A DNA stretch of 64,000 bases from a virus. Shown piece by piece: positions 1 to 64,000 of the stretch. How positions within the stretch are numbered: position 1 is the first letter of the stretch; each line of letters begins with the position of its first letter. Location: the IMG/VR virus record IMGVR_UViG_3300031578_004185, positions 3,779-67,778 of that record; one strand, written 5' to 3'. Made by a program: the position numbers and the translations under genes. The notes beneath the pieces were generated by a model, which had not been told where the DNA came from, did no database searches, and saw only the letters and a program-made list of their open reading frames with translations.

Positions 1-1561
1 GACGGACGACTCTGGTGTCGTCGGTATCCGTAATACCCAAGGCAAACTCTGCATATCCTTCGACCCCGCCGACCTGCTAGAATTTCTCCGTTACTCTTCC
101 AAGAAAACAGTGCGGGTTTTCTGGGATCTTGATGCATCTATCGCGTCAGTCCTTAAAACCCTCTCAAAATCGGTTCTGGTGCGTCTGGTGGCGTTTGACG
201 ACGACCTTTCGGTGTCGGGGCACCAGCTCTACTACCTGCCCGACCGGATGTTCCGTGTTGGCCGTTCTCGTTACTACTCTATTAGACAATTCTGGCCAAC
301 CTCTGAGCCGACTCCTGGAACCCTTGAAGAAGTCCAAGCTAAGGCAGACGAACTAGCCGAGACTCTCACCGATTGCGGCATGGGCGACTTCACCCGCTTG
401 GTATCCCCCATATCCGTGTTCGAGGAGACCGAGCTGGGGCAACAGACCTATAACTCTATTCCTAAGGGCTACGAGATACCGCCGTCCTGCTTCGAGTGCT
501 TGGAATATGCGTCCAAGTGTGATAAACGAGAGTGGGTATCAGCATACCAGCTCGGTCATTGGGTAGGGGGCGAGATCTGGGACTACGACGTGAACTCGAT
601 GTACCCTTCCGTAGCATCCAACTTGTTCAATTTACACGAGATGGAGATGTGGAAGTCGGACAAGTTCGGGTCCCGAGAGCAGGGTGCTTACTACGGTTTC
701 CTGCGAGGACGCCTCTACCTTGACCCGTCCTCACCGACTATTCACTGCTCCCCTATTATTGCTGATCTTGAGCGGCTCCCCGGCAACCCCGCCGGAGACT
801 TCGGGGACGACTACCCTCTCACTCTGGACGAACTTCGCCTTATCCAGCGCAACGGCTGGGGGGAGTTCCGTATGAAAGACGGCTGGTTCTTGAAACCTTA
901 CGCTGGTGTCCGCCCTACCAGACCCTTCAAGGAGATTATGGATCATCTCTACCAACAACGCTATAAGTCCGAGCTGGTTAGTTCTATTATAAAGGGTGTC
1001 GCTAATCAGCTAATCGGGAAACTCATTGAGACCCGCGTAGATGGTGATTATGGTAAGTTGAGAAACGATATTTACCACGCTTTAATATTGTCCCAGGCGA
1101 GAGTAAAAGTAGCCGAGTTCCTACTCAATAACGATGTCCAGAAGGACGAGCTGGTAGCCGTGCAGACTGATGGTGTCCGTATGACCAAGTTCGTTCCGGT
1201 GAAGGGCAACGGTATGGGGAGTTGGCGGTGTAATGGAAGCCAAAGCACAATTGTCGCTTCGCCTTACCGAGTTTTCTGTGGTGACAAGAAGCCTGGTCAT
1301 TTGACTCATGATATGCTTGTGTCGATGATACAGGAACATCCTCTCTCAAAATACTATGGAACAAACGTCAAGCATCGTTTAACTTTGCGCCAAGCACTTC
1401 AGATAGGAGATATAGCGTTAGTTGGTACAATTGATAACTTACCTGCACATATTGATTTACTGGCGCTCACTCGCGAGCAAAACAGGAACTTTTCTCGTTT
1501 CCCCCAAACTGGCTCAAGTCTACTTAGCAACCAGTACCAATCCACCCCAATAATTCTTTAG
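1..1561 (+). CDS. Divergent family B DNA polymerase (protein-primed-like), 5' partial
   Basis: Motif A DYDVNSMYPS, motif B KGVANQLIGK, motif C VQTDGV; the frame is open from base 2, so the start lies upstream of the window. Confidence 0.75.
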   Translation, partial: TDDSGVVGIRNTQGKLCISFDPADLLEFLRYSSKKTVRVFWDLDASIASVLKTLSKSVLVRLVAFDDDLSVSGHQLYYLPDRMFRVGRSRYYSIRQFWPTSEPTPGTLEEVQAKADELAETLTDCGMGDFTRLVSPISVFEETELGQQTYNSIPKGYEIPPSCFECLEYASKCDKREWVSAYQLGHWVGGEIWDYDVNSMYPSVASNLFNLHEMEMWKSDKFGSREQGAYYGFLRGRLYLDPSSPTIHCSPIIADLERLPGNPAGDFGDDYPLTLDELRLIQRNGWGEFRMKDGWFLKPYAGVRPTRPFKEIMDHLYQQRYKSELVSSIIKGVANQLIGKLIETRVDGDYGKLRNDIYHALILSQARVKVAEFLLNNDVQKDELVAVQTDGVRMTKFVPVKGNGMGSWRCNGSQSTIVASPYRVFCGDKKPGHLTHDMLVSMIQEHPLSKYYGTNVKHRLTLRQALQIGDIALVGTIDNLPAHIDLLALTREQNRNFSRFPQTGSSLLSNQYQSTPIIL

Positions 1562-1580
1562 AAAAATCTTTGGTTACCCC

Positions 1581-1609
1581 TTGACAAATGTTCAGTAGTA
1601 TGCTATGCT
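1581..1609 (+). promoter_or_regulatory. sigma70-type promoter with extended -10
   Basis: TTGACA(1581-86), 17 nt, TATGCT(1604-09), TG at 1601-02. Confidence 0.85.
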
Positions 1610-1615
1610 ATTTGT

Positions 1616-1783
1616 ATGGACATTAAAGAGGTTCGCAAGCAGTTGGGAATGACTTCTCAGGACTTGGCTGTAGTTCTCGGTGTATCTGTTGCTACTGTGA
1701 GTCGCTGGGAGACCGGGAAGCACAAGCCTTCCAAGTTGGCTCTGTTGCGTCTGAAGGAGTTGATCGACAAAATGAAAACTTGA
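1616..1783 (+). CDS. XRE/Cro-like HTH regulator (55 aa, probably leaderless)
   Basis: Manual translation MDIKEVRKQLGMTSQDLAVVLGVSVATVSRWETGKHKPSKLALLRL; ATG 7 nt after the -10 box, no SD. Confidence 0.9.
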   Translation: MDIKEVRKQLGMTSQDLAVVLGVSVATVSRWETGKHKPSKLALLRLKELIDKMKT

Positions 1784-1862
1784 TGGTTGCCGTGACTTGA
1801 TTTCGTGTGGCTTGAGGTTCCTTGTATTCAATCGGTTTTTATTAAGCTAAATTAAGCAAAAA
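1778..1862 (+). ncRNA. Candidate guide RNA 1: 5-nt-periodic array (KTG-like trimer + variable NN)
   Basis: TTG cc GTG ac TTG at TTC gt GTG gc TTG ag GTT cc TTG ta TTC aa TCG gt TTT ta TTA ag CTA aa TTA ag; pyrimidine at the trimer centre in 14/14 units; leader ACTTGATGGTTG and trailer TTAAGCTA..AGCAAAA shared with array 2. Confidence 0.65.
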
Positions 1863-1879
1863 GTAGAAGGAGGCATTTT

Positions 1880-2497
1880 ATGCCAACAGCAATACCAGTA
1901 TATTTTTGGGAAGCCGAAGTCGAGGTTGAAACAAATGACTTAGCCTTTTCTCCACAGACTAATACCGAAGGTCGAGGGGCATTGGCGAAGCGGATATTCA
2001 CAGCAGACTGGCTCCACGATGGTCAGGTCTGGTTCAGTCCGTCCAAGAGGCTAGGAGGGTGGCTGAAGTCGCAGTTGCCACTGGCTAGGTCAACCTATGC
2101 TAACCAGATGGCTGCGGTCAAGGTCTTCCCCGCAGATGGTGATGGGGAGTATGTCCTTATTGCCGAAGTGAGCGAGTTGGTTGGAGGCAATAATCCTCTA
2201 CCTATGGCTCATGTGCTACCGAAGGGGTTGTCGTGTCCTTACTGGACATATATTAACGTCCCACAGGAGCGTGGGACTGGGACGAGGGTTGCCCCAACTT
2301 ATTGGTATGAGTTGCATAAACCCGTTGTCCACCGAGTCCGCATCCTGAGCTTTGCTAGGGGCATTAGCCCTGAGATTGTGAAAGAGGCCCTGAGCAAGCT
2401 GGGCAGAGCTACCGGGATTGGCGATAAACATAGTGTTGGGAAGGGCAGATTCAAGTTGGTGAAGTTTGAATATAAGCAAGAGAAATTGGCACTTTAG
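1880..2497 (+). CDS. Solitary RAMP-superfamily protein (Cas7/Csm3-like)
   Basis: C-terminal glycine-rich loop LGRATGIGDKHSVGKGRFKL typical of RAMPs, N-terminal beta strand, 205 aa, strong SD AGGAGG; no other cas genes recognised. Confidence 0.75.
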   Translation: MPTAIPVYFWEAEVEVETNDLAFSPQTNTEGRGALAKRIFTADWLHDGQVWFSPSKRLGGWLKSQLPLARSTYANQMAAVKVFPADGDGEYVLIAEVSELVGGNNPLPMAHVLPKGLSCPYWTYINVPQERGTGTRVAPTYWYELHKPVVHRVRILSFARGISPEIVKEALSKLGRATGIGDKHSVGKGRFKLVKFEYKQEKLAL

Positions 2498-2507
2498 GAT
2501 ACTTGAG

Positions 2508-2587
2508 ACTTGATGGTTGAGTGTGGTACGCAGTTCAGTGTCGCGTGTCTCCTTGGATTGTACTGGGTTGTGTTAAGCTAAGCAAAA
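2508..2587 (+). ncRNA. Candidate guide RNA 2: 5-nt-periodic array
   Basis: Same 12-nt leader ACTTGATGGTTG (2508-19); GTG gt ACG ca GTT ca GTG tc GCG tg TCT cc TTG ga TTG ta CTG gg TTG tg TTA ag CTA ag CAAAA; central pyrimidine 12/12. Confidence 0.55.
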
Positions 2588-2604
2588 TATTACCGAGGTT
2601 GGAA

Positions 2605-3030
2605 ATGACGGAAAACGAGATAAACGAGAAGGTCAAAGAGTGGTTGACTAGCCAAGGGTACGTCTATAAGGGTGTCCTAAATGCCAAGCCTAAAGAGGGT
2701 GCTAATCCGAATGGCTATGGTCAAGTAGCAGTCCCCGACGGAACTAGGGATGTTCTTATTGACCATACCGGACACAAAGATAGACCTGTTGACCTTATTT
2801 GGATAGAAGCTAAAGGTTCAGGCATCGGATTGTCTATGCTCCTTCAGGGGTTCGCCAGAGTTGGCTACGCCGTTTATCATGGGGGCGGGCGAGGGTTACT
2901 TGCCTGTCCTGCTACCGAGTTTGATACGATGTTCGCCCAAAGGGATTTTCTGAAGGCTATCGGAGTCGCCAGTGAGAGGTCTTTGGGACTGCTGGATGGA
3001 GAGTCCGGGAGAGTTGAGTGGCTGACCTAA
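2605..3030 (+). CDS. PD-(D/E)XK restriction-endonuclease-like protein
   Basis: DVLIDH...LIWIEAKG catalytic pattern; probable start ATG 2605 after GAGG. Confidence 0.6.
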   Translation: MTENEINEKVKEWLTSQGYVYKGVLNAKPKEGANPNGYGQVAVPDGTRDVLIDHTGHKDRPVDLIWIEAKGSGIGLSMLLQGFARVGYAVYHGGGRGLLACPATEFDTMFAQRDFLKAIGVASERSLGLLDGESGRVEWLT

Positions 3031-3037
3031 GCAACTT

Positions 3038-3226
3038 ATGGGAGTTACACTGAGACAGGCGATCCAGCAGGGGGACGTCAGCAAAGTGGGGGAGCTGGAC
3101 GATCTACCTGCTCACTTGGATCTGATAGGGATTACTAGGGAGCAGAACAGGTACTTCCCGAAGCTCCCTAAGACAGGTAGGGCGTTGCTGAACGGGAGGT
3201 ACCAGTCGAAGGCAGTAGTCCTCTAG
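3038..3226 (+). pseudogene. Orphan C-terminal fragment of the polB-like gene (second allele)
   Basis: TLRQAIQQGDVSKVGELDDLPAHLDLIGITREQNRYFPKLPKTG aligns with TLRQALQIGDIALVGTIDNLPAHIDLLALTREQNRNFSRFPQTG at the end of 1..1561. Confidence 0.85.
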
Positions 3227-3231
3227 GGGTA

Positions 3232-3260
3232 TTGACAAACACTAAAGCCTGTGATAAGGT
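3232..3260 (+). promoter_or_regulatory. sigma70-type promoter
   Basis: TTGACA, 17 nt, TAAGGT with TG extension. Confidence 0.7.
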
Positions 3261-3270
3261 GGTAGGTAGC

Positions 3271-3450
3271 ATGAGAGCAGACGATATCCGAAGAATAAGG
3301 CTCAGTTTGAGTATGTCCCAGCAGCGATTCGCCGAGAGGCTGGGGGTCAGCATTACCACCGTGAACAGATGGGAGCGTGGTCGCTCTAACCCCTCTCCTC
3401 TTGCTCTGACACGGTTGCGAAGGATGCAGCGGAAGGTGGTGGTGGAATGA
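3271..3450 (+). CDS. XRE/Cro-like HTH regulator (paralog of 1616..1783)
   Basis: MRADDIRRIRLSLSMSQQRFAERLGVSITTVNRWERGRSNPSPLAL. Confidence 0.9.
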   Translation: MRADDIRRIRLSLSMSQQRFAERLGVSITTVNRWERGRSNPSPLALTRLRRMQRKVVVE

Positions 3451-4079
3451 CCAATCCTGTATCAATCAGCCCCAGTTCGTTCTCGGATTCCTTTCTGCTA
3501 AAGCGGTCTATGGAGTACGAGATCCCCGCGGACACCGAGAGGCGTTCCAAGTTCTCGGTATCCGGTTTCCCCACAAAGTTACTTAACGCTGTCAACTATA
3601 CTATTCCCAAGAGATTGGATGGCAAGTGGCGGAAGAGCATCGCCAACACGGAGCGGTTCCTGTTGAGCATCGGCATTCCTTTGCTGGACAAGGCGACCGA
3701 GAAGTGTTCTATCTTTAGAGAACTGATGGCAGAGGCTGTTGACACGGATGATGACGTCAAGCAAAACTACCTCCGCTCAATGCGCTTCCTCTATTCGGTT
3801 GATGACATGCGGATTACCGGTGGGAGAGAGATAAACCAAGGGGGTACGCAAGTGCAGTGCCTTGAGAGGGATGTTCAAGCTGTGAAGGAAGTACAGGTGC
3901 GGTTGGGGATGACGGGAGTAACGCAATCGGCACTGGTTGTCCTTTCTCTGGTATGGACACTGTCCACTGACAACGATAACCAGGTAGTGTCTATACCGAT
4001 ACAGAAGATATGCCATCGGGTGGTGACACAGTTCCGTGAGAAGGTAACCCTTTGGGAAGCGGAGTTGCGTCGCGGGTAG
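3447..4079 (+). CDS. Hypothetical protein (210 aa)
   Basis: ORF coupled to the HTH gene by ATGA overlap. Confidence 0.7.
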   Translation: MTNPVSISPSSFSDSFLLKRSMEYEIPADTERRSKFSVSGFPTKLLNAVNYTIPKRLDGKWRKSIANTERFLLSIGIPLLDKATEKCSIFRELMAEAVDTDDDVKQNYLRSMRFLYSVDDMRITGGREINQGGTQVQCLERDVQAVKEVQVRLGMTGVTQSALVVLSLVWTLSTDNDNQVVSIPIQKICHRVVTQFREKVTLWEAELRRG

Positions 4080-4102
4080 CAACAATGCTCTACTGCGCTA
4101 GT

Positions 4103-4174
4103 GCACTAATACACTATTACACTAACACACTATTACACTACTATACTATTGCACTACTATACTATTGCACTATT
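4103..4174. repeat. Nine tandem 8-bp repeats (RYACTANT), iteron-like
   Basis: gcactaat acactatt acactaac acactatt acactact atactatt gcactact atactatt gcactatt. Confidence 0.9.
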
Positions 4175-4183
4175 AAATAGTCT

Positions 4184-4251
4184 CGCGTGCGCGCGCGTAC
4201 GCGCGTGGGGGTCCCGGGGAGGGGGTAAGGGGGTGTGGGGGGAAGGGGGGG
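4184..4251. other. 24-nt purine/pyrimidine alternation followed by G-tracts (Z-DNA/G-quadruplex potential)
   Basis: cgcgtgcgcgcgcgtacgcgcgtg, then six runs of 4-7 G. Confidence 0.75.
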
Positions 4252-4319
4252 TTTTGTAGACTATTGGGAACACCGACCGATTATTTACCAACAACTCGAA
4301 AAATAATCCCTTTGCCCTA

Positions 4320-4348
4320 TTGACAAACATAGAAATCTGTGGTAATAT
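4320..4348 (+). promoter_or_regulatory. sigma70-type promoter
   Basis: TTGACA, 17 nt, TAATAT with TG extension. Confidence 0.8.
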
Positions 4349-4399
4349 TATAGCGTTCATAGTTTGTGCGAAACTTTAATAGCGGAGGTCATAGTTTAG

Positions 4400-4750
4400 G
4401 TGGAATTGAATATCAGTCAAAGGCAAATGGCTTGGAATGCGATAAACCTAGCGAAGAGGGAGTTAGCCAAGGGGGACTACGATTCGGTCCGCTCCGCGAA
4501 CTATATGCTCCGTGATCTGGATGCCACGAGAGAAGCGGGCTTATCGGGTTTGGCTTGGGCGATACATAAAGGCACCGCCCATAAAAACGATGTTCTAGGA
4601 CTGATAGAGTACCTTGAAGATTATTTGCTGCTTTTGACTGATACCGAGAGAGAAACTGTAGGATATGCTTTTATCACGGAGTACAAAGAGGAGCTGAATG
4701 CCTTTCTGTTACGGCAGGTACGCAAGGTTAGGGAGCATTTTGGTGGGTAA
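4400..4750 (+). CDS. Hypothetical protein
   Basis: 116-aa ORF, SD GGAGG, GTG start. Confidence 0.65.
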   Translation: MELNISQRQMAWNAINLAKRELAKGDYDSVRSANYMLRDLDATREAGLSGLAWAIHKGTAHKNDVLGLIEYLEDYLLLLTDTERETVGYAFITEYKEELNAFLLRQVRKVREHFGG

Positions 4751-4774
4751 AGTGACTGTTCTAGGAGGTTAAAA

Positions 4775-5257
4775 ATGCTGATAGATAAAGTAAAGGAGAT
4801 ACTGGGCGATCTGGAGTACACTGAGTACAATGAGTCAGGGAATAAGTTTATTGATGCTGCCCTTGATATAAAGCAAGTCAATGAAACTGCCAAACAAATC
4901 TGCCAGCTCTCTCCCAAATCCCCTGATAATCCAGAGGGGTACGAGGGTAGGTTGCTGACGGATGATGGGGAATTGAGGAGAAGGATTAGTAGGGTGCTAC
5001 ACAAGGCTATCAGGCAATTTGAAATTGAAGAATACCCCGAAGCATTCGACTTAAGTGTGCATATTGACCAAATCATAGCCAATACCCAAGCAAACTACAG
5101 GGAAAGGATAGAGGGGATACTGCAGATTTTCACAGATTGGGACAAATGGTCAGTTGAAGAAGGCGGTGAGAAGAAGTTCCAAAAGAAGTATGGCAGGGAT
5201 ACAGCCAGCATTTTAGACGTGGTAGAGCAAGCTCTCAAGGAGGAATTAAATGGATAA
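4775..5257 (+). CDS. Hypothetical protein
   Basis: 160-aa acidic ORF, SD AGGAGG. Confidence 0.7.
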   Translation: MLIDKVKEILGDLEYTEYNESGNKFIDAALDIKQVNETAKQICQLSPKSPDNPEGYEGRLLTDDGELRRRISRVLHKAIRQFEIEEYPEAFDLSVHIDQIIANTQANYRERIEGILQIFTDWDKWSVEEGGEKKFQKKYGRDTASILDVVEQALKEELNG

Positions 5258-5561
5258 AGAAGCAGTAGAGAAGATAGCAAAGAGTATGTTTCAGTTGGTA
5301 TTTTTGGTAGATGACAAAGAGATTGAGCAGCGCTGGGAGCATCTCCAGTTAAGTGTTAAGAGGCAGTGGAGCGATAAAGCAGAGAACCTAATTGAAGTTT
5401 TTGAGGAATTCGGCTACCGCAAACCAACTGAACCACCATTATTGAGTGATGAGGAGATAGATGAAGTTGCACGGGCAGAGAGTCGTCTTACTTGGCTACA
5501 ATATGGGCGTGATATAGCCCAAGCCCAGTTCCAACTCTGTAAAAAGCACTATGAAGGATAA
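5250..5561 (+). CDS. Hypothetical protein
   Basis: 103-aa ORF, SD GGAGG, overlaps upstream stop. Confidence 0.7.
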   Translation: MDKEAVEKIAKSMFQLVFLVDDKEIEQRWEHLQLSVKRQWSDKAENLIEVFEEFGYRKPTEPPLLSDEEIDEVARAESRLTWLQYGRDIAQAQFQLCKKHYEG

Positions 5562-5967
5562 GGAGGAAGATATGTTTAAGGAATTCAGTAAGAGAGTAAA
5601 GAAGGCTTTCTATCCCAAGAAACCCCCGACAAACTGGATGGCTTATAGCCGGGTAGCTTTTACGTGGTTGGTAGTAGGGTTCTGTAGTGGGTTACTGCTG
5701 ATAGTTATAGGGATAGTTCTTGTCGCAGAGGGTGGTGTTAAGCCAGTGGTCTGGTTCGTTGTTGGAGTTCTAGGTTTCATAACCCTCTACTGGGCTTGGA
5801 TAGCTCTCGATGATGCAAAGAAGGACGGACTGTTTGCGTTGTTAGGTGGCAGAGCCCGGGAATTGTGGTTGAGGAGAAGTGAGAAGCTAGGCATAAAAGG
5901 ATTACAAGAGGCTTTAGATAATTTTAACAAGAAAGGAGATGGCAAAGGAGGTGATAGGTTGAAATAG
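5551..5967 (+). CDS. Membrane protein (2 TM)
   Basis: Two hydrophobic stretches. Confidence 0.65.
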   Translation: MKDKEEDMFKEFSKRVKKAFYPKKPPTNWMAYSRVAFTWLVVGFCSGLLLIVIGIVLVAEGGVKPVVWFVVGVLGFITLYWAWIALDDAKKDGLFALLGGRARELWLRRSEKLGIKGLQEALDNFNKKGDGKGGDRLK

Positions 5968-6013
5968 TCTATTGGTATTTTAGGCAGACTTTAATAAACG
6001 AAAGGAGAAGAAA

Positions 6014-6664
6014 ATGAAAAGGAAACTGGCAATCGCTTTAATGTTGGCTCTAGCGGTATCACTCGTGTTTGGTTCTACTGTACTAGCATGGGACTACGAA
6101 GACCCACAAATCAACAAGAATGCCCAGATGGACAATGGCAAGACAAGAGGCTACTCTCTGGATGATATGAATGACAACGGGCAAGGAAATAGTCCTATAT
6201 ATCCCGATGAGGGCGATAATATCTATGTTGATACCTATAGCCATAACGGAGACCTTGTGCACATATCCTTACTAACCAAAAATGGCAAGCGAGTAAGAAA
6301 GTATTCAACAGAAGAGATGGCTCTCGCTGACCCTGGGAATACAGGTGCTTGGAAAGCCTACGATGGCTGTATGTTCTACTTTGCCCTAGAGCCTATGGGT
6401 TGGAATACTCCGGATGAGAAAACACTCTACTTTACAGTTGTCCTACCCGATGGTAAGCTAAAGGTAAAGCGTAAGGGCACAGTCCGGTACCAGGACATTG
6501 ACTTCTCAGACGATAACTGGCGAGTGCAGATACCTGCTAGAGTCCAATTATGGGTTGGCGGAGTTGGCAACGGCGCTGCCGATAAACTTATCCTGAGTGA
6601 AGACGGGTCTATCTGGAACAGCCTAAAGGTTATTGGCGGTGAGATTACCATCACTAAAGTTTAA
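6014..6664 (+). CDS. Secreted protein with signal peptide
   Basis: MKRKLAIALMLALAVSLVFGSTVLA signal, SD AAGGAG. Confidence 0.75.
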   Translation: MKRKLAIALMLALAVSLVFGSTVLAWDYEDPQINKNAQMDNGKTRGYSLDDMNDNGQGNSPIYPDEGDNIYVDTYSHNGDLVHISLLTKNGKRVRKYSTEEMALADPGNTGAWKAYDGCMFYFALEPMGWNTPDEKTLYFTVVLPDGKLKVKRKGTVRYQDIDFSDDNWRVQIPARVQLWVGGVGNGAADKLILSEDGSIWNSLKVIGGEITITKV

Positions 6665-6834
6665 CCTCTTGACTCAGCCCATCAGCTTAGGTTGGTGGAC
6701 TGGGATGAGGAGATTAAAATGATGGACATACTGACACCTATTGAGATGTTCCTAAGTGGCGTAGCTTGCGGGCTAATACTGGGAGTAATTGCCCGGTGGA
6801 TAGGTAGCAAGGTGTTTAAGGATAAAGAGGTCAA

Positions 6835-7068
6835 ATGAGCGTGAAGGGTTATTTGGTGATAGAGCCTAGATACCGGTTCATTATTACCTTCTTCCATTAC
6901 GTAAGTAGGAAGTATCTCGGGGGTTTGCCAGCGAAGCCCTACATATTCGTAGAGGTAGAAGGGGAGACAGAAGGAGAATTAGAGGCTTGTTATCCTCAAT
7001 CCCCAACGAGTAGGTCATACTGGTTAGGGGAAGGAAGAAAAGTTTGCTTGGAGGAGATACTGAGATGA
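6835..7068 (+). CDS. Hypothetical protein
   Basis: 77-aa ORF with SD GAGG. Confidence 0.5.
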   Translation: MSVKGYLVIEPRYRFIITFFHYVSRKYLGGLPAKPYIFVEVEGETEGELEACYPQSPTSRSYWLGEGRKVCLEEILR

Positions 7069-7169
7069 GAAGACTTGTAATGTTTTACTCCGCTCTGCTC
7101 TTGATAGTGGCAGGTGTGATGTGTGCTTGCTGGGATAGTGTAGTGAATTATAACTTTAGGGCATGGTGA

Positions 7170-7703
7170 ATGAAGAAGGATAGTATCGTAATGTTAGCTC
7201 TAGCTTGTTTAACAGTTGGTGTTGTATCAGGGCATTACTTAACACTAGCAGAGCCAGTAGAAATAGAGACACAGGTTCTAACCATTGCCCAAGTTGAGCG
7301 AGCGCCGGAGTATATTACTAAGGTTGAGTATGTACCCCAACCCTATGAAGTGATTAGAGAAGTTGAGGTAATAAAGGAAGTACCGGTAACACTGCGCAAG
7401 TTCGAGAATACAGAAGAGCTATTGAGGTTTGTTAAGTGGCTCAAACTGAATGTTCCGTTCCAACCGTTCGGTGACCACCGATGTGGTCTGGATGCTGATT
7501 TAGTCCAACAACTAGCTTGGGCGCAGGGGTATAATGTTAATGTGGATATTACGGAGAATGGTAAACATCTAATCCTTAATGCTGTGATGGCGGACGGCGA
7601 TGTTTACACCATGTACCCGCCGTACTACGGGATACACAAGGCGGGTTACATTAAGGGTTGGCACGAGTATAACGAGAACCTATGGCGGGAGATAGTAGGG
7701 TGA
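7170..7703 (+). CDS. Membrane-anchored protein, possible transglutaminase/Cys-protease-like C-terminus
   Basis: N-terminal hydrophobic anchor; HRCGLDADL...KHLILNAV with Cys-His-Asn spacing. Confidence 0.45.
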   Translation: MKKDSIVMLALACLTVGVVSGHYLTLAEPVEIETQVLTIAQVERAPEYITKVEYVPQPYEVIREVEVIKEVPVTLRKFENTEELLRFVKWLKLNVPFQPFGDHRCGLDADLVQQLAWAQGYNVNVDITENGKHLILNAVMADGDVYTMYPPYYGIHKAGYIKGWHEYNENLWREIVG

Positions 7704-7925
7704 GCGGAATAACGAATAAGCTTGACCACCCCTGCCGTGTTTGTGGTAGTAATTGTTGGTGGTTGCGGGATAATCGATGGGGTAGACCGGAGTGGCTTTG
7801 TTGTCGGTGCCCCCCTAAACCGCCTATGTAAACGGTTCTCAATCAGTAATGGAGCTTATATGAACACGCAAAAGAAGGAAGATATGAATAAATGGTACCC
7901 AGAGATAACTAAGGAGATTGGGTAA

Positions 7926-8315
7926 ATGCCGTTAGATTTTAAGCCGACCAAAGCATGGATTAGGGAACACAAAGTTAGACCCAAGGAGTGTATCCACCCT
8001 GACACTCCTTGCTACTGTGTGCTTGATCACTTTGACCATCGTGGTTGTGGGTTCTGTGTCGGTATAGCTCTCGCCCCAGAAGACGACTTGGACATGATTA
8101 GATTCTGTGATATAACTTATGATACCGAGTCAGGAGAGACAGTCAGTACTAGTAGACAGTGGCATCCGAACGAAGCCCAACTGGTCAGCACCTACCTTTC
8201 AGTGGCCGTAATAAATGCTTGGGGTCTCTTGTCCGAATACAGGAAACAACTAGGAAAAATGGGCAGGCAGAGAACAAGAAAGATGCACAAAGGAAATAAC
8301 GCAAAGGGAGACTAG
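7926..8315 (+). CDS. Cys/His-rich hypothetical protein
   Basis: CIHPDTPCYCVLDHFDHRGCGFC. Confidence 0.6.
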   Translation: MPLDFKPTKAWIREHKVRPKECIHPDTPCYCVLDHFDHRGCGFCVGIALAPEDDLDMIRFCDITYDTESGETVSTSRQWHPNEAQLVSTYLSVAVINAWGLLSEYRKQLGKMGRQRTRKMHKGNNAKGD

Positions 8316-8374
8316 AGGAGTGAATTCCAATAAATGTCAAGCAGAGTATTCAGAGACAGGAAGGAGAACAGATA

Positions 8375-8554
8375 ATGAGCGAGGAACTGAGAAGGAAACT
8401 GGAACTGAGAAGGAAACTGGAACTGAGAAGGAAACTGGAGACACTGTCCACCCAAGCCCTCTATAAGCGCAGGGCGTTGGAGTACCTGCTGTTGGTCGAG
8501 TATAGGACACGCGTCCTGCTGGGACACGCAAGCACACGGACCGGGTCTCGCTGA
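8375..8554 (+). CDS. Small protein with (ELRRKL)x3 repeat
   Basis: 18-bp unit gaactgagaaggaaactg x3 at 8384-8437 in frame; SD AAGGAG; TGATG coupling to the next gene. Confidence 0.55.
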   Translation: MSEELRRKLELRRKLELRRKLETLSTQALYKRRALEYLLLVEYRTRVLLGHASTRTGSR

Positions 8555-8775
8555 TGGCGACCGACTCGCACAGACGATCACTGGCGAAGGCACTGGTCTA
8601 CAAATTGGTGAGCATCGCCCTGCTGGCTGGCCTGTCGTGGCTCTTCACCCGTGGCCTCGTGCAGATGTCACTGATAACTGTTACTTATGAGGTTATTGCG
8701 GTAATAGGTTACTATATCCACGAAAGGCTATGGGAGCGGATACGCTGGGGGAAGAAGTACCGACATTCGCCCTGA
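8554..8775 (+). CDS. DUF2061-like small membrane protein
   Basis: DSHRRSLAKALVYK...YYIHERLWERIRWGK pattern. Confidence 0.75.
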   Translation: MATDSHRRSLAKALVYKLVSIALLAGLSWLFTRGLVQMSLITVTYEVIAVIGYYIHERLWERIRWGKKYRHSP

Positions 8776-8828
8776 TATGCGATGGGAATGCATTCAAGTT
8801 GTAGGTCATATAGCGAGAAGTACTAACG

Positions 8829-8860
8829 GAGCGGTCTAACCCCCCGCTCTTTTTTTTTTT
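8829..8860 (+). terminator. Rho-independent terminator
   Basis: GAGCGG/CCGCTC stem followed by 11 T. Confidence 0.85.
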
Positions 8861-8881
8861 GCCAACTTTCCGCAGGGGTAC

Positions 8882-8911
8882 TTGACAAACCCACTATCCG
8901 TATGCTATGCT
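8882..8911 (+). promoter_or_regulatory. sigma70-type promoter heading small-gene array
   Basis: TTGACA, 18 nt, TATGCT with TG extension. Confidence 0.8.
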
Positions 8912-8944
8912 TATTCTAATTAGATTTACTGGAGGTGTTCAGAG

Positions 8945-9214
8945 ATGGCAAGTTTCAGCCCGACCCGAATAAAAGTTGGTGATATAGTCAGTCTGGAAGA
9001 GAACAAGTTTGACCGACCGAGACGTAAGGTCGGTTTTCGTGTTATTGAGAGGAAACCGAGAATGTACCGCCTCGCCAAGATGCCGGGTGTGAAGTATCGC
9101 TACTCTTGGGATTACAAGAATGGTTGGTGGACGGCGAAGGAGTTGTCCTCCCACTACGCTAGCATCTACCGGGGTGGGAAGAAACTCGGAGACATCGTGA
9201 CGAAGTACTGGTAG
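8945..9214 (+). CDS. Small basic protein, SH3/KOW-like start
   Basis: IKVGDIVSLEE motif, SD GGAGG. Confidence 0.6.
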   Translation: MASFSPTRIKVGDIVSLEENKFDRPRRKVGFRVIERKPRMYRLAKMPGVKYRYSWDYKNGWWTAKELSSHYASIYRGGKKLGDIVTKYW

Positions 9215-9227
9215 GGAGGAAGTAACA

Positions 9228-9449
9228 ATGGCTAAGACCAAGAAGAAGTTACAGAGATTTCCGCTCCACGAGCGTAGACCATCTTGGGATCCCCGTAGCT
9301 ACGAGTTCTTTACCACCGACGACTACTGGAAGGCACAGCGTGGGGCTAATCTCAGGGTAGAGCAGGGAGCGAAACACATCTGGATTTACAAACGACCCGC
9401 TATATTTCATAGGGGGTCATCCTATCAAGTGTTTTATATGTGGAGGTAA
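9228..9449 (+). CDS. Small basic protein
   Basis: SD GGAGG, K/R-rich. Confidence 0.65.
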   Translation: MAKTKKKLQRFPLHERRPSWDPRSYEFFTTDDYWKAQRGANLRVEQGAKHIWIYKRPAIFHRGSSYQVFYMWR

Positions 9450-9452
9450 ATA

Positions 9453-9665
9453 ATGGCAAGAAACTGGAGGAAAGACGGCATCCGTGGCTTTGATAAGATT
9501 ATTCGTGAGAATGGTCGTATCTACAAGCTGTGGACGACTAAAGACTCACGGAGCAAGGCTCTGAAAAGGGCAGACAAGGGCGACAAGGTGTATAAGGTGC
9601 AGAATACTCCGTACTACGCAATATACTCACCTTATTCGGGTGCTGAAAGACCTATTCAGAGGTAG
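9453..9665 (+). CDS. Small basic protein (paralog family A)
   Basis: ENGRIYKLWTTKDSRSKALKRA...YYAIY. Confidence 0.65.
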   Translation: MARNWRKDGIRGFDKIIRENGRIYKLWTTKDSRSKALKRADKGDKVYKVQNTPYYAIYSPYSGAERPIQR

Positions 9666-9681
9666 ATGGAGGTAAATAACG

Positions 9682-9975
9682 ATGGCAAAGAATATACCGT
9701 GGAAGGTTATGGGGAGCGAGACAGGGCGGAAAGACTGGCTAAGTGCTTATATCAAAGACCAAGAGCGGGTAGCCCGGTGGTTTATGGGGCAACTGGTAAA
9801 AGCTGGTGTGCCACGTTCGGCACTCGGAACTACCGATTTCCATAGTTCTACTCCTCGTGTGTATATCACAATTCCTTACGGAAGACCGGGAGGTGGCAAG
9901 AGCAAAGGCTACCAGCGGTGGAATCCGACAACGGTCAAGCAGGCTGTGAAGTTCTACAGGTCGGGAGGTAAATAA
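9682..9975 (+). CDS. Small basic protein
   Basis: SD GGAGG. Confidence 0.65.
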   Translation: MAKNIPWKVMGSETGRKDWLSAYIKDQERVARWFMGQLVKAGVPRSALGTTDFHSSTPRVYITIPYGRPGGGKSKGYQRWNPTTVKQAVKFYRSGGK

Positions 9976-10130
9976 TGGCTAAAAGCGTTAAATGTATACG
10001 ATGTGGCAACGAGTGGACTCCGCTGGTCCGTCGAGGTAGACCCAAGCAGTGTCCGAGATGCCGGAACCGGAACTGGTGGAAGCCTTACGAGAGACCACCG
10101 AGGAAGAACTGGAACAGGGAGGGCAAGTAG
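9975..10130 (+). CDS. Zn-finger protein (51 aa)
   Basis: Manual: MAKSVKCIRCGNEWTPLVRRGRPKQCPRCRNRNWWKP. Confidence 0.7.
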   Translation: MAKSVKCIRCGNEWTPLVRRGRPKQCPRCRNRNWWKPYERPPRKNWNREGK

Positions 10131-10133
10131 GAG

Positions 10134-10337
10134 ATGAGAACTTTAGCTAGTTTGAAACGGAAGCGGAAGTTTGACGGTAGGTGGTATGAACTTGACTATA
10201 CCGCCGAGCGAGGACACTGGGATGACTTCAACAAGCGGTTAGCACAAGTCAAGAAGCACGGGTGGAATTATCGAGTGGTCGTCAAGACTTATCCCCAGTT
10301 CGGCACTTACAAGGCACTCTATGTGAGGGGGATATAG
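10134..10337 (+). CDS. Small basic protein (family A)
   Basis: KRKFDGRWYEL...YRVV...ALYVRG. Confidence 0.65.
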   Translation: MRTLASLKRKRKFDGRWYELDYTAERGHWDDFNKRLAQVKKHGWNYRVVVKTYPQFGTYKALYVRGI

Positions 10338-10339
10338 TC

Positions 10340-10558
10340 ATGGCAAAACGGAATGTGTTAACCAAAACCGAGGCAGTAGCTGCGCTCCGAAAAGGTAGGC
10401 TTAACTTGAGCCACGACTATCACCAGTTATCGTCGTCCGATGTGGATAAGGTGTTGTTCGTAGCCAGTCTCTATGGCTACAGGAAACCGAAGAACGCATC
10501 CGGTTCTAAAGGTCGGATGTTCTGGCAGTTCATGCAGAGAGTGGCGAGGAGGAAATAG
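10340..10558 (+). CDS. Small basic protein
   Basis: MAKRNVLTKTEAVAALRKG; start reassigned to ATG 10340. Confidence 0.65.
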   Translation: MAKRNVLTKTEAVAALRKGRLNLSHDYHQLSSSDVDKVLFVASLYGYRKPKNASGSKGRMFWQFMQRVARRK

Positions 10559-10561
10559 ACA

Positions 10562-10759
10562 ATGGCTTTACTTTCCAACCGAAAGCACATCGTATACAAC
10601 AAGCGGATAAACGGCAGGAGCTATTCCCTCTGGGCAACCACAGACCACAAGAAGGAAGCCGAGTCTATTGCCGAAGATGAACGCAAGAAGGGCAATCTGG
10701 CTCGTGTGTTCAAGTTCAAGGGTGTCTACTAAGTCTATGTGAGCTGGAGGAAAAAGTAA
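10562..10759 (+). CDS. Family A protein with in-frame TAA at 10730-32
   Basis: Manual: MALLSNRKHIVYNKRINGRSYSLWATTDHKKEAESIAEDERKKGNLARVFKFKGVY*VYVSWRKK*. Confidence 0.6.
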
Positions 10760-10995
10760 TGCCAAGTGATTTTGGTCCAAAGTATATCGGGGACATAATC
10801 GGGATGGGGCCGAGACGGAAACCGCATCGGATAGTCCGTAAGGCTGGCCCGAACACAATCATTATGCAGGAAATGGCGAGAGACAAGCTGGGTCGGTTGC
10901 GCTCTATCGGTGAAGATGGTCGGTTCTCTACAACCAAGAGCGCTGTCTATTCGGCTCCGCTCTACAAGATGGGCACGAGAAAGACAAAGGTGTAG
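10759..10995 (+). CDS. Small basic protein
   Basis: TAATG coupling, SD GGAGG. Confidence 0.6.
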   Translation: MPSDFGPKYIGDIIGMGPRRKPHRIVRKAGPNTIIMQEMARDKLGRLRSIGEDGRFSTTKSAVYSAPLYKMGTRKTKV

Positions 10996-11201
10996 TTGGT
11001 GCTATGAAGCTGAAAAAGCAACCGCCGAGGGCTAAAATATCACTTTTCGGCGAACGGAAGTTCCGTCGCTGTCGGCGGCGACATGCAGGGTATTGTGAAG
11101 GAGCTGTTGCCTGAAGTTGAGCACTTCAAGAGGTATGTACAGGAGAGATCTTTTGATATGGAGGCGTATTGGAAGAAGGCTCAGAGCAGATTGCAAAAGG
11201 A

Positions 11202-11407
11202 GACACCTACGCACCCACGAAATGGCAAATCGTAGGTGTTGCTTTCTTAAAAAGGAGAATTGACCCTTTGTCAATAGAAACATCTGAAATCCAGAGGCGA
11301 AAAGAGGCGAAAAGAGGCAAAAACGATGCCCATTTAGTAAGTCAAAATGCTCACCAAAGCTCGCTCAAGCTCGCTCAAGCTCGCTCGGACGTTGACACCT
11401 ACGCACC
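11202..11407. repeat. Repeat-rich segment
   Basis: 14-bp direct repeat gacacctacgcacc (11202, 11394); palindrome ATTGAC-N5-GTCAAT (11259-75); agaggcgaaa x3 (11293-322); aagctcgctc x3 (11357-386). Confidence 0.8.
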
Positions 11408-11475
11408 TACTAGTAGGTTAAAAAATAAAAAATACTGGAAAGTGAGTAAAAGGAATAAGGTAATAGAAGGGGGCG

Positions 11476-11793
11476 ATGGGTGTCATGACCAAGTTTGTTA
11501 AGATACAACATCCACGGGCTAAACATCGACGGCTGGCAGTATTCCAATATAGGGAAACTGTTCCTCTAGCTGATCCTGCTCTATTGTTTCGAATCTACGA
11601 CGCTTGGAGGCAGACCAAGAGTCCGCTGGGATATGCACCTTATACTGATATCTATTCAGTTACACGAATACCATATTCCAAGATATTTGGTGTTCTCAAG
11701 TGGTGTCACAAGCAGAATCCACGTGGTATTCGCTTTAATATAGACCGCTTTGGCAACAACGTATATGTTAAGTTTATTGGTGGGACAAGGTAA
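11476..11793 (+). CDS. Hypothetical basic protein
   Basis: 105-aa ORF, TAATG coupling downstream. Confidence 0.6.
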   Translation: MGVMTKFVKIQHPRAKHRRLAVFQYRETVPLADPALLFRIYDAWRQTKSPLGYAPYTDIYSVTRIPYSKIFGVLKWCHKQNPRGIRFNIDRFGNNVYVKFIGGTR

Positions 11794-12149
11794 TGGCAAG
11801 TAGTCACTGGATGAGTCGTCCTCCCAAGACGGCGAGGATAGCCCGCAGGATATGGGATCTGATTACTGTGGCTGATGGTGAGGAGCCTTGTGAATTGTGG
11901 CACAACTGGAATGGGGTAGTATACGGACAGCAGCTAAGCGACGTTGACTATGGTGCGTGGAAGAGAGATGGCGGGGTTTATGGCTATGGCGAGGATGTTG
12001 ACGGTTATATTTTGATTATGGCTGGTACCAGGTTGGGTGGTATGCTGGAGGAGGAGTACCTTGCCAAATATAACCCAAAGGCATTAGACGTTATCAGGAA
12101 ACAAATAGCAGAGTTCAAAGAAAAATACGGAGGAAACCAAAATAGTTAG
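11793..12149 (+). CDS. Hypothetical protein
   Basis: 118-aa ORF. Confidence 0.65.
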   Translation: MASSHWMSRPPKTARIARRIWDLITVADGEEPCELWHNWNGVVYGQQLSDVDYGAWKRDGGVYGYGEDVDGYILIMAGTRLGGMLEEEYLAKYNPKALDVIRKQIAEFKEKYGGNQNS

Positions 12150-12369
12150 GATTCCGAAGACTCGCAAGTTTGGTAACAAGAGGTACGTCCTAAAGTGGGA
12201 TAGCTCAACCTTTGCCACTTACCATGACCCCGACTCCAAAGCCGGGATTGCTGAGAAAAGGAAGATGGCAAAGGTGTGGGCTATGGACTACAATGACATC
12301 AATTGGATGTCTAAGATCACGACTTACAATAAGGGCAGGGATTTCAAGGTATGGGCGGTGCCGAGATGA
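12142..12369 (+). CDS. Family A protein with apparent ATA start
   Basis: IVRIPKTRKFGNKRYVLKW...DFKVWAVPR; GGAGG 8 nt upstream of ATA; no ATG/GTG/TTG back to in-frame stop 12106. Confidence 0.5.
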   Translation: MVRIPKTRKFGNKRYVLKWDSSTFATYHDPDSKAGIAEKRKMAKVWAMDYNDINWMSKITTYNKGRDFKVWAVPR

Positions 12370-12563
12370 CCGACCGAATCCCCGGAACCTACTACAAGTC
12401 CAAGAACTTCCTTCGTTGCCAGAAGTGTGGGAAGCGAACTATGTGGAGGCGGTATACTAAGGGTCTTCGAACTGATAAGCATGGTGTTCAGGGTATGGCT
12501 ATCATAGCGATGCCATACTGCAAGAAGCATGACCTTGAGGACAAACGGAGGTACAAGAAGTGA
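12366..12563 (+). CDS. Zn-finger protein
   Basis: MTDRIPG...LRCQKCGKR...YCKKHD. Confidence 0.65.
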   Translation: MTDRIPGTYYKSKNFLRCQKCGKRTMWRRYTKGLRTDKHGVQGMAIIAMPYCKKHDLEDKRRYKK

Positions 12564-12748
12564 GAGGAATAAGCACCAAGCGCAAGTTCAACGGAGAAGT
12601 ATTCACACTCCGGGACCCTGGAGGGTATGCTATCCGCAAGCGGGATGCCCAGCAGATAGCCGACTTCGTTCGCAGTCTAGGCGAGAAGAAAGTCCGTATT
12701 GTTCCGGCTAGTCCTCACGGGTATTTTATCTACGAGAGGAAGAAGTAG
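12560..12748 (+). CDS. Small basic protein (family A)
   Basis: KRKFNGEVFTL...KRDAQQIADFVRSLGEKKVRIVP...YFIYER. Confidence 0.7.
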   Translation: MRGISTKRKFNGEVFTLRDPGGYAIRKRDAQQIADFVRSLGEKKVRIVPASPHGYFIYERKK

Positions 12749-12749
12749 G

Positions 12750-12932
12750 ATGAGTGCTAAAGTCCACTTGCTCCGAGCCGGTCGCACAACTGCCTGCGGG
12801 TTGCGGGTTGGGAGAGGCATTAACTACGTGGAGCGTCTTTTCCCATGGGAAGGCTATGGCGATGTGGATTGCGAGACCTGTAAGAATTTCATTCGCAAGT
12901 TGAACAAGGAGGCAAAGGGCTACAGGAGGTAG
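12750..12932 (+). CDS. Small Cys/His metal-binding protein
   Basis: VHLL...TACG...VDCETC. Confidence 0.6.
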   Translation: MSAKVHLLRAGRTTACGLRVGRGINYVERLFPWEGYGDVDCETCKNFIRKLNKEAKGYRR

Positions 12933-12936
12933 ACTT

Positions 12937-13113
12937 ATGAAATACGTCTGGCACAGATACTACACCTACGGGCGGAAAGCCGATGCTGAGAAAGCGAAGG
13001 CTAAGCTCAAGAAGAAGTACACCAACGTCCGTATCGTTCGGGAGAAGCAATCACCGGCACATCCGAGGGGTGCGTATCGAGTCGAATGGTACGGCTGGGA
13101 AGGTGCGTTGTAG
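12937..13113 (+). CDS. Small basic protein (family A)
   Basis: Manual: MKYVWHRYYTYGRKADAEKAKAKLKKKYTNVRIVREKQSPAHPRGAYRVEWYG; SD GGAGG. Confidence 0.7.
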   Translation: MKYVWHRYYTYGRKADAEKAKAKLKKKYTNVRIVREKQSPAHPRGAYRVEWYGWEGAL

Positions 13114-13388
13114 TGGGAGAATACCAATGGCTACCCCTTAGCGAGATAGCCAAGTACGAGCCAGAGATGAAACGGTTCGGGGTATCCAAGGTCGCTCGCT
13201 CACCGAGAGGGTTTTTGACCGCATACCGGCGATGGTCTAGATTGTCTCTTGGTGTTCGGGATAAGTGGGTAGTAAAGAGGTCGGCGTTCATAGCCCGCCA
13301 CATGGCGCAGTACAAGGTGAACCCAACATATCGTCGGTGGCTATCGCTGGTAGCGTGGGCTTATAGACCAGACAGGAGGTTTGGCTAG
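13086..13388 (+). CDS. Basic hypothetical protein
   Basis: GVSKVARSPRGFLTAY...WVVKRSAFIARH; true start may be GTG 13113. Confidence 0.6.
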   Translation: MVRLGRCVVVGEYQWLPLSEIAKYEPEMKRFGVSKVARSPRGFLTAYRRWSRLSLGVRDKWVVKRSAFIARHMAQYKVNPTYRRWLSLVAWAYRPDRRFG

Positions 13389-14673
13389 AATGGCTATAAC
13401 AGATAAAGACTGGAATCCCGAGCACAGTTATGGGATAACAAGAAAGAGGGCTATCGAGTTGAGAGAAGATGTGGAATATCCTCGGATAAGTGCCGCTGTT
13501 TTCCACTTTGATAAACTTACCCCTGAAGAGCAAGTCATTGTCATAGGACACAAGGAGAAAGAACTAAAGGACGCTCTAGAGGAACGTAAACAGATATATA
13601 GGTCTGCTAAAGAATCGGCTGTCATAAGTCGTAAACTGAATCTGCGTCCTGGAGAGATGAGTCCCTATCCTCGCCAGAAGAAGCAGGTCAAAGAACGCAT
13701 AGAGATGTTGCAGAAGTCTGTAGATAGACTTAAGAGTAGTGTGAAGGTATCTAAACCAGCGAACAATACGACATCGGGACTTGCTGTCAAGAAAGTCAAG
13801 GGCGGCTACGAGGTAATCCATACCAAATCTGGTAATCGATTAATGCCGTTCTCTTATCCAGAGCGAGAACTGGCTACCGATTTCGCTCGGCGTGCTGGTC
13901 GAGTCGGCGTGGACTGGACACGACCTTTCCCCGAATTACAGAAGGAATCCGAGAAGATAGCAGACCTTATCCGTGGCGGTAGAAAGCCGGGGATGTTCGA
14001 GAAGGTGCTGGATATGCCGACTACCTTTCCAAAGACCCCAAGTCGTAAGCCCTTAAAGGATATGACTAAAGCCGAGCTGAAGAACCTGCGGGTCATTCTC
14101 CACGTTCTTCCCGATGGTACTCTTGAAATCAAAGAGAAAGGTACTGACAGCCTTGAGCGACAAGTGGCATCGTGGAATCCTCCGAACCGACCGGATATGA
14201 CCGAAAGGAGTTGGGTTGGTGGTTATATCAGCGGTGAACGAGTCGCAGATGATGCTAAGAGTTGGCTGGATAAGGTAGCCAAGCGATATGACCTTGATAC
14301 GGACGAGATTGTGTCAGATTCCTGGCGTGGTGGTGGGATGAGACATAAAGCATCTCCGTATAGCCTGCTCACCAATATTGTTACGGGTAAGGTGAAGACC
14401 GTGAGTGGTAGCGATACGGTGATAGACAAGGCTACCGACCTCCAAGCTATCCACGATGCCCGTTCCCAACGCTCTCGTGAATCCGATGAACGGCAATCCA
14501 ATGCCGATACCATAGAGCCGGACGACCCGAGGGTAGAGCGATGGTTACGAGACCCGGGTAGAGTGGATGTTGTCGGGATAGACACCCCCAGAAAGGGCAA
14601 GAGCCAGAAGCCCGTTCGTAAGTCCAAACGAACGGGTAAGATAGAGACACAGGTTCGTGGAGTAAGGAGATAG
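13381..14673 (+). CDS. 430-aa multi-segment protein with C-terminal RGVRR tag
   Basis: SD GGAGG; ends KPVRKSKRTGKIETQVRGVRR. Confidence 0.8.
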   Translation: MARMAITDKDWNPEHSYGITRKRAIELREDVEYPRISAAVFHFDKLTPEEQVIVIGHKEKELKDALEERKQIYRSAKESAVISRKLNLRPGEMSPYPRQKKQVKERIEMLQKSVDRLKSSVKVSKPANNTTSGLAVKKVKGGYEVIHTKSGNRLMPFSYPERELATDFARRAGRVGVDWTRPFPELQKESEKIADLIRGGRKPGMFEKVLDMPTTFPKTPSRKPLKDMTKAELKNLRVILHVLPDGTLEIKEKGTDSLERQVASWNPPNRPDMTERSWVGGYISGERVADDAKSWLDKVAKRYDLDTDEIVSDSWRGGGMRHKASPYSLLTNIVTGKVKTVSGSDTVIDKATDLQAIHDARSQRSRESDERQSNADTIEPDDPRVERWLRDPGRVDVVGIDTPRKGKSQKPVRKSKRTGKIETQVRGVRR

Positions 14674-14675
14674 GA

Positions 14676-14867
14676 GTGGGTATCCGTCGTCCATCAATCA
14701 CGAAGAAAATCGGTAAGCACCGATACGCTATCTACGCCGACCGACCTATGAACAAGGACGAAGCGGAGAGGCTTGCCGAACGATTACGGGGTAAGTATAG
14801 CAGTGTTCGGGTAGTGAGATTACAGGCCGGATGGGTCGTTTATCATTACCCGCAGTATTTGGATTAG
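14676..14867 (+). CDS. Small basic protein (family A)
   Basis: KIGKHRYAI...KDEAERLAERLRGKYSSVRVV...WVVY. Confidence 0.65.
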   Translation: MGIRRPSITKKIGKHRYAIYADRPMNKDEAERLAERLRGKYSSVRVVRLQAGWVVYHYPQYLD

Positions 14868-14884
14868 TTAGGAGGAGAAAGAAA

Positions 14885-15151
14885 ATGTCTAGCAGAAGAA
14901 CTGAACTCAGGGCAGTCAAGGACTGGAGACCTATTGAAAATTCTAGCCCCAAGCCTGTGAAGAAGGTTGCACCTGATGTGCGGATATCAAAGAATCATCG
15001 CTTGTGGAAGTACCCGTACAGCACTGAGGTACGCGAAGGGCGGGGATGGTATATAGCTTCCCAGCACCGCACAATGTCTGGTGCGTTGGCGGACGCGAAG
15101 CTGATTACCCGTAAGTATAAGCCAGTGGCTAAAGTACTCCTTGACAGGTAG
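14885..15151 (+). CDS. Small basic protein
   Basis: SD GGAGG before ATG 14885; HRTMSGALADAK. Confidence 0.6.
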   Translation: MSSRRTELRAVKDWRPIENSSPKPVKKVAPDVRISKNHRLWKYPYSTEVREGRGWYIASQHRTMSGALADAKLITRKYKPVAKVLLDR

Positions 15152-15276
15152 ACACGGGAGGGGGAACTCTAGTGTCTCAGTAGCACAACCACCTTCCTCA
15201 GTAGCCCCGACAGGTATCTGGCTAGACCGGGTTACCGATAGGGAGGCGGCCGTGATAAGGATGTTTTTCACTGCGT

Positions 15277-16170
15277 TTACTTTGGTTTCCTGTAAATATT
15301 ACCGACTTGTCCTGTCTCTTTGAACCACTCATATGTATGGCGTAGACCATCTTCCCATTTTACCTTAGCTTTCCACCCAACCTCTTCCAACATCTTATTG
15401 GCTGATATCTCTTCGTGGAAGGTCTGCCCGATACGCTGTGGAATGTTTACAATCTCCGATATTGACCCAGTGATTTCCTTGATATCCTGCGCTGTCTGGA
15501 TAGCTGATACCATTCTACTCGTAGTCATGTTCCATGTATTGTTAATCTTGCCCGATTGGTATAAGGCAACGATGGCATCTGCCAAATCCCTAATATACGT
15601 TAGCGTCCTAGTCTGCTTGCCGTCCCCATGCACCGTTATTGGTTCCTTTCGCAGTGCTTGCCCCAAGAAGATGTGAGGGGCCAGTGCCGACCTCATTCCC
15701 TCACCGTAGATAGTGGCGAACCGCATGAAGTTGTATTTCAGTCCGAATGAGTGATGCAGTCCTCGTATCACGTTCTCTCCCGCCAGCTTGGTGCAGGCAT
15801 ATATTTCGGCGGGATTAGGTAAAGATTCCTCGGTAGACGGATGGTGGTCTTGGTTACCGTATACGCAGCATGTGCTTGCGTAGTACAGTTTGGCTTTTGC
15901 TTCTAGGCAGGCGATGGCGACGTTCCAAGTGCCGCCAACGTTAATCCCCATAGTCTCTGCAGGATGAGCGTAAGCCCAGTTCAGGTCGGCAATTGCCGCC
16001 AGATGGAACACAATGTCCTTGCCCCGAATGGCTTCCCGTACCTGCTCAAGGTTGCAAATGTCCTGTCCATCTGTGATATCAAACGGTGTAACATTGTCTC
16101 CTAATTGTGATAATCTACCCGCTAGATGTTTCCCGATAAACCCCTCTCCCCCGGTAATGAGTACTTTCAT
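15277..16170 (-). CDS. NAD-dependent nucleotide-sugar epimerase/dehydratase
   Basis: MKVLITGGEGFIG, YACTK (YxxxK), GDGKQTR. Confidence 0.92.
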   Translation of the reverse strand: MKVLITGGEGFIGKHLAGRLSQLGDNVTPFDITDGQDICNLEQVREAIRGKDIVFHLAAIADLNWAYAHPAETMGINVGGTWNVAIACLEAKAKLYYASTCCVYGNQDHHPSTEESLPNPAEIYACTKLAGENVIRGLHHSFGLKYNFMRFATIYGEGMRSALAPHIFLGQALRKEPITVHGDGKQTRTLTYIRDLADAIVALYQSGKINNTWNMTTSRMVSAIQTAQDIKEITGSISEIVNIPQRIGQTFHEEISANKMLEEVGWKAKVKWEDGLRHTYEWFKETGQVGNIYRKPK

Positions 16171-16201
16171 TGTCTCCGTCCTCCTGCTTTTATTTTCCAA
16201 G

Positions 16202-17467
16202 TTATACGTCATACCAGATCTGTAGCGTGAACAGTCCCCAAATCACGTTTGCTAGACTTGTAGCCGCGACCCCGCTACCTATCCTGCCTGACTTCAACGC
16301 TCCTGTTATCCTACTTAGTGATTGCTTCCTGCATATCTCGTTCAGTAGTTTCCCGTTTTCAAGTCTATCCAGCACCATCGGCTTAAGTTCTCTGCTGTTG
16401 AGCCAGTCGGCTATAGGGGTGCCGAAGCCCGCCTTCTTTCTCCAGACTACTGAGTCCGGCAACAAGTGTTCAGCGGCCTTTCTTAACATATACTTATCCT
16501 TTCTTAGCTTGTTAGGCAACCCTGCGGCAAGGGCGACTATTCCGTCATCTACAAGGGGCGATATTATCTTGGGAGTGAATCTGTCGAGCTTGTTAATGAA
16601 CTTGCCTGGTATTAGGTTGAGGTAATCCATGGCTAGTACCTTTTTGTATAGATCCGGCTCGTTTATTGTCCTGTATAAATAGTTTATTTTTGTGCCCTTT
16701 TCAAGAAGCCACTCCACATTCTGCTTGCTCATTGCTGTGGTTGGGTAAAGTATCATCTTGTCCAAGTTGGTTTGTAGTGGGAATAGCAGTATCCTTTCAA
16801 TTCTATTCCTGTACCCCGCAGTCGGGTTGCCGTTTATCAGCAGTTGTCCCGCTCGACGTATTATTGCCGGTATTTTGTTCATTATCCTGATGTATTTAGC
16901 GAAGTGATGCCAAGGGTAGCCGCCAAATATTTCATCACCCCCATCGCCACATATTACTAAATCGCAGTACTCCTTTGCCGCCTGACACAGGAAGTAGTTG
17001 TTGATTGCTCCGGCGTCCCCCAGTGGTTCATCATAGATCTTAGTAATCTCGCTGATGTTCTCGGCTACCATCTTAGCCGTGATTGTTACTTTATGGTGCT
17101 TCAGCCCGATATGTTTGGCAATTACAGATGCTTCATCAAACTCAGAGTGAGTTTCGAACTCCACGGTGAAGGCACCTCCTAGCTTGTTTCCCAGCACTTC
17201 CTTGCCTAGGCAGCCCACAATAGATGAATCTATGCCCCCTGAGAGAAATAGTCCAAATTTGTTACCTTGTGCTTTGTTCTTGATTGAACTCCTTATTGAG
17301 TTGCATAGCTCTTGTGCCACCGCTGATTCACTTAGTCCTGCAGATGCTCTAGGTTGAGGTATAGCCCATTCCTTGACTTCTCTGTGTAGGATATCAGAAC
17401 CTATTGGGTACTGGTACATCAGAAAAGCCGGGACATTAAAGTTCACGAATCTGGTATCCAGTTTCAT
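16202..17467 (-). CDS. Asparagine synthetase-like amidotransferase, synthetase domain only
   Basis: FLSGGIDSS PP-loop, GDGGDEIFGGY, WRKKAGFGTP; no N-terminal CGI glutaminase domain. Confidence 0.85.
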   Translation of the reverse strand: MKLDTRFVNFNVPAFLMYQYPIGSDILHREVKEWAIPQPRASAGLSESAVAQELCNSIRSSIKNKAQGNKFGLFLSGGIDSSIVGCLGKEVLGNKLGGAFTVEFETHSEFDEASVIAKHIGLKHHKVTITAKMVAENISEITKIYDEPLGDAGAINNYFLCQAAKEYCDLVICGDGGDEIFGGYPWHHFAKYIRIMNKIPAIIRRAGQLLINGNPTAGYRNRIERILLFPLQTNLDKMILYPTTAMSKQNVEWLLEKGTKINYLYRTINEPDLYKKVLAMDYLNLIPGKFINKLDRFTPKIISPLVDDGIVALAAGLPNKLRKDKYMLRKAAEHLLPDSVVWRKKAGFGTPIADWLNSRELKPMVLDRLENGKLLNEICRKQSLSRITGALKSGRIGSGVAATSLANVIWGLFTLQIWYDV

Positions 17468-18285
17468 TTTCCTTTTACCCCCAGTCCTCTTATTCCTGTT
17501 GCTGATCCATCCAGCATCCGATACGATATCCGTATGTCTTTGAGACCCGCCTGCTCGAACCACTCTTGGATTTCGTTGGGGTTGTAGTATCTTGCCTTTG
17601 GAGCCGACATCATATCAAAGACGTCGTTCCACTTGGTTTTGAACGGAAAGTGGGTGTAGTGTCTGACGAAGGGTATCCTCGTTCTAAGTCTGCCAACCAG
17701 CTCAAATGCCAGTGCACCCACAAATGCCAAAGGATAAAGTACTCTGAGTGGCAGTCGTGTGGTGATTCTCCGCATTGGCTCGAACAGGTGTATGGTTAGA
17801 CCGTTATCCTTTCTGCCGTACACCCAAACGGATATAGTACCCCCCGGCTTTACCGTCTTCACCAGTCCCCTGAAGCCCTCCTGTGGATCAGGAAGATGGT
17901 GGAGTACTCCGATGCAAAAGGTATAGTCGAACCTGTTGTCCCACTCTGTCGGCAAATTGTATATGTCACCCCGCATGACTCTGGCATTCAGCCCCTTTAG
18001 GTTTTCTGTTGCTGACTCTACCGCCCCCTTACCAATGTCGAAGGCAACGACCTCTGCCCCGTATTTAGCAGCAAAATAGGAATGCCTACCTGCTCCGCAA
18101 CCGGCATCCAAGACTGTCTTCCCTTTGAAGAACTCCTTGTTTATTGGGGCAATGTAGCCTAAGAAATTCTCCTCATACTCCGGAAAGATATCACTGAATC
18201 TTGCCCACTCAAAACCGAAGCTGGACGCCGTGCGTTCCTTCAGTTGCTCATTTGCCCGTACAGCTTTCGTACTACGTTCTCCCAT
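17464..18285 (-). CDS. Class I SAM-dependent methyltransferase
   Basis: VLDAGCGAGR, GVLHHLPDP. Confidence 0.9.
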   Translation of the reverse strand: MGERSTKAVRANEQLKERTASSFGFEWARFSDIFPEYEENFLGYIAPINKEFFKGKTVLDAGCGAGRHSYFAAKYGAEVVAFDIGKGAVESATENLKGLNARVMRGDIYNLPTEWDNRFDYTFCIGVLHHLPDPQEGFRGLVKTVKPGGTISVWVYGRKDNGLTIHLFEPMRRITTRLPLRVLYPLAFVGALAFELVGRLRTRIPFVRHYTHFPFKTKWNDVFDMMSAPKARYYNPNEIQEWFEQAGLKDIRISYRMLDGSATGIRGLGVKGK

Positions 18286-19298
18286 GTATATTGCCCTGCC
18301 TTTCTCTTGTTATTTTCGGCCATGACTTTTGACCAATTGCTGTCACTCAGTATCAGCTTAATCGCTTTAGATGTAGATGCTGCGCTGTTGGGTACGGTTA
18401 GTGTACCGTTAACCCAATCTTCTACTATTTCCGGTATTCCGCATACTCTGGGGGCTACTACAGGTAGTCCGCTCGCCATTGCCTCCAAGATTGCTACGGG
18501 AAAGCCTTCAGAGAGGCTGGTGTTTACCAGAACATCGGCGGCGCTCAAATAAGTCGGTATATCGGTGTTGCTCACGTGCCCGCAGAATACCACCCGTCCA
18601 TCGGCCTGCCTCCTGAGATGATTTGCTTCCGGTCCATCCCCAACTAAGATGTACGTGTTCCTGTTGTCCATTTTAGCTGCTTCGACGAAGACACGCAAGT
18701 TCTTTTCGGGGCGACATCTTCCAACCGCAATTACAGCCTTCCCTTCAGCCGGCAAACTCAGCTTCCTTCTTGCTTTGCTCCGGGAAAGTACACCAAACCT
18801 GCTAGTGTCTATGCCGTTAGGGACGACCTCGACTGGTTTGTGTGTATACTTGCTCATTTCATTTGCCATGTCTGTTGTCTGTGCAATGACTCTGCTGGCA
18901 TTGTTAAATAGTAGCCGCGATATCAATCCTTTTCCAATCCAGTTCACGTATATTTCACCGCGCCCGTAGACAATATATGGTATCCTTGCCATCTTGGATG
19001 CTACGAAGGCTGTCAGAGCCATTTGAGTACCTTGTGCGTGAATTATGTCCGGTCGTACTCTTAGTATAGCTCGTACTGCTCTTGGAAGGTAAAGTAGCCC
19101 GAACAGGTATGGCACGTTAACCGACTTGATCGTGTGAACAGTTACACCCCCAATTTCACACTTAACATGCTTAGTTGCTCCCGCAATCACATGAACTTCA
19201 TGTGACCCCGATGCACATTTAGCTATTGATACTGTAGCTATCTCAGTTCCACCATTACAGAGTGGGGGGAGACCAGAAACAAGTATAGCGATCCTCAT
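18240..19298 (-). CDS. GT4 family glycosyltransferase
   Basis: VPNGID, EGFPVAILEAMASGLPVV. Confidence 0.92.
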   Translation of the reverse strand: MRIAILVSGLPPLCNGGTEIATVSIAKCASGSHEVHVIAGATKHVKCEIGGVTVHTIKSVNVPYLFGLLYLPRAVRAILRVRPDIIHAQGTQMALTAFVASKMARIPYIVYGRGEIYVNWIGKGLISRLLFNNASRVIAQTTDMANEMSKYTHKPVEVVPNGIDTSRFGVLSRSKARRKLSLPAEGKAVIAVGRCRPEKNLRVFVEAAKMDNRNTYILVGDGPEANHLRRQADGRVVFCGHVSNTDIPTYLSAADVLVNTSLSEGFPVAILEAMASGLPVVAPRVCGIPEIVEDWVNGTLTVPNSAASTSKAIKLILSDSNWSKVMAENNKRKAGQYTWENVVRKLYGQMSN

Positions 19299-20266
19299 CT
19301 GTGTACCTCATGGTATCGTTTAACGTAAGACTCGACCATGGTAAAGTAGCTTCTGCCTTCATGCTCTTCTGCTTGCGCTATTTCGACATACTTCTCCACG
19401 ATGTCAGGGTTATTTGTGTCCAGTCCCAAAACCACCATATAAAATACAGCTTCGTCGTAGAATCTCCCTGTTGTTGCTTTGTATATGGCTTCTGCCCTGT
19501 CATATAACCCAAATAACTGATACAGCCGAGCCTTGTATATTGGGAAAAATTCAGCATCAGAATATTCATTTAAATAATAGTCGCTTACGCTGGACGCTTT
19601 ATGTATATCCATTAAGTTACTGCCCTTCCGCAGAGAGTATAGTTCCAACCACCAATCAATATACTGCTTGCTGTAACATCTGTATATTAGATTGTGTACA
19701 CTGCTTAAGTACGACATATTCGATATACTCAGATTAGGACTATAGTTGTTAACACAATCGCCACTGTAATCACCAGACTTGACAGTGTATCTGCCACCCT
19801 TTAAAATAACCTCACAATTAAACGCCGGATCGTAGTACCTCTCCTCCTCATTAATATACACTACCGTAAATGTGTGGCAAGGGAACAATATACTTCTGGC
19901 TTCTATTCCTTTTATTGCTAGTAGCTTGGTTAAGAGGAACGCCTTTTGGTCACACCATCCGATACCACGTACCAAGTCAAATAGACAGGTATAATCGATT
20001 GCACTACTATCCCCCACGCCCATCCAAGGCAGGTTTTGCTCTTCGTTAACATACACCCATGAATTCAGATTCCCTACAACTTCTGTTTTCGTTAACTCGG
20101 TGTTGTCCACAACCCTATCTGCTACCCTGTGATAGGCAAACTCGGATATCATATTATCTGCGGTGACATCTAATAGTAGCCACGTCAACGGGAATACTAA
20201 GTATAAAATTGTTATACAGATGATCACTATAGACGTTATGCGGGTTATCCGTATAGCTGCCTTCAT
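19295..20266 (-). CDS. Membrane-anchored transglutaminase-like protein
   Basis: N-terminal TM; GWCDQKA...CHTF...YYDP (Cys-His-Asp). Confidence 0.6.
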   Translation of the reverse strand: MKAAIRITRITSIVIICITILYLVFPLTWLLLDVTADNMISEFAYHRVADRVVDNTELTKTEVVGNLNSWVYVNEEQNLPWMGVGDSSAIDYTCLFDLVRGIGWCDQKAFLLTKLLAIKGIEARSILFPCHTFTVVYINEEERYYDPAFNCEVILKGGRYTVKSGDYSGDCVNNYSPNLSISNMSYLSSVHNLIYRCYSKQYIDWWLELYSLRKGSNLMDIHKASSVSDYYLNEYSDAEFFPIYKARLYQLFGLYDRAEAIYKATTGRFYDEAVFYMVVLGLDTNNPDIVEKYVEIAQAEEHEGRSYFTMVESYVKRYHEVHR

Positions 20267-22167
20267 TCTAACCCTTCCTTCATCAAGATATGAACTTCAT
20301 CGTTTTTCCAGATTTCACGATATCCTTGCTGTTTAGCTAATTCCACGAGGTCACAGTTCAACCTGTATATTGCTCCGTTGCCAAAGGCAAAAGGTTCCTC
20401 ATGAAGTGCATCCCTGAGCAGCAGTATATTGGCTCGCTGGGCACTGAAGTCGCCCGACAAGATTTCATCCGTCAGGGAAATCACTTTGGCGTTGTCGACA
20501 CCCATGGTTGCAGGAGGGTAGAATACCGGGTCTGTGCCTATAATTCGATGATTATATTCCTGTACTATGGCCAAGCTCCCCATTTCGTCTTCAGTGAAAG
20601 CGTAGCGGGCAATTAGGTTTGGGGACAGTGTTCTATTGGTCATGTTGGATACCAAGCCGATAGCAGATAAGAATGTTATTACAACCACCAACATTGTTAC
20701 CGATACCGCCCATCGGTACCCTGTTGATGCCAGAGATACTATAGCTACCCCCAGCGGTATTGCCAGAAGCACTTCGGCAAAATACCACCACCGATGTTCC
20801 AGCACTGGAAAGTCAAACAGGAGCGGAAAGAATCCAATAGACAGTGTAGCCAAGCCCAATACCACAAAAGTCTTCTGTATTGGCGCGGTAGTCCGTCTCA
20901 GCATTATAAGACAGCCTAAGACCGCTAAGCCGAAATACAAGAACATTCCTACGCTGTCTACTACCATTTCGCTTAACGTACTACCACCTTTGTATTCAAA
21001 GACAGTTTCAGATGTCTGCTCCACTACATAAATTGTTCCATGAATAGGGACAGGTCCGTTCTCGGTTGTGTAACGCAGTGCGTCATCTGCTGGTGTAAAA
21101 TAAAACAACATTGCTACTACTAACACCCCAAGTAGTGGGATAACCGAGAGTTCTCCTGTTTTTTTCGTCTTGGCCTTTACACTCAGTGTCTTGTTAAATA
21201 GTGTCGGTAGTACCCACAGGCAAGCAAACGTTCCCAGAACCCATACAGCGGCGATAAGATGGGTGGCGTATGCTGTCAAGACAATCAGTGCTATGGGTAC
21301 AAGTAACCACTTCGTGCTCCCTTTGCTCATTTTCAGCACCAAGTACGCTACCACCAAGCCATACGTTGCTCCCGTTGCATTTGGTATAATCCACCCCCCG
21401 AAGAATACCACCCAATTGGCACTCGCTGCCATTAGACCCGCTACGCAACCCACTTTCGTGTTCCACAATATTCGCCCTATCAGAAAGGTAAATAAGACAA
21501 TCCCAGCCGTCTGAAAACTACCTACGAAGATCAGAGAAGCCCACTTATAGCTAATGTCCAACAATCCCATAACAGATTTCAAGTATATGTGCATCAGGGA
21601 GTATCCACTACCTATAGATAAGAAACTCGGTTGCCCTGCGGTTATCGCTTGATGTATCCACGGATCCAGCCCAATCAGGCTACCCGGAAACAGGAGGTGT
21701 TCCGTCCAGATATGAGACAAGCCTATAATGCAGGCTATTCCCACTACAATCCATGGTTGTATTTTGCCTTCGCTCTTCAGTACACCGTAGAAAGCCAGAC
21801 TTGTTGCACAAGCCATTAGTACATAATAAGCTGTCGGCTTAATGTACTGCTCGGAGCGGAGAACAAAAGCTAGCCAAGCCGACAAGCAGAGGAGGAGCGA
21901 TCCAGCAATGAATATCCATGAAACTGTCCTATCATTGCCTAGGTCACCTTCTCTCGTCTCACGTCGTCTTAGTATTAGGTATAAGCCGATACTGCCCAAA
22001 CCCACGCCTACTGCAACCAGATATACGGGGTGGAACTCTTTGCATACCAGTATTACTGATGAGGTAGCCATGACCACTAGTCCCGCAACCGCTGCTACAA
22101 TATCTGGGTATCGTAATAGCTTGCTCATTTTCCGTTTCTTGTAACTTGCTGAAACAATTCCATCCAC
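20263..22167 (-). CDS. Polytopic membrane protein, GT-C/glycan-transfer-like
   Basis: More than 12 hydrophobic segments, GLDPWIH motif, soluble C-terminal tail, glycan-cluster context. Confidence 0.55.
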   Translation of the reverse strand: MDGIVSASYKKRKMSKLLRYPDIVAAVAGLVVMATSSVILVCKEFHPVYLVAVGVGLGSIGLYLILRRRETREGDLGNDRTVSWIFIAGSLLLCLSAWLAFVLRSEQYIKPTAYYVLMACATSLAFYGVLKSEGKIQPWIVVGIACIIGLSHIWTEHLLFPGSLIGLDPWIHQAITAGQPSFLSIGSGYSLMHIYLKSVMGLLDISYKWASLIFVGSFQTAGIVLFTFLIGRILWNTKVGCVAGLMAASANWVVFFGGWIIPNATGATYGLVVAYLVLKMSKGSTKWLLVPIALIVLTAYATHLIAAVWVLGTFACLWVLPTLFNKTLSVKAKTKKTGELSVIPLLGVLVVAMLFYFTPADDALRYTTENGPVPIHGTIYVVEQTSETVFEYKGGSTLSEMVVDSVGMFLYFGLAVLGCLIMLRRTTAPIQKTFVVLGLATLSIGFFPLLFDFPVLEHRWWYFAEVLLAIPLGVAIVSLASTGYRWAVSVTMLVVVITFLSAIGLVSNMTNRTLSPNLIARYAFTEDEMGSLAIVQEYNHRIIGTDPVFYPPATMGVDNAKVISLTDEILSGDFSAQRANILLLRDALHEEPFAFGNGAIYRLNCDLVELAKQQGYREIWKNDEVHILMKEGLE

Positions 22168-23357
22168 CGTGTACCGGTAACCTCTGGATTACAGTATGTC
22201 TCAATCCACTCCCTGCCCCTCCTGCCTATATCATTCCTCAAATCTTCATCTTCAGCGAGACGGTGTATGCTTTTAAGTATTTCGTCATCGTCGTGAGCGT
22301 TGATAATAGGAGGTATCTCAGGATACTGTGCGTCCTTGACAATTGGTGCTACATAGGATACTACAGGAGTTCCACATGACATGGCTTCCACGGGTACCAG
22401 AGCAATAACACCAACGACAAACTGATCCAAGACTATATCGGCTATGTTGTACAGGCAACACATTTCAGGTCCCGGAACGGGATCGAGCCATACAACATAC
22501 TTTGATATCTCCAACTCGTGTACCAAGTCCACACTGGACTCCACGTCCCATCCCTTTCTTATAACAAGCAATTTGGCGCGTCCCTTGTAAACGTCTACAA
22601 ACTTGGCGAATGCTCTGAACACCTTGTCGTTGCCTTTGCGGTCGGTAAAGGGTCTATTTAGCCACGACTGTCGAGGTGGATGAAACAGAATGAAGTCGCA
22701 TCCAAACCCACTGTACGCCTTTTGCTTTTCCTGTCGCCTCTGTTGGTCTTCCATTGGTTTGAACAGCTGCGTATCTATGTTGTGGGGGAAGCAGTGCAGA
22801 TTCTTCAGTCCTACCAGCTTGGCGATCTCTATTTGGTGGGGCATGAGTACAGTAGCTTTAGCCTTCCGCAATGACCCCGTCAGGTGATACTTTACGAGGA
22901 AGTGGAATATTCTCTGCCCCAAGCTGAACGGACCATTATCCGTTCCCGACCAACCCTGCACTGCAAGCTGATCGAGGTCCGACCCGTAGGAATAAAAGAT
23001 GAATGGCTTCCCCGTCCAACGCATCCACATTGGAGCGTACCCGGAACACACAATAACATCAAACCTTCTAGCGAAGTCAATAAGTGTTTTCAGCCTTGCT
23101 AGGTATCCGATTGGATTCTTGTATGGAGCGAAGTGCGGTAGGTGTAGGGGGTGAACCCAATCGGAGGCATCTGTGTCATCATTGTGCCAGCTAGGAAGAC
23201 TGTCATCTGGGACAATGGAGTCGAGTCCCAATATTGTGTGAGCGTCAATTCCCGTCTGCCTCAGGCGTTTTGCACACACATATAGCCAGTTCTGTGTGTT
23301 TAGTGGATCACAAAATAATACTTTCAACTTGTCACTTTGTTGTCCTGTCCCACCCAT
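22125..23357 (-). CDS. GT4-like glycosyltransferase
   Basis: VPVEAMSCGTPVV, GT-B layout. Confidence 0.85.
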   Translation of the reverse strand: MGGTGQQSDKLKVLFCDPLNTQNWLYVCAKRLRQTGIDAHTILGLDSIVPDDSLPSWHNDDTDASDWVHPLHLPHFAPYKNPIGYLARLKTLIDFARRFDVIVCSGYAPMWMRWTGKPFIFYSYGSDLDQLAVQGWSGTDNGPFSLGQRIFHFLVKYHLTGSLRKAKATVLMPHQIEIAKLVGLKNLHCFPHNIDTQLFKPMEDQQRRQEKQKAYSGFGCDFILFHPPRQSWLNRPFTDRKGNDKVFRAFAKFVDVYKGRAKLLVIRKGWDVESSVDLVHELEISKYVVWLDPVPGPEMCCLYNIADIVLDQFVVGVIALVPVEAMSCGTPVVSYVAPIVKDAQYPEIPPIINAHDDDEILKSIHRLAEDEDLRNDIGRRGREWIETYCNPEVTGTRWMELFQQVTRNGK

Positions 23358-23683
23358 TATAATTGATTACCCGCTTGTAAGTCTTTATTAAAAGCTATTA
23401 TACCGCACAGCTTGCAACACTGCTTGTCGTCACCATAAGATTCCCATACATGTTTGTGTGGTTCCGAAAATAGCGATGGTATAGGTTTGCCGTCAAACAC
23501 ACTACTCAGAATTGCGTCAAAGTACTGACGCTCTTTTTCCTTCTTGCTTTCATAATCATTGTGCCTTCTTGTGTCATCTTCTAAATGCTTAGCCTGATTT
23601 GGGCAGACACCGTAGTGGTTTAGCCTAGCACCGCATCGATGACAGAATCTATCTATTGGTTGAGGGTACTGAAGATAGGGCAT
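23357..23683 (-). CDS. Hypothetical protein with Zn-finger motifs
   Basis: FCHRCG...VCPN and HVW..CCKLCG; probable start ATG 23683. Confidence 0.5.
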   Translation of the reverse strand: MPYLQYPQPIDRFCHRCGARLNHYGVCPNQAKHLEDDTRRHNDYESKKEKERQYFDAILSSVFDGKPIPSLFSEPHKHVWESYGDDKQCCKLCGIIAFNKDLQAGNQL

Positions 23684-23852
23684 CTGTTTCACTCCCTTCA
23701 TCTTTATGACTTGGTGCGTAGGTTCTCCCGCACTTAGGACAACGGTATCGTTGAACCTGCTTGCGTCCAGACCAAGATTTTCCCATCTTGTGCATCTTGG
23801 AACCACACTCAGGACAGAAAACTGCCCTATCCTTGCTGTCTCCTATTTTCAT
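23649..23852 (-). CDS. InsA-like Zn-ribbon protein
   Basis: CPECGSKMHKMGKSWSGRKQVQRYRCPKCG. Confidence 0.75.
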   Translation of the reverse strand: MKIGDSKDRAVFCPECGSKMHKMGKSWSGRKQVQRYRCPKCGRTYAPSHKDEGSETDALSSVPSTNR

Positions 23853-24039
23853 CACCGATTTCCTAATACCAACAACGCCGCAAGTGTTCGGCAGTAGCCT
23901 TCCTTGCAAGCTCGTCATTCTGTCTTTGTTGTCCCCTTTTGTTCCTCTTAATTGAGGATTTATTGAACTTCTTTTTCACCGATTTCGCTTTCGATGCCCC
24001 TGTCTTCATTGTATACTCCTCCCTGACTTCCTGACATGC

Positions 24040-24288
24040 TTATTTGTTGTGTGGATTATACCACCGAGAGGTTTCTTTACCGTACATTAGTTCACACGCT
24101 CGTCTCCGCTGTCGGGACAGTTGTATACTTCCACGACCCCACCGCATACGTCTATAGGAAAGAACGGTTGAACTAATTATAAAGAAAGCAATAACAGCAC
24201 CGAAAACAATGAGAACTACTCCGTAATAGATTGCCCATTCCCCGTCTCCTGAGAACCAGTACCCAATATTACATAGGAAGTCACCCAT
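24040..24288 (-). CDS. Small membrane protein
   Basis: One TM, SD AGGAGG. Confidence 0.6.
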   Translation of the reverse strand: MGDFLCNIGYWFSGDGEWAIYYGVVLIVFGAVIAFFIISSTVLSYRRMRWGRGSIQLSRQRRRACELMYGKETSRWYNPHNK

Positions 24289-24322
24289 TTCGTCTTCACC
24301 TCCTTGCTAATCTATTGTTACT

Positions 24323-24352
24323 ATTAAAGCACACAGCACAGCACTTTGTCAA
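24323..24352 (-). promoter_or_regulatory. sigma70-type promoter with GTGCTGTGCTGTGT spacer
   Basis: TTGACA, 18 nt, TTTAAT; 14-bp spacer identical to the promoter at 60201-60229. Confidence 0.7.
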
Positions 24353-24370
24353 GTATTAAGGTTTCCCTTC

Positions 24371-25321
24371 CTATGTTACCCACAACCGCTTGAACAGTAC
24401 CGCGTCGAAAACTGTAGCCAGTCCCAGAATCCCAAGAACCCCCACACAAATGCCCAAAGGAATCCTAAGAACTTTCCTGGTACCCTTGTGCCGCAACAAG
24501 GAGACCGCCTTCCCCTTTACGCCTGCAATCTCTGTTGATTCTGGTAGGAAATCACTGTTTACGCAACAGTTATAACCAAAGAATACGGCGTTAATCCATC
24601 CTCGCCCGGACGGATACAGTCTACCGCAAGTCTCCTTAGAGTCGAGGTATCTCTTGAACATCTTAGGAGTTGTAAAGTTAAGCTCGTCGACAAAGTTCGG
24701 GTCCCGCCCGAACAACTTCACATATCCCCTAGCTATACTTCTAGTGATATACGGTATCCAGAACATGTTATAGTGCCCCTCGTAAATGCTGTTGTAATTG
24801 GGGACATTTGCCCACAGGAGTCCCCCCGGCTTCAATACACGGATAGCTTCCTTCATTGACATATCCAAGTCCCTAACGTGCTCCAAGACAGCTACACTGA
24901 TTACCGCGTCGAAGGTATTATCGTCAAAGGGAAGGTTCTCCGCCGTGGCATCAAGTAGTCTAGTTCTCGCATTGGTTATTAAATTCGACTCCAGTAGCTC
25001 AATAGCTCTTTCGTATCTGCCCTCGAAGCCGGCACTTGCTCCAGGTTCAATTCCCACTACATCCAAGCCGAGTTTCAACATGCAACAAAGAGAGAAGCCA
25101 TAGCCGCTACCGATTTCGAGTACCTTCAGTGTTTTGACTTTTTCCCTACCAAGGAGCCTCTCTAGCATTGTTAGAGGATACCTGCAACCACTTACGGACT
25201 TCCTGATAGCTTCCATGGAGTCACGCTTCCCTACTCGCCAAAAGAAATCAGCCTCAGCGTCCGCCATTTTGTGGAGCAACTGATCTGGAGTTACCACGTC
25301 GTAGCCACTCACCTCCTGCAT
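24371..25321 (-). CDS. Class I SAM-dependent methyltransferase
   Basis: VLEIGSGYG, VLEHV, VLKPGG. Confidence 0.9.
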   Translation of the reverse strand: MQEVSGYDVVTPDQLLHKMADAEADFFWRVGKRDSMEAIRKSVSGCRYPLTMLERLLGREKVKTLKVLEIGSGYGFSLCCMLKLGLDVVGIEPGASAGFEGRYERAIELLESNLITNARTRLLDATAENLPFDDNTFDAVISVAVLEHVRDLDMSMKEAIRVLKPGGLLWANVPNYNSIYEGHYNMFWIPYITRSIARGYVKLFGRDPNFVDELNFTTPKMFKRYLDSKETCGRLYPSGRGWINAVFFGYNCCVNSDFLPESTEIAGVKGKAVSLLRHKGTRKVLRIPLGICVGVLGILGLATVFDAVLFKRLWVT

Positions 25322-25558
25322 CTGTCTACCTCTTTTTTATCAAGGCATTAACGTAGGATTTCAAATCGTCTCTAATTTCTTGTCTGGTTTTGTGTCCTTT
25401 GGTACCATGAGATTTGTATATTTCGTGTGATAGATGAGCCACATAGTAGCTGGTACCACGTAGTCCGTTCCTCTGCACCCATAGCCTAAGCCTCTTACGA
25501 ACGCAGAATCTTTTGTTGGAGCTGTCAAATACTGCTATCTCTGCGAAACTCGTGTTAC

Positions 25559-26734
25559 TCATTTTCTGTACTTGGTGGTAACTTTCTTCACGACATCGAT
25601 TACGTCCCGCACATCTTGTACGGTCATGGCAGGGTACAATGGCAATGATATAATTCTATCGGATGCATACTCGGCGTTCGGATAGTCTCCTCGCTTATGT
25701 CCATACAGTTTACGGTAACCTTCCTGCAGGTGCATTGCCCTAAAGTGGATACCAATCCCCACGTTCTCAGCCTGTATGGCGTTCATGACAACGTCCCTGT
25801 CCACCGTAAGTCGGTCCGTGTCTACTACGACAACATAAAGGTGGTAGGAGTGTCGTATATAACTCTTCCGCTCAAGGGGTCTAACTTCAGGTATCTCCTT
25901 GAACGCCTCATCATACATCTCGGTATATCTCTTGCGTACTTCCCAGAACTCTTCCACCTTCTTCAGTTGACAGATACCTATAGTTGCCAAGATATCCGGC
26001 ATGTTATACTTGTACCCCGGATAAATGACCTCCCAGTGCTTGTACCCCTCACTTCCATACCGCTTCCAAGCATCTCGGTCTATACCATTAAAGCTGTATG
26101 TTCTGGCCAGCTCCGCAATTCGACCATCGTTGATAGTTAACATGCCACCTTCGCCAGTGGTTATGTTCTTGGTTGGATAGAAGCTGAAACAGCCAACGTT
26201 GCCTATAATTCCTGTCTTCCTTCCCTTATATTCTGCCTCCAGAGCATGCGCGGAATCCTCTATAACGTAGAGACCATACTTGTCGGCAATATCGTTAATC
26301 TCATCCATATCGCACGGGTGCCCAGCCAAGTGTACTGGAAGTATTGCTTTAGTCCTCTTGGTAATCTTCTCCTCTATCTCGTTTACGTCAATGTTAAGCG
26401 TGCCTAGCTCAACATCAACAAATACCGGTTTCGCTCTCTGGTGTACGATAGAATTGATCGTGGACGGCCACGTTATTGGAGTGGTGATTACCTCATCGCC
26501 GTCCCCTATCCCCCGTGCTACCAGTGCCAGATGCAGGGCAGCTGTGCAGGAACTAACAGCAACAGTATGCTTACACCCCTTAAACTCAGCAAAATCCTTC
26601 TCAAACTGTAGTGTCCTTGCTCCCGTAGTGAGCCACCCCGACCTTAGTACATTCAGTACTGCATCTTCTTCCTCTTTGCCCAGTAGTGGTCTACAGAACG
26701 GTAGGAAATCTTTTCTTGTCGGCTGATTATCCAA
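25559..26734 (-). CDS. DegT/DnrJ/EryC1/StrS sugar aminotransferase
   Basis: SSCTAALHLAL, FSFYPTKNITTGEGGM; probable TTG start at 26734 after GGGGGA. Confidence 0.93.
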   Translation of the reverse strand: MDNQPTRKDFLPFCRPLLGKEEEDAVLNVLRSGWLTTGARTLQFEKDFAEFKGCKHTVAVSSCTAALHLALVARGIGDGDEVITTPITWPSTINSIVHQRAKPVFVDVELGTLNIDVNEIEEKITKRTKAILPVHLAGHPCDMDEINDIADKYGLYVIEDSAHALEAEYKGRKTGIIGNVGCFSFYPTKNITTGEGGMLTINDGRIAELARTYSFNGIDRDAWKRYGSEGYKHWEVIYPGYKYNMPDILATIGICQLKKVEEFWEVRKRYTEMYDEAFKEIPEVRPLERKSYIRHSYHLYVVVVDTDRLTVDRDVVMNAIQAENVGIGIHFRAMHLQEGYRKLYGHKRGDYPNAEYASDRIISLPLYPAMTVQDVRDVIDVVKKVTTKYRK

Positions 26735-26745
26735 AATATTCCCCC

Positions 26746-27765
26746 TTAATGCAGGACTTTCTTCCCATCCTTGGTTGTTATTTGTATTGATCTCATCCAC
26801 AGTTGCCGCTCCCACCATGACCAATTCCGTCTATACCATCCTATGGTTTCATATAACCCATCGGCAAATTTGGTCTCTGCTTTCCAGTCCAGCAATCTCA
26901 GCGCCTTCTCTGTGGACGATGTATGTCTGAGTACCTGACCTGGTCTGTCCTCGACGTGTGTAATTGTGCTCTTGGTGTGTCGATTCATTGCAGATACTAC
27001 CATTTCGGCGATGCGACCTATACTTATACTTTCCCCGGAGCCTATATTTATAACTTCCCCCCTGACAGTATCAATATTACAGTGCAGGGCTTTGTCTATT
27101 GCCTTGCAGGTATCTTCCACATATACCCAATCACGGCTCATGCTACCGTCTCCGTGAATCGTTATTGGTTCGTTCAGTATACAGGATGTGATGAATCTTG
27201 GTAACATCTTCTCCAAGTGCTGGTAGGCTCCGTACTGGTTAAAGGGACGTAGAATAACCACAGGAATACCATAAGTGTACCAATAAGAGTAGACCAGTCT
27301 GTCCGCTCCCGCCTTGGCGCTGGCGTAAGGACTGAAGGGCAATAGCGGGTGCTCCTCGTTCATTATAGGTGTTATTGCGGTGCCGTACACCTCCGAGGTT
27401 GAAATGTGAATGAACCGCTCTATGTGCTTCCCGTGTTCCACAATGGCATTAACCACTGCTTGCGTCCCCAGCACGTCGGTCTCATAGAACAGCAGGTTAT
27501 CAAATATGGACCGAGAGACGTGGGATTCCGCCGCCATATGTACGACTGTATTGCATTGAGTCACCAGCTTGCCCACCAAGCCGGCGTTCCTGACATTTCC
27601 GAATACAAATTGCACTCTTGGGTCTCTGGGGATGTTATCCATGCAACCAGCGTAGGTGAGGGCGTCCAGTATTATTATTTGATAGTCGGGATACTTCTTG
27701 AGCAGGTAGCGTACAAAATTAGATGCAATAAATCCGGCGCCACCAGTAACCAATACGGTTCTCAT
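26746..27765 (-). CDS. rfbB: dTDP-glucose 4,6-dehydratase
   Basis: VTGGAGFIAS, DALTYAG, AAESHV, HISTSEVYG, SPYASAK. Confidence 0.9.
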   Translation of the reverse strand: MRTVLVTGGAGFIASNFVRYLLKKYPDYQIIILDALTYAGCMDNIPRDPRVQFVFGNVRNAGLVGKLVTQCNTVVHMAAESHVSRSIFDNLLFYETDVLGTQAVVNAIVEHGKHIERFIHISTSEVYGTAITPIMNEEHPLLPFSPYASAKAGADRLVYSYWYTYGIPVVILRPFNQYGAYQHLEKMLPRFITSCILNEPITIHGDGSMSRDWVYVEDTCKAIDKALHCNIDTVRGEVINIGSGESISIGRIAEMVVSAMNRHTKSTITHVEDRPGQVLRHTSSTEKALRLLDWKAETKFADGLYETIGWYRRNWSWWERQLWMRSIQITTKDGKKVLH

Positions 27766-28469
27766 AACATTTTCTCCTTCTTGTTGGTGATTATATCCAA
27801 GCTATCCTTCCCACAATTAAATAATAAATCAATTACTGATAGATAGGGGACAAATTCCCCGTAGAGTTGCCCGTACACAGGATGCTGGTAGTCGTGATAT
27901 GTTAGCTTGATACCATTCTGGGCAAATGCTCGTTCGCCCTCCCCAGTCAAGTAGTTCCTACCAGCGCTTCCCTCCAAGAGTTCGTCGGCCCCCAGTTCTA
28001 AGCAAATATTTACCATCCGGTGTACCTTGTCACCGTCAATACACAAGTCGCTGGAGAACTCCATCCTAGACTCTATCCCCAAGATGCTCCTCAGTTCTCT
28101 AATGAGGGTCAAATCAACATCAATCAGGTACTTCCACTCTTTGGAATACATCTCACAGAACACGTCATAGTAATCCGCAAAGAACGGCGCTTTAGAGTAG
28201 TTTTGCTGGATACTCCTCAAGTGATTCTTCCTCCAGTTGGTACTGTTATCTATCAGCACATCTTTGATTAGAGACGTGTAATTTCCTTTGGTTGCCACTG
28301 GAATGGTCAACCACTGTACTCCTTGATGAGTCTTGATTCTGTTTCTGTTTCTCCAGCTGCGCCTATCATACTGGACATCATCGTACACAACAAAGATATC
28401 ACTCCTAACCATTTGATCAAAGAATCCTAACCAAGGGAGGTATCCAGGTTGAAGTACTACAAGCCTCAT
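27762..28469 (-). CDS. WbqC family protein
   Basis: QPGYLPWLGFF...DDVQY...WRNRNRI, SVIDLLFNCG. Confidence 0.92.
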   Translation of the reverse strand: MRLVVLQPGYLPWLGFFDQMVRSDIFVVYDDVQYDRRSWRNRNRIKTHQGVQWLTIPVATKGNYTSLIKDVLIDNSTNWRKNHLRSIQQNYSKAPFFADYYDVFCEMYSKEWKYLIDVDLTLIRELRSILGIESRMEFSSDLCIDGDKVHRMVNICLELGADELLEGSAGRNYLTGEGERAFAQNGIKLTYHDYQHPVYGQLYGEFVPYLSVIDLLFNCGKDSLDIITNKKEKML

Positions 28470-29452
28470 GTTTCCAGAACTCCTTTAGTTCGTCTTTGTT
28501 CGGCAACTTTCAGCACGTTCTGATAATTATAGTTCCAAGATATATATTTCCAAGCGGAACACTTACTGCATACACCAATCTCGTCATACCTGCCTTCCAA
28601 TAACAACTTCCGGTATAGGTTGAACTTCTCTCCTTTCCAAATACTGCTGAGAGATTCATCCATCACATTACCCATATTAGTTTCCCCAGCGACGTCATGA
28701 CTACACAGCAACACTTTGCCCCTACTATCAATTTCAACCCTCTCGAACGGATATGGACAAGGCACTCTGTTAGTAATAAATGGTATAGTATCTCCAGATT
28801 CGGATGCGTATTTATCATCCCAAGTAAGATACTTCCTAACTTGGACATTGTCTACGATACCATTCCAGAAGGCCACAATGGAATCCAGTTTACCAGCTAT
28901 TACTTTCTGGTTAATTATGCTAGCTATTATCTTGGTGTTGCCTCTTATGGCATCCCTCTTCTTTGCAAGGTATCGCACATTACGGACTAGTTTATCAAAT
29001 TTCAATCCCACCCTGATCTTGGCGTAGGTTTCTCCATCGGCTGCGTCGGCACTGATGTCAATGGCGTCAATTCCCACATTCAGCATTCTGTTCACTTTGT
29101 CTGGTGTCAGGAGAGATCCATTAGTAATAAGCCCTACCCTCGCGTTGACGGACTTGGCGTACTTAATCAGCTCAATCACTTGTGGATGAAGCAACGGCTC
29201 GCCGCCGCCAGTAAGACGAAGCAAAGAGCCGAACTCACCACATTCTCTTGCTATCTTCTTAAATATCTCAGGTGGCATGAACGGGGCATCCCCGTAACTC
29301 CCCCTGATACTGGCGGACTGTGTATAGGGGCAGTGTGGGCATCTAGCATTACATACATAGGAAACGTTCACCGCTACCATTAAGGGGAACTCCTCGGCTC
29401 CCTCCTTGATTCCGTAGACTATCGGCAGGTGACTCATTTCAGTGATTTCCAT
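28466..29452 (-). CDS. Radical SAM/SPASM-domain protein
   Basis: CNARCPHC, GGGEPLLH, CPYPF...LCSHD...CSKC; probable start ATG 29452. Confidence 0.9.
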   Translation of the reverse strand: MEITEMSHLPIVYGIKEGAEEFPLMVAVNVSYVCNARCPHCPYTQSASIRGSYGDAPFMPPEIFKKIARECGEFGSLLRLTGGGEPLLHPQVIELIKYAKSVNARVGLITNGSLLTPDKVNRMLNVGIDAIDISADAADGETYAKIRVGLKFDKLVRNVRYLAKKRDAIRGNTKIIASIINQKVIAGKLDSIVAFWNGIVDNVQVRKYLTWDDKYASESGDTIPFITNRVPCPYPFERVEIDSRGKVLLCSHDVAGETNMGNVMDESLSSIWKGEKFNLYRKLLLEGRYDEIGVCSKCSAWKYISWNYNYQNVLKVAEQRRTKGVLET

Positions 29453-29834
29453 TACGATCTCCCTGTTCTGTTTTTTGACTCTGCATTTCCGCCAGTATCT
29501 CTTTAACATCAGCGAGTTCCTTTTCCATTTTCTCAAATATGTCACGGAAAGGACCCCCCGAGTCCCATGACTGCACGTTGTTGGCTCTATAGAAGGAGGG
29601 CAACATAAATACCCACTCAAGTATGGCCATAATAATTACAATCAAGACTAATACCAAACAAAACACCCAGAATGACAACGGTATCCCCCATGCCGTGAAT
29701 ATGGGGTTTATCGTTGTATAGAAACTCATTACTCCTACCAATGCAAGAGACAGCCAGCTCGCATAAGGACTTATATTGCCTATAACTATCTTAACTGCTC
29801 CCATGAATGTACCTGTCTGACGTTGCCTAAACAC
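29439..29834 (-). CDS. Small membrane protein (2 TM + coiled coil)
   Basis: Hydrophobic helices; start may be ATG 29804. Confidence 0.6.
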   Translation of the reverse strand: MFRQRQTGTFMGAVKIVIGNISPYASWLSLALVGVMSFYTTINPIFTAWGIPLSFWVFCLVLVLIVIIMAILEWVFMLPSFYRANNVQSWDSGGPFRDIFEKMEKELADVKEILAEMQSQKTEQGDRNGNH

Positions 29835-30943
29835 TATTCACCTCCCTTTAGATCTTCTAGCAGTTTGCAGTATTGGTCGGTTATTTCATTCCACGAGAAC
29901 AGCTCCAATACCCGCTTCCTACAGGCTTTCGCCATCCGTTGGGCAGCTTCTTTATGCTTCAGTGTCCAAGATATAGACCGTTCTAAGTCATCCACGTTCC
30001 CCGGCTCAATCAATAGCCCAGTAGTTCCCGCCTGTATTATTTCTTCTGTTCCTCCAACACTTGTGGCTATCACGGGAATACCAAACGACGCGGCCTCCAT
30101 CACTGCTGTTGGTAACCCCTCCGAGTATGATGGGTTAACAAAAATACGAGCCGAACGGTAAACATCGTCCAGTTGCTTCCCCGACAACTCCCCAAGAAAT
30201 TGGATACTGTTGCTACCGCCAGCAATCTCCCGCAACTGCCTCCGATACGGACCATCCCCGACAACCACAAGTGGAAGCCTCCCACCTAGTCGCTTGTGGG
30301 CTTCAATCAGATCCTGAACGCCCTTCGCCCGTACCAATCTGCCGACATAGAGTATTGAATCCGCCGTACCGGCAACGTTGCCGTTACCCACTATTCCATT
30401 AGAAATTCTGATTGTTCCCCGTGCCCCCAAATGCTTGGCGAAATTACAGGCAGCTCCGGATACTCCGACCACTCGCTCGGCTCTTCGCATGATCCAGCTC
30501 CCGATACTATGATCGTATGCTTTGCTGATAAGGTTGATCGCTAGATTTGCCACAACAGCATGACGGGAACCCCTTTCCACGTGAACTAGTGGCAACCCAT
30601 GCAACGCCGAGAAGACAACTCCTACAAAGGACAACACAAAGAATCTTGTCTGCGTGATAACTACATCGTAGTCACGTTTCCTCGCTAAGACACTAAGCAA
30701 CATTTTGGATGGCAATGGTACAGGGTACTGCCTATCCAGTAGAAGTAGACTCGGAACACGCCTGACCTCCACCCCGTCTATTGCCTCAATTGCTAGTGAG
30801 TCACCCAATTGACATGTGATCACATCCACTTGATACCCTCGCTCAACCAGCCTCCGGGACAACTCCAGTACGTTCTTTTCGTAACCCCCGACGTGTGGTG
30901 GGAAGAAGGACGCCCACACCAACAATCTTCTGGTACTACTCAC
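29834..30943 (-). CDS. GT4 family glycosyltransferase
   Basis: PPHVGG, YVGRLVRAKG, EGLPTAVMEAA. Confidence 0.92.
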   Translation of the reverse strand: MSSTRRLLVWASFFPPHVGGYEKNVLELSRRLVERGYQVDVITCQLGDSLAIEAIDGVEVRRVPSLLLLDRQYPVPLPSKMLLSVLARKRDYDVVITQTRFFVLSFVGVVFSALHGLPLVHVERGSRHAVVANLAINLISKAYDHSIGSWIMRRAERVVGVSGAACNFAKHLGARGTIRISNGIVGNGNVAGTADSILYVGRLVRAKGVQDLIEAHKRLGGRLPLVVVGDGPYRRQLREIAGGSNSIQFLGELSGKQLDDVYRSARIFVNPSYSEGLPTAVMEAASFGIPVIATSVGGTEEIIQAGTTGLLIEPGNVDDLERSISWTLKHKEAAQRMAKACRKRVLELFSWNEITDQYCKLLEDLKGGE

Positions 30944-31157
30944 TTTTTTTGTTCCATTCTATAATATTCCAGACTCGTTCATGAACATAATACAGTACCA
31001 CTCCTGCAACCAAATCCGCGATGCCTATACCGGTAGACAACCAGAGTTCCCCAGTAAACAGGAAGACTATAGTCATCGTTCCCAGAACCCCAACACATCT
31101 ATAGGAAACAGCTTTTGTTAGTGACCTTGACTTGGTTTCTTTCGTTTCAACCCCCAT
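30936..31157 (-). CDS. DUF2061-like small membrane protein (second copy)
   Basis: RSLTKAVSYR...YYVHERVWNIIEW. Confidence 0.75.
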   Translation of the reverse strand: MGVETKETKSRSLTKAVSYRCVGVLGTMTIVFLFTGELWLSTGIGIADLVAGVVLYYVHERVWNIIEWNKKSE

Positions 31158-31266
31158 TTGTCTTTTATTTGCTCCCGTATTTAGTTATTCTACCGGCGGG
31201 AAAGCTCCTTTATGTCTAAAGACGTACCAAACCAGCCACACCAAAATCAGGTAGTGCTTTACAAAG

Positions 31267-32466
31267 TCAATTGCCCATTCCCAAACCGACATTAGTCTGC
31301 TCATAACCCGCCCTCCTGAATATCAAATCCGATCCAACGGCACTGGTAGCAGATACACCAGCCAGCATCCACCAGAGGGGAGCCAACTGTGACCAAACGA
31401 AATGGTCGAATATGCTGAGAGTTAATATCAGTACCCAAGCATATTTCGTCTTTGTCTTTACCAAACACCACATTGATATCCATAGCCATGCCACTGACGC
31501 CAAAATACCCGGAACCCCCAATTGTTGAATAATTATTAGCGGGACGTTATGAACGGTGTGTACCGTGAACCCCGTCAAGTTGTACCCTTCCCCAAGCGGC
31601 TTTATACTAGTGAGTGCGTCCCTTATAACTAGCGCCCGATGGGTCAGCGGGGATACGTTAGCCGTTTCACCACTTGGTGCAACATAAACCGCCATGGGAT
31701 CCTGTTGGACGGTTCTAACAACATATGAATACAACGACTGTCCCCAACCAACAACAAATACCACAACAATCAGTAAAACTGTTGTGGTACCTATAGCCAT
31801 CAACCTTTTGCTCCAATCTCGTCTTATCAGCAATGTTAGTCCTAGTACCCCCATCGCAAATAATGCCTCGGGTGCACCACTGAAGAGCAACGCTATTACT
31901 GCTAATCCAGCCAGCAACCACTGCCACTTATGAATGAACAGGGCGACCCCCAAGAGGATATACCCCGTAGCAATATCAAAATTGTGTTCAAATATGAACC
32001 CCCCCGTGTGTTGTCCTGGATACACTAATCCACGAATAACAATTCCCAGCGAAGCAATTCCGGCACCGATAGCCAATGGAAGGAATACTTCCTTGCCCAG
32101 AACCCTCGATGCCAAATAGACGGCAAATAACGCAATTCCCATCCCCAGTGGAGCGACCTTGTCCTGCCAGCCATTGGCAGTGATCCCCGATAGTCCTATT
32201 GCCGCAACTATAATAAGAAGGGGAACAACTATTCTCTTATCCCCCCATCCTATCTCTTTAACCTTATCCCAGTTGTAGAGAAGAAACAGCCCCGTTCCCA
32301 TCATTAGGAGCAGGTAGCCGAAAGCAGGAAGAAAGAAGAGGGTTTCACCCTTACTATTTGTGGCCAGATCAGTTAACCATAAATTGTGAATTGGGGACAA
32401 AGCAAACCCGGCACCGATGACAACCACCCACCACTTGCTTACCTTGCTACTTTCTTCTCGTACCAT
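31267..32466 (-). CDS. O-antigen ligase/Wzy-like membrane protein
   Basis: About 10 TM; HNVPLIIIQQLGVPG ligase motif. Confidence 0.75.
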   Translation of the reverse strand: MVREESSKVSKWWVVVIGAGFALSPIHNLWLTDLATNSKGETLFFLPAFGYLLLMMGTGLFLLYNWDKVKEIGWGDKRIVVPLLIIVAAIGLSGITANGWQDKVAPLGMGIALFAVYLASRVLGKEVFLPLAIGAGIASLGIVIRGLVYPGQHTGGFIFEHNFDIATGYILLGVALFIHKWQWLLAGLAVIALLFSGAPEALFAMGVLGLTLLIRRDWSKRLMAIGTTTVLLIVVVFVVGWGQSLYSYVVRTVQQDPMAVYVAPSGETANVSPLTHRALVIRDALTSIKPLGEGYNLTGFTVHTVHNVPLIIIQQLGVPGILASVAWLWISMWCLVKTKTKYAWVLILTLSIFDHFVWSQLAPLWWMLAGVSATSAVGSDLIFRRAGYEQTNVGLGMGN

Positions 32467-32851
32467 TTGCTACTACCCTCGCTAGACTCTCGCTGAAGCC
32501 CGGTATCGCCTTAGCCAGTTGCGCCACCGCCACGGGTCCGTCCCTGACGATGACCTCCGCCCTGTTTGCGCGGTAGTCGTACCTGAACAGGACATCTATG
32601 CAGGGAGTCTCCCCCCAGAGCCAGTCTATAGCAACGCTGGCAGACATGTCCCAGCTCACCTCCACCTCGGGGTACACCTCATAGTATTTTACAAACTTCT
32701 TGCTAGGGAACTGTTCACCCTGAACGGGGTGCTTCGCCCGCACTGTCCCCACTCCCTCGGTGTACTTTTTAGTAGCCCGAATACAGTCCTCTACGTCCCT
32801 AACCAGCACAATTGCTCCGCTGAATAAACTTTGCTTGTCTTTTTTGCTCAT
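32447..32851 (-). CDS. Hypothetical protein
   Basis: 134-aa ORF in tight operon. Confidence 0.65.
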   Translation of the reverse strand: MSKKDKQSLFSGAIVLVRDVEDCIRATKKYTEGVGTVRAKHPVQGEQFPSKKFVKYYEVYPEVEVSWDMSASVAIDWLWGETPCIDVLFRYDYRANRAEVIVRDGPVAVAQLAKAIPGFSESLARVVANGTRRK

Positions 32852-33277
32852 TTAGACCTCCGTAATCCCATGTATCTTCATCCGCTCCTTTGCTAGCCCG
32901 TCGAACCAAGACATCTCCAAACCGATTCTCTCGCACATCGCCACGAAACTCGGTGTGTTACGTGCTTCCTTGGTCAGTGTCTCTACGGTTACAGGTTTCC
33001 CCTTCTCTTGGAAGTCACGAATCGCCTTGTCCATTTCCCTCGGAGCCTTCTTCATAATCGCTTGACGTAGCTTGCTCGGTCGTTGCCCGACCACAGTGCT
33101 ACTTAGAGTCTCAATCTGCTGCTCCGTGGACGCTTGTTCCAGTGTTCTCACTACATCGCGACGGCTAGCAAGGGCAACCGCTTTTCTCGCGACAGGGTTA
33201 CCCAAGGCTTGTGAAGCGATAGACTTCTCCTCGCCCCTCTGGATGCGCTCTATCCGTTCTCTATCCCTTCTTCCCAC
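32852..33277 (-). CDS. Hypothetical protein
   Basis: 141-aa ORF, SD GGAGG. Confidence 0.65.
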   Translation of the reverse strand: MGRRDRERIERIQRGEEKSIASQALGNPVARKAVALASRRDVVRTLEQASTEQQIETLSSTVVGQRPSKLRQAIMKKAPREMDKAIRDFQEKGKPVTVETLTKEARNTPSFVAMCERIGLEMSWFDGLAKERMKIHGITEV

Positions 33278-33515
33278 TCTTACCTCCTACTAGCGCTGAA
33301 TATATTGCTAAGGGCCAGAATAGCCACATAGCGCCAATAATCAAGACTGTTGCCTCTTTTGTACTGACAAACGACCCCGACGTTATCAGCTTGTCCCTCG
33401 TGTCCTGAGATGCAGAGAACAAGCGAGTGCGAATACGCTTGGTCGCCAAGTCTAGTATACCGAGAACTATAACCCCCAAGCAGAGGTATATACCAATACC
33501 AGCTAGAATGTTCAA
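33261..33515 (-). CDS. Small membrane protein (2 TM)
   Basis: Hydrophobic helices, basic tail. Confidence 0.65.
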   Translation of the reverse strand: MNILAGIGIYLCLGVIVLGILDLATKRIRTRLFSASQDTRDKLITSGSFVSTKEATVLIIGAMWLFWPLAIYSALVGGKSGKKG

Positions 33516-33931
33516 AAGCCAAACTCCCCCCTCCGTTTCTTCCGCCTTACTACCCGTTTACCGGGCTTGGGCTTTGCCCGCAGGTTCTCGTCCAAGTCGG
33601 GCATACCATCGTCCGCATAAAAGCTCTCGTCCTTCTTCTCCGTCTCCTCGCCTATTCGCTCGCCACCTCCCTTCTCCATGCTCTGCTCCCCAATAGCATC
33701 CCGTTTCTCGCGCAAACCGTATGCAGCAAACATACAGAACACGGTCATACCAAGCAGGCAGGCAAAGCCGAATATGTAGTACAAGTCCCAAGTGACTACG
33801 GACTGCTGGAAGCAGTACCCGCCGAGTAGCGCCCAGAATATAGCTGAGGGGAAACCGAGCATAGCGTTTCGGGATTGGAACATCGCGTAGGTCAGTATCA
33901 CCGCTATTGCTGTTAACATTCCGAACAACAT
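33512..33931 (-). CDS. Membrane protein (3 TM + charged tail)
   Basis: Hydrophobic N-terminal half, SD GAGGGGG. Confidence 0.7.
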   Translation of the reverse strand: MLFGMLTAIAVILTYAMFQSRNAMLGFPSAIFWALLGGYCFQQSVVTWDLYYIFGFACLLGMTVFCMFAAYGLREKRDAIGEQSMEKGGGERIGEETEKKDESFYADDGMPDLDENLRAKPKPGKRVVRRKKRRGEFGF

Positions 33932-33945
33932 AATATCACCCCCTC

Positions 33946-35505
33946 CTAGTCGTGCTCTGGCATACCAAGTTTGTCACATAAGAATTCAAGACCTATATGC
34001 TGCACTACTACTTCCCCTGCTATCTCATCAGAGGATGCAATCCTGTCTATAATAATCCCCATATTGTCAACAATTTCTACTCCTGTCATATCCAGAGGAA
34101 AGTGTATGCTGTAGGTTTGGAACTGAGCAGCTACGCCGGTTAGGGTCTCTATGATAACAGTATCACCAGTAGCAGGTACAATGTCTGTCCCTACTGTAAT
34201 GCTCTCATATTCTAGCTCAATCCTGAAAGCATCGGTAGCTGCGCCTTGGGCATCGGTTATCCAGCAATGTAAGTGTACCCAAGTGGTTTCGCCTTCGTAT
34301 ACCCAGATGCCATCGCCGTCTTCACAGCTACAGTAGAGTCTTCCATCGTATTCTTTTAGGAACATTGGAACATCAGCACTAACCTTGCTGTAGTCCGAGT
34401 TCTTGTTCCAGAAGTCTCCTATGTTTGACCAAACGCTTGATTGACAGGCACTAAATAGTTTCCCGTCATATTCCTCAAGCCCTATTGGCTGATTGTCCTG
34501 AGTGGTTTGAATATTGGTGCTTACTGCCCAAGCTCCTCCAGATTTTGCCCAGGTTATATCATCTCCCTCACAATTTAAATATAAATCTCCATCGTGTTCG
34601 TGAAACTCAGCAGGGTCGCTGCCAACATCATCATCTTTTGCCCAAGTTCCAGCACTTCTTATCCACACATCGTCATCAGTACCAAGACATCCAACATAAA
34701 GGTCTCCCTCGTATTCAGCCAAGAATCTCGGCATAGCACCAACAGCACCGGCAACACCGCCTGCACCAAGAGCAGGGTCTACAGACCATACCCCACCACT
34801 AAGTCTCCAGATTTCGTCATCATCTTCGCAGGTAACATATAAGTCTCCTCCGAACACTGCCATTCCTTCAGGATGACCACCTACATCACCGCTTTTCGCC
34901 CAAGTAGAACCGTCAAACATCCAGACAGTATCATCAAGGCGACAGGTAACATATAAATTGCCATCGTATGTGCAAGAATAGCGTGGGTTTCTATCTACAG
35001 CACCGCTTATACTAAAGGTTGTGCCGTCATAGACCCATACATTGTCATCGCCATTGCAAGGAATATAAAGTTTGTCCTCATAAACAGCCATCCCTCTGGG
35101 CTTGTCGCCAACGTCCTGCAAGTATGTCCAAGCTGGCTCTGACCACCTGTTAGGAATGCACATATCAATTGTTAGTATCTCATCAGCACCAGCAACAGGC
35201 AAGCTAAATCCACCAAAGACTCCTCTAGTTACCCAAGTGGGCGCTCCCTGTGCCCTGATTGTCTCAAAATCTAGGTCGGGTCTTAACTCTATCCACGCTT
35301 TGCCATCTCCACTGAGGACAATCTGGCCACCAAACTCAGACGTTCCGGTTGTGGTTAGCCCGTCGGTGTTGGCTATCCCGGTAGTATATAACCTATCCGG
35401 CAAAGGGTCATCAGCAGTGCAACTTAGCGGTATTACCAGCGCGATGAGAAGGAGTATGCCAAGCACGGCACCTCCGATTCTCCTAGCTTGGACGCGCCCA
35501 CTCAT
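33946..35505 (-). CDS. Exported beta-propeller protein, putative receptor-binding/virion surface protein
   Basis: Signal/TM, then about 6 repeats of type DVGxxPxxMxxYxGxLYxxCxxDDxVW; probable start ATG 35505. Confidence 0.7.
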   Translation of the reverse strand: MSGRVQARRIGGAVLGILLLIALVIPLSCTADDPLPDRLYTTGIANTDGLTTTGTSEFGGQIVLSGDGKAWIELRPDLDFETIRAQGAPTWVTRGVFGGFSLPVAGADEILTIDMCIPNRWSEPAWTYLQDVGDKPRGMAVYEDKLYIPCNGDDNVWVYDGTTFSISGAVDRNPRYSCTYDGNLYVTCRLDDTVWMFDGSTWAKSGDVGGHPEGMAVFGGDLYVTCEDDDEIWRLSGGVWSVDPALGAGGVAGAVGAMPRFLAEYEGDLYVGCLGTDDDVWIRSAGTWAKDDDVGSDPAEFHEHDGDLYLNCEGDDITWAKSGGAWAVSTNIQTTQDNQPIGLEEYDGKLFSACQSSVWSNIGDFWNKNSDYSKVSADVPMFLKEYDGRLYCSCEDGDGIWVYEGETTWVHLHCWITDAQGAATDAFRIELEYESITVGTDIVPATGDTVIIETLTGVAAQFQTYSIHFPLDMTGVEIVDNMGIIIDRIASSDEIAGEVVVQHIGLEFLCDKLGMPEHD

Positions 35506-35506
35506 T

Positions 35507-35788
35507 CTACTCACTCTCGACCCCTGTATTGGCCGACACGTACTGGATGTACTGCCCAACAGCCAATGGTCGGATAAACCTCTCTACCTGCCCTCTCGAC
35601 AACCCACTCGTTTCGGAGATCTCGTCGATATCGCTCGTTCCTCTAGTCTCCAAAGCCATCAGTATCCTACTCTTGGGATCGCCGGAGAACTCCTGTAGTT
35701 TCTCTCGCCCTTCCTGCGTCAACCTGAAGGTAGCATTCCTCGGTATCCCCGGTCCCTTGTGTCCAAATCGTCCGAAGAAGAAACTCAT
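35507..35788 (-). CDS. Winged-helix DNA-binding protein
   Basis: RILMALETRGTSDIDEISETSGLSRGQVERFIRPL. Confidence 0.65.
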   Translation of the reverse strand: MSFFFGRFGHKGPGIPRNATFRLTQEGREKLQEFSGDPKSRILMALETRGTSDIDEISETSGLSRGQVERFIRPLAVGQYIQYVSANTGVESE

Positions 35789-35962
35789 TTTATCTTCTTA
35801 TCCTCCTTCGTGCTTTATTCAAGTGCCTTTGCGTTTTGGTAGTCTTTATTTTAGGCAACTCCCTAGTTTTTATCACCTTACCACCCCGGACAGTTTGTCT
35901 CACCCGCTTCCCCGATGAGTAGGTTCTTACTCTATGGGTTACTCCACCAAACATAATAGACA

Positions 35963-37069
35963 TTAGCTGTCATCCGCCCTAACTCGCGTAGAAAGTTGTG
36001 GGGCCGACTTCGAGTTGTAAATTTTGAAATAACACGGGTAGTCTACAACCATCTTCGGTCTCTTCCCAGCTAACTTCAATCCTAGCCCTTTCAGGGTACC
36101 CAACACCTCGTCCTCGGTCATATCCCCATCAGTAGCCAGCAGGTCTACCATCTCTTCGTAGTTGTCAACACCTGCCCTCAGTACCTCTAGGACAATCCGT
36201 TCTTCGTCCGTTTCCGGCTGGTACCGCTTGCCATACTCGGTGATTCGTATCTTCCCATCTCCCAGATGGCTTCTCGGTCGCCCGGCGTCTACCGGTATCG
36301 GGAATGGCCGTCCTATCGGTAGTATCAAGTCCTTTCGCTTGTCGTATGCCACTCTCTGCACATAGTAAACGAATCCTGTGATATTGGCGGCGGACTTGGT
36401 ACAGGTTACCATCCAGTTGATGTAGGGCTTCGCGGTAAACCTGTCCAAGTCATCCGTAGTCTGTATCGTTCCCAAGACGAAGCTATCCAGATGCCTGTAC
36501 ACCTTATGGATAGCCCCCATCGTCTTGTTCATGGGACTGTGAGGTTCTCGTTTGTAGCAGTACTTCCAGAACTCGGTGAGGTACAGCACGGAGTTTTTGA
36601 GCATAATCTCCCCCGCACCCTTTACCCACTCGTCGGCAGCCTTCTCCAAGACTGCGTTGACATCGGCTACTTTCGCTACTCCCTTCGTTGCCTGCCTCAT
36701 CTTGGCGAAGTCGTCGTGGAGGACATGTTCATTGAACAACCCGCCATAAGGTCCGTAGAGGTCTCTAGGCGGTTCATCACGCAGTATGCGCTTCCATGGG
36801 AAGTATCGCTTGATAGTGTGGCTCAGGTAGTTACCGAACAAGTCCTTACCTGTGCCAGGGACACCATACACGACACACAAGCCCCACAGACCAGTCACTT
36901 CCCTTGGCACAGTGAACAGGCGGTATAGCAAAGTAGCTCGCCGCCTGTCTAACATAGACAGATCGGAGCCGAACTTGATTCCCGACTCGTCGTCGTACCC
37001 TACAGATTCGTCGTAGAGTTCAAAGGTATTTCTATCCGGCTTATTCCTTCCCCCAAGCGTCGACACCAC
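35963..37069 (-). CDS. Zot/pI-like (FtsK-HerA clade) P-loop morphogenesis/packaging ATPase
   Basis: Walker A GVPGTGKD, Walker B-like VLYLTE, YRHLDSFVLGTIQTTDDLD motif; C-terminal wHTH-like region. Confidence 0.75.
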   Translation of the reverse strand: MVSTLGGRNKPDRNTFELYDESVGYDDESGIKFGSDLSMLDRRRATLLYRLFTVPREVTGLWGLCVVYGVPGTGKDLFGNYLSHTIKRYFPWKRILRDEPPRDLYGPYGGLFNEHVLHDDFAKMRQATKGVAKVADVNAVLEKAADEWVKGAGEIMLKNSVLYLTEFWKYCYKREPHSPMNKTMGAIHKVYRHLDSFVLGTIQTTDDLDRFTAKPYINWMVTCTKSAANITGFVYYVQRVAYDKRKDLILPIGRPFPIPVDAGRPRSHLGDGKIRITEYGKRYQPETDEERIVLEVLRAGVDNYEEMVDLLATDGDMTEDEVLGTLKGLGLKLAGKRPKMVVDYPCYFKIYNSKSAPQLSTRVRADDS

Positions 37070-37541
37070 CAGCTTCCTCTCCTTCTTCGCTCCTAGACTC
37101 CATCTCCGCTAGAGCGATATCCGTAATCTTGGTCAAGTTTATCCCGCCGATAGACTTCTGCCACAAGGCTGTCCTGTGGAGCAGTTCGTCCAGCCAGTTC
37201 GATGTTGTGGGTCTCGCCTTCTTGAAGACCCGCTTGTACTCATCCCTGTCCTGTCTGTAAACAGCAATACTTATTACGTCCTCCCAGATGACGTTTATAA
37301 CATCAATGAGGGGAAACAGTCTCCCTTGGAACTTATCGATAACCGTAACCGAAGGAAGCATCTCACGGGACGGCGCGAACGCTAAGTCCAGAGCTTTATC
37401 TACAGCGGCTGACGAAACGCGCACCTCCTCGGGTTTATCACCCGGTTCGGCGACCTCCTCCTTCTTTCGCCTCAACCTAGCTGGATCTATCTTCGGTTTA
37501 GTATCCTCTGATGTGGTGGCAGTAGCATCCTTCTTTGCCAT
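37041..37541 (-). CDS. Hypothetical protein (morphogenesis module)
   Basis: 166-aa ORF overlapping the ATPase start. Confidence 0.7.
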   Translation of the reverse strand: MAKKDATATTSEDTKPKIDPARLRRKKEEVAEPGDKPEEVRVSSAAVDKALDLAFAPSREMLPSVTVIDKFQGRLFPLIDVINVIWEDVISIAVYRQDRDEYKRVFKKARPTTSNWLDELLHRTALWQKSIGGINLTKITDIALAEMESRSEEGEEAGGVDAWGKE

Positions 37542-37573
37542 CGGTGGTTGACCCCCTTACCATCATTCTGCTC

Positions 37574-38347
37574 CTATTGTACTCCTAGCGCATTCCGGAT
37601 CTTGGCGACATCATCAGCTATCTTGGCTACATCCATACCCGATATGTTAACCAGCTGGTATATCACATAACCGAGCAAGAGCAGTATCAGTGCCAGCCCG
37701 ACATAGACGACAGTCGGGTTGAGTTGTCTCCCCAGTTTCTTAATCGCGTCCTGTAGAGGGTTCATGATATCCTTAGCTACCGTAACGGCCAGTTCAGATA
37801 CTTTCTCTTTGGCTATATTCCCCAGCACAGCAGGACTGGCTACCATCTCCCTAGTGGGCGCGGTCTTTAACTCGTCAGCCATATCCAGCAACTGACTCTT
37901 GACCTTGCTATCAGTCAGCGACTCGGCGAGTTCCCGCAACGAGTCCTTAACGTCAGGACTAGCGACACCCTCACTGTACGAACCTCGGTTAAGCAACGGT
38001 TCCCAGTCATTGGCATCCACGATGAGTGTCCGTATCTTGCGCTGGAGAAATGTAGGGATAAAGCCGTCCCCAGGGTACAGCATCTCAATCGTGCATATCT
38101 CGGCAAACGGCCACGTCTTGGTTGTGCCCGTCTTCGGATCGGTAATCGATACGCTAGTGCTTGTCTTTGGAACATAGTGTGTCGTCGTGCTTCCATCCGA
38201 CTCGCGGACAAGTAGTTTCAGCTCGTTATCTACTCTCTTGTGCCACTGCCACTGGTAAAAAGCAATCATCAGGACGAATATCACAAACAGGTAAAGGACG
38301 ATGTCTAGTCCGCTAAAATAAGTTGCCTCTACTTCTGGTCCAGTCAT
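37574..38347 (-). CDS. Membrane protein with N- and C-terminal TM
   Basis: Two terminal hydrophobic helices. Confidence 0.75.
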   Translation of the reverse strand: MTGPEVEATYFSGLDIVLYLFVIFVLMIAFYQWQWHKRVDNELKLLVRESDGSTTTHYVPKTSTSVSITDPKTGTTKTWPFAEICTIEMLYPGDGFIPTFLQRKIRTLIVDANDWEPLLNRGSYSEGVASPDVKDSLRELAESLTDSKVKSQLLDMADELKTAPTREMVASPAVLGNIAKEKVSELAVTVAKDIMNPLQDAIKKLGRQLNPTVVYVGLALILLLLGYVIYQLVNISGMDVAKIADDVAKIRNALGVQ

Positions 38348-38646
38348 CCGATCCCCCTTTCGAGTCTCCTTTGTTCTCGTTTTCTTAGTCTATCTATGCT
38401 CCGGCTATGCCCGATTCTCCTGCTAGATTCTCTCAAGTTATGCGTATCGTCTAACCTCTTGCCTCGGAGAAACGCACTCGCAGTACCCAAGTCACGCGTC
38501 GGGTACCGTTTCAACTCAAAGTTTGCCCCAGCCAGAAGCTCCAGACCCTTGCGACGAGCTTCCTCCTCGTTTACACCACCGTAAACGAGATACGGGCGAT
38601 TTTGGTCATAGGCTACGATCCAGTAATGGTATCTTCGCTCTCTCAT
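38344..38646 (-). CDS. Hypothetical basic protein
   Basis: Start reassigned to MRERRYHYW at 38646 (SD GGAGG). Confidence 0.6.
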   Translation of the reverse strand: MRERRYHYWIVAYDQNRPYLVYGGVNEEEARRKGLELLAGANFELKRYPTRDLGTASAFLRGKRLDDTHNLRESSRRIGHSRSIDRLRKREQRRLERGIG

Positions 38647-38735
38647 CTTTTCCTCCAAGCGAAGAACAGGTATGCGATAACGATAAAGGCAATGAGTACC
38701 ACAGACCACACAGAGAGAGAACTGAAATCAATCAT
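38643..38735 (-). CDS. 30-aa single-TM protein
   Basis: Manual: MIDFSSLSVWSVVLIAFIVIAYLFFAWRKR; SD GAGG; ATGA coupling. Confidence 0.55.
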   Translation of the reverse strand: MIDFSSLSVWSVVLIAFIVIAYLFFAWRKR

Positions 38736-38752
38736 TGTTCAATACCTCTTGC

Positions 38753-38797
38753 AAAAAAGGGACAGAGAGTACCCTTCTATGGAGTACTCTCTGTCCC
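38753..38797 (-). terminator. Rho-independent terminator after capsid-like gene
   Basis: 14-bp perfect stem GGGACAGAGAGTAC/GTACTCTCTGTCCC followed by T-run. Confidence 0.9.
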
Positions 38798-38819
38798 GTT
38801 CGCCCGGGAGGTGCCATTC

Positions 38820-39005
38820 TTAGCCCTTCCTCCCGATTGACATGACCACGCCTATCAGGATCGCGGCCGCCACGATCACCCGGAGCAGGTTCTGGAGGAT
38901 GACGGAACCAGTATCGGTTCCGGTTATGATGTTGGTGATGAGGCTGTCAATCACGACGAAAGCTACAACGCCGATTACGACGGTAACAAGTCCTCGTACT
39001 GACAT
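38820..39005 (-). CDS. Putative major capsid protein, spindle-virus-like helical hairpin (61 aa)
   Basis: Two hydrophobic helices joined by NIITGTDTGS loop, basic C-terminus; own promoter and terminator. Confidence 0.6.
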   Translation of the reverse strand: MSVRGLVTVVIGVVAFVVIDSLITNIITGTDTGSVILQNLLRVIVAAAILIGVVMSIGRKG

Positions 39006-39050
39006 TAACTATCACCTTCCTTCTCGGGCTGGACGGCCCTGTTAAAAGTT

Positions 39051-39079
39051 ACTTTAGCACTTGTGTTCTGTTTTGTCAA
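39051..39079 (-). promoter_or_regulatory. sigma70-type promoter for capsid-like gene
   Basis: TTGACA, 17 nt, TAAAGT with TG extension. Confidence 0.8.
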
Positions 39080-39114
39080 GGTGTGGTATGGGTAGAGTAG
39101 TACACCCAGTAACA

Positions 39115-40989
39115 TTACACTCTCCTTCCACCTGCCAACGACATAACGAACCCGACAATCATTCCGGCGGCAACCACTATCCAGATGTAGGATAGCGCGG
39201 CCAGATCCGTTCCCAAAAACCCGAGCGGTAGAGTGGAGATAGTTAGTATCAGGTCAAGCAACTTGGCAGGGAACGTGATAAATCCCATAACACCCGCCGT
39301 GTCTGCGATGCGGGCTATCTTGTAGTCTATACTGGCATTCAGTATCGCTGCCTCTCTGGTACGGACGGTAGCGTTCTCAGCATGGGTCGCTGCGTCCGTA
39401 TCATGCTCCCCTCTGGTTAGCGGGTTAACAGTGAGCGGTCCGACTGTGGTACTCTCGAAGGTAGTATCCGTCTTGGAGGGGTAGCCGATATGCTCGTCTC
39501 CAATAACTACAAAACCGCTATCCGGGAAGCCATCCGTGCTGGCTACGTTGATAGTTGCAGTCTCCGTGTCCGTAACAGCGGATGTAAGGTAGGTCGCTAC
39601 CATCGCATTACTGCCCGCAGCGTAGTTCCCGGCGATGGACACGATAACAAACATCCACAACATAAACATAAAGCCTTTGTGGAGGGTCTCCGAGCGGAAG
39701 AACAAGACATAACCAACGAAGGCACCACTAGCTATAAATAACAAAGAGGCGACTAACGGAGACAGCATACCGAGCAATGCTCCTCCGACTATCATTATGG
39801 AGAATACAATCATCACCGACTTGCCACTACCTACTCCCTCGCCGCGACCAGCACTCTCGCCGAACTCGCCACTGGGGGTTTCTACTTTATACACAGCAGC
39901 GCACACCAGCAAAGTTATCAGCATCCAGACAATCCCGGAGAGGAACCACCGAGACATACCGAATGTAGCAGCCAGCGTGGTCAGGTCGATACCTGTGCCC
40001 GTCACGGAGGTATCCATTAAGGTGATTGTGGTAACTTCCTCTACATCCACCGTGAACGTCCCTGCCCCGGTAACAGTCAAGGTATTTATACCTGGGGTCA
40101 GGTCAATAGGGACACCTGCGATTGTTCCCGTGCCGTCGTCTATATCGCCGAATGTCCACCCAGCGAGGTCTATGATGATAGTGCCAGTAGTTACCCCCGT
40201 GTCTATCGTATTCACCCCCTCGGTTAGTGTTACGGGCGAACCGACTATGGTCGCCCCGCCACTGGTCGCTGCCCCCCCGAAAGCGGTGTCGTAGTCCAAC
40301 GGTGTGTACTCGGGGTCGGTCTCCACGCTAGAGAACGCATCAGGAGCAATGTCCCTGAGATGCGGAATAGTGTTAGCGAAGTAACTCTCACCGAGAGTAG
40401 TCAGGGTACTCCCACCTCCGTATATCTCCTGTATCAAATCAAGCGACCAGAGTACTTCCAGCACGTCGGCGTAGTAAAGAACGCGTAGAGCAATAAGACT
40501 GGATGGGTCGCCCACAGTACTCCACTGGTCAATACCCGCTATCGTCTTGGGCGGGTCGGGACCCGGCACCCATCCCAGAGCAGGGTTACCGGATAGCCAT
40601 ACTTCGTGGAGGGCAATGTTGGTGCTGTCCAGTCCGTACGCAGTCGCTTCGGCGGCGGTGAACCGTATCCATATCAGTCCCCTGCCATAGCCGCTATCCT
40701 GATAAACGTATGGTGCTACCGACTTTAGCTGGGTAGTCCCGTCCGTGTCCACGAATATCGCCATATAGGCCTCGGCTGCGGTCTCGCTGGGGAGGGCTGC
40801 GTAGTCGAGGTAGTAGTCAACGAGGACACCGACGTCCCCGTCCTCGTAGCAGTTCTCGTAAACGTAGACGGCGTTGATAGACGGCGCACTATCAGGATCG
40901 GCGATGGCGTAAACAAGAGCAGGAGCGACCAGTATAGCCACAAGAGCAATCAGAGGGACGATTATAATTCGCTTCACAAGCCTTATCAT
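39115..40989 (-). CDS. Exported acidic protein with several C-terminal TM helices (virion/membrane)
   Basis: Start reassigned to MIRLVKRIIIVPLIALVAILVAPALVYA (ATGA overlap); beta-rich ectodomains. Confidence 0.75.
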   Translation of the reverse strand: MIRLVKRIIIVPLIALVAILVAPALVYAIADPDSAPSINAVYVYENCYEDGDVGVLVDYYLDYAALPSETAAEAYMAIFVDTDGTTQLKSVAPYVYQDSGYGRGLIWIRFTAAEATAYGLDSTNIALHEVWLSGNPALGWVPGPDPPKTIAGIDQWSTVGDPSSLIALRVLYYADVLEVLWSLDLIQEIYGGGSTLTTLGESYFANTIPHLRDIAPDAFSSVETDPEYTPLDYDTAFGGAATSGGATIVGSPVTLTEGVNTIDTGVTTGTIIIDLAGWTFGDIDDGTGTIAGVPIDLTPGINTLTVTGAGTFTVDVEEVTTITLMDTSVTGTGIDLTTLAATFGMSRWFLSGIVWMLITLLVCAAVYKVETPSGEFGESAGRGEGVGSGKSVMIVFSIMIVGGALLGMLSPLVASLLFIASGAFVGYVLFFRSETLHKGFMFMLWMFVIVSIAGNYAAGSNAMVATYLTSAVTDTETATINVASTDGFPDSGFVVIGDEHIGYPSKTDTTFESTTVGPLTVNPLTRGEHDTDAATHAENATVRTREAAILNASIDYKIARIADTAGVMGFITFPAKLLDLILTISTLPLGFLGTDLAALSYIWIVVAAGMIVGFVMSLAGGRRV

Positions 40990-43826
40990 AAGGTCGGACT
41001 CCTTTCGGACACGACACCCGCAGCGAATAGTATTATGGACAAAACTACCAGATAAAGAGGGAATATGTTGTGGTCGAAAGCGACCAATCCTCCCAGTGCG
41101 ACCCCCGCGATAATTACCACGATACCTCGATGACCTCGTAACCACCGAGCTGCTCCGACTGTAACGAACAGCAGGAACGCCAAGCCGAGCCAGCGCCATA
41201 CCCATATCTCGGTCAGGGTAGTGTTATCGGATACCATCGTGATAAACGGACGGACAGGGTTAGCCAGCGTCGCCGCTTTGGTTACCGTTCCGTCTCCATG
41301 TATATCTCCCCCTGCAGGCGTAACGAGTATGTCTCTGGTCTCCCTATCCTCGGCTGTTCCCGGTGCAGGTTGGTCTTCAGCAGTAAAGCTACCGAGGGCG
41401 ACGGCTACTCCTGTGGGGTTAACCCCCCAAGTTATTCTGCCGTCGTTAGCACCAGTCTCGTCTACTACAGTCCCGAAGTCGACAGTGAAGGTGTCGCCAG
41501 CGTCTACGTTAGCCGTAAGAGCAGCAAACTGTAGCTCGTCAGTAGCGGCGAGGAAGTCGGTAATCACCGCCGTTTCGCCTTCAGGGGCAAGACCATCGGT
41601 GGTCTCGGTGATTATCAATCTCGCCCCGTTCCAGTAGTCGTCAGCCTGTGTGAGAGCAGCGTCTATAATCTTGACATCGGTACTACCCGCGTCGGCGGTA
41701 CTGTCCTCGCCAGTATTGTCAACTATCGTGTCGGGTTGGTATTTTAGTACCTCTGCCCCGCCGACATCAATGGTCATATAGTCCATATAAGGCATAACAT
41801 TGTTTTGCATCAATAACCAGTCATTAGCAGTGTTAGGAACACTCGCTCCTAATAGTCTAGCATCATCTTCCATAGTCCCATCAATAGAAATACTTAGTGT
41901 ATGTGGTCTAGTACCAACAATCCAAGATGTGTTTGCGCCTGCTGTGCCTGCGTTTGCCCCAGAGCCGTAAGAGGTTATATTAACTCCTGTCCCCTCATCA
42001 ATATACCAGAAGTCTGTCTCATCCCCCGGTGGTGTGCCATTATACAAAGCTGTCTCTTCAGCAGCAGATAAATCATCTGTCCCAACACAGAAATCACATA
42101 TACTCCCGATGAACGGGCTCGCACTGCTTGTATTTGTATAACAGCCTATATAAAAGTTATTTGTAGTGCCGATTGCCTCGGCGTTTGCGTTAGTATCGGC
42201 AACCCCGTTATCTACTCTCAATCTTGCTCCATTACTGGCAGCACCACCACCAACTGCCTGCCCCATACTGGCAATTACATGATACCACTGCCCCCCATTC
42301 CAACTAGCTTGGGTACTGTAATAAGCAAACTTTGTAGCACCTGCTACTACGTTATTAAAATAGAGCTTCCCGTTGAAGCTCCTGAGGTAAAGATTAAAAG
42401 TAGTTGTCCCGCTATACTTGTTAAACAAATACATATTATCGTCTGCACCAGCCTCATAGTCCTCATCCAGTTTGAACCAGAAGCTAATCCACAGTTTAGC
42501 TGAGGCGTCATAAATATCACCGCAGTCTATTCCTTTATTAGTAGCATCGGGGAAGTATAGTAGTGTCCCTTCAGCTAGATTGGAAGTTGTCCCTGCTTTA
42601 GTGTTGATTGTATATTCACCACTGTCAATACTTGTGGCAGTTACATCTAGGTCAGCTGGACAGATAGCTATAGTGTTAGACATCCACTGTTGTCCTGCCG
42701 AAAGAGTAAAAACTCCCGGGTCATCACTTACTGCATTTAACTCTCGCCTAGCACTGCCTATAGCTACACCCTCAGCATTAGCAGCAACATTGTTAAGCCC
42801 ATTCCCATAGTTGGCAGGATAAGCATTGACAGTTACGTTGTCATCATTTAGTTCCATAGCAAACCACAGCGTATTTCTAGCACCCCACGAAGGTACTAAG
42901 TTAGGGGGGTCAGGATTAGCACTATTCCCATTGGTAGCGACCCCGTTTTCTGGCACCTCTGAATAGCCAGTAATGCGGTATATAGTGTAAGCAGTCATTT
43001 CAGCAGCATCGGTAGTAACAGTGAAAGGGTCATCTTCGCTAGCACTAGCTACCTTATACCAAGCCCCACCTCTAGCATCTGGTGCACCAAAAGTGTCCTT
43101 CTGAAACAGATTAGTCCATCCTCCGGGAAAGGCTATAGCAGGAGTCCCATCAGTCCCAAAGAACACTAACAGTAGGTCGCCAGCTACAACCCCAGCAGGT
43201 AGGTTAACAGTATGGTTCAGTCCATTAACGGCGTTATTGCCACCATTAGTTGTTGCAACGGTAGGAAAAGCTCCTCTATGTATCAGTGCAGAGGTAATCT
43301 CATCTTCAGCACTAACATAAGTCCTGAAAGCATCTTCTTTATAAACCAAGTTCTTATCAGCACCAGCGTCAGTATTGATATACCCGCTCTGCTCAATCTC
43401 AAAGGTATCACCAAGCTCAATAGTAGCGTCATCAGGGATAGTTATGTACCCGTCATGCCCGGGGATAATATCCATACTGGAAGCAGGAGTGCTTCCCGTA
43501 GTGTAGTAGAGATTGACCTGCGAATCGGCAGGGACGGCGGTAGCAGTAAGTGTCCTGTCTTGGGCAACCATCCAAGGCTTCTCGGAACCCCCCAAGGTCT
43601 CGACACGGGTATCCAGCGCGTCCGCTCGCATAAAGCCGTTATCCGCCATCCATTGATTATTGGCGTCGGTCTGCGTCGCCAGCATATCGTAGGCGTTGCC
43701 GCTATCCTCGGTGATAGCGAACGAGGCACTGTACGCAGCAGCTAGCACAGGAGCCGCAACAACTACCAGAGCGAGGAACACCAAGGCTAACGATAAAACA
43801 CGACTAAGTAGCTTGGTCTTAATCAC
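40986..43826 (-). CDS. Exported LamG/ConA-domain protein with C-terminal TM anchors (putative spike/tail)
   Basis: Signal peptide; WISFWFK...WYHVIAS...FYIG...FIGSICD LamG pattern; 3 C-terminal TMs. Confidence 0.75.
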   Translation of the reverse strand: MIKTKLLSRVLSLALVFLALVVVAAPVLAAAYSASFAITEDSGNAYDMLATQTDANNQWMADNGFMRADALDTRVETLGGSEKPWMVAQDRTLTATAVPADSQVNLYYTTGSTPASSMDIIPGHDGYITIPDDATIELGDTFEIEQSGYINTDAGADKNLVYKEDAFRTYVSAEDEITSALIHRGAFPTVATTNGGNNAVNGLNHTVNLPAGVVAGDLLLVFFGTDGTPAIAFPGGWTNLFQKDTFGAPDARGGAWYKVASASEDDPFTVTTDAAEMTAYTIYRITGYSEVPENGVATNGNSANPDPPNLVPSWGARNTLWFAMELNDDNVTVNAYPANYGNGLNNVAANAEGVAIGSARRELNAVSDDPGVFTLSAGQQWMSNTIAICPADLDVTATSIDSGEYTINTKAGTTSNLAEGTLLYFPDATNKGIDCGDIYDASAKLWISFWFKLDEDYEAGADDNMYLFNKYSGTTTFNLYLRSFNGKLYFNNVVAGATKFAYYSTQASWNGGQWYHVIASMGQAVGGGAASNGARLRVDNGVADTNANAEAIGTTNNFYIGCYTNTSSASPFIGSICDFCVGTDDLSAAEETALYNGTPPGDETDFWYIDEGTGVNITSYGSGANAGTAGANTSWIVGTRPHTLSISIDGTMEDDARLLGASVPNTANDWLLMQNNVMPYMDYMTIDVGGAEVLKYQPDTIVDNTGEDSTADAGSTDVKIIDAALTQADDYWNGARLIITETTDGLAPEGETAVITDFLAATDELQFAALTANVDAGDTFTVDFGTVVDETGANDGRITWGVNPTGVAVALGSFTAEDQPAPGTAEDRETRDILVTPAGGDIHGDGTVTKAATLANPVRPFITMVSDNTTLTEIWVWRWLGLAFLLFVTVGAARWLRGHRGIVVIIAGVALGGLVAFDHNIFPLYLVVLSIILFAAGVVSERSPTL

Positions 43827-44344
43827 CTAGTACCTCCCATACTGGTCGGTGGAGTATAGGGTCGCTGAGTCCTTTGGGGTCGTTCAGGTCGCTTCGACCT
43901 CGGGGGCGCACCCATAATGTCCTCTTCAGTCACCCGTGTCAGGTCAGCCAAACTCTCCTCGTCTCCCACGTCCTCTTCGTCCAGCTCGAACAAGTCGTCG
44001 GTGTACATGTCGTTATCTTCCTCTTGGGGAACCTCAAAGAGGTCGCTCATATCGTTCTTGGGCTTCTCCGCTTCCGGTCCACCTTTCCCCCAGAGCGTGT
44101 CTCCTGTCCTTTGTAGGGTAGGGGCAACAGGCACAGGAATACTGACAGGACGGGCAACGGCAGGAACGGGCGACGGCTCAGGAGGCTCGGTACTAGTGCT
44201 GGGTACACCTTCGCCTTGCTCGTCCAGCGAGTCCCACCCACCTTCCTGTTCAGTTTCTGCGCTGAGTGCATCCCCGACCTCTAGCTCGGCGAGTTCCTCT
44301 TGTTCCTGCTCGTTCAGGTCATTCAGCTCTTCATCTTTAGACAT
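43823..44344 (-). CDS. Acidic low-complexity protein with C-terminal PTSMGGTR tag
   Basis: D/E-rich, 173 aa. Confidence 0.7.
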   Translation of the reverse strand: MSKDEELNDLNEQEQEELAELEVGDALSAETEQEGGWDSLDEQGEGVPSTSTEPPEPSPVPAVARPVSIPVPVAPTLQRTGDTLWGKGGPEAEKPKNDMSDLFEVPQEEDNDMYTDDLFELDEEDVGDEESLADLTRVTEEDIMGAPPRSKRPERPQRTQRPYTPPTSMGGTR

Positions 44345-44476
44345 TTACTTGACCCCCTTACCGACTCTACTCCGCAGTTTTTTTACAAGGTACCGCATAA
44401 GTGGGACAACTGTGAACACTACTATCCCAATTAGAGCGTAAACAAACACTCCGAACGACGATGGTATTTCACTCAT
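44345..44476 (-). CDS. 43-aa single-TM protein
   Basis: Manual: MSEIPSSFGVFVYALIGIVVFTVVPLMRYLVKKLRSRVGKGVK. Confidence 0.55.
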   Translation of the reverse strand: MSEIPSSFGVFVYALIGIVVFTVVPLMRYLVKKLRSRVGKGVK

Positions 44477-47400
44477 AGTCTCACACTCCTTACCACGGTT
44501 GGCTGGTTGTCCCTTTTGCCGATCCGCTTCGGTTTCTTCTTGCTCATCTTAGCTCGGTTGACCCCCTTGCTACTCACGCCCTCTGTACTATGGGCGTCAG
44601 ACCCTCTGAGCCACCCGGGGTCCTCGTCAAAGTACAAGTCCCTTGGTTCGGGTTCAACCTGCCTTATTCTAGCAGACTCCACCCGCTCTTCAGCTACTCT
44701 CTTTCTCTCCTCCACTACCTCTGGACGATTAACGCCCCGCATCTCGATTTCCCCTTTTACCCTGTCAGGCTTGGTAGTAGCGGATATAGCCGTCCTTGAT
44801 ACGCTGTGAGCGGGCTTGACAGTACCAATCTCCGAGCGAGATATGCCTTGACTCGGCACGGACATGCCCTTCGTAGGACTGTCAACTCCTCTACCGACAT
44901 TGGTCTCCAGACCCTTACCACCGACCTCTATCCGTTGTCCATAGTCGCTGATAAAGAAGTCCACTATGCCGAAATCGGCATTAACCTTCTCAGGGACTTT
45001 AGCCCTTGGTTTGCCTATCATCTGCACCGTCCCCTTGACCGTCTTTAGGTGCGTGTTCTTTGCCCCCATTGGGACTACGCCTCTAGGGAGCGTCTGCATC
45101 TTCGGCTGGTCCCACGGAGGAGGTGCCCATCGCCAGAACAGACCATGCTTCACTGTAATGCTCCCCGGCGGTAACTCTGCTCGCTTACCGGATATCCGTG
45201 GTCTGACCAAGGCAACTGGTGGGGGCGGCGTAACAGGTATTATTCTGGGCGTCGGTCTAGGGGTCACCACAGACATAATAGGTGTTTTCACAGGCGTAAC
45301 CGGCGTTTTTCTCGGTGTCTCTCTCGGTGTCTCTCTCGGTGTCTCTCTCGGTGTCTCTCTCGGTGTCTCCCTAGACGTTGTTCTGGGAGTCGTCCTAGGT
45401 GTTATCTCGGGAACCAATCTTGGGGTGCCCCTAGCACTAATCTCCGGCACAGGCTCCCCTGCTACACGCGTTGGTGCGAACCCGGATGTGACTGGAACTC
45501 TCTCAGCGAAGATTGTTTGTTCCCTAGCCTCGGAGGGTGGGATTTCCCTAATTCCAGCCATAGCACGAGGAACTATTGGGATAACGCGCAACATTCTCCG
45601 TTCACGGAAAGGAACGAGGAAATCAGTAGGCCCGGCTCTTGGAACCTCAGCAAGTGTTGCTTTAACTCGCCTAGCATTGTCGTTCGAGGCGTACAACAAA
45701 TCCCGCTCAGGGGTCTTAAAAGTAGCCTTCAAGTTCTTAACATCCCTAGCCTTCTTTGCTCCCCGTAATATCTCATACTCAGGAGTTCCTTTGGGGTACT
45801 GCTTTATCCCCGCAGTCGGTAGGTGTTTATCCACCACAACCAACTTGGAAGTATCAAACCCCCGCTTGTAAAGTTCTATGTACAGAGACGGGCTGACGGC
45901 TGCTGAATCCCCGGAGCGAAGAACACGGACAGCACCAATCTCCGGCTCGTATACCCACTCTCTCGCCTTCCAGTCGTACCACTTGTTCATTGGTATCTTC
46001 AATTTCAGGCTAGCAGGTTCGCCGTCAAACATATATGTCCCAAAGGCGGAGTGTTCAGTGGTCTTGCCCATGTGGACTTCGGCAGGACGCATATTTTTAA
46101 CTCTAATCCCCAGTTCGGATATTATTTGCTCCTCAGCGAACTCCTTTAGTGTCCCTCTACCAAAGGGTCGACCAACTCTCGGTTGCCCTCTCACATCTAT
46201 TTGCCCACCGATGGTATTCCAGACTCCAGCAAGATCAGTCGCAGCCGTATCGGTTCCTACGATATATGCCCCCTTGATAGTGGGGTGTTTAAGCATCACA
46301 GCCGTTCTCGGAACGACCCAGTTATCACCGAATTCCCGTACCGGGTGATAGTATGGGTCTCTCGTTCGTACCAACCTACCATTTCGGTCAACAAAAGGAA
46401 CGTCAGCCAACCCAGAAGGGTCTCCGGCTTTCTCTAACTTGGAGGCTAATTCAGGGGTAGACAATCTTCGACTTGGGTCTCTACCTTCCAAGAACGCGCG
46501 GACAGCAACGTCGACAGGACTGGATTTCATCTCCTGCAACGTTATTCCCCGGCTGTACCACATCTTCGGCGAGGTGACGATATCACTAGCCCTAGCTCTT
46601 GGTCTAATAGCTTTGCCAGGGTCAAACCAGTTCTCTATCGCCACTTTAGGGCGACTAACGAATTTGGTATGATACAACTGTCGCATAGTTGGTAATACTC
46701 TGCCCTCGGCGATTGCCGCGTTCGTTGCCGTAATGACAATCGGCATACTCTGACCGGCTCTGATACGTTGCCCGGTTACTATATCCATACCCGCGATCGG
46801 GCTGTAAGTTGTTATGGTCGCCACTTCGGGCATCGTCTCCCCACCTGTGGCAACCTTATCTAACCTACGGACAGGAGCGAACACCTTGGAAGTAAACCCT
46901 GCAGGGGTAACCATCTCCAATTCCCAAGTGGGTCTAATTTCACCGCTCGGTTCTTGTGACCAGTGAAACTTGTAAACAGGGTAAACACCTTGGGGCAGAG
47001 CATCGGGATGCCCGGGAGGTAATAGTGCTCTCCGTTCTACTTCACGCCTGAGCAGGTCGTTCGCCGCGGATACGGGGTCGCCAAAGTTGCGCTTCTTGGC
47101 TGCCATCCATATCCTCTCGTTCCGCATCTGCTTAGAAACCGCTTCGTGGACAACCATAGGCAAATCCCGTATGTCTTTAGAGCTGTAGCGGAGCATTTTG
47201 CCACCAGGAGAATACCAATCCTTTATCTTAGGAATCGTATCCTTGGGTATCACGTAGTCCTTGAACTTGGGACTGGACGGGTTCTCTAAAAGTTCACGCA
47301 ATACCGTCTCCGCAGTCTTCTTGGTAACCAACGCACGATTGGCGACGCGAAATGAGTTGACTACTTCCTGCGGTATCTTGCCCAAGTACCACCCAGCGAC

Positions 47401-49902
47401 ATCGCCGGAGAAGTTGGGTGACCACCACTCCATTGAACCCGTGGGAGTGACATCCTTGCCGAGTTTGCCTATCTGCCGGAGATAGGTATTGATGTCGGGT
47501 TTAACGCTAAATAAAATTCGCTGGTCAAGAGACACCTGTGCTGGATTACTCCTAGCCCTGATAGATGTCTCCCTCGGTGTTCCCCCGACGACACCCCCTC
47601 TTACCGTCTTGATCTGACCTGTCAACTTGCTATACGACACAAACTGCTCAGCATAGGCAAGAGCGTCTTCTGGTCGCTTGAACATTTTGAGTGCTTGCTC
47701 TACGGCACGAGGGAGCTTGCCTCCGTATATCTTCTCCACCTGTTGTACCAAATCCACAGCATATTCAGGGGTCATAAACCCCTTCAACTGCGTCCTAGGG
47801 ATACTAATCTCCAACGACAAGTTAGGTGGCTCAAAACTCCCCGGACGTACAGCTTGGCGGACCTCCTTGAACACAAACTTGCCACCACCAATAGCGACAC
47901 CGGCAAACAAAAGGGCTTCGACACCAACAGCCAATACTTTTTCCGTGGGACTAGCTTTAGGGCTAAGAACGGTTTTTGCGGCGTCAGGTAGAAGCAGGAC
48001 GCCTAACCCGGCAGGTACACCCCTCTTTACTATCTCGCCTGTTAAGCGACCAACTGTTGTAATGGCACCCCGGGCAACGGTTGGTATCACTCTCATCCCC
48101 GTCATTCTCGCCAATGTTGCGGAACCGATTGAACTAACAGGGAGACCCAGCATCATAACATCCAGAGCAGCCACCAACCCACCGATAGCCCACTCTTTTG
48201 CTGTTACCCTCGTTCCATAGTTGTAATACTCCAACCCAGCCTTCAGGTCGTCAGATGTCTCATACCCTATATCCTCGGCAATAGCCTGAACCTTCGCCGG
48301 ATCCGCTTTGTCTAGTTTCTTGACATCGAACGAGCCATCGGGTTTCACATAATCGCGCAGGGCGGATAATTCAGTCTTATAGGTCTTTGTTAGCTGTGCT
48401 TTGGCTTCTGGTAAAGTCAACCGCTTCCCAATAGGGGTTGTAATCGGCTGTATCGGGGCAAAGAGCAACTGCAGGGCGAGGTTTTTGCTGGATATGTGTT
48501 CAATGTCTTTCGCAAAGGCGGAGAAGACACTACCCTTCGTCCAATCCTTGTCGAACAGGACGGCAACCGCTCGCTTTTGGTCGTCATTGAGTTGCCGATA
48601 GGCTTCAGTGTATGACCCCTTGACAGGCTTGATATCGAGGTCGTCTAAGGCTCTACCTAACGAGCTTAGTTCCCCAGAGGACAACCCAAGACGCCTCGCA
48701 AATCCTGTTCCGGTAGGTACAACACCCTTGTCTAAGTGGGCGGCGATACTACCAGTAGTTTTATTCCACTGAGTAACTGCGGACAGAATATCGTCCCCAA
48801 AACCAGCATCACGTAGTGTCTTCATTCCATCGGGGTTCTTCCGAACAAACTCAGCCATAGCAGGGAGCGTGTACTCGCGGAGTGAGGGACCGAACGCCCT
48901 CATATATGCCCCTTCGGGAAGTTTCTCCACGAAGCCAGCACTAGATAGTCGTTGCAGGGCAACCTGTTGTCTTGCATACGCTTTGGTGGTAGCAATCTCA
49001 CCCACCTTATACTTACCAGAGTACACCTCCCCTAATTCTTCCGGGGATAACCCCATCTCGTCCCTCTGCTTCGCAAACGCCTCCCACACTAGGACAAACT
49101 TGCCCTTTTTGATGTTCCCAGGGTCGTCGGGGTCAGGCATAAACGCCTTATACTTCCCACTCTGGATCTCGGCTAATTGCTTCTCGGCTTCGGCAAGGTT
49201 CTTGGCATATCCAGCAGAAACCTGCTGGGATATCCAGTCCTGTTTAGCCTTCTCTTGCCCTCTGGCTTGCGCAACAGTATAATATACAAAGCTCCCGTCC
49301 TTCTCGCCGGCGTAGACACTACCTCTAGGGACAAAACCCAGCTGGACAGCCCTATTAAACTTAGCCTTGCCTGTGAGTTTGCTATAATCTGCTAACTGCT
49401 TGTTGATAGTCTCGGATACCCTAGACGGGAGAGCGACATCGGAGTGAGTTTTAATGAAGTCCAGTTGCACAGCCAGTGGAGCACCGGCTTTTCGCATAGC
49501 ACTTAGCTGGATATCAGGTCTGGCTCCACGAACCTTGGCAGGCAGGTAAGCCTCAACCGTAGCAGGTCTCTCCTTGGTAGGAGGAACACCAACGAACTCT
49601 ACAGGCTCTGCAGGTGGAACCACAGCAGGTTCGGGAGCACCGATGAATTCTACAGACGCTTCCGCTTTAGCCCTTGCTTTCTCGGCTCTGGCTTTCTTCT
49701 CAGCCTCCTGAGCCTTGTAGGCTTCTGAACCCTTCCATGGTGTACCCTTCTTCCACGTCCCTGCTTTGCGAGCAGCTTTTTTAGCGTCTACTCTAGCTCT
49801 CTGCTCCGCTTTCTGCTTCGCATAGCTGGGTTGCGGAGTAGTAGGTGGTGCCGAGGTAGTCGCTACCGAGGTAGTCGCTACCCCTCTTGTATCATCAGCC
49901 AT
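44473..49902 (-). CDS. 1809-aa putative internal virion protein with TM hairpin, Nudix-like segment and C-terminal tag
   Basis: Hydrophobic region near aa 570-680; GGQID...EFAEEQIISELG; ETPR repeats; ends PTVVRSVRL. Confidence 0.75.
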   Translation of the reverse strand: MADDTRGVATTSVATTSAPPTTPQPSYAKQKAEQRARVDAKKAARKAGTWKKGTPWKGSEAYKAQEAEKKARAEKARAKAEASVEFIGAPEPAVVPPAEPVEFVGVPPTKERPATVEAYLPAKVRGARPDIQLSAMRKAGAPLAVQLDFIKTHSDVALPSRVSETINKQLADYSKLTGKAKFNRAVQLGFVPRGSVYAGEKDGSFVYYTVAQARGQEKAKQDWISQQVSAGYAKNLAEAEKQLAEIQSGKYKAFMPDPDDPGNIKKGKFVLVWEAFAKQRDEMGLSPEELGEVYSGKYKVGEIATTKAYARQQVALQRLSSAGFVEKLPEGAYMRAFGPSLREYTLPAMAEFVRKNPDGMKTLRDAGFGDDILSAVTQWNKTTGSIAAHLDKGVVPTGTGFARRLGLSSGELSSLGRALDDLDIKPVKGSYTEAYRQLNDDQKRAVAVLFDKDWTKGSVFSAFAKDIEHISSKNLALQLLFAPIQPITTPIGKRLTLPEAKAQLTKTYKTELSALRDYVKPDGSFDVKKLDKADPAKVQAIAEDIGYETSDDLKAGLEYYNYGTRVTAKEWAIGGLVAALDVMMLGLPVSSIGSATLARMTGMRVIPTVARGAITTVGRLTGEIVKRGVPAGLGVLLLPDAAKTVLSPKASPTEKVLAVGVEALLFAGVAIGGGKFVFKEVRQAVRPGSFEPPNLSLEISIPRTQLKGFMTPEYAVDLVQQVEKIYGGKLPRAVEQALKMFKRPEDALAYAEQFVSYSKLTGQIKTVRGGVVGGTPRETSIRARSNPAQVSLDQRILFSVKPDINTYLRQIGKLGKDVTPTGSMEWWSPNFSGDVAGWYLGKIPQEVVNSFRVANRALVTKKTAETVLRELLENPSSPKFKDYVIPKDTIPKIKDWYSPGGKMLRYSSKDIRDLPMVVHEAVSKQMRNERIWMAAKKRNFGDPVSAANDLLRREVERRALLPPGHPDALPQGVYPVYKFHWSQEPSGEIRPTWELEMVTPAGFTSKVFAPVRRLDKVATGGETMPEVATITTYSPIAGMDIVTGQRIRAGQSMPIVITATNAAIAEGRVLPTMRQLYHTKFVSRPKVAIENWFDPGKAIRPRARASDIVTSPKMWYSRGITLQEMKSSPVDVAVRAFLEGRDPSRRLSTPELASKLEKAGDPSGLADVPFVDRNGRLVRTRDPYYHPVREFGDNWVVPRTAVMLKHPTIKGAYIVGTDTAATDLAGVWNTIGGQIDVRGQPRVGRPFGRGTLKEFAEEQIISELGIRVKNMRPAEVHMGKTTEHSAFGTYMFDGEPASLKLKIPMNKWYDWKAREWVYEPEIGAVRVLRSGDSAAVSPSLYIELYKRGFDTSKLVVVDKHLPTAGIKQYPKGTPEYEILRGAKKARDVKNLKATFKTPERDLLYASNDNARRVKATLAEVPRAGPTDFLVPFRERRMLRVIPIVPRAMAGIREIPPSEAREQTIFAERVPVTSGFAPTRVAGEPVPEISARGTPRLVPEITPRTTPRTTSRETPRETPRETPRETPRETPRKTPVTPVKTPIMSVVTPRPTPRIIPVTPPPPVALVRPRISGKRAELPPGSITVKHGLFWRWAPPPWDQPKMQTLPRGVVPMGAKNTHLKTVKGTVQMIGKPRAKVPEKVNADFGIVDFFISDYGQRIEVGGKGLETNVGRGVDSPTKGMSVPSQGISRSEIGTVKPAHSVSRTAISATTKPDRVKGEIEMRGVNRPEVVEERKRVAEERVESARIRQVEPEPRDLYFDEDPGWLRGSDAHSTEGVSSKGVNRAKMSKKKPKRIGKRDNQPTVVRSVRL
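45311..45370 (-). repeat. 12-bp tandem repeat x5 encoding ETPR
   Basis: ctcggtgtctct x5. Confidence 0.9.
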
Positions 49903-50056
49903 TCCTCAACCCCCGCGGTCTAATCGTGACACTATTACATCTTCGGCATCGGTACCGTTGCTTGCCGTCTTGGTTCAACCCGTCCTTTACGAGACGAACC
50001 GAGCGACACTTCCGGCAACGGTATCTTTCCTTATTCTTCCATGGGTTACTGACCAT
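49895..50056 (-). CDS. InsA-like Zn-ribbon protein (53 aa)
   Basis: Manual: MVSNPWKNKERYRCRKCRSVRLVKDGLNQDGKQRYRCRRCNSV. Confidence 0.7.
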   Translation of the reverse strand: MVSNPWKNKERYRCRKCRSVRLVKDGLNQDGKQRYRCRRCNSVTIRPRGLRNG

Positions 50057-50089
50057 CGCACATCCAACCCTTATCCAACATTACTCAAC

Positions 50090-50118
50090 ATTGTATAACA
50101 AAAAGCGAGGGTTGTCAA
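50090..50118 (-). promoter_or_regulatory. sigma70-type promoter for structural operon
   Basis: TTGACA, 17 nt, TACAAT. Confidence 0.85.
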
Positions 50119-50151
50119 TACCCCCGCTACGAAGAAGGGCTAAACCATAGA

Positions 50152-50334
50152 CTAAGGCCACCTCTTGCTCCCCAGTGCTTCACCGAACGTATAGGCTTCG
50201 ACTCGGCCACCTCGAGAGAACTTCCGGCGCTGTGGCGCATCCTCCTTGACTTGGCTGACACTGTACTTATTCTTTCTCTTGGATGTTCGCTTCTTGACTC
50301 CGGTGTTCTTTTTCTTCGCCTTGGATTTCGCCAT
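50152..50334 (-). CDS. Highly basic small protein (DNA-condensing candidate)
   Basis: MAKSKAKKKNTGVKKRTSKRK. Confidence 0.65.
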   Translation of the reverse strand: MAKSKAKKKNTGVKKRTSKRKNKYSVSQVKEDAPQRRKFSRGGRVEAYTFGEALGSKRWP

Positions 50335-50337
50335 ATT

Positions 50338-50733
50338 CTACCTCCGCTTGGTAACCTTCCGTGTAGTCCGTCTTCGTTTAGGGCGTTGTGCTTTCTCTAA
50401 AGCCCGGTATACACCCACTGTCTCCCTACCCAGTCTTGACCCGACGGCACCGAGGCGCTCCCCGACAGTCAAGTCTCCTGCCTCCCTGCGGGCTTTCTTG
50501 GCAGCCGTTTCAGCCTTGTAGGTAGCTACCTTAGCCTCAGACAACTCCTTCCTCAGCGTCGCCTTGTCCCGCCGGAGTTGCAACATAGCCAGCTCCCGCT
50601 CCTGCTTGGTTCGCGCCCTATCTAGCTTGTGTCTAGCACGAACCTCGGCTTCGGCTACTCGCCGATCGTACGCCGCTTCGATGCTGGCAATGTGTTTCTT
50701 AACAATGGATGATACTCTTTGTACAAAGTTCAT
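50338..50733 (-). CDS. Basic coiled-coil protein
   Basis: Heptad-like, R/K-rich tail. Confidence 0.7.
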   Translation of the reverse strand: MNFVQRVSSIVKKHIASIEAAYDRRVAEAEVRARHKLDRARTKQERELAMLQLRRDKATLRKELSEAKVATYKAETAAKKARREAGDLTVGERLGAVGSRLGRETVGVYRALEKAQRPKRRRTTRKVTKRR

Positions 50734-50742
50734 TGCATCCTC

Positions 50743-51036
50743 CTACCTCATACTGGCGAACATCTTGTGCGCGGCTAAGTCGTATATCTTGACCGTCGCC
50801 CAGTACTCGTTCCGCTCCCTGCGGGACAAGTTGCTCCGCTTGACTGAGACTCTGGCACGATTGGCAGCGAGTTGTGTAGCACGGGCTATACGGAGCTTCT
50901 TGGTCTTCGTTTTAGCCCCATCAAACTCGCGCTGGAGTTCCTTAACAGAGCCACGGGCAGCCGACGGATTGCGCAGGGATATCATATCGCCGAGGTACTT
51001 GTGCTTGGTTGGCACGAACATTGTCTTTGTCGCCAC
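50743..51036 (-). CDS. Basic hypothetical protein
   Basis: 97-aa ORF, SD GGAGG. Confidence 0.7.
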   Translation of the reverse strand: MATKTMFVPTKHKYLGDMISLRNPSAARGSVKELQREFDGAKTKTKKLRIARATQLAANRARVSVKRSNLSRRERNEYWATVKIYDLAAHKMFASMR

Positions 51037-51049
51037 GACTATACACCTC

Positions 51050-51226
51050 CTACAGCTTCAGTTCCCGGACGGTCGGCTTGTACGGCCACTTCCCAGTAAG
51101 TCGCTTAGCGACTTTCTCGGCATCCGACCTAGTACCGAAATGGATGAAGCGCTCGGTACGGTATGGCCAGCGGATGCCCCAAGCACGATACGTACCGACT
51201 TTTATTGTTCCCTGTACGTCTTTCAT
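51050..51226 (-). CDS. Small basic protein (family A-like)
   Basis: Manual: ...RFIHFGTRSDAEKVAKRLTGKWPYKPTVRELKL. Confidence 0.65.
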   Translation of the reverse strand: MKDVQGTIKVGTYRAWGIRWPYRTERFIHFGTRSDAEKVAKRLTGKWPYKPTVRELKL

Positions 51227-51229
51227 CTC

Positions 51230-51370
51230 CTACATACCCCCTATTTTGAACATCTTTGTCCCACACACTGGACACGTCCCCCGTACGGCTTTCCTGCCGT
51301 TCTTCAGGGTCACTTCCTGCGGGTCTTTCATCTCCCGCTTGGCTCTACACTTGAAACAATACGCTGTCAT
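51230..51370 (-). CDS. DUF5679 (Cren7-like Cys-containing) protein
   Basis: Manual: MTAYCFKCRAKREMKDPQEVTLKNGRKAVRGTCPVCGTKMFKIGGM. Confidence 0.85.
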   Translation of the reverse strand: MTAYCFKCRAKREMKDPQEVTLKNGRKAVRGTCPVCGTKMFKIGGM

Positions 51371-51372
51371 GT

Positions 51373-51576
51373 CTATTTACCTCCTATAGTCCACACGATA
51401 TAATAAGGACTACGAGAGACCAAAGTCTGCCCCCTCGTCACGCGCGCTAACTTGCCTCGCTTTCGCAGGACAGAAGCAAAGTTGCGCGCTTCCGACTTGG
51501 TATCAAAATCACGAGAGAAGCGATATTTGATACCGCCGAAGGTTCTATAGCCAAACTGTTTCCGCCTGTTAGCCAT
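51373..51576 (-). CDS. Small basic protein (family A)
   Basis: RTFGGIKYRFSRDFDTKSEARNFASVLRKRGKLARV...YIVW. Confidence 0.7.
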   Translation of the reverse strand: MANRRKQFGYRTFGGIKYRFSRDFDTKSEARNFASVLRKRGKLARVTRGQTLVSRSPYYIVWTIGGK

Positions 51577-51591
51577 TGCTGGTTACCTCCA

Positions 51592-51789
51592 CTAAATGTA
51601 AATCTTCCGACCTTTTTTCATAATGTACTTCCCGCCCCGCTCGCCTTGATGGACTTTGAACCGCTTGCGGACTTTTACGACTTTCTTCTTGCCCGTTTTC
51701 TTGTCGAACATTATCCGGGTCGTTTCCGCCACAACTCCCATCCCAATAACGGTCGGAAGGGTCGTCGACATAATCATTGCACCTGTCAT
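51592..51789 (-). CDS. Small protein, hydrophobic N-terminus and basic C-terminus
   Basis: KVHQGERGGKYIMKKGRKIYI. Confidence 0.65.
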   Translation of the reverse strand: MTGAMIMSTTLPTVIGMGVVAETTRIMFDKKTGKKKVVKVRKRFKVHQGERGGKYIMKKGRKIYI

Positions 51790-51807
51790 TTTCGTTTACC
51801 TCCTCTA

Positions 51808-51996
51808 TTACTGGTATTGCTTCGGCAGTAACTGGACAAGCGCCCACCACTTACCGACCTTTCTTACTTTAGCTGTTCTGGGAAAGTCAGATCTCCTGAC
51901 CTGCCTCTTTGCATTGAACTTGGTCCGGTGACGGGACAATACGTAGTACTTGTGTCCCCTGATAACTACTACCGACCGTCCCCCGTAGGTTTCCAT
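51808..51996 (-). CDS. Small basic protein (family A-like)
   Basis: IRGHKYYVLSRHRTKFNAKRQVR...AKVRKVGKWWAL. Confidence 0.6.
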   Translation of the reverse strand: METYGGRSVVVIRGHKYYVLSRHRTKFNAKRQVRRSDFPRTAKVRKVGKWWALVQLLPKQYQ

Positions 51997-52002
51997 CCTG
52001 AC

Positions 52003-52110
52003 CTATCTCCGTCCCCCCTTCTTGCTCTTCTTCTTAGGTTTACAACCACCCAGCTTTCTACCTGTTCTCGGTCCCTTACCTTCGGGGCCGGTTTTATCTC
52101 GATTTGGCAT
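52003..52110 (-). CDS. DUF5320-like 35-aa protein
   Basis: Manual: MPNRDKTGPEGKGPRTGRKLGGCKPKKKSKKGGRR; SD GGAGG. Confidence 0.75.
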   Translation of the reverse strand: MPNRDKTGPEGKGPRTGRKLGGCKPKKKSKKGGRR

Positions 52111-52130
52111 AACTTACCTCCTTACTCTCA

Positions 52131-52376
52131 TCAAGCACTTGTCAGGCAGTCAGCACCCAAGAAGTAGTCCCGCTTCTCACCCTCAAACCTGACCCAGTAA
52201 TTCAGCTTGTATGGGACGTTGCGATACGCTGACCGCATCAGACCGTGCCCTTTAGTCAGTATCTCTTTCCCCCGGACGACACCTACTTTACCCACGAATT
52301 GAGGGTAAATCTTCCTCGCCCAAGAGGTGAGTTTAACTTTACTGCCTACCTTGCGGCCCACTCGCGGCTTAGACAT
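52131..52376 (-). CDS. SH3/KOW-like small protein
   Basis: KVGSKVKL...GKVGVV...YWVRFEG. Confidence 0.6.
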   Translation of the reverse strand: MSKPRVGRKVGSKVKLTSWARKIYPQFVGKVGVVRGKEILTKGHGLMRSAYRNVPYKLNYWVRFEGEKRDYFLGADCLTSA

Positions 52377-52378
52377 AG

Positions 52379-52738
52379 TTATCTCCTTATCCCCCGCATA
52401 CTGGTCGGGGTACTAGATGACCGCTTGGATGATTTCTTAACCCTCGGTTTTCTGGGCTTCGGGCTATCCGGCATATCCGGGAACTGTTTGCCCTTACGGA
52501 TATTGGACAGTATCATTACTGCCTCTTTGCGGTCGAAAGCATCGTAGAGATTGTCGCCGTGTTCTATGTAGAACGGCTCACCCATTTCGCCAGTATCCTC
52601 GTCATACCCAGCACTGTCAATATCAATACGGATTTTTGCCCCCGTCTTGGCATCCACTACGGTCTCACGGGCATCCGTTCCTGCCGTGTAATTTACAATG
52701 TCTCGAACACTACCTGACATTTTAGTATCCATATCCAT
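52379..52738 (-). CDS. Acidic domain + basic C-terminal tag
   Basis: Ends KKSSKRSSSTPTSMRGIRR. Confidence 0.75.
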   Translation of the reverse strand: MDMDTKMSGSVRDIVNYTAGTDARETVVDAKTGAKIRIDIDSAGYDEDTGEMGEPFYIEHGDNLYDAFDRKEAVMILSNIRKGKQFPDMPDSPKPRKPRVKKSSKRSSSTPTSMRGIRR

Positions 52739-52744
52739 ACCTCC

Positions 52745-53068
52745 TTACCTTATCCCTCTGACACTCGTGAGAGTAGATGACCGCTTGCTAGACTTGCGCT
52801 TGGCAGTCGGCTTCTTGGCTCTCGGTTTAGAGTGCTTCCACTCGTATTCCTCCATCGTGTAGGGCATATAGGCTTCGGTTTCCTCTTCAGCACCTTCTCG
52901 CACTAGGGCGGACAGACCAGCAGTGCCGTCCCCCCAGCGGTTAGTCGCCTTGCCCGTACGCCCGTTAACTAAGACACCGATACCGTCCTCGTCTCCATAT
53001 AACTCACCAGGGAACACAAGCAGTTCGGATGTAGTCCCTTTACCTGTTTTCCTATTCACGAATGGCAT
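52745..53068 (-). CDS. Acidic domain + basic C-terminal tag
   Basis: Ends KRKSSKRSSTLTSVRGIRR. Confidence 0.75.
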   Translation of the reverse strand: MPFVNRKTGKGTTSELLVFPGELYGDEDGIGVLVNGRTGKATNRWGDGTAGLSALVREGAEEETEAYMPYTMEEYEWKHSKPRAKKPTAKRKSSKRSSTLTSVRGIR

Positions 53069-53071
53069 AAT

Positions 53072-53455
53072 CTACCTCCTTATCCCGCGAAGGCTAGTCG
53101 GGCTTGAACCGCATCTAGCCCTACTCGGCTTCCGTTTAGGAGACTTTTTAGACCCACCCCGTACTTTGGATAGAGATATTCCGTATCCGTCAGGCAGTGG
53201 CTCAGTCAAGGTATCCTTGACGAACCTCCGTGCCTCATCTGGTAAGCTCTCAAGGCTAACCAGTTTGCCGAGATGGGAATACGAACCCATCTGGCGGTAT
53301 TCGCCCGCATACTGACCGAATCCTTGCGGGTGGTATGGGTTATCATTGAACCCGTACATATCCAGCATCCCCGGCGTATTGACGCTAGGAACTACCAGCG
53401 TGTAGCGGTCTATGGTCTTACCGCCGTTATCATAGATTCTTACCTGTGATGACAT
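53072..53455 (-). CDS. Hypothetical domain + basic C-terminal tag
   Basis: YDNGGKTIDRYT N-terminus; ends GSSPTSLRGIRR. Confidence 0.75.
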   Translation of the reverse strand: MSSQVRIYDNGGKTIDRYTLVVPSVNTPGMLDMYGFNDNPYHPQGFGQYAGEYRQMGSYSHLGKLVSLESLPDEARRFVKDTLTEPLPDGYGISLSKVRGGSKKSPKRKPSRARCGSSPTSLRGIRR

Positions 53456-53568
53456 ATCTTACCTCCTATCGCTTCTCCGACCAGAATACTAGGTCAAACT
53501 TCTTGCCCCCGATGGTCTTGGTTCCGCTGTACCGTGATTTGTATACCCCCATTTGGATTACCTCCTCT

Positions 53569-53766
53569 CTACTTCCCGCTCCTAGACTTCCGTCCACCGA
53601 CTATCGAGCCGGGCTGTCCCCTGTAGAACGAGTGTCCACATTCGGTACACTTGAATCTATCCTTACGCCCGGAAGTAGTAGGGACAAACCCTACTTTCCA
53701 AACGTAGGTAGACCCACACTTGGGACACTTCACCCCGTATTTGTTTTTATGTACTGTTTTTGCCAT
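53569..53766 (-). CDS. InsA-like Zn-ribbon protein
   Basis: CPKCGS...KVG...GRKDRFKCTECG. Confidence 0.75.
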   Translation of the reverse strand: MAKTVHKNKYGVKCPKCGSTYVWKVGFVPTTSGRKDRFKCTECGHSFYRGQPGSIVGGRKSRSGK

Positions 53767-53835
53767 CTTTACTTCCTCCCCTTGAGACTAAAATTTAGCT
53801 AAACTCTCCGTAATCGGACAACCATTCAGATACCC

Positions 53836-54084
53836 TCAAGAGAATACTGCCTTAGTCCCTAGCTCCTTCGCCTTCTGGTTAGCGAACCGTCGTGCTAGCG
53901 ACCAGAGACGGAACCTCTTGACATCGCCCCGTCTTCCTGCTGCGTTTAGATTACCGTCCTGTGCCCAAGACACCTCGTGGTAACGCCCACTGGCAGTCTC
54001 GTCCTTGTGTACAGCGAACACGGACGGCTCAACCTTGTACCGCCCTCTCCTCTCCCGTGGGTTTGTATAAGCATACTTTGCCAT
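53836..54084 (-). CDS. Small basic protein
   Basis: SD GGAGG, first gene after promoter. Confidence 0.65.
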   Translation of the reverse strand: MAKYAYTNPRERRGRYKVEPSVFAVHKDETASGRYHEVSWAQDGNLNAAGRRGDVKRFRLWSLARRFANQKAKELGTKAVFS

Positions 54085-54117
54085 TATCTACTTCCTCCTA
54101 ACACCAGCTAACCACAC

Positions 54118-54146
54118 AGTATACCACCAAAATACCCACCTGTCAA
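54118..54146 (-). promoter_or_regulatory. Near-consensus sigma70 promoter
   Basis: TTGACA, 17 nt, TATACT with TG extension. Confidence 0.9.
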
Positions 54147-54171
54147 GCCCTCCCACCAACTACCCATAAAA

Positions 54172-54210
54172 AGGATAAAAAGAAGGGGAGCCGACCTTAG
54201 CCAGCTCCCC
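54172..54210 (-). terminator. Rho-independent terminator
   Basis: GGGGAGC/GCTCCCC stem followed by TTCTTTTT. Confidence 0.8.
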
Positions 54211-54268
54211 ACGATAAGCAGAGACCCGATACCCCTTCACCTAACCATACCACGGAGGAGGGTGCTTG

Positions 54269-54475
54269 TCAAGACCTGACCACAACGGGCTGTCCCTGCT
54301 CGCACTGCTTCCTCACCGGGCACAACCGACACTTCTCGCTGGACAAATCGGGTTTTTGGGACAGGTAGCAGGCAGGAACGCGATAGAGCGTGGTCGAGGC
54401 GAGGCGGACATAATTGTCGGACTGAGCCAGTATCGGTACTCCTTCAGTCGGTACTTCCTCGGTTGGTACTTCCAC
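54269..54475 (-). CDS. Small Cys-containing protein
   Basis: TAATG coupling; C..C motifs. Confidence 0.5.
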   Translation of the reverse strand: MEVPTEEVPTEGVPILAQSDNYVRLASTTLYRVPACYLSQKPDLSSEKCRLCPVRKQCEQGQPVVVRS

Positions 54476-54942
54476 TATTCATTCTCCTCTAACACCTTAC
54501 TCAAATCAGTGGCTATTGTTGCCTGCGGTTCTACCAAACAAGCCACAAACGGTATCGGGTCTGTCTTAATCTGAGCCTTAGCTATAGCCTTAAATGCTGT
54601 ATCATCAAGTTTGAGTGCCATCTTGTGTTCGACAGCCCACTTGAAGGCTTCCGCACCGTCGTAGCTATAGGTCGTTATTTCCCTGACACCCACGCCTTCG
54701 GCTGGAGATTTACTCCCTGTTTCCCTATATACCCTGAGAGTAAGTTCCCGTAACTTTGACTCCTCTACAGCCACACTTGCTCCAGCCTGTGTCAGGTCAT
54801 CCAGAAGCTCTTGATTATTCTTATTCCAATTCTCCAGCAGTAAATCCCTTTGCCTTTTGAGCTTCGCTGTTCCTGACCGGGCCTCGGCAACAATCATTAT
54901 CTGTGCTTTCAACTCCGCTAATGTAAACCCTTCTGTTGTCAT
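54475..54942 (-). CDS. Coiled-coil phage protein (Gam/Gp157-like, uncertain)
   Basis: MTTEGFTLAELK...GVGVRE...LKLD; SD GGAGG. Confidence 0.5.
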   Translation of the reverse strand: MTTEGFTLAELKAQIMIVAEARSGTAKLKRQRDLLLENWNKNNQELLDDLTQAGASVAVEESKLRELTLRVYRETGSKSPAEGVGVREITTYSYDGAEAFKWAVEHKMALKLDDTAFKAIAKAQIKTDPIPFVACLVEPQATIATDLSKVLEENE

Positions 54943-57644
54943 TATTTCTCCTCCAAACTGTATTTCGCCAAAGAACCCCATTTTTTACCCACCTTGAAAT
55001 CCACTTTCACGGGTACCTCCAGTTTCACGACACCTGTCATGATACCTCGCATCCAAACGAGGAACTCTCGCACGAACTCAGGGTCGTCCTCCAGTTCCAC
55101 TATAAGACTGTCGTGGATCTGCATCAACCATCCCGCCTTATCCCGCCAACCTGTTCTCGGTAGTCCTCGCCACAATTCACCCATAGCCAGTTTTATAATA
55201 CCTTGAGCTGACGATGTGACGGGCATGTTGGCCGCCATCCTCAGACCAGACTCCTGCACTGACCGCACAGGGCAAGACACCTCAGGAATGAACCGCCGAC
55301 GACCGAACATATCAGCAACATACCCGTACCTGCGTGCCATAGCTGCCATCTCCAGCTGGTAATCCCTGACTTCGGGGTATAGCTCGTACCAGTCGGCAAT
55401 AAACTTCTCGCAGTCTTGCTCCGTCCACGGCTCGATGTCGACAGGCTCCCCCTCCATCTCCAAGTCGGCAATATACTCTGCTATCTGCGCCGACAACCCC
55501 TTCGCGCCAATCATGTAGATAACTCCGAAGTTGGCCCGTTTGGTAGGGTACCGATACTTCTCCTTCCCAGCCTCCTCGTATGGCACGCCAAATATCTCGG
55601 AGGCGGTCAAGGTGTGCGGATCGTCCCCGCGCAGGAATAGCTCTATTAAACCTCGACACCGCGCAAGATGGGCTTGCGTACACATCTCTATCTGAGCCAG
55701 ATCCCCCTCAGCCAACAGCCGACCATCAGGGGCAACGAACCCGCTCTTAATCGCCTTACCCTCTTTACTCCTAGTCGGGATGTTCTGCAAGTTCGGGTCC
55801 GCGCTAGCCAGTCTTCCCGTCTCTACTCTGGTCGTTTTCAAGGTCGTATGGACTCTAGGAATACCAGCCTTGCTAGGTCTAGCCCACTCTAGCAGAGCGT
55901 CCGAGTAAGTCCCCTTCATCTTGCTCAGTCGACGATACTCAATAACTCCCTTAGCTACAGGATGCCCGGTCTTTTTCAGTTCCTGATCATCCGTGCTGAT
56001 TAGCCCTGTCGCTGTAGTCCTAGTCGGTTTGAAACCCAGCTCGTTGTATACTACCTCGGCGACCTGCTTGGAACTGGATGGATTGAATGGATGACCAACC
56101 ACCGAAGCCACCTCCGAGGCCTTCGCCCGCATCCGGGCGTCATAATCTACGGATAAGTTGCGGAAGTGGTCGAGGTCAACTGCCATACCCGTGTCCATCA
56201 TCTCCCTGACCATCGGGAGTATGTTGGTGTCCATCCACAGCACGAAGTCCAGCCCTGCCTCGTGGATAAGTTGCTCCATTTTTAGCTTGACACGAAGAGT
56301 GGTGTCTGCATCACGGGTCGCGTACCGCACAGCATCCTCAAAGGGGATATCGACGAGAGACGACTCCGGCATAGTATCCAGCACCTTCTCTACACACTCA
56401 CGTTCGGTATCGGGTATCTTACGCCACTTGTCCCACAGATCAATATCCTCGCCCTTCTCCATATCCTTGAACATCTTGGCTATCTTGCGGGATATATGCC
56501 ATGGGTGCTTGACGCGAGTAACAATTCTCCCTTGCTTGTTATTCCACTTGGTCTCCTCCAGCTCGGGTGGGTCCGGCCACTCCCGCTTAGACGCCTCAGT
56601 AAGGTAGTCCAAAGCGATCCTGTGTTGCCCAGGACGAACCACTTCGGAGTAATCGACCATCTTTACCCCGCACAGGTTCTGGGCGAGCGTCTTTAACCCT
56701 TGTGGCAACCCTAATAGGTAGGCAGAAACCATTGTATCTGTGAAATCATTACCGGGGATATCCAACCATTTAATATCGTGAAGGTAGTAGTGGACTATGA
56801 TATGACCCCAGCTCGCTGTACTACTAACTCCGCTCCGATAAACCTTAGCTGGAATAAAGAATCCACGCCCGGGCGCCACACTCGCCTGAACACTCCACAA
56901 CTCCGAATCCTGCTTGACGGATTCAGTGTCTACGGCAACTTGGCCAAAACCCTTGAAAGTCGACGCGACACGATACAGCTTCTCAGGTGTATCCAGTACT
57001 TGATAATCAGGATTTGGGTACTCGTCTCTTACCATATAGTCCGAGACCGACTTCCCCCGAAGCAACCCTCGCAACACTTGGAAATCCTCGTAGATAAAGC
57101 GCAGGGTGGATGTGTCATGAAGACCAGCGGCGGGGTGGTAGACGGGAAGTATAATCCTGCCGTCCTTCTCGATAGGTCGTCCATGGAGGTGCTCCACCGT
57201 GTCAGCATCGTTCCCCAATATCGCACGGATAGCGAAAGCACCCATAGCCACAATAATCTGCGGTTGGACGATAGACAACTCGATATTGAGCCACTTAGCA
57301 CAAGCACCCACAGGACCGGGCTTCGGGGGAGTGTTGCCACGAGTCAGGCACTTCACGACGTTGGTAATATAGACATCCTCCCTGTTCAACCCACACTGGA
57401 AAAGCAGAGACTCAAGTTGCCGACCATCCTTGCCGATGAATGGCTCTCCCCACTCGTCCTCTTCTTTACCTGGGTTCTGTCCCAGAAACATAACAGATGC
57501 AGGAACGGCACCTTCACCCGGAACAGGGGCAGTGCAACTTGCGCGCAACTCACAGTCCGAACACTGCCGGACAAGGTTGCCCGGGAAGGGGAGAGACTCG
57601 GCAGGAGGCAAGGAGGGCGCGGGGCGACGGTAATAGCTAGGCAC
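54942..57644 (-). CDS. Family A DNA polymerase fused to family-4-like uracil-DNA glycosylase domain
   Basis: N-terminal CSDC..C, GQNPGKEED..GEPFIG, YHPAA; polymerase TGRLASADPNLQNIP, DLAQIE, KRANFGVIY, QIHD. Confidence 0.93.
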   Translation of the reverse strand: MPSYYRRPAPSLPPAESLPFPGNLVRQCSDCELRASCTAPVPGEGAVPASVMFLGQNPGKEEDEWGEPFIGKDGRQLESLLFQCGLNREDVYITNVVKCLTRGNTPPKPGPVGACAKWLNIELSIVQPQIIVAMGAFAIRAILGNDADTVEHLHGRPIEKDGRIILPVYHPAAGLHDTSTLRFIYEDFQVLRGLLRGKSVSDYMVRDEYPNPDYQVLDTPEKLYRVASTFKGFGQVAVDTESVKQDSELWSVQASVAPGRGFFIPAKVYRSGVSSTASWGHIIVHYYLHDIKWLDIPGNDFTDTMVSAYLLGLPQGLKTLAQNLCGVKMVDYSEVVRPGQHRIALDYLTEASKREWPDPPELEETKWNNKQGRIVTRVKHPWHISRKIAKMFKDMEKGEDIDLWDKWRKIPDTERECVEKVLDTMPESSLVDIPFEDAVRYATRDADTTLRVKLKMEQLIHEAGLDFVLWMDTNILPMVREMMDTGMAVDLDHFRNLSVDYDARMRAKASEVASVVGHPFNPSSSKQVAEVVYNELGFKPTRTTATGLISTDDQELKKTGHPVAKGVIEYRRLSKMKGTYSDALLEWARPSKAGIPRVHTTLKTTRVETGRLASADPNLQNIPTRSKEGKAIKSGFVAPDGRLLAEGDLAQIEMCTQAHLARCRGLIELFLRGDDPHTLTASEIFGVPYEEAGKEKYRYPTKRANFGVIYMIGAKGLSAQIAEYIADLEMEGEPVDIEPWTEQDCEKFIADWYELYPEVRDYQLEMAAMARRYGYVADMFGRRRFIPEVSCPVRSVQESGLRMAANMPVTSSAQGIIKLAMGELWRGLPRTGWRDKAGWLMQIHDSLIVELEDDPEFVREFLVWMRGIMTGVVKLEVPVKVDFKVGKKWGSLAKYSLEEK

Positions 57645-58236
57645 CCCGGAACCTCTCGATATCGTCTAATACCTTACGCAAAGCAACTGGGGCAAACTCG
57701 ATAACATCAGCACTAACATTCACGCGACCTCCAGCGAGAAAGCGTCGCTTGTAGATATAGGGCTTGTTGTTATGAACATGCCCATGAACCACCCATCCAC
57801 GCCACCAGTACGGGATGAATAGAGGACTCGGTTCGTGAACGACCAAGACGGACAGCGTGTCAGTTACTATGATAGCAGACAACCCAATACTGACAACACC
57901 ATCCCCCAGAACCGACGTCGGACGAATGCCCTTGTCGTGACTACCCTTTATGTACACCTTCCTACCGGAGAGTTGCGATAACCACCAGCGGGCGGAGCGA
58001 GCACCGCGACCAAAGCACATATCGCCGAGAAAGAACACCAAATCATCGTCGGCAATACACCGCCTCCAATTATCCAGTATAACATTATTCATCTCGGACA
58101 CAGATCGGAACGGCCGGTCGCAGTAGCGTGTAATGTTCTCGTGATCAAAGTGCGGGTCGGAGAACAGCCACGTGTGCGACAACTCACTCTCCGTCACGTG
58201 TATGACCACAGGATCGGCAGAAAGCGGACCAGCCAT
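57637..58236 (-). CDS. Calcineurin-like metallophosphoesterase
   Basis: SDPHFDH, LGD, GSHD, HEP, HGHVH. Confidence 0.9.
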   Translation of the reverse strand: MAGPLSADPVVIHVTESELSHTWLFSDPHFDHENITRYCDRPFRSVSEMNNVILDNWRRCIADDDLVFFLGDMCFGRGARSARWWLSQLSGRKVYIKGSHDKGIRPTSVLGDGVVSIGLSAIIVTDTLSVLVVHEPSPLFIPYWWRGWVVHGHVHNNKPYIYKRRFLAGGRVNVSADVIEFAPVALRKVLDDIERFRGA

Positions 58237-58238
58237 CT

Positions 58239-58454
58239 CTAACCTGCCAAACCCTCTAGGTGTTCTCGGCAGGCGTCTCGCACCATTGGGATAGTCGCGC
58301 CAGCCTGTAGGAACCGAGCCACTACATCGTCGTGGTAGTGAAGCTCCAGCACGTGGTCATCCGGCTCTACTAACTCGAACCCCTTAGTGCCGTATTCGCC
58401 TAGCGTAGCGTCAAGTATTGACTGCAATCCGTGTTCTTTATCGTAAATCGCCAC
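58239..58454 (-). CDS. Hypothetical protein
   Basis: 71-aa ORF, SD GGAGG. Confidence 0.6.
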   Translation of the reverse strand: MAIYDKEHGLQSILDATLGEYGTKGFELVEPDDHVLELHYHDDVVARFLQAGATIPMVRDACREHLEGLAG

Positions 58455-58458
58455 CTTA

Positions 58459-58692
58459 CTAACCCTCCTTCCTACTATCTGTCTGTGCGTCCAAACTACC
58501 GTAGTCAGCTTGATCTCTGTAACGAGGTTCGTTGTCTTTGTATAACCGCTCCGTCCCGTCTCTCAAGACTACTCGGACGGTATCGGAACGCAGTTCCACT
58601 CGCTTTATATCACCTGGTTTTGTAAGCCTGTTAATGAATAGCATTATCGTTAGTCTCCTTACTATTTGATTGCGGGTCAGTTGTCGGTGCAT
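58459..58692 (-). CDS. Hypothetical protein
   Basis: Operon position; start probably MLFINR. Confidence 0.5.
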   Translation of the reverse strand: MHRQLTRNQIVRRLTIMLFINRLTKPGDIKRVELRSDTVRVVLRDGTERLYKDNEPRYRDQADYGSLDAQTDSRKEG

Positions 58693-58825
58693 AGGTTCTC
58701 CCGCACTTGGGACACCGATACCTTTGAACTAAGTGCCTACCCGACCAGACCTTGCCCATACGGTGCATCTTGGAACCACATTCGGGGCAAAGGACTACGG
58801 TGTCGTTATTATTGCCTGTAGTCAT
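58631..58825 (-). CDS. InsA-like Zn-ribbon protein (close paralog of 23649..23852)
   Basis: CPECGSKMHRMGKVWSGRHLVQRYRCPKCGRTYAP. Confidence 0.75.
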   Translation of the reverse strand: MTTGNNNDTVVLCPECGSKMHRMGKVWSGRHLVQRYRCPKCGRTYAPTTDPQSNSKETNDNAIH

Positions 58826-60165
58826 TTTACCACTCTCTGCCTATTCTGCCACTTCATCGTATCTACCCGTTTAGCCACGTCAAAGTTCAGCATCCCATCA
58901 GAGGTAATCAACTCAATCTCTAGTCCCCTCTTCAGTGCATCCCGCTCCGACCTAGCACTATCATCGAACCCGACTTGGGAAACGATAATCGCCCTTTTGA
59001 CTGGTTGGTGTACGACAGGATGTGTCTCAACGGCGGTTGCAAATTGCTGGAGCACATTATACTTTACTAAGAAAGTTTTGGTCTGGATGGGAATGCCGTC
59101 AGGGGTTATCCCATCTACACCTCGGTCTGGATTAGGCTTGGTCGCTCCATAGAACTCATTGACCCATGCTTCGAACTCTAGTGGCTTTAGCCTCTTTACT
59201 GCCTCTAAGTCTCGCTCAATAACAGGCTCGCTTATCAGGCCCGCCCCCAAGTTATTGGGGAGCTGATTACACCTGCTCTGGGTAGCACTGATAGCTTGGT
59301 TGCTAGCGTCTATCCCTATCCACTTCCGACCTAGCTTCTGTGCTGCCACTACCGCCGTCCCGCAACCACAGAATGGGTCAAGAAGGACATCGTTGGGACG
59401 GCTTGAAGCATTGATGACTCGCTCTAACAAGGTTAAAGGCTTCTGTGTAGGGTAGCCCAACATTTCGTTGCCATGAGACGCTGTAGATGATGGTATGTCA
59501 TCCCACCAATCGTAAGGCAACTGCCCGTCCGGGTGCAGATAAACCTTACCTGACTCGTTCTGTCCAGTCTTGTAATATCGCCTCCCGTCAGGGTCAGTAT
59601 GAGCAACTGCTTGTATTTTTTCGGAGTAGGGTATCCTTATCGCATCACTGTTGAACGTGTACTTGCTTGATTTCGTGTAGAACAGGATAATATCATGCTT
59701 CTTCCTGAACTTGTTGGTTGCGTTTCCACCCTTGTAGCACCATACCAACTCATTTCTAAAGTTCTCCCACCCGAATATCTCATCCATAATCATCTTCAGA
59801 TAGTGGCTTGCCTTCTCATCGCAATGCAGGTAGATGCTACCAGTTTGCTTCAGAACTCTGTGGCACTGCTGGAGTCTCAATCGCATATAGTAAAGATACT
59901 TGGCAAAATCGGGGCGCAATCTCCCCAACTCTTTTAACCACCCAGGGGCACTGACGGAGTAACCCTGTTTGCTCCAGAACGCCCTACTGTCATCATAGGA
60001 TACCTCCATCGCCTCCGGTGTCCAAGCATTAGCTTTCACCACCCCTCTCTGCACCTTACCCGTGAAGAAGGGCGGGTCAAGATAAATCAGGTCTATGGAC
60101 TGAGACTCTACATCGTGACTTAATACCGTCAGACAATCTCCGTGGTAGAACACACTGGTTTTCAT
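58822..60165 (-). CDS. N6/N4 DNA methyltransferase fused to Mrr-like endonuclease domain
   Basis: DLIYLDPPF, YPTQKP, DPFCGCGT; C-terminal FEAWV...GVDG...IQTK...SQVGFDDSA. Confidence 0.88.
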   Translation of the reverse strand: MKTSVFYHGDCLTVLSHDVESQSIDLIYLDPPFFTGKVQRGVVKANAWTPEAMEVSYDDSRAFWSKQGYSVSAPGWLKELGRLRPDFAKYLYYMRLRLQQCHRVLKQTGSIYLHCDEKASHYLKMIMDEIFGWENFRNELVWCYKGGNATNKFRKKHDIILFYTKSSKYTFNSDAIRIPYSEKIQAVAHTDPDGRRYYKTGQNESGKVYLHPDGQLPYDWWDDIPSSTASHGNEMLGYPTQKPLTLLERVINASSRPNDVLLDPFCGCGTAVVAAQKLGRKWIGIDASNQAISATQSRCNQLPNNLGAGLISEPVIERDLEAVKRLKPLEFEAWVNEFYGATKPNPDRGVDGITPDGIPIQTKTFLVKYNVLQQFATAVETHPVVHQPVKRAIIVSQVGFDDSARSERDALKRGLEIELITSDGMLNFDVAKRVDTMKWQNRQRVVK

Positions 60166-60200
60166 TTTTGGTTCCCCCTTTTCTTATATATCTACCACAC

Positions 60201-60229
60201 ACTATAACACAGCACAGCACATTTGTCAA
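60201..60229 (-). promoter_or_regulatory. sigma70-type promoter
   Basis: TTGACA, 17 nt (aatgtgctgtgctgtgt), TATAGT. Confidence 0.85.
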
Positions 60230-60260
60230 GAGGTTAGAGGGTTATTTTTCGGGTTATTTT

Positions 60261-60578
60261 TTACCCGCTACTGGTACACGCCTTCCCAACCAGCAATAGT
60301 ACTACTACCAGTAGGCCTATCACTGAGAAAAACTTTATTGGGGTAGGCACTCTCCCCCATAAACTACCGACAGAATCGAAGTCAAACGCACTCCGTGGCT
60401 GATTCTCCCTTATCTTGTCCTCGGCATCCCGTATCCGCTTCCTGACTTGAGCTTCCTTCTCAGCATACGCAGCTTTCTCCTCGAGAGACGAGGCTCGGGA
60501 TTCCAACGCAGACAGCTTCCTCTTCTGCTTCTCCTGCTTGGAGAGAGGTCGTAGTCTCCTTCTAACTTCCTCTATCAT
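60261..60578 (-). CDS. Coiled-coil protein with C-terminal TM
   Basis: 105 aa, SD GGAGG. Confidence 0.6.
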   Translation of the reverse strand: MIEEVRRRLRPLSKQEKQKRKLSALESRASSLEEKAAYAEKEAQVRKRIRDAEDKIRENQPRSAFDFDSVGSLWGRVPTPIKFFSVIGLLVVVLLLVGKACTSSG

Positions 60579-61330
60579 TTGTCTCCTCCCCCGTTATGTA
60601 GTTCCGACACAATACTCTTAGCTAGTTTCTTACCAATACCAGGAACAGACAGCCAGTCCTTCTCGGTAGCACCGACCATCTCGGCTACAGACGAGAACCT
60701 GTGAGCAATATCCGCCGACTTTTCCCAACCTACACCCTTTAACTCGCTCGCCACCCGGCGGACAAAACTCGGTCTGACAAGCTGAACAGTCGGCATCGGT
60801 GGCTTGAATATCTGCTTCAGGGACTGGTGCCTGTCGGGAGGGGTTTGGTAGTTATCCCACAGCGCTTTAATAACAGATACTGTCTCCTTAACATCCTCCG
60901 TTCGCTTAATCATTATCCCGGCATCACGATGCAACTCGGTGAGGAACTGGTCGAACCGACTGTAGGTTATTGTCGGTTTTACCGGAGTCCAGATCTCGGC
61001 ACGATGTAGGGTTCGGGGATTGATGCCCCAGACCGGTATCTCCAGCAACCCGTCATCAGGATTAGAACGGACTCTGCCCTCCGCGATGACAATAAAGACA
61101 TCTATCCCGTTCTCCTTGACTATCTGCGCTTGGTGCAGAAGGCGACCATCATTGATGCACTGAACGAGGTCGCCGATCTTCTTACGTTCAACCCCGATCG
61201 TGAGTGCGGTGTCGTTCTCGCCCTTACCCCAGAAAGCACAGTCGGTGAACAGGGGGCAAGGGACGGCAATAGAGCCGAGGGCTTTTATCATGTCCTGATC
61301 GTTGGGGAGATTAGAGCAGAATACAGGCAT
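60575..61330 (-). CDS. ERCC4-type nuclease with HhH domain
   Basis: TDCAF...GVERKKIGDL; VPGIGKK. Confidence 0.85.
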   Translation of the reverse strand: MPVFCSNLPNDQDMIKALGSIAVPCPLFTDCAFWGKGENDTALTIGVERKKIGDLVQCINDGRLLHQAQIVKENGIDVFIVIAEGRVRSNPDDGLLEIPVWGINPRTLHRAEIWTPVKPTITYSRFDQFLTELHRDAGIMIKRTEDVKETVSVIKALWDNYQTPPDRHQSLKQIFKPPMPTVQLVRPSFVRRVASELKGVGWEKSADIAHRFSSVAEMVGATEKDWLSVPGIGKKLAKSIVSELHNGGGDK

Positions 61331-61974
61331 CAGATTACCTCCTGTTCAGCGATAATTCTAGCCAGCGACACCCGGATATCCTCCCCACTAATAGTAGAAC
61401 CGACACAGTCCCAACTATCTGTCCAAGAAGTAGCAAACAGTTCCAACCTAGGGGACAACCCACACAGCTCTACCAGCTCTCGCATCTCCTCGGGTTTCTG
61501 TGAATGGTCACGAACCTTGGTCTGGATAAAGTTAGGTTTCTGGATACGGAAAGCCTTGACCCTGCCCCTGACACCAAGCAATAGTTGCTCCACTTGACCC
61601 CGGTACCAGAATCCCATACCAAGAGACATTATTTTACGCCAGTACAGCGACGTCTTATAGGTAAACCCCCAAGCGGACATCACAGATAAGGCTTCAGGGA
61701 GCAGTGGCGTAGTCGCCCATAGAAACAGAACACTATCACGATCCGCGACCAAAGCAACGGGAAGAGACAGGATGTCGGGGAGAGATAGTGTCTTATACTT
61801 CTGTGCAGAACCACTGCTCATCGAACCACCAGTCCTCTCATTGCGGTAAGTCCACGGGACATCAGCGTAGATCACCTTGTATTTCGGTCTCACTTCCACC
61901 GCTCCCTGACATACCTCGTTGCACCGACTGGGGACAGCCCTAGACGGCGACAATGATGGTACCTGAATAACCAA
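61330..61974 (-). CDS. MT-A70 family adenine methyltransferase
   Basis: YKVIYADVPW, LFLWAT, HSQKP, RLELFA; start may be later. Confidence 0.9.
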   Translation of the reverse strand: MVIQVPSLSPSRAVPSRCNEVCQGAVEVRPKYKVIYADVPWTYRNERTGGSMSSGSAQKYKTLSLPDILSLPVALVADRDSVLFLWATTPLLPEALSVMSAWGFTYKTSLYWRKIMSLGMGFWYRGQVEQLLLGVRGRVKAFRIQKPNFIQTKVRDHSQKPEEMRELVELCGLSPRLELFATSWTDSWDCVGSTISGEDIRVSLARIIAEQEVI

Positions 61975-62117
61975 CGACGGATACGACTAATCATTACAGC
62001 CCCCTTTGAAACAAAGCCTATATCCTACTACTACTACCATATCGCCTCTTTTAATAGCCGAAATTCTTCCGCTACCCACATTATCATCCCCGCTATTAGT
62101 ACAGATACCATCACCCC

Positions 62118-62348
62118 TTACCTCCTAGCCAATTTGGGTTGATAAACTACACCACCCCATTCGGAGTTCCACGCTGTTACTTGGCTCCCATCCGTGAACA
62201 CAATGGTTACTTCGCCACCATCAGATTCGACAGCTAAACCGCCTTTGCTTTCTACACCGAATCTATCTGCGGATGTGTATTTAACTTCAGCCACCGTCTT
62301 GCCCTTTACCTGCTCACTTAATCGGGTTGTCTCTTTATCTCTTGGCAT
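62118..62348 (-). CDS. Hypothetical protein
   Basis: 76-aa ORF. Confidence 0.55.
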   Translation of the reverse strand: MPRDKETTRLSEQVKGKTVAEVKYTSADRFGVESKGGLAVESDGGEVTIVFTDGSQVTAWNSEWGGVVYQPKLARR

Positions 62349-62495
62349 TACCCCTTACTTCCTTTAGCCATCATCAGTGTGGGCATTACCCACATACTAG
62401 GGGCGTATACTACCCCTAGTTTCGGCTTGTATAGGCTTGTCAATCCCGTTCGCTTTTGACTAATTGGTCAACTGACAAGCTCTCCTCCTGACCTC

Positions 62496-63278
62496 TTATT
62501 TATCGTGTACCAGACTGAGCAGGAACTCAAAATTGCACATAGGACCACGCAATATCTGCCCTGCTATGTACGGATTCTGCCGACAGTCCTTGATATACGC
62601 GGAGAACTGCGGACCATCGCTAGTATCCTCTCGGTACATCACCAAGTTCACCTGAACCATATACCCCATATCAGAATACCCGGACAGTTCAAACTCATTG
62701 GTCTTGGTGAGGGAGCTACGACCACTTGAGGTCGGTACGGCCCGCCATATCGCTTTAGTCTTGTGGATAAAAACAGTGTTCATAGGGGAGTCGTAAGCTA
62801 TACGGAGTACCTCTTTCCACTCGTTGTTCACAATAGAGTAATCCGACGGCTTAACCTCGGTGAGCCTCCCGAAATGGGAAAGGCGGCACAACTCATATAG
62901 TTCGGAAGCAGTGTCCCAGATAACGCTACCCGTCCTCAGCTCGTAGACCTTGCGGACACGTTGCCGGAACTCGGCCCAGAGAGACTGCCACATCTCTGCT
63001 TTCCCCTCCCGAGGGACGCGAACGTCATAGAGATACACCTGTTTCCCTTGATCTTGGAACTTACCGACTACGCCTTCTATACCGAGATCCACGTTGAGAT
63101 AAATGATCGGTTCCGGTGCAGTTAGCGCGAAATGCGACTTCCCCGTCTTCTCTCTACCCTCCTCCGAGATAATAAGGCGGCGAGGGGTCTCCACGTAGTC
63201 ATCGCTGAACCCCATCGCTCTGAGTTGCGCTAAGGTTACCTCGTCTTTTTGCTTCGTTGGGCCTGCTGTAGTTACCAT
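62496..63278 (-). CDS. AAA/RecA-like ATPase (Sak4-type recombinase-like)
   Basis: GREKTGKS Walker A, VIWDTASE Walker B, next to exonuclease. Confidence 0.75.
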   Translation of the reverse strand: MVTTAGPTKQKDEVTLAQLRAMGFSDDYVETPRRLIISEEGREKTGKSHFALTAPEPIIYLNVDLGIEGVVGKFQDQGKQVYLYDVRVPREGKAEMWQSLWAEFRQRVRKVYELRTGSVIWDTASELYELCRLSHFGRLTEVKPSDYSIVNNEWKEVLRIAYDSPMNTVFIHKTKAIWRAVPTSSGRSSLTKTNEFELSGYSDMGYMVQVNLVMYREDTSDGPQFSAYIKDCRQNPYIAGQILRGPMCNFEFLLSLVHDK

Positions 63279-63281
63279 TCG

Positions 63282-63470
63282 CTATCCTCCTTCTTTGTTA
63301 ATTTCGCCGAAATCGGGGCTATACCACTCCCCCGTCAGTCCCTCTATATCGGACAAGAAATCCGTCACAGTGTCCCGTTTCTCATCGTCGGTGATGACGG
63401 CGTGGAGATACTTACCATGGTGAATATCGTAGAAATCTTTCACTTTCTGCCAGAACAAATCAGCTCTCAT
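63282..63470 (-). CDS. Hypothetical protein
   Basis: MRADLFWQKVK; SD GGAGG. Confidence 0.55.
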   Translation of the reverse strand: MRADLFWQKVKDFYDIHHGKYLHAVITDDEKRDTVTDFLSDIEGLTGEWYSPDFGEINKEGG

Positions 63471-64000
63471 CGTACCTCCTCTCCAATCCGAGCAGGAGTA
63501 CACCCCTGGGACAACAGGTAGTCTCTTGTATTCACAATCATCTCCCAAGTCTCGTCAATACTCTGCTGTGTCAACCTGATAATTCGCACCGTAGCACTAG
63601 CGGTTGGTGGTCTACTGGACAGATGACCAGACACATAACACACGAGATCGGTTTCTGCCAAGTAACAGTACGCCCTGACTTGCTGGAGGTGGGAGAGTGG
63701 TATCTCTCCGCTGAGAGTAAACCGCAACTTGGTCTCGCAGACCAACCACCCTAGATCGGGTAGCCACATAACCCCATCCAGTGAACCAAGTATACCATCC
63801 TTTTCCTGCTCCATGTCAGGGACATAGACACCCCCCTTGGATAGAGCATAATCTGTAAGGTAGCGGTCTACCACTGCCTCCCAGATACGCCCCATACTCA
63901 TAATCCCTTTCGGTTCGCCTTCGTACTCATAATATTGGATGTCGCCCTTGGCTATCCTAGTAGCAGACTGGAGCAGGTTCGACACATGCCACTTAGAATA
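63467..64000 (-). CDS. PD-(D/E)XK exonuclease (Cas4/RecB-like), 5' partial
   Basis: HVS.L, GSLDG...VCETK, QVRAY; frame open to the window edge. Confidence 0.8.
   Translation of the reverse strand, partial: YSKWHVSNLLQSATRIAKGDIQYYEYEGEPKGIMSMGRIWEAVVDRYLTDYALSKGGVYVPDMEQEKDGILGSLDGVMWLPDLGWLVCETKLRFTLSGEIPLSHLQQVRAYCYLAETDLVCYVSGHLSSRPPTASATVRIIRLTQQSIDETWEMIVNTRDYLLSQGCTPARIGEEVR

What the first reader, a model, noticed from the sequence alone, without database searches (positions are those of the whole stretch)
1778..3030. Solitary RAMP flanked by two 5-nt-periodic arrays: candidate RNA-guided system with a non-contiguous code
Seen: a stand-alone RAMP-like gene (G-rich loop GIGDKHSVGKGRF) lies between two 70-85-nt intergenic segments. 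Both share a 12-nt leader (ACTTGATGGTTG at 1778 and 2508) and a TTAAGCTA..AGCAAAA trailer. Between leader and trailer each reads as (K/N)-Y-G trimers alternating with variable dinucleotides at a strict 5-nt period (central pyrimidine 14/14 and 12/12; third base G in 7/10 and 8/10 of the first units). All lie downstream of one sigma70 promoter, with a nuclease gene last. Knowledge: RAMPs (Cas5/6/7) polymerise on RNA in fixed-length segments. From memory, phage VIPR systems were recently described as a RAMP plus GGY/NN RNAs in which the NNs specify a gapped DNA target. Inference: this is a VIPR-like system with a different fixed motif (TTG/GTG rather than GGY), two guides and an associated nuclease.
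Basis: partly seen in the sequence, partly recalled or inferred. Interest (0 to 1): 0.95.

Follow-up and report, generated by a model that had tools for sequence, protein, structure and literature searches.

The report
Phage VIPR system with UUG-type guides
A virus genome carries a small CRISPR-like protein flanked by two guide-RNA-like arrays of five-base repeats. It belongs to the VIPR systems first described in 2026, but uses a different fixed repeat motif, has a nuclease partner, and sits next to the viral DNA polymerase gene that its guides seem to be aimed at.

Summary
The interpretation, a VIPR-like system with a non-GGY scaffold, is supported.

- **Protein:** ORF 1880-2497 folds (pLDDT 90.6) as a minimal single-RRM RAMP. 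Four of the five AlphaFold-DB proteins that seeded the VIPR discovery paper are among its 12 best structural matches.
- **Arrays:** two intergenic arrays (1785-1844 and 2521-2575) consist of NN-K-T-G units. Each has a 5' ATGGTTG leader and a 3' TTAAGCTAA tail. A matrix trained only on other loci ranks them first and second in the whole 68-kb genome.
- **Relatives:** all 37 homologous metagenomic loci carry such arrays beside the gene, on the same strand. The NN positions are effectively random between loci.
- **Accessory gene:** ORF 2605-3030 has a PD-(D/E)xK nuclease fold with an invariant D/E/K triad.
- **Targets:** among eight recognition models tested, only the published VIPR rule (NN read, one base skipped) gives an excess of good matches. 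Several of those matches lie in polB genes of related viruses.
- **Position:** the cassette lies after, before or inside polB.

VIPR, including non-canonical motifs, is already published in 2026 preprints, and this scan has met VIPR on other DNA at least 19 times. This is therefore a new variant of a known kind. RNA-guided homing into polB is possible but unproven.

The parts
2..1561 (+). Protein-primed family-B DNA polymerase gene (polB). The full ORF starts 67 nt before the window. It holds the best in-genome match to array 1, at 1244-1276 (STIVASPYRVF).
   Evidence: Weak Pfam DNA_pol_B_2 hit. tblastn links it to polB of L011, L021, L028 and others. 7 of 11 dinucleotides match exactly and in frame.
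1581..1609 (+). Sigma70-like promoter TTGACA-17-TATGCT with an extended -10 TG.
   Evidence: 10 of 12 matches. No terminator-like site lies between it and 3600.
1616..1783 (+). Small Xre-type HTH gene, first gene of the cassette. Its last codons overlap the array leader.
   Evidence: Pfam HTH_3, E 3e-13. The same gene-plus-array arrangement occurs in L001, and several other loci read the same way upstream.
1778..1863 (+). vrRNA-like array 1. Leader ACTTGATGGTTG (1778-1789), 12 NN-KTG units (1785-1844), tail TTAAGCTAA..AAGCAAAAAG (1842-1863).
   Evidence: (28.0 bits, best in the genome). Not more structured than shuffles, z +0.54.
1880..2497 (+). vipr-like gene: minimal single-RRM RAMP of 205 aa. 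The G-loop is at residues 179-189, with invariant D182.
2508..2590 (+). vrRNA-like array 2. Same leader (2508-2519), 11 NN-KYG units (2521-2575), tail TTAAGCTAAGCAAAA (2573-2587).
   Evidence: 19.9 bits, second best in the genome. Identical in contigs of marine-sediment runs.
2605..3030 (+). Accessory (vap-like) gene: 141-aa protein with a PD-(D/E)xK nuclease fold. D53, E68 and K70 are invariant.
   Evidence: The alignment of 21 orthologues gives the invariant residues. AF2 pLDDT 89.9. XisH 2inb E 7e-5, plus Can2 and Mrr-type nucleases. AFDB X1M716 Mrr domain, E 1e-9, TM 0.70/0.80.
3038..3450 (+). Diverged second copy of the module polB 3' end (3038-3226) - promoter - HTH (3271-3450). Likely a remnant of the recipient genome's allele, left by the recombination that brought in the cassette.
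   Evidence: 55% aa identity to polB residues 483-542. Colinear DNA alignment. Second HTH_3 hit.

Best explanation
This is a virus-encoded VIPR-type RNA-guided DNA-recognition system with a non-canonical guide scaffold.

**Proposed mechanism.** One promoter at about 1581 drives the order HTH - array 1 - vipr - array 2 - nuclease. Each array is proposed to give an RNA of about 75-85 nt with three parts:
- a 5' AUGGUUG end;
- 11-12 pentamers of two free bases plus a fixed (U/G)-U-G;
- a short 3' tail, UUAAGCUAA.

By analogy with the solved SUSP1 complex, one RAMP protomer binds each pentamer. It sequesters the K-U-G bases and presents the NN pairs. The NN pairs read double-stranded DNA while skipping every third base, which is the codon wobble position.

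**Likely targets.** The most likely targets are alleles of the protein-primed DNA polymerase gene (polB) of competing related viruses. The resident polB escapes because four of the 11 dinucleotides do not match exactly (7 of 22 bases differ).

**Role of the accessory protein.** The PD-(D/E)xK protein probably acts on the bound target.

**Shown and inferred.**
- Shown: the fold, the array architecture and its conservation, the nuclease fold, and the linkage to polB.
- Statistically suggested: the 1-nt-skip rule and the polB targets.
- Inferred only: RNA expression and processing, filament formation, and silencing versus cleavage.
For: **Fold.**
- AF2 model pLDDT 90.6.
- AFDB rank 1, 4, 9 and 12 are four of the five Vipr seed proteins listed in the VIPR paper's methods.
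- The G-loop TGIGDKHSVGKGRF aligns to SUSP1 Vipr CGVGDWRPRFGRF. The invariant D182 falls on D177, which contacts G1.

**Arrays.**
- They are the top two scores in the genome with an independently trained matrix.
- They are present on the same strand directly upstream and/or downstream of the gene in all 37 homologous loci, often with a third array after the nuclease gene. In total there are 61 distinct arrays of 8-23 units.
- NN positions mismatch at 73% between arrays, which is about random, while T4 mismatches at 5%.
- There is no Rfam family and no excess structure.

**Code.** In a 362-kb local database, only the model of NN read with a 1-nt skip gives an excess.
- 9 of 61 arrays beat shuffles at p<=0.05, binomial P 0.003. 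Skips 0, 2 and 3 give 2, 2 and 0 arrays. The four other dinucleotide registers give 0-2.
- 8 arrays have a match of 80% or better, against 3.35 +/- 1.6 for shuffled arrays.
- All ten listed top hits put the skipped base on codon position 3.

**Targets.**
- 4 of the 9 best arrays hit polB, which makes up about 8.5% of the database (my estimate).
- Two arrays match the rival polB allele better than their own: 19/22 against 15/22, and 22/28 against 18/28.
- The best exact-dinucleotide site for window array 1 in the whole genome is polB 1244-1276, in frame. Shuffled arrays reach that score inside polB in 0.2% of trials.
- The homologous polB site of L011 scores 16/22.

**Accessory gene.** PD-(D/E)xK fold with invariant D53/E68/K70.
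Against: - No RNA data exist for these arrays. The one metatranscriptome-labelled run covers only part of the nuclease gene and may be DNA.
- Sequence-level homology to characterised Vipr proteins is limited to the G-loop: hhalign probability 12%, E 0.0024. A profile search did not reach any named Vipr.
- The tail is short and no pseudoknot is evident.
- Exact 10-dinucleotide, 1-nt-skip patterns of both window arrays found nothing in the viral contig collection.
- The window arrays' own best matches (15-16 of 22) are at chance level by base count. The genome-wide P for the polB site is only about 0.10.
- The local database is small and enriched for polB, and some arrays are related to one another, so the target statistics are suggestive only.
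- In one run, a shuffled-array replicate also reached 8 arrays with a match of 80% or better.
Confidence: 0.85

Rival explanations
1. RNA-guided homing or marker exclusion. The vrRNA-Vipr filament marks a rival polB allele and the PD-(D/E)xK protein cuts it. Repair from the cassette-bearing genome then copies the cassette and its immune polB flank into the rival, as free-standing homing endonuclease genes do. This extends the best explanation rather than contradicting it.
For: - The cassette is always near polB when enough flank is available. It lies after polB (window, L011, L021, L028), before it (L010, L014-17, L019, L030, L035) or inside it (L006, L007 and L009; L008's contig ends before the C-terminal part could be seen).
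- In L007 the N-terminal polB fragment ends ..GAWE, and the C-terminal fragment restarts at MPVYDYD, which is motif A.
- The L007 array's target in L006 lies 5-15 codons before the insertion point.
- The window keeps a diverged remnant of a polB 3' end plus HTH just after the cassette.
- The nuclease fold has an intact triad.
Against: - No cleavage is shown.
- The characterised VIPRs act by repression.
- L001 and L002 carry the cassette with no polB within +/-5 kb.
- No cassette-free sister genome with an intact matching target was found, and IMG/VR holds no relatives.
- Linkage to polB could simply reflect a permissive recombination hotspot.
Confidence: 0.3
2. TRAP-like autoregulation. The protein binds the periodic leader RNAs only to control translation of the genes that follow. 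The NN positions are neutral spacers and carry no code.
For: - Each array ends a few bases before the ribosome-binding site of the next gene.
- The B. subtilis TRAP protein is known to bind 11 (G/U)AG triplets spaced by 2-3 nt (own knowledge).
- Random NN positions are also what neutral drift would give.
Against: - Many loci carry tandem arrays, or arrays after the last gene with no ORF to regulate.
- The conserved 5' leader and 3' tail suggest discrete RNAs.
- The excess of matches specific to the NN register and 1-nt skip, the codon-phase bias and the non-self over self scores are not expected from spacers.
- The protein's fold relatives are guide-RNA-presenting RAMPs.
Confidence: 0.06
3. 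DNA-level repeats: binding sites for the HTH protein, or replication elements of a protein-primed genome, rather than RNA.
For: The arrays lie beside polB and a small DNA-binding gene.
Against: - Strict strand polarity relative to the RAMP gene across 37 loci. Only 2 of about 80 array hits lie on the other strand.
- A 5-nt period with one invariant base is unlike operator or iteron designs.
- The upstream small gene varies (HTH, zinc ribbon, RHH, DUF7557) while the arrays track the RAMP.
Confidence: 0.03

Closest known systems
VIPR systems (Vipr + vrRNA + Vap): type II of Escherichia phage SUSP1 and the P. fulva prophage. bioRxiv 10.64898/2026.04.26.720920, 10.64898/2026.04.26.720927, 10.64898/2026.10.15.759431
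   Same: - Viral genome.
- Minimal RAMP of about 200 aa with a G-loop.
- Arrays of 9-16 or so pentamers with 3 fixed and 2 hypervariable bases, lying upstream and downstream of the gene, with an invariant 3' tail.
- A two-gene core with an accessory DNA-acting protein.
- Apparent 1-nt-skip, wobble-aligned targets in competing elements.
- Self scores lower than non-self scores.
   Different: - The fixed trimer is (U/G)-U-G with an invariant central U, not G-G-Y.
- The two G-loop residues after the conserved Asp are K-H, not W-R.
- The model shows no N-terminal helical bundle; the N-terminus is beta strands.
- The tail is about 15 nt with no evident pseudoknot, and there is a conserved 5' AUGGUUG.
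- The accessory protein is a PD-(D/E)xK nuclease, not the DNA-binding Vap1.
- The cassette is tied to, and sometimes splits, polB.
- Sequence similarity to SUSP1 Vipr is confined to the G-loop.
Non-canonical VIPR arrays found by a genomic language model (bioRxiv 10.64898/2026.10.21.760802): 21 clusters with fixed trimers such as GAC, CAC, WGT and TGH
   Same: Five-nt arrays of about 10 units with a non-GGY fixed trimer, next to a protein structurally like Vipr X1U2U4.
   Different: - KTG is not among the motifs named in the text. The figure listing all motifs could not be read.
- That paper reports no targets, no polB linkage and no nuclease partner for these clusters.
Class 1 CRISPR backbone RAMPs (Cas7/Csm3/Cmr4, Cas7-11, type VII Cas7)
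   Same: RRM core, G-rich loop and thumb; best solved-structure matches; a fixed-length RNA segment per protomer.
   Different: No CRISPR array, no other cas genes, a 5-nt rather than 6-nt register, and a guide made of scaffold repeats rather than a contiguous spacer.
Free-standing homing endonuclease genes of phages (T4 seg/mob genes and insertions that split phage genes; own knowledge)
   Same: A nuclease-bearing cassette inserted beside or inside an essential replication gene, a target close to the insertion point, an immune resident allele, and diverged flanking remnants.
   Different: Here specificity would come from an RNA-RAMP filament rather than from the nuclease protein. Cleavage and homing are untested.

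Membership tests
VIPR system | Vipr protein: stand-alone minimal RAMP (single RRM, G-loop, thumb) outside any CRISPR-cas locus | tested here: met
   - AF2 pLDDT 90.6.
- Four of the five published Vipr seeds are in the top 12 AFDB hits.
- No cas genes or CRISPR repeats nearby.
VIPR system | Sequence homology to the Vipr family (PSI-BLAST family seeded on X1U2U4) | tested here: inconclusive
   - hhalign to SUSP1 Vipr aligns only the G-loop (E 0.0024, probability 12%).
- Profile searches returned only unnamed metagenomic proteins.
- The X1U2U4 sequence itself was not available to compare.
VIPR system | vrRNA: tandem pentanucleotide repeats with three constrained and two hypervariable positions, about 9-16 units, flanking vipr | tested here: met
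   - 12 and 11 units in the window. 61 arrays of 8-23 units across 37 loci.
- Information per column: 0.05, 0.02, 0.49, 1.84 and 0.32 bits.
VIPR system | Canonical GGY fixed motif (YNNGG) | tested here: not met
   The fixed motif is K-T-G, with T at 88-98%. The SUSP1 arrays, read for comparison, are GGT/NN. Non-canonical motifs are accepted in the later literature.
VIPR system | Invariant structured 3' tail (a pseudoknot in the SUSP1 clade) | tested here: inconclusive
   A conserved tail TT(A/G)AGCTAAAC is present. It is short, and folding shows no excess structure.
VIPR system | Arrays expressed as RNAs of about 100 nt that co-purify with Vipr | not testable with these tools
   No RNA run holds the arrays.
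VIPR system | Target recognition by NN pairs with a 1-nt skip, the skip falling on the wobble position | tested here: inconclusive
   - Only this model, out of 8 tested, shows an excess (P about 0.003).
- In the best hits the skipped base is at codon position 3.
- Non-self scores exceed self scores.
- The database is small and no perfect target was found.
VIPR system | Adjacent accessory (vap) gene acting on DNA; viral genome context | tested here: met
   The PD-(D/E)xK fold gene is conserved in the 21 loci aligned. The genome is a 68-kb virus record.
Homing endonuclease cassette | A nuclease that cuts the cassette-free allele near the insertion site, and biased inheritance of the cassette | not testable with these tools
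   Only circumstantial support: polB linkage, a split polB, a target next to the junction, and a remnant allele.

The most novel reading that the evidence does not exclude
The cassette is an RNA-guided homing or marker-exclusion element. Its vrRNA-Vipr filaments recognise rival alleles of the viral polB gene through the wobble-skipping code. The PD-(D/E)xK partner cuts there, and repair copies the cassette, with its immune polB flank, into the rival genome, even splitting polB in some lineages. The fixed trimer of the guide scaffold has been re-specified repeatedly (KUG, GUC, NUC, NUU, BUA, YCA, NCA), together with the G-loop residue after the invariant Asp.
Probability: 0.3. Interest if true: 0.85.

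Novelty: new variant of a known kind. Interest (0 to 1): 0.6.

Why it matters
VIPR is only months old as a concept, and the tested examples are GGY-scaffold systems that act by repression.

- **Scaffold tolerance.** This metagenomic family shows that the protein-RNA scaffold tolerates wholesale changes of the fixed trimer. It also points to one G-loop position as a candidate specificity determinant. That is directly testable and useful for engineering orthogonal VIPR tools.
- **A possible new mobility mode.** The link to a PD-(D/E)xK nuclease and to polB, including a split polB, suggests that RAMP-guided recognition may also drive gene conversion between competing viruses. That would be an RNA-guided counterpart of homing endonucleases.

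Tried and rejected
- **Viral contig scans.** Exact 1-nt-skip patterns of 10 dinucleotides for both window arrays gave 0 hits in viral contigs. Relatives of the RAMP and of polB were sought in IMG/VR with a single protein and with alignments, and none was found. The genome-contig scan for the RAMP also found none.
- **Records not held.** Searching the long contigs behind L001, L002, L013, L016 and L017 failed because those records are not held.
- **Annotation libraries.** Pfam, NCBIfam and PDB sequence searches of the RAMP give nothing beyond a weak Csm4 G-loop hit. The PDB profile hits to Ig Fc are spurious.
- **Other recognition models.** Skip 0, 2 and 3 and the four other dinucleotide registers show no excess.
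- **YNNNG reading.** I considered reading the arrays as the published 'YNNNG' variant (U3-N4-N5-N1-K2). I rejected it because the information-free columns are the two after G. Only those two columns give target enrichment.
- **G-loop prediction.** I predicted that G-loop 'GDM' always means a YCA scaffold. This was only partly borne out: L039 and L043 use YCA, but L044 uses BTA.
- **Array 1 against resident polB.** The site is the best exact-dinucleotide site in the genome, but genome-wide P is about 0.10. It becomes notable only given the family-wide polB targeting.
- **Homologous array pairs.** The mismatch-by-column analysis on related array pairs had too few truly related pairs to be informative.
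- **Not run.** No complex prediction was made.
Full report
**What is there.** The window is most of a 68-kb single-contig virus genome. After the protein-primed polB gene (2-1561) comes one sigma70-like promoter, TTGACA-17-TATGCT, at 1581-1609. Five features follow in order:
- an Xre-type HTH gene (1616-1783);
- an 85-nt non-coding segment;
- a 205-aa ORF (1880-2497);
- an 83-nt non-coding segment;
- a 141-aa ORF (2605-3030).

No terminator-like site and no Rfam family occur in this stretch.

Both non-coding segments begin with ACTTGATGGTTG (1778, 2508). Both end with TTAAGCTAA...AGCAAAA (1842, 2573). Phased from the trailer, both read as pentamers of two free bases followed by K-Y-G. The central base is a pyrimidine in 12/12 units of each array.

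I trained a 5-column matrix on 12 arrays taken only from other loci. With it the two window arrays score 28.0 and 19.9 bits. They are the two best sites on either strand of the entire genome. The next best site scores 12.4 bits. Shuffled genomes reach 12.5 +/- 2.3 bits, with a maximum of 17.8.

**The protein is a Vipr-like RAMP.**
- Homologues: 41 were found at 51-90% identity, all metagenomic. An exhaustive search adds distant relatives down to 28% identity.
- Link to VIPR: in the clustered AlphaFold DB, ranks 1, 4, 9 and 12 are A0A1F4YLN4, X1U2U4, A0A0F9A1L0 and A0A2D6XG06. The VIPR discovery paper lists five seed proteins, and these are four of them.
- Sequence level: only the G-loop is recognisable. 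There is a PADLOC Csm4 hit at E 3e-5. An hhalign match puts TGIGDKHSVGKGRF against SUSP1 Vipr CGVGDWRPRFGRF.
- SUSP1 contacts: I located SUSP1's vipr gene and its GGT/NN arrays in KT454805 for comparison. In the SUSP1 structure, D177, W178 and R179 of this loop hold G1, G2 and Y3. The equivalent residues here are D182, K183 and H184. D182 is invariant across the family.

**The arrays travel with the gene.**
- All 37 homologous loci that were fetched show high-scoring arrays on the gene's strand. They lie about 80 nt upstream and/or 5-50 nt downstream of the gene, and often again after the accessory gene. Only two hits lie on the opposite strand.
- There are 61 distinct arrays of 8-23 units. 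Most start from (A)TGGTTG, which often overlaps the RAMP stop codon. Most end in TT(A/G)AGCTAAAC.
- Between arrays the two N columns mismatch at 73%, which is essentially random. This holds even though the neighbouring proteins are 51-90% identical. The central T mismatches at 5%.
- The arrays fold no better than shuffled sequence (z +0.5 and +0.3). That fits a protein-bound, extended RNA.
- Contigs from marine-sediment runs carry the same locus with an identical array 2. They also show loose ends in which the same leader is followed by different units.

**The scaffold motif varies by clade.** In more distant relatives, de novo period-5 detection finds arrays beside the gene with other fixed trimers. 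The table pairs each trimer with the residue after the invariant G-loop Asp.

| Locus | Identity to window protein | Fixed trimer | G-loop residue after Asp |
|---|---|---|---|
| Window clade | - | KUG | K |
| L046 | 32% | GUC | K |
| L048 | 33% | NUC | C |
| L042, L047 | 31%, 35% | NUU | R |
| L044 | 33% | BUA | M |
| L039 | 39% | YCA | M |
| L043 | 28% | YCA | M |
| L040 | 34% | NCA | G |
| SUSP1 | G-loop only | GGY | W |

The correlation is suggestive but imperfect. It rests on nine loci, which give eight scaffold types (the table rows).

**The accessory gene.** The 141-aa protein is conserved in 21 loci, with invariant D53, H54, E68 and K70. Its model (pLDDT 89.9) matches PD-(D/E)xK nucleases:
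- XisH proteins 2inb and 2okf (E 7e-5);
- Can2 nuclease domains, Mrr and MspJI-type enzymes and Hjc;
- an Mrr-domain protein in AFDB at E 1e-9, TM 0.70/0.80.

**Does the published code apply?** I scanned all 61 arrays against 362 kb of DNA, made up of the genome plus all close-relative loci with the arrays masked. I tested skips of 0-3 bases and all five dinucleotide registers. Controls were shuffles of each array's unit order.
- Only the combination used by VIPR shows an excess: the two information-free columns read with one base skipped. Nine of 61 arrays beat shuffles at p<=0.05 (binomial P 0.003). Every other model gives 0-2 arrays.
- Eight arrays have a match of 80% or better, against 3.35 +/- 1.6 for shuffled arrays.
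- In all ten listed top hits, the skipped base falls on codon position 3 of a long ORF. For shuffled arrays this happens about 30% of the time.

This supports the VIPR rule, but the database is small and some arrays are related. I treat the rule as probable, not shown.

**Targets and genomic position.**
- Four of the nine best arrays hit polB genes of related viruses. By my estimate, polB is about 8.5% of the database.
- The array shared by L007-L009 matches L006 polB at 19/22, against 15/22 at its own homologous site. L006's array matches L009 polB at 22/28, against 18/28 at its own.
- Another pair of related arrays (L004, L005) matches an ERCC4-like gene in L013 at 17/20 and 18/20. Each matches at positions where the other does not.
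I tested it. It is the single best exact-dinucleotide site in the genome, with 7 of 11 matching, in frame. Shuffled arrays reach this score somewhere in the genome in 10.4% of trials. They reach it inside polB in only 0.2%. The homologous site of L011's polB scores 16/22 and matches two dinucleotides that the resident allele does not.
- Window array 2 has only chance-level matches. The best, 15/22, is again in a polB motif.
- Exact 10-dinucleotide patterns of both arrays found nothing in the viral contig collection. That collection holds no relatives of this virus group.

**Linkage to polB.** tblastn shows the cassette in three positions relative to polB:
- directly after polB: window, L011, L021, L028;
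- directly before polB: L010, L014-17, L019, L030, L035;
- inside polB: L006, L007 and L009.

In L008 only the N-terminal polB fragment lies on the contig. In L007 the N-terminal polB fragment ends ...GAWE. The C-terminal fragment restarts with its own ATG at MPVYDYD, which is motif A, just after the third array. In the window, a diverged second copy of 'polB 3' end - promoter - HTH' follows the nuclease gene at 3038-3450. It shares 55% aa identity with polB residues 483-542. That looks like the recipient's allele left behind by recombination.

These features resemble free-standing homing endonuclease cassettes. However, L001 and L002 carry the cassette away from polB, no cleavage is shown, and no cassette-free sister genome was available. 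I give RNA-guided homing or marker exclusion about 0.3.

**Comparison with what is known.** VIPR was described in 2026.
- The discovery and structure preprints cover Vipr plus YNNGG vrRNAs, the 1-nt skip rule, seven types and vap1-6.
- An October 2026 preprint on competition reports lower self than non-self guide scores.
- Another October 2026 preprint reports 21 clusters of VIPR-like arrays with non-GGY trimers such as GAC, CAC, WGT and TGH.
- This scan has also met VIPR on other DNA at least 19 times. Those cases include non-canonical scaffolds and HNH-armed cassettes for which homing was proposed.

The kind of system is therefore known. Four things are new here, as far as I could check:
- the K-U-G scaffold and the series of scaffold changes within one protein family;
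- the conserved 5' AUGGUUG leader and the short tail;
- the PD-(D/E)xK partner;
- the tight association with polB, sometimes interrupting it, together with guides that look aimed at rival polB alleles.

The family is almost wholly metagenomic. The only NCBI records found are clusters on short contigs of 5.6 kb or less and one 19-kb contig. Such contigs would have been dropped by the discovery paper's 20-kb contig filter.

**Verdict.** This is a new variant of a known kind, and interest is moderate to high because of the scaffold series and the possible RNA-guided homing.

Noticed in passing
window 3038-3450: A diverged, colinear second copy of 'polB 3' end - promoter - HTH gene' lies directly after the nuclease gene. 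The polB part shares 55% aa identity with polB residues 483-542. It looks like a scar of the recombination that installed the cassette.
   Followed up: partly
L007:3-275 and L007:1755-2726 (also L006 and L009; L008 shows only the N-terminal fragment): The whole cassette splits the polB gene. The split falls between the N-terminal part, which ends ..GAWE, and motif A. The C-terminal fragment has its own start, MPVYDYD.
   Followed up: partly
L039, L040, L042, L043, L044, L046, L047, L048: Distant relatives of the RAMP (28-39% identity) carry 5-nt arrays with other fixed trimers: YCA, NCA, NUU, BUA, GUC and NUC. The G-loop residue after the invariant Asp changes in parallel (M, G, R, M, K, C).
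   Followed up: partly
L013:231-263: Two related but diverged arrays (L004, L005) both match one site in an ERCC4/Mus81-like nuclease gene of another virus, at 17/20 and 18/20. Each matches where the other does not.
   Followed up: partly
L008:1187-1585 and L009:1400-1803: In these loci an extra unknown gene (starting MPNNG.. in L008 and MSNNG.. in L009) and an extra array sit between the RAMP's downstream array and the nuclease gene.
   Followed up: no
upstream of the RAMP gene in L002, L007, L012, L014, L042, L048: The small gene preceding the first array varies between loci: Xre HTH, zinc ribbon (C-x2-C ... C-x2-C), RHH_12 or DUF7557. All are likely small DNA- or RNA-binding proteins, perhaps regulators of the cassette.
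   Followed up: no
window 2488 and 1763 (loose ends in runs X4, X5): Marine-sediment metagenome contigs match the flanks. They then continue with the same ATGGTTG leader followed by different repeat units. This means array variants co-exist in one sample.
   Followed up: no
window 2704-2876: A 173-nt contig from a run labelled metatranscriptomic matches the nuclease gene exactly. This may reflect expression, or it may be DNA carry-over.
   Followed up: no

Follow-up and report, generated by a model that had tools for sequence, protein, structure and literature searches.

A C-terminal peptide tag on six unrelated proteins of an uncultivated tail-less virus

Tagged proteins and their genomic context

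We analysed a window of 64,000 nt from the record IMGVR_UViG_3300031578_004185 (positions 3,779-67,778), the whole genome being 68 kb in size. The virus is uncultivated and tail-less, and its particle appears to be non-icosahedral and membrane-associated. Six open reading frames in the window end in a short peptide, here referred to as the tag, and two additional genes are of interest as candidates for its reader:

13390..14673, plus strand: protein A, 427 aa from the ATG at 13390, with the tag ETQVRGVRR at 14644-14670
35963..37069, minus strand: Zot/B204-like P-loop ATPase, AlphaFold pLDDT 80, candidate tag reader
38820..39005, minus strand: 61-aa protein with two hydrophobic helices, 65-100% identical across relatives
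43823..44344, minus strand: protein B, 173 aa, with an acidic N-terminal part, a basic linker and the tag PPTSMGGTR (43826-43852)
44473..49902, minus strand: protein C, a giant protein of 1809 aa with the tag QPTVVRSVRL (44476-44502)
52379..52738, minus strand: protein D, 119 aa, with a small domain, a basic linker and the tag TPTSMRGIRR (52382-52408)
52745..53068, minus strand: protein E, 107 aa, with a small domain, a basic linker and the tag TLTSVRGIR (52748-52774)
53072..53455, minus strand: protein F, 127 aa, with a phrog_4496 domain, a basic linker and the tag SPTSLRGIRR (53075-53101)

Five of the six endings given in a preliminary description of this DNA were exact in the translations, while protein E was found to end in RGIR rather than RGIRR. 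That description had also placed the start of protein A at a TTG codon at 13381, which yields a protein of 430 aa.

The tags are preceded by linkers, located at about 14566-14643 in the case of protein A. The 26 residues in front of each tag have a net charge of +6 to +9 (+2 in B) and a K/R/P/S/T content of 54-77%, as compared to background means of +1.1 and 29%, in agreement with the K/R/P/S-rich character that had been ascribed to the linkers. Two DNA strings said to be shared between the tagged genes were each present at the reported positions in two copies, with none expected by chance, and the tails of D and E have about 45 nt of similar DNA in common. The DNA common to D and E and to B and D fits recent copying, in line with the earlier suggestion that the tag is shuffled as a module.

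The genes for the core proteins B and C immediately precede membrane and structural genes. Their synteny is conserved and they are translationally coupled with the genes for membrane proteins and the 61-aa protein; the stop codon of B overlaps the GTG start of a 946-aa membrane protein. Protein C contains two hydrophobic segments, TPRE repeats, a conserved beta domain and a disordered tail that ends in the tag. The predicted fold has a pLDDT of about 90 for the domain and below 50 for the tail, and despite the confident fold there was no PDB match at E ≤ 0.001 to the conserved C-terminal beta domain. The remaining carriers are protein A and a changing set of small accessory domains, the latter encoded among small, early-looking genes.

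The proteins of the structural module gave no matches to PHROG or Pfam. For the ATPase, which had no Pfam match, the Atlas gave a lead to Zot, and the top PDB match in Foldseek was the Zot N-domain 2r2a (E 1.1e-6, TM 0.53 by target), with the STIV2 packaging NTPase B204 next in rank, so that the proposal of a Zot-like ATPase is upheld at the level of the fold. Its C-terminal part is predicted to be winged-helix-like, and no hydrophobic segment corresponding to a pI-type C-terminal membrane anchor was present in the alignment or the model. The 61-aa protein, with no match in Pfam or PHROG, is presumed to be the major virion protein. We also considered a conserved protein of 399 aa as the capsid protein, which was rejected on its resemblance to Wzy_C/O-antigen-ligase-type membrane proteins.

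Searches of GenBank phages at both the DNA and the protein level yielded no relatives. Queries of 185,579 species genomes with the ATPase and the 61-aa protein yielded no relatives, and no matches to protein C were obtained in IMG/VR. One homologue of protein A is located on a contig binned to a Dehalococcoidales genome. The genomes of the relatives are 50-85 kb in size and encode two DNA polymerases and a glycan cluster.

Conservation of the tag and its overlap with ribosome-binding sites

The consensus across the relatives is P-[TS]-[ST]-Φ-[G/R]-G-Φ-R-(x)-stop, where Φ is a hydrophobic residue. G-G is the commonest form in the relatives, whereas the tags in this genome are mostly of the form R-G-[IV]-R-R. 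Translation of the 68-kb genome in all six frames gave 6 occurrences of R[GS][IV]R[RL], 4 of which are at exact C-termini. To score the gene ends, we used a motif model of 7 columns trained on B-family orthologues from a public protein collection, with protein B of the window left out. The six proteins took ranks 1-6 among the 115 gene ends of the window with scores of 20.5 (protein D), 20.1, 17.8, 15.4 (protein E), 11.6 and 6.5 bits, as compared to 1.4 bits for the next gene end. A six-frame scan with the B-orthologue model yielded 26 matches of at least 12 bits in 458,134 positions, of which 18 were within 3 residues of a C-terminus. The non-homologous proteins D and F were among these 18, as were orthologues of A and C and, in G002, a protein of 150 aa. 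The ends of the 61-aa protein (MSIGRKG) and of a 696-aa membrane protein (SLAGGRRV) were considered as sequences that the tag might mimic, which found no support, as they have ranks of 12 and 8 of 115 and about 0 bits.

Three families of orthologues carry the tag. In the protein A family, 33 of 39 homologue clusters end in a tail of the type T-[QS]-Φ-[RG]-G-Φ-R; in the protein B family, 36 of 44 end in PPTS[MLI][GR]G-Φ-[RGQ]; and all 9 aligned orthologues of protein C end in T-x-Φ-x-[GS]-Φ-[RK]-x. Conservation within these families is confined to the tail, the basic linker being conserved in neither sequence nor length, and 25 of 31 tails have 0-1 residues after the motif core. The tag is also found on DUF2958, GP88, phrog_4496 and phrog_23287 domains, and homologues of phrog_4496 in 13 unrelated phages have neither linker nor tag. 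Protein D has a homologue with 41% identity in G002, and the orthologue of protein F in G001 is 66% identical and ends in SPSGIQRMR; no homologue of protein A was present in G001. Overall, the tag was observed at the C-termini of the three orthologue families and of several unrelated small domains in at least 10 related viral genomes. The search of C-termini in this and related genomes that had been called for thus found the motif enriched at C-termini, in three families and in a position-specific manner. A literature search on the motif strings gave no matches.

An overlap that had been missed in the preliminary description is a caveat to this picture. In all six window tags, the Shine-Dalgarno site of the following gene is embedded in the final codons, and [IV]-R-R is simply RTAAGGAGR read in frame. 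The tag ending could accordingly be a by-product of ribosome-binding sites in gene ends, combined with duplication of the tails of D, E and F in the recent past, and have no function as a peptide. Shine-Dalgarno sites are present in 45 of the 115 gene ends of the window, the final three residues of gene ends are twice as rich in R and G as other positions, and look-alike ends without linker or PTS occur at 11793 (FIGGTR), 12932 (KGYRR) and 62118 (KLARR). For V-R-S of protein C in the window, G001 has L-G-G, with the Shine-Dalgarno site shifted by one base. Against this explanation, 17 of the 31 tags in the relatives contain no ribosome-binding site, and at least 9 have a separate site 3' of the stop codon. 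The Gly, Arg and Thr codons vary freely; the window tags alone use four Arg codons and every one of the four Thr codons. Moreover, the P-T-S-Φ part is located upstream of the Shine-Dalgarno site, and the tail has been kept in three orthologue families despite the drift of the linker. Since 17 of 31 tags in relatives lack the site, the overlap explains the choice of codons but not the motif, and these comparisons largely refute an origin as a mere by-product, which we consider very improbable. The tag codons that double as a ribosome-binding site also represent a clean case of how overlaps at gene ends can both shape and mimic protein motifs.

Judged from the sequences, the tag is a genuine peptide module under selection that is attached to unrelated proteins, since dozens of related viruses keep the peptide. 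The linker and the tag together constitute an add-on module.

Possible functions of the tag

Our preferred reading, to which we assign a probability of roughly 40%, is that the tag is a docking peptide for incorporation into the virion, by which diverse proteins are packaged together with the genome. The six proteins would then display a short linear docking motif at a free C-terminus, on a disordered and strongly basic linker of 20-30 residues. The linker may ride on the viral DNA while the peptide at its end binds a single conserved constituent of the particle during assembly, such as the near-invariant 61-aa hydrophobic protein, which is a candidate docking surface, the Zot/B204-like ATPase or another core protein. 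As a result, the tagged proteins would be co-packaged and delivered along with the genome. When the 60 C-terminal residues of protein A (4-row alignment) were co-folded with the ATPase (18-row alignment), the score was 0.01 against a mark of 0.32, which is evidence neither way. The location of protein A speaks against incorporation, as its gene is situated, in this window, in a block on the opposite strand, distant from the structural genes; in the relatives L032, L041 and L060, the gene is located directly upstream of that for the 61-aa hydrophobic protein.

The evidence from conservation is equally compatible with docking to a partner unrelated to packaging. This could be a hub of the host or the virus, for instance an unfoldase or protease that reads the tag as a degron; chaperones and factories for replication or assembly are further options. 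The tag would then set the lifetime or location of the proteins in the infected cell. Basic C-terminal recognition signals of the MuA type are established for ClpX, and the position of the tagged accessory proteins amid small, early-looking genes would agree with such a role. A degron is less expected on proteins B and C, which are universally tagged core proteins whose genes lie within the structural block and are coupled to those for membrane proteins, and a scan of about 65 window ORFs for protein families revealed neither a protease nor an unfoldase. We consider a partner of this kind somewhat unlikely. The charge of the linkers and the presence of S/T-P-K-K-like strings in D, E and F could instead indicate an SPKK- or AT-hook-style tail that binds nucleic acids, with the end serving as a DNA contact in a DNA-condensing nucleoprotein, and the virus encodes many other small basic proteins, one of which (35790-35963) ends in RRRIRR. 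DNA binding alone might suffice because the linkers are far more basic than those of encapsulin cargo. The conserved positions are, however, mostly uncharged (P, T/S, S, Φ, G, Φ) and the linker itself is unconserved, as is usual for peptides recognised by a pocket in a protein, so that a DNA-binding tail is in our view unlikely.

It is also conceivable that the tag is a site of processing or modification, with P-T-S being glycosylated by the virus's own glycan machinery and its Wzy_C-like protein, or G-G being cleaved as in ubiquitin-like precursors and double-glycine leaders. The glycan machinery covers 17 kb, and the virus encodes several GT4 glycosyltransferases, an aminotransferase and a radical SAM enzyme, in addition to the conserved Wzy_C-like membrane protein. 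O-oligosaccharyltransferases of the Wzy_C family modify the C-terminal Ser of a pilin, which provides a precedent, and the prevalence of G-G in the relatives would suit cleavage. Yet an outward-facing transferase would be out of reach of proteins A, B, D, E and F, as these have no signal peptide or membrane segment, the predominance of R-G in the window tags does not suit cleavage at G-G, and a protease for this step was not recognised. This makes a processing site quite improbable.

A 9-residue tag on core and accessory proteins across a whole family of uncultivated viruses offers a direct experimental handle, as it predicts which proteins travel together and can serve as bait for the protein that reads it. 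Should it prove to be a loading signal, the tag would also mark candidates for co-delivered, perhaps anti-defence, proteins and could be used for engineering.

Comparison with known systems

Peptide address labels for the loading of shells are used by encapsulins, bacterial microcompartments and phage T4 heads. The assembly of membrane-associated, non-icosahedral viruses of prokaryotes is poorly understood, and we know of no peptide address label in such viruses. In T4, the capsid-targeting sequence of IPI-III and Alt is N-terminal, attaches to the scaffolding core inside an HK97-type prohead and is removed by the prohead protease. The systems are alike in that one short peptide is common to unrelated viral proteins, which in T4 are loaded for co-injection. 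The T4 internal proteins, to which the tag had been likened, are nevertheless a poor parallel, given the N-terminal position of their signal and its removal in an HK97 prohead. The tag of the present virus is at the C-terminus, no prohead was recognised, and the approximately 65 window ORFs scanned contained no recognisable protease family.

Substrates of type IV secretion such as VirE2 and VirF of Agrobacterium carry C-terminal signals, in the form of loose charge patterns, that are read by the VirD4 coupling ATPase. Like the proteins studied here, they are unrelated proteins with an unstructured, net-positive, Arg-containing C-terminal tail; they accompany DNA and are recognised by a P-loop ATPase. 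The present tag differs in being a fixed motif of 9 residues. Pfam scans of the large ORFs in the window revealed no genes for a VirD4-type coupling protein or a VirB-type channel, and the sole assembly-type ATPase is nearest to Zot/B204.

The nearest described kind of virus, though not of tag, may be the IME1 elements of Dehalococcoidia, compared here by description: dsDNA of 21-28 kb with a pI/Zot-like ATPase, small hydrophobic structural proteins and a Cas RAMP-like gene, and without hallmark genes of tailed phages (bioRxiv 10.64898/2026.09.15.751708). All of these gene features are held in common with the viruses studied here, which are larger (50-85 kb as against 21-28 kb) and have the two DNA polymerases and the glycan cluster. 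The available part of the IME1 description mentions no tag.

In form, the closest counterparts to the tag would be the cargo-loading peptides of encapsulins, examples of which are NTGGDLGIRK in T. maritima and PLTVGSLRRGG in M. xanthus, with the consensus DGSLGIGSLKG and flexible linkers of 10-20 residues (PMC7925596). As in family 1 encapsulins, the peptide is located at or near the C-terminus of unrelated proteins and follows a disordered linker. The core of the encapsulin peptides can be written as Φ-G-[GS]-Φ-[KR], and the Φ-[G/R]-G-Φ-R core may resemble this GSL-type pattern in a by-eye comparison of very short motifs, made without statistics: V-G-S-L-R-R and I-G-S-L-K in encapsulins can be set beside M-G-G-L-R, L-G-G-M-R-R and M-G-S-M-R here, in all of which small residues (G or S) separate a pair of hydrophobic residues and R or K comes next. 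A motif of this length can be similar to other short motifs by coincidence, and the likeness to the encapsulin peptides may reflect either convergence or chance. Encapsulin linkers are rich in P, A and G whereas those described here are strongly basic, and the tag is carried by a virus with structural genes of membrane type. No shell gene of the encapsulin/HK97 fold was found in the four genomes G000-G003: the encapsulin shell domain PF04454 (Linocin_M18) gave no match at E ≤ 1, while control genomes do match, and HK97 PF05065 gave just a 14-bit sub-threshold match, in G001. The analogy is for this reason one of form only. It is possible, albeit doubtful, that an undescribed lineage of tail-less dsDNA viruses, probably budding or filamentous and possibly associated with Dehalococcoidia, loads changeable effectors and a giant protein into a non-icosahedral particle by means of a C-terminal peptide convergent with that of encapsulins. 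If so, the tag would represent the first address-label system for virions of this kind and a portable tag for foreign proteins.

A C-terminal module on unrelated proteins

The virus record is a single contig of 68,001 bp, most of which is covered by the window. The + strand carries the genes as far as about 15.2 kb, and beyond that point all lie on the - strand. Six of the encoded proteins, here called A to F, end in a similar peptide of about nine residues behind a basic linker.

Tagged genes of the window, with coordinates, strand, C-terminus (from translation) and gene-end DNA
A: 13390-14673 (+), ETQVRGVRR, GTA AGG AGA TAG GA GTG
B: 43823-44344 (-), PPTSMGGTR, ATG GGA GGT ACT AGG TGA; next start overlaps as GTGA
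C: 44473-49902 (-), giant protein of 1809 aa, QPTVVRSVRL, GTA AGG AGT GTG AGA CTA TGA; next start overlaps as ATGA
D: 52379-52738 (-), TPTSMRGIRR, ATA AGG AGA TAA CT ATG
E: 52745-53068 (-), TLTSVRGIR, ATA AGG TAA GGAGG T ATG
F: 53072-53455 (-), SPTSLRGIRR, ATA AGG AGG TAG ATT ATG

The C-termini of A, B, C, D and F were as given in the preliminary description, while that of E is one arginine shorter. The K/R/P/S-rich linker described there was recovered as a K/R/P/S/T content of 54-77% in the 26 residues preceding each tag, against a background of 29%. The net charge of these residues is +6 to +9 (background mean +1.1), except in B, which has a very acidic body and the lowest linker charge of the six (+2). 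Two DNA strings reported as shared between tagged genes were located exactly where they had been placed, with 0 expected by chance, and about 45 nt of similar DNA are common to the D and E tails. Using a motif model trained on B orthologues with the window B excluded, the six ORFs took ranks 1-6 among 115 window gene ends, followed by a sharp drop.

The tagged bodies come from families that are usually free-standing (DUF2958, GP88, phrog_4496 and phrog_23287), and 13 proteins of 75-150 aa from unrelated phages, homologous to the F domain, have neither linker nor tag, in line with the earlier proposal that the tag is a module. Many A-family matches have in common no more than about 80 C-terminal residues (…DPG..DV.GIDTPRK-linker-tag), behind N-terminal parts that differ. 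In C, structure prediction gave a small beta domain, folded with confidence, and after it a disordered tail. Linker and peptide form a conserved, C-terminal, disordered module appended to unrelated proteins.

The N-terminal two thirds of B also contain conserved acidic-hydrophobic blocks (EDNDMYTDDLFE, DLSDLT and V..EDIMG) before the basic linker, and B is conceivably an acidic partner, adaptor or chaperone, of the many basic tails.

Conservation in relatives and overlap with ribosome-binding sites

Relatives were identified via a 61-aa hydrophobic protein (38820-39005, -) and an ATPase (35963-37069, -), which yielded the IMG/VR genomes G001 (54 kb), G002 (64 kb) and G003 (50 kb) and 58 metagenome loci. 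The same type of tail is present on their B, C and A orthologues and on further unrelated small proteins, examples being SAPSGLGGIR, SPAGFGGLR, TASGMKGIS, TTSGIGAWFGGIRR, QTALGGMRR, ITTLKGYKF, PHTSMGGLR, GSTSLRSIRE, LTSLAGMRY and KPTVVRGIRQ. The consensus of 31 core-anchored tails is P-[TS]-[SG]-Φ-[G/R]-G-Φ-R (Φ, hydrophobic), with 0-1 trailing residues in 25 of them. In a public protein collection, the tail is kept in 36 of 44 B-family and 33 of 39 A-family clusters, with linkers that drift in sequence and length, and it is kept in 9 of 9 aligned C orthologues. The motif search of C-termini across relatives suggested in the preliminary description revealed a clear enrichment: in a scan of 458,134 six-frame positions with the model trained on B orthologues only (window B left out), 18 of the 26 matches of >=12 bits lay no more than three residues from a C-terminus, against an expectation of about 1. 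These include the non-homologous D and F, A and C orthologues and a 150-aa protein of G002.

The shared ending could alternatively be an artefact of ribosome-binding sites plus paralogy. For each of the six tagged window genes, the following gene has its Shine-Dalgarno site inside the last tag codons, and [IV]-R-R is therefore an in-frame reading of RTAAGGAGR. The habit is genome-wide: 45 of 115 window gene ends have such a site within the last seven codons (frames 16:12:17), the frequency of R and G over the final three residues is about double that elsewhere, and the look-alikes FIGGTR (at 11793), KGYRR (12932) and KLARR (62118), which have neither linker nor PTS, are products of it. Moreover, the C orthologue in G001 has L-G-G where the window has V-R-S, and the site is displaced there by a single base. 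However, 17 of the 31 tags of relatives contain no such site, at least nine are followed by a separate site after the stop codon, and the Gly, Arg and Thr codons of the tag vary freely. Since the relatives keep the tag, often site-free and with varied codons, the overlap accounts for this genome's choice of AGG-AGR codons, and may also account for its preference for R-R, but it leaves the motif itself unexplained. Given also the retention of the tag in the B, A and C families while linkers drift, and the C-terminal excess of matches, an artefact is highly improbable; the relatives settle the matter. The observation of a shared tag is very solid.

A clear case of a shared ending generated by a ribosome-binding site, and a useful control, is a pair of unrelated G001 proteins (21883-22551 and 22584-22970) that both end in QRMR, encoded ATG AGG TAG immediately ahead of the following start.

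Structural block, kind of virus and host

No terminase or portal was found in Pfam and PHROG scans of the window ORFs, and profile searches of the window virus and G001-G003 found no HK97 capsid or encapsulin. Downstream of B and C is a conserved block encoding large membrane proteins, one with a lectin-like domain, several small membrane and basic proteins, a winged-helix protein and the P-loop ATPase. The nearest structures to the model of this ATPase (pLDDT 80) are those of the Zot N-terminal domain and the STIV2 packaging NTPase B204. Two tagged core proteins are syntenic and translationally coupled with structural genes. The 61-aa protein of this block has two hydrophobic helices and matches nothing in Pfam or PHROG; it is 65-100% identical over the 58 metagenome loci, and 98-100% identical among genomes with other proteins about 50% identical. 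It occurs as tandem pairs in some relatives (L092, 15072-15260 and 15439-15627; L095, 9481-9678 and 9800-9988). Presumably it is the main protein of the virion in a virus family that has not been described before.

Membrane proteins of the block end faintly tag-like after the last hydrophobic helix, with endings kept in relatives; the resemblance is unproven. Many small basic proteins of 50-100 aa, paralogous-looking and all without the tag, are encoded between the DNA polymerase gene and C; they have the pattern ...A..FA..LRK.G..ARV....YYVW in common and could be DNA-condensing.

Tag-like endings (motif model) and small basic proteins
39115-41205 (-): ends SLAGGRRV, ~0 bits, rank 8 of 115
38820-39005 (-): ends MSIGRKG, ~0 bits, rank 12 of 115
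37574-38347 (-): ends NALGVQ, ~0 bits, rank 14 of 115
51373-51576, 51808-51996 and 53836-54084 (-): small basic proteins; also L092 1050-3634 and G002 25630-25848

A 399-aa core protein (31267-32466, -), 55% identical in G001 and G002, is encoded after the structural block and before a sugar-pathway cluster of 17 kb. By protein atlas it looks like a membrane protein of the Wzy_C or O-antigen-ligase type, and it could be an oligosaccharyltransferase glycosylating virion surface proteins. The family A DNA polymerase (54942-57644, -; G001 17881-20604) is 58-61% identical among relatives and is extended at its N-terminus by about 190 residues that have, by eye only, a uracil-DNA glycosylase-type look; a family B polymerase gene is also present, at the window start.

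The gene set resembles that of IME1, a group of Dehalococcoidia elements for which a recent preprint proposes that they are double-stranded DNA viruses of a budding or filamentous kind (bioRxiv 10.64898/2026.09.15.751708). The sole host hint is a virus-like contig binned in a Dehalococcoidales genome assembly (L096, JAQTTS010000005.1, 22.9 kb), which has an A homologue (9221-10474, 80% identical) and the layout of window 1-20 kb, with small + strand genes, the A homologue and then a - strand sugar-pathway cluster. Searches of 185,579 species genomes with the ATPase and the 61-aa protein found no provirus, and the host therefore remains a guess.

Candidate function and known address tags

A peptide so well kept on so many bodies would need one equally conserved reader; the ATPase, suggested for this role in the preliminary description, would be a candidate. 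Because most of the conserved positions (P, T/S, S, Φ, G, Φ) carry no charge, they would be read by a protein pocket rather than by DNA, while the unconserved polybasic linker would suit riding on DNA. For these reasons we tentatively favour a virion-incorporation latch, with a probability of about 0.4. Docking to a partner outside the virion, for example an unfoldase or a protease, is a less likely function, and a purely nucleic-acid-binding tail is more doubtful still, considering the uncharged positions. Least expected among these functions is a modification or processing site, for which the encoded glycan machinery and the frequent G-G in the tags would speak.

We found no description of the tag motif in the literature, nor of the virus group beyond the IME1 preprint (bioRxiv 10.64898/2026.09.15.751708). 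Address tags are a kind already known, and the observation of a shared one is directly testable. A virion-incorporation latch would be nearest in form to the encapsulin targeting peptides (NTGGDLGIRK, PLTVGSLRRGG, consensus DGSLGIGSLKG), which follow flexible linkers of 10-20 residues (PMC7925596). Compared by eye, the short cores of the two look alike (Φ-G-[GS]-Φ-[KR]), and both kinds of peptide sit C-terminally. Membership needs a shell gene, and none was found in this virus, so the likeness would be an analogy of mechanism rather than a family assignment.

Follow-up and report, generated by a model that had tools for sequence, protein, structure and literature searches.

Can a small membrane hairpin protein, of an architecture associated with archaeal spindle-shaped viruses, be the major coat protein of a virus of bacteria? 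The question is raised by the locus at positions 38753–39079 of a 64,000-nt stretch of viral DNA (positions 3,779 to 67,778 of IMG/VR record IMGVR_UViG_3300031578_004185; below, the window), where a gene for such a protein is flanked by bacterial-type expression signals. Nearly every known bacterial virus with dsDNA has either a tail or a jelly-roll capsid, and coats of tiny hydrophobic hairpin proteins around dsDNA count as a specialty of archaeal viruses. On balance, we favor the reading that the 61-aa product of this gene serves as the major coat protein in a bacterial virus that has no tail, assembles at the membrane and possesses a linear dsDNA genome of ~79.5 kb with inverted terminal repeats (ITRs). 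The coat-protein reading is based on the expression unit of the gene, its dosage, the constraint on its product, the mimicry of that product by larger proteins, the fold of a nearby ATPase, and the lack of any other recognized capsid system.

The open reading frame of the 61-aa protein occupies minus-strand positions 38820–39005 and translates into precisely the peptide quoted in a preliminary description of the window. The protein is composed of a basic N-terminus, a first transmembrane helix (TM1), an ITGTDTGS turn, a second transmembrane helix (TM2), and a GRKG tail. AlphaFold2, with the family alignment as input, predicts helices at residues 3–27 and 31–60 (pLDDT 78). By this model, hydropathy and the family alignment, the protein falls among those of 60–90 aa that have two hydrophobic helices and a short polar turn. 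The gene and its expression signals are arranged as follows:

39051..39079, minus strand: sigma-70-type promoter, TTGACA, 17 nt, TG-extended TAAAGT (scan)
39026..39039, minus strand: small hairpin of the 5′-UTR, GGGCCGTCCAGCCC (footprinting of upstream regions)
39012..39022, minus strand: Shine-Dalgarno (SD) sequence AAGGAAGGTGA, GGTAGGTGA in relatives (sequence and SD survey)
38820..39005, minus strand: hairpin protein gene, 61 aa, candidate major coat protein (open reading frame and translation, AlphaFold2)
38749..38797, minus strand: intrinsic terminator, 16-bp stem, 7-nt loop, T6 run (scan)

The preliminary description had assigned this gene its own transcription unit, and we found the promoter, the strong SD at 39012–39022, and the terminator, all of them kept in relatives. 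Specifically, the promoter (39079..39051) matches the consensus at 10 of 12 positions and has a TG preceding its −10 element. The terminator had been given as a 14-bp hairpin; its presence is borne out, and its stem in fact comprises 16 pairs, nine of them G-C (38797..38759), followed by TTTTTT. In five diverged relatives of the gene, TTGACA, a 17–18-nt spacer, and TAnnnT are retained, the SD reads GGTAGGTGA or GGAAGGTGA, and the pairing of the 5′-UTR hairpin, which may act as a stabilizer, is kept while its sequence varies. In addition, each relative has a hairpin and T-run terminator of unrelated sequence at the equivalent downstream position. This recurrence upstream and downstream of the gene indicates that the elements of the unit are not due to chance. 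In one relative (L001), the entire unit from promoter to terminator is tandemly duplicated.

The rest of the genome carries the same type of signals, in agreement with the bacterial expression signals proposed earlier. There are ten perfect TTGACA-N16-18-TAnnnT sites genome-wide, eight of which are intergenic and co-oriented with their own gene block; among these eight promoters, considered as TTGACA-N17-TAnnnT, seven have the TG extension. An SD core of at least 4 nt precedes 44 of the 58 genes surveyed. RNA support consists of a single 230-nt metatranscriptome contig from a relative, which is weak and no proof of transcription.

Relatives of the hairpin protein occur in metagenomes in more than 220 clusters at 77–100% identity, on contigs of up to ~85 kb, and an exhaustive HMM search revealed distant members at ~28–50% identity that share its architecture and turn and sit in a matching gene neighborhood. 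In the family plan, a short basic N-terminus leads into TM1, which a near-invariant I-T-G-T-D-T/S-G-S turn connects to TM2; the tail is short and often basic. Over 59 codons, the gene in the window differs from those of five relatives at 24–35 synonymous and 0–4 non-synonymous positions, so that silent sites are near saturation while the peptide is frozen. Other proteins common to these genomes are 36–62% identical, and in a lineage whose ATPase is 65% identical the hairpin protein is 97% identical. By these comparisons, no other protein of the genome comes near the 61-aa protein in conservation, and its frozen peptide reflects purifying selection, as in lattice-forming subunits, and not recent transfer. 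Hundreds of contigs represent the lineage; they come from soil, the subsurface and marine sediment, including that of Loki's Castle. Separately, a class-level search centered on a Dehalococcoidales genome with the hairpin profile finds one plausible distant homologue of 57 aa in G296, where it stands without the surrounding module and serves as a lead only.

In three IMG/VR relatives, the hairpin gene is split, at two distinct sites. Two of them (L008 and L009) carry an insert of ~980 nt after codon 10, and the third (L010) carries a 297-nt insert after codon 13. The exons still encode the peptide, which is that of the window in L008 and L010 and differs at two residues in L009. The Rfam group I intron model matches the L010 insert with 42 bits (E = 1e-9), the match spanning exactly the insert, and the L008 and L009 inserts with 26–27 bits, all three falling below the gathering score of 50. 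A one-base shift of the boundary places a U before the 5′ splice site and a G as the last intron base, with the Val codon kept, and the long version of the intron holds a 276-aa reading frame with an HNH signature. Homing introns insert into highly conserved genes and are characteristic of phages of bacteria.

The hairpin gene is embedded in a module of larger genes, all on the minus strand:

44473..49902, minus strand: giant basic protein, 1809 aa, at the head of the module
40986..43826, minus strand: exported 946-aa protein, Laminin_G_3/ConA-like (Pfam, E = 1e-8), with C-terminal TM helices; candidate adhesin
39115..41205, minus strand: multi-TM acidic protein, 696-aa reading frame (tblastn); candidate minor virion protein
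38344..38709, minus strand: basic protein, pI 10.3, ~100 aa from an internal ATG, directly 3′ of the hairpin gene
37574..38347, minus strand: conserved 257-aa protein with TM helices at its N- and C-terminus
37041..37541, minus strand: conserved, acidic, helical-looking protein of 166 aa
35963..37069, minus strand: 368-aa ATPase with P-loop GVPGTGKD; candidate assembly or packaging motor (AlphaFold2, Foldseek)

The C-termini of two larger proteins resemble the hairpin protein. The last ~55 aa of the 696-aa protein consist of a TM helix, an LGTD turn, a second TM helix and GGRRV, an ending that is kept in L001, while a 321-aa protein of L004 has C-terminal segments that mirror both hairpin helices. 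Alignment by hhalign of the hairpin protein with these look-alike C-termini gives E = 2e-3 for the 696-aa protein and E = 2e-4 for the 321-aa protein; the C-terminus of the 946-aa protein, which is hydrophobic and was taken as a control, gives E = 0.16. This mimicry suggests that the larger proteins may be anchored in a coat formed by the 61-aa protein.

The AlphaFold2 model of the ATPase (pLDDT 79) finds Zot (2r2a) as its best PDB match in Foldseek (E = 2e-6; TM-score 0.52–0.54 by target), and the next matches, RadA and the packaging ATPase B204 of STIV (E = 5e-6), are almost as good. Its neighbors in a protein atlas are Zot-domain clusters; the Pfam Zot HMM does not match its sequence. Other parts of the module are shared among relatives. 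The basic ~100-aa protein, a possible DNA-binding partner, is 49% identical in G001 and G002, and the core common to these two genomes also includes the ATPase, the 166-aa and 257-aa proteins, the hairpin protein, a 173-aa acidic protein and several TM and basic proteins. Large proteins likewise occupy the place of the 1809-aa giant in relatives. A laminin-G protein is found at the equivalent position in a distant relative (L024), and a laminin-G and a giant protein complete the module even where identity of the hairpin protein is down to 48%.

The earlier statement that terminase, portal, HK97, tail and lysis genes were not recognized in the window is upheld by Pfam and PHROG scans, which covered all larger reading frames. 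Furthermore, six-frame HMM searches of three full records (G000, G001 and G002) for the HK97 capsid, the large terminase subunit and portal (PF05065, PF03237, PF03354 and PF04860) gave nothing over the cut-off, while the positive controls were matched. The rest of the genome had been marked for the same check, and the absence of Caudoviricetes genes extends to the complete ~79.5-kb genome.

This length follows from the ends. The contig of this virus is 68,001 bp long, and a 79,543-bp ENA contig represents the same virus, being 100% identical over 11.7 kb and beginning 98 nt further left. The first 117 nt of the contig equal the right end read inward at 100% identity, the inverted terminal repeats measure at least 141 nt and contain GTGTAATCAC iterons, and a contig from another sample stops at the identical right-hand position. 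The ITRs and the shared right end indicate a linear, complete genome of ~79.5 kb. We therefore reject the CheckV completeness of 42%, as the ITRs define the complete genome. The IMG/VR 'provirus' labels of G001 and G002 are likewise rejected, both contigs being collinear with the virus; the G002 record stops at its counterpart of the 399-aa gene next to the host-like glycan cluster, a hint that the record was trimmed at this point. Two polymerase genes were found:

2..1561, plus strand: divergent PolB-like gene beside the left ITR (Pfam DNA_pol_B_2, E = 0.006; phrog_11768, E = 6e-7)
54942..57644, minus strand: fusion of uracil-DNA glycosylase (UDG), 3′-5′ exonuclease and family A DNA polymerase (Pfam, E = 3e-90)

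The PolB_2-type assignment of the first gene is weak. Its protein has no match among PDB sequences, so that protein-primed replication is conjectural. The UDG-exonuclease-PolA fusion has relatives in Bacillus phages at 25–27% identity, and the replication and modification set further includes methylases, ERCC4, a Sak4-like protein, MazG and a helicase. No integrase was seen in the genome. A NikA-like ribbon-helix-helix (RHH) gene lies near the right genome end.

The virus also encodes a glycan pathway, part of which has counterparts on a bacterial chromosome:

15277..30943, minus strand: glycan-synthesis cluster of ~16 kb (Pfam)
25559–29620: sub-block of radical-SAM/SPASM, WbqC, 4,6-dehydratase and DegT genes, common to a Dehalococcoidales chromosome

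The four proteins of the sub-block are 64.5, 61, 69 and 66% identical to those of Dehalococcoidales, respectively, where the genes stand in the viral order. The contig of the Dehalococcoidales metagenome-assembled genome (MAG) is chromosomal, a pst operon adjoining its sugar cluster. All named DegT homologues are bacterial, the best being that of the Dehalococcoidales MAG at 66%. A bacterial host is well supported by the eight promoters, the group I introns with an HNH reading frame, and the bacterial DegT homologues. The preliminary description had proposed a Dehalococcoidia-like host, and the synteny of the sugar block is the best available lead in that direction; it shows gene exchange with the Dehalococcoidales lineage and not infection. 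The host is thus most plausibly a member of the Dehalococcoidia (Chloroflexota). No CRISPR, integration or Hi-C link to a host came to light. The virus has no tRNA genes that we could find, the species-genome collection holds no ATPase or close hairpin homologue that would mark integrated copies, and the ATPase profile finds nothing in 401 genomes of the class of the Dehalococcoidales MAG. Two Pfam Zot matches in this 401-genome set were set aside, as they are not like the IME1 elements described below.

The following route to a particle can be proposed. A short monocistronic mRNA would be made from the consensus-like sigma-70 promoter and translated from the strong SD. The hairpin would insert into the host membrane so that its ITGTDTGS turn and its short basic ends come to lie at opposite faces, and many copies could pack side by side as a coat around the DNA. 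The larger proteins with look-alike hairpin ends may co-assemble as spikes or terminal structures, as their mimicry implies. The ATPase, to judge from its Zot/pI- and B204-like fold, would drive membrane assembly, packaging and release without a preformed icosahedral head, and the virus-encoded glycan pathway might decorate the exposed parts. The resulting particle could be filamentous, spindle-shaped or pleomorphic.

Several other readings of the locus have to be weighed against this one. The 61-aa protein could be a membrane protein without a structural role, acting as a holin, in superinfection exclusion or membrane remodelling, or as an assembly chaperone. Class II holins generally are small proteins with two TM helices and charged ends, as is this one; a distant member of its family has a weak Pfam holin match (E = 0.046), and lysis genes are not recognized elsewhere. 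Against such a role, conservation among holins is poor, while the 61-aa protein is more conserved than any other that the genome encodes, and its gene has a consensus promoter and terminator of its own, is tandemly duplicated, adjoins no endolysin, and lies amid the morphogenesis module in all relatives. Nor does such a role fit with the copying of the hairpin helices onto the C-termini of large exported proteins, and we regard it as unlikely. A somewhat less probable reading is an icosahedral virus with an internal membrane, like tectiviruses or sphaerolipoviruses but much larger, in which the 61-aa protein would be the most abundant membrane protein and an unrecognized jelly-roll protein would form the shell. 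Such a virus would account for the linear ITR genome with a PolB-like gene, as in PRD1 and sphaerolipoviruses, for the kinship of the ATPase with the packaging ATPase of icosahedral STIV (B204, E = 5e-6), and for the many small TM proteins of the module. The shell protein itself has no evident candidate: among the conserved proteins near the ATPase, namely the helical-looking 166-aa, the TM-containing 257-aa and the basic ~100-aa protein, none is a soluble protein of the 300–500 aa of a double jelly-roll candidate, and no module protein has a capsid match in Pfam or PHROG. A 537-aa neighbor has an N-terminal TM helix, its counterparts in relatives range from 592 to 2428 aa, and a protein atlas search with it returned nothing. 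Large proteins with hairpin-like anchors, moreover, better suit a coat made of the hairpin protein.

The remaining two readings appear far less probable. Conjugative pilins share the form of a helical hairpin with a short turn, and the NikA-like RHH gene would fit a linear plasmid or conjugative element whose ATPase extrudes the 61-aa protein as a VirB2-like pilin; this is very improbable, given that VirB4, the coupling protein and a relaxase are absent from all scans, that the replication module is virus-like (PolA, PolB, Sak4, methylases, MazG), and that IMG/VR classes the relatives as viral. We give equally little credence to an archaeal host, that is, to a large relative of halspiviruses or thaspiviruses whose bacterial-looking signals are coincidental. 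The ITRs, PolB-like gene, hairpin protein and glycosyltransferases do match His1, the habitat is rich in archaea, and His1_capsid clusters are among the language-model neighbors of the protein. Against this, the −35 element, spacer and extended −10 element are conserved across relatives and recur in the eight promoters, hairpin and T-run terminators, group I introns with an HNH reading frame, and a family A polymerase are present, and the closest counterparts of the sugar genes lie on a Dehalococcoidales chromosome, in syntenic order.

We next compare the favored coat protein and its virus with known systems. The preliminary description had likened the protein to the capsid proteins of SSV1 (VP1) and His1. 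The two-helix hairpin architecture stands, while membership in those families finds no backing in HMM and profile tests. Specifically, hmmscan with PF06281 matched neither the 61-aa protein nor three distant members at E ≤ 10 (controls: SSV1 VP1, E = 2e-19; VP3, E = 2e-38), a six-frame search with phrog_11172 gave nothing at E ≤ 10, and PF25665 (His1_capsid) had no match at E ≤ 10. The profile comparison that had been proposed as a check, run with hhalign against single SSV1 and His1 sequences, was non-significant, with a probability of at most 1.5% for VP1/VP3 and 0.2–0.4% for His1 VP21. Foldseek likewise returned nothing in the PDB for the hairpin model and a best BFVD match of E = 3.6, and the sequence profile of the hairpin family found nothing in the PDB. 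VIA-wide and ESM Atlas fold searches retrieved hundreds of unrelated alpha-hairpins at Z > 5; as so many unrelated chains share this fold, a fold search cannot discriminate between them. In a language-model atlas, by contrast with these profile tests, the only Pfam-bearing clusters among the 100 nearest are His1_capsid (0.89) and VP1_VP3 (0.81); in the former, 11% of the members carry PF25665, and 184 features are shared. The 61-aa protein may thus work like a spindle- or filament-type coat protein, with family membership as a language-model lead. A spindle shape is a guess, and a filamentous or budding particle would suit the Zot/pI-like ATPase just as well.

SSV1 resembles this virus in the two helices with a Thr/Ser/Gly-rich turn, in paralogous tandem copies, and in the next gene downstream, which encodes a small basic protein and can be compared to VP2. 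It differs in its circular, integrating 15-kb genome, in the cleavage of VP1 from a longer precursor, and in a longer turn, whose Asn-x-Thr motifs we take to be glycosylation sites. The likeness to His1 (Halspiviridae) is broader and includes linear dsDNA, ITRs, a type B polymerase, a two-TM hairpin major capsid protein of ~60–80 aa, a glycosyltransferase, and large exported proteins with C-terminal anchors; for the virus described here, the linear dsDNA and ITRs are observed, the PolB assignment is weak, and protein priming is conjectural. Nitrosopumilus spindle-shaped viruses (Thaspiviridae) have linear dsDNA, ITRs, PolB, a hairpin major capsid protein, a glycosyltransferase and anchored exported proteins. 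Both groups have archaeal hosts and genomes of 14–29 kb, in contrast to the bacterial promoters, terminators and group I introns found here, and the nearest cellular genes of our virus are bacterial. That this virus is a bacterial counterpart, by common descent, of the His1/thaspivirus type, with its linear ITR genome, PolB, hairpin capsid and glycosylated terminal proteins, is a tentative idea that we consider rather doubtful. If true, the hairpin-coat design would span both prokaryotic domains and package an unusually large genome of ~80 kb, and a link of halspivirus type would bear on the movement of virion architectures between archaea and bacteria.

Inoviruses, like the virion proposed here, have a tiny hydrophobic protein, basic at its C-terminus, as their coat (pVIII) and assemble at the membrane by means of a Zot-type P-loop ATPase (pI), but have circular ssDNA genomes of 4–11 kb and no polymerases, as opposed to 79.5 kb of linear dsDNA with PolA and a PolB-like gene; unlike pI, the ATPase described here lacks a TM anchor and is not recognized by the Pfam Zot HMM. 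PRD1 and the Sphaerolipoviridae share the linear ITR genome, a PolB of the protein-primed type, an FtsK/A32-like ATPase and many small membrane proteins, but have a recognizable jelly-roll capsid and 15–30 kb, whereas no jelly-roll candidate is seen here.

The closest parallel in bacteria has been proposed in a recent preprint. The preliminary description had held that spindle-shaped viruses with this architecture are known only from archaea, a premise now partly outdated, as VP1-like proteins have been proposed for Dehalococcoides IME1 (bioRxiv 10.64898/2026.09.15.751708). IME1 elements, proposed to be non-tailed, non-lytic, budding or filamentous dsDNA viruses confined to Chloroflexota, have Dehalococcoides and Dehalogenimonas hosts and encode VP1-like proteins and a pI-like ATPase (Nesbo et al., bioRxiv 10.64898/2026.09.15.751708). 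Like them, the virus described here lacks tailed-phage hallmarks, is associated with Chloroflexota, encodes exported adhesin-like proteins, and has a pI/Zot-like ATPase, akin also to archaeal packaging ATPases, beside small TM proteins of which one is VP1-like. Its module at 33512–39005 fits the IME1 plan of an ATPase and a block of small TM proteins, in a comparison by description only. IME1 elements differ in being circular or integrative, 21–28 kb in size, and in encoding a primase-helicase besides tyrosine and serine recombinases, as against ~79.5 kb of linear DNA with ITRs, PolA and a PolB-like gene, a 16-kb glycan cluster, and no integrase seen.

If the coat-protein reading is correct, an archaeal-style virion design exists in bacteria, and this virus would considerably extend the IME1 exception with a complete, autonomous linear genome of ~79.5 kb that has its own polymerases and glycan pathway. 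In practical terms, the 61-aa protein offers a sharp marker of the lineage and a well-defined object for proteomics and cryo-EM, and its gene, with group I introns inside it, provides a natural reporter of splicing. That viruses of Chloroflexota encode VP1-like proteins was already proposed in the September 2026 preprint (bioRxiv 10.64898/2026.09.15.751708); new in the virus described here are the scale and autonomy of its genome, the extreme conservation of the hairpin protein, and the introns inside the hairpin gene.

In three relatives, the 61-aa gene, which encodes the hairpin protein (the candidate major coat protein), is interrupted by group I introns, located at two distinct positions:

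L010:9704-10000, group I intron after codon 13
L008:9014-10000, group I intron after codon 10
L009:9022-10000, group I intron after codon 10

The ~980-nt version contains a 276-aa HNH-type ORF (L008:9150-9980), and the intron boundaries agree with the U/G rule once shifted by 1 nt. The window's own copy of the 61-aa gene has no intron. In contigs from sediment libraries, the alignment to the gene stops at window position 38901 or 38904, with unrelated sequence beyond. Positions 38901-38904, directly past the conserved turn, may correspond to a third insertion site. In the relative from Loki's Castle (L001), the complete hairpin-gene unit is present as a tandem duplicate (9634-9822 and 10001-10189); each copy has its own promoter and its own terminator, and the two proteins are distinguished by 4 residues.

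The window contains eight promoters of the form TTGACA-N17/18-TAnnnT, all of which are intergenic and co-oriented:

1581, 4320, 8882 (+), TTGACA-N17/18-TAnnnT promoters
60229, 54272, 54146, 50118, 39079 (-), TTGACA-N17/18-TAnnnT promoters

Seven of the eight have a TG extended −10 element and, judged by their motifs, the eight predicted promoters are one uniform promoter class genome-wide. The strong promoter at 8882 falls inside a ~2.9-kb part (8315-11169) of the plus-strand block that is devoid of any ORF of at least 100 aa.

The genome ends carry inverted terminal repeats that measure 141 nt or more (positions 1-117 of the contig carrying the window, G000, to the left of the window; L040:25-141), within which there are 3-4 GTGTAATCAC iterons. 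The genome is therefore linear, at ~79.5 kb. The right end additionally has a perfect TTGACA-18-TATAAT promoter, the spacer of which contains an iteron (L040, about 173-205). For the IMG/VR records G000, G001 and G002, the 'provirus' calls (G001 and G002) and the CheckV completeness values (38-42%, and 100% for one trimmed record) look like artefacts, apparently produced by the glycan cluster, which is host-like, and by missing reference genomes.

Four ORFs in the window share a C-terminal tag, P-T-S-x-R-G-x-R-R, already pointed out in the preliminary description:

13381-14673, ORF with C-terminal tag
43823-44344, ORF with C-terminal tag
44473-49902, ORF with C-terminal tag
52379-53455, ORF with C-terminal tag

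The tag is similar to M-S-V-R-G, with which the hairpin protein begins, and the two could represent a shared recognition or processing motif. A 974-aa N6/N4 DNA methylase (L013:4682-7606 / L040:7093-10017) shows a faint LAGLIDADG match and may harbor an intein or homing endonuclease insertion.

The hairpin profile also matches, with an E-value of 1.4e-5, a 57-aa ORF (G296:C1:375289-375417; L034, L037/L038) whose turn reads GNSTGDE. This ORF comes from a 2.07-Mb genome that shares its class with the Dehalococcoidales MAG GCA_016926705.1; there it adjoins a PilT-like ATPase in an island rich in recombinases. The four-gene sugar block of the virus (window 25559-29620), comprising radical-SAM/SPASM, WbqC, 4,6-dehydratase and DegT genes, is syntenic with a chromosomal cluster of that MAG (L027:4429-10387 and L028), with 61-69% identity.
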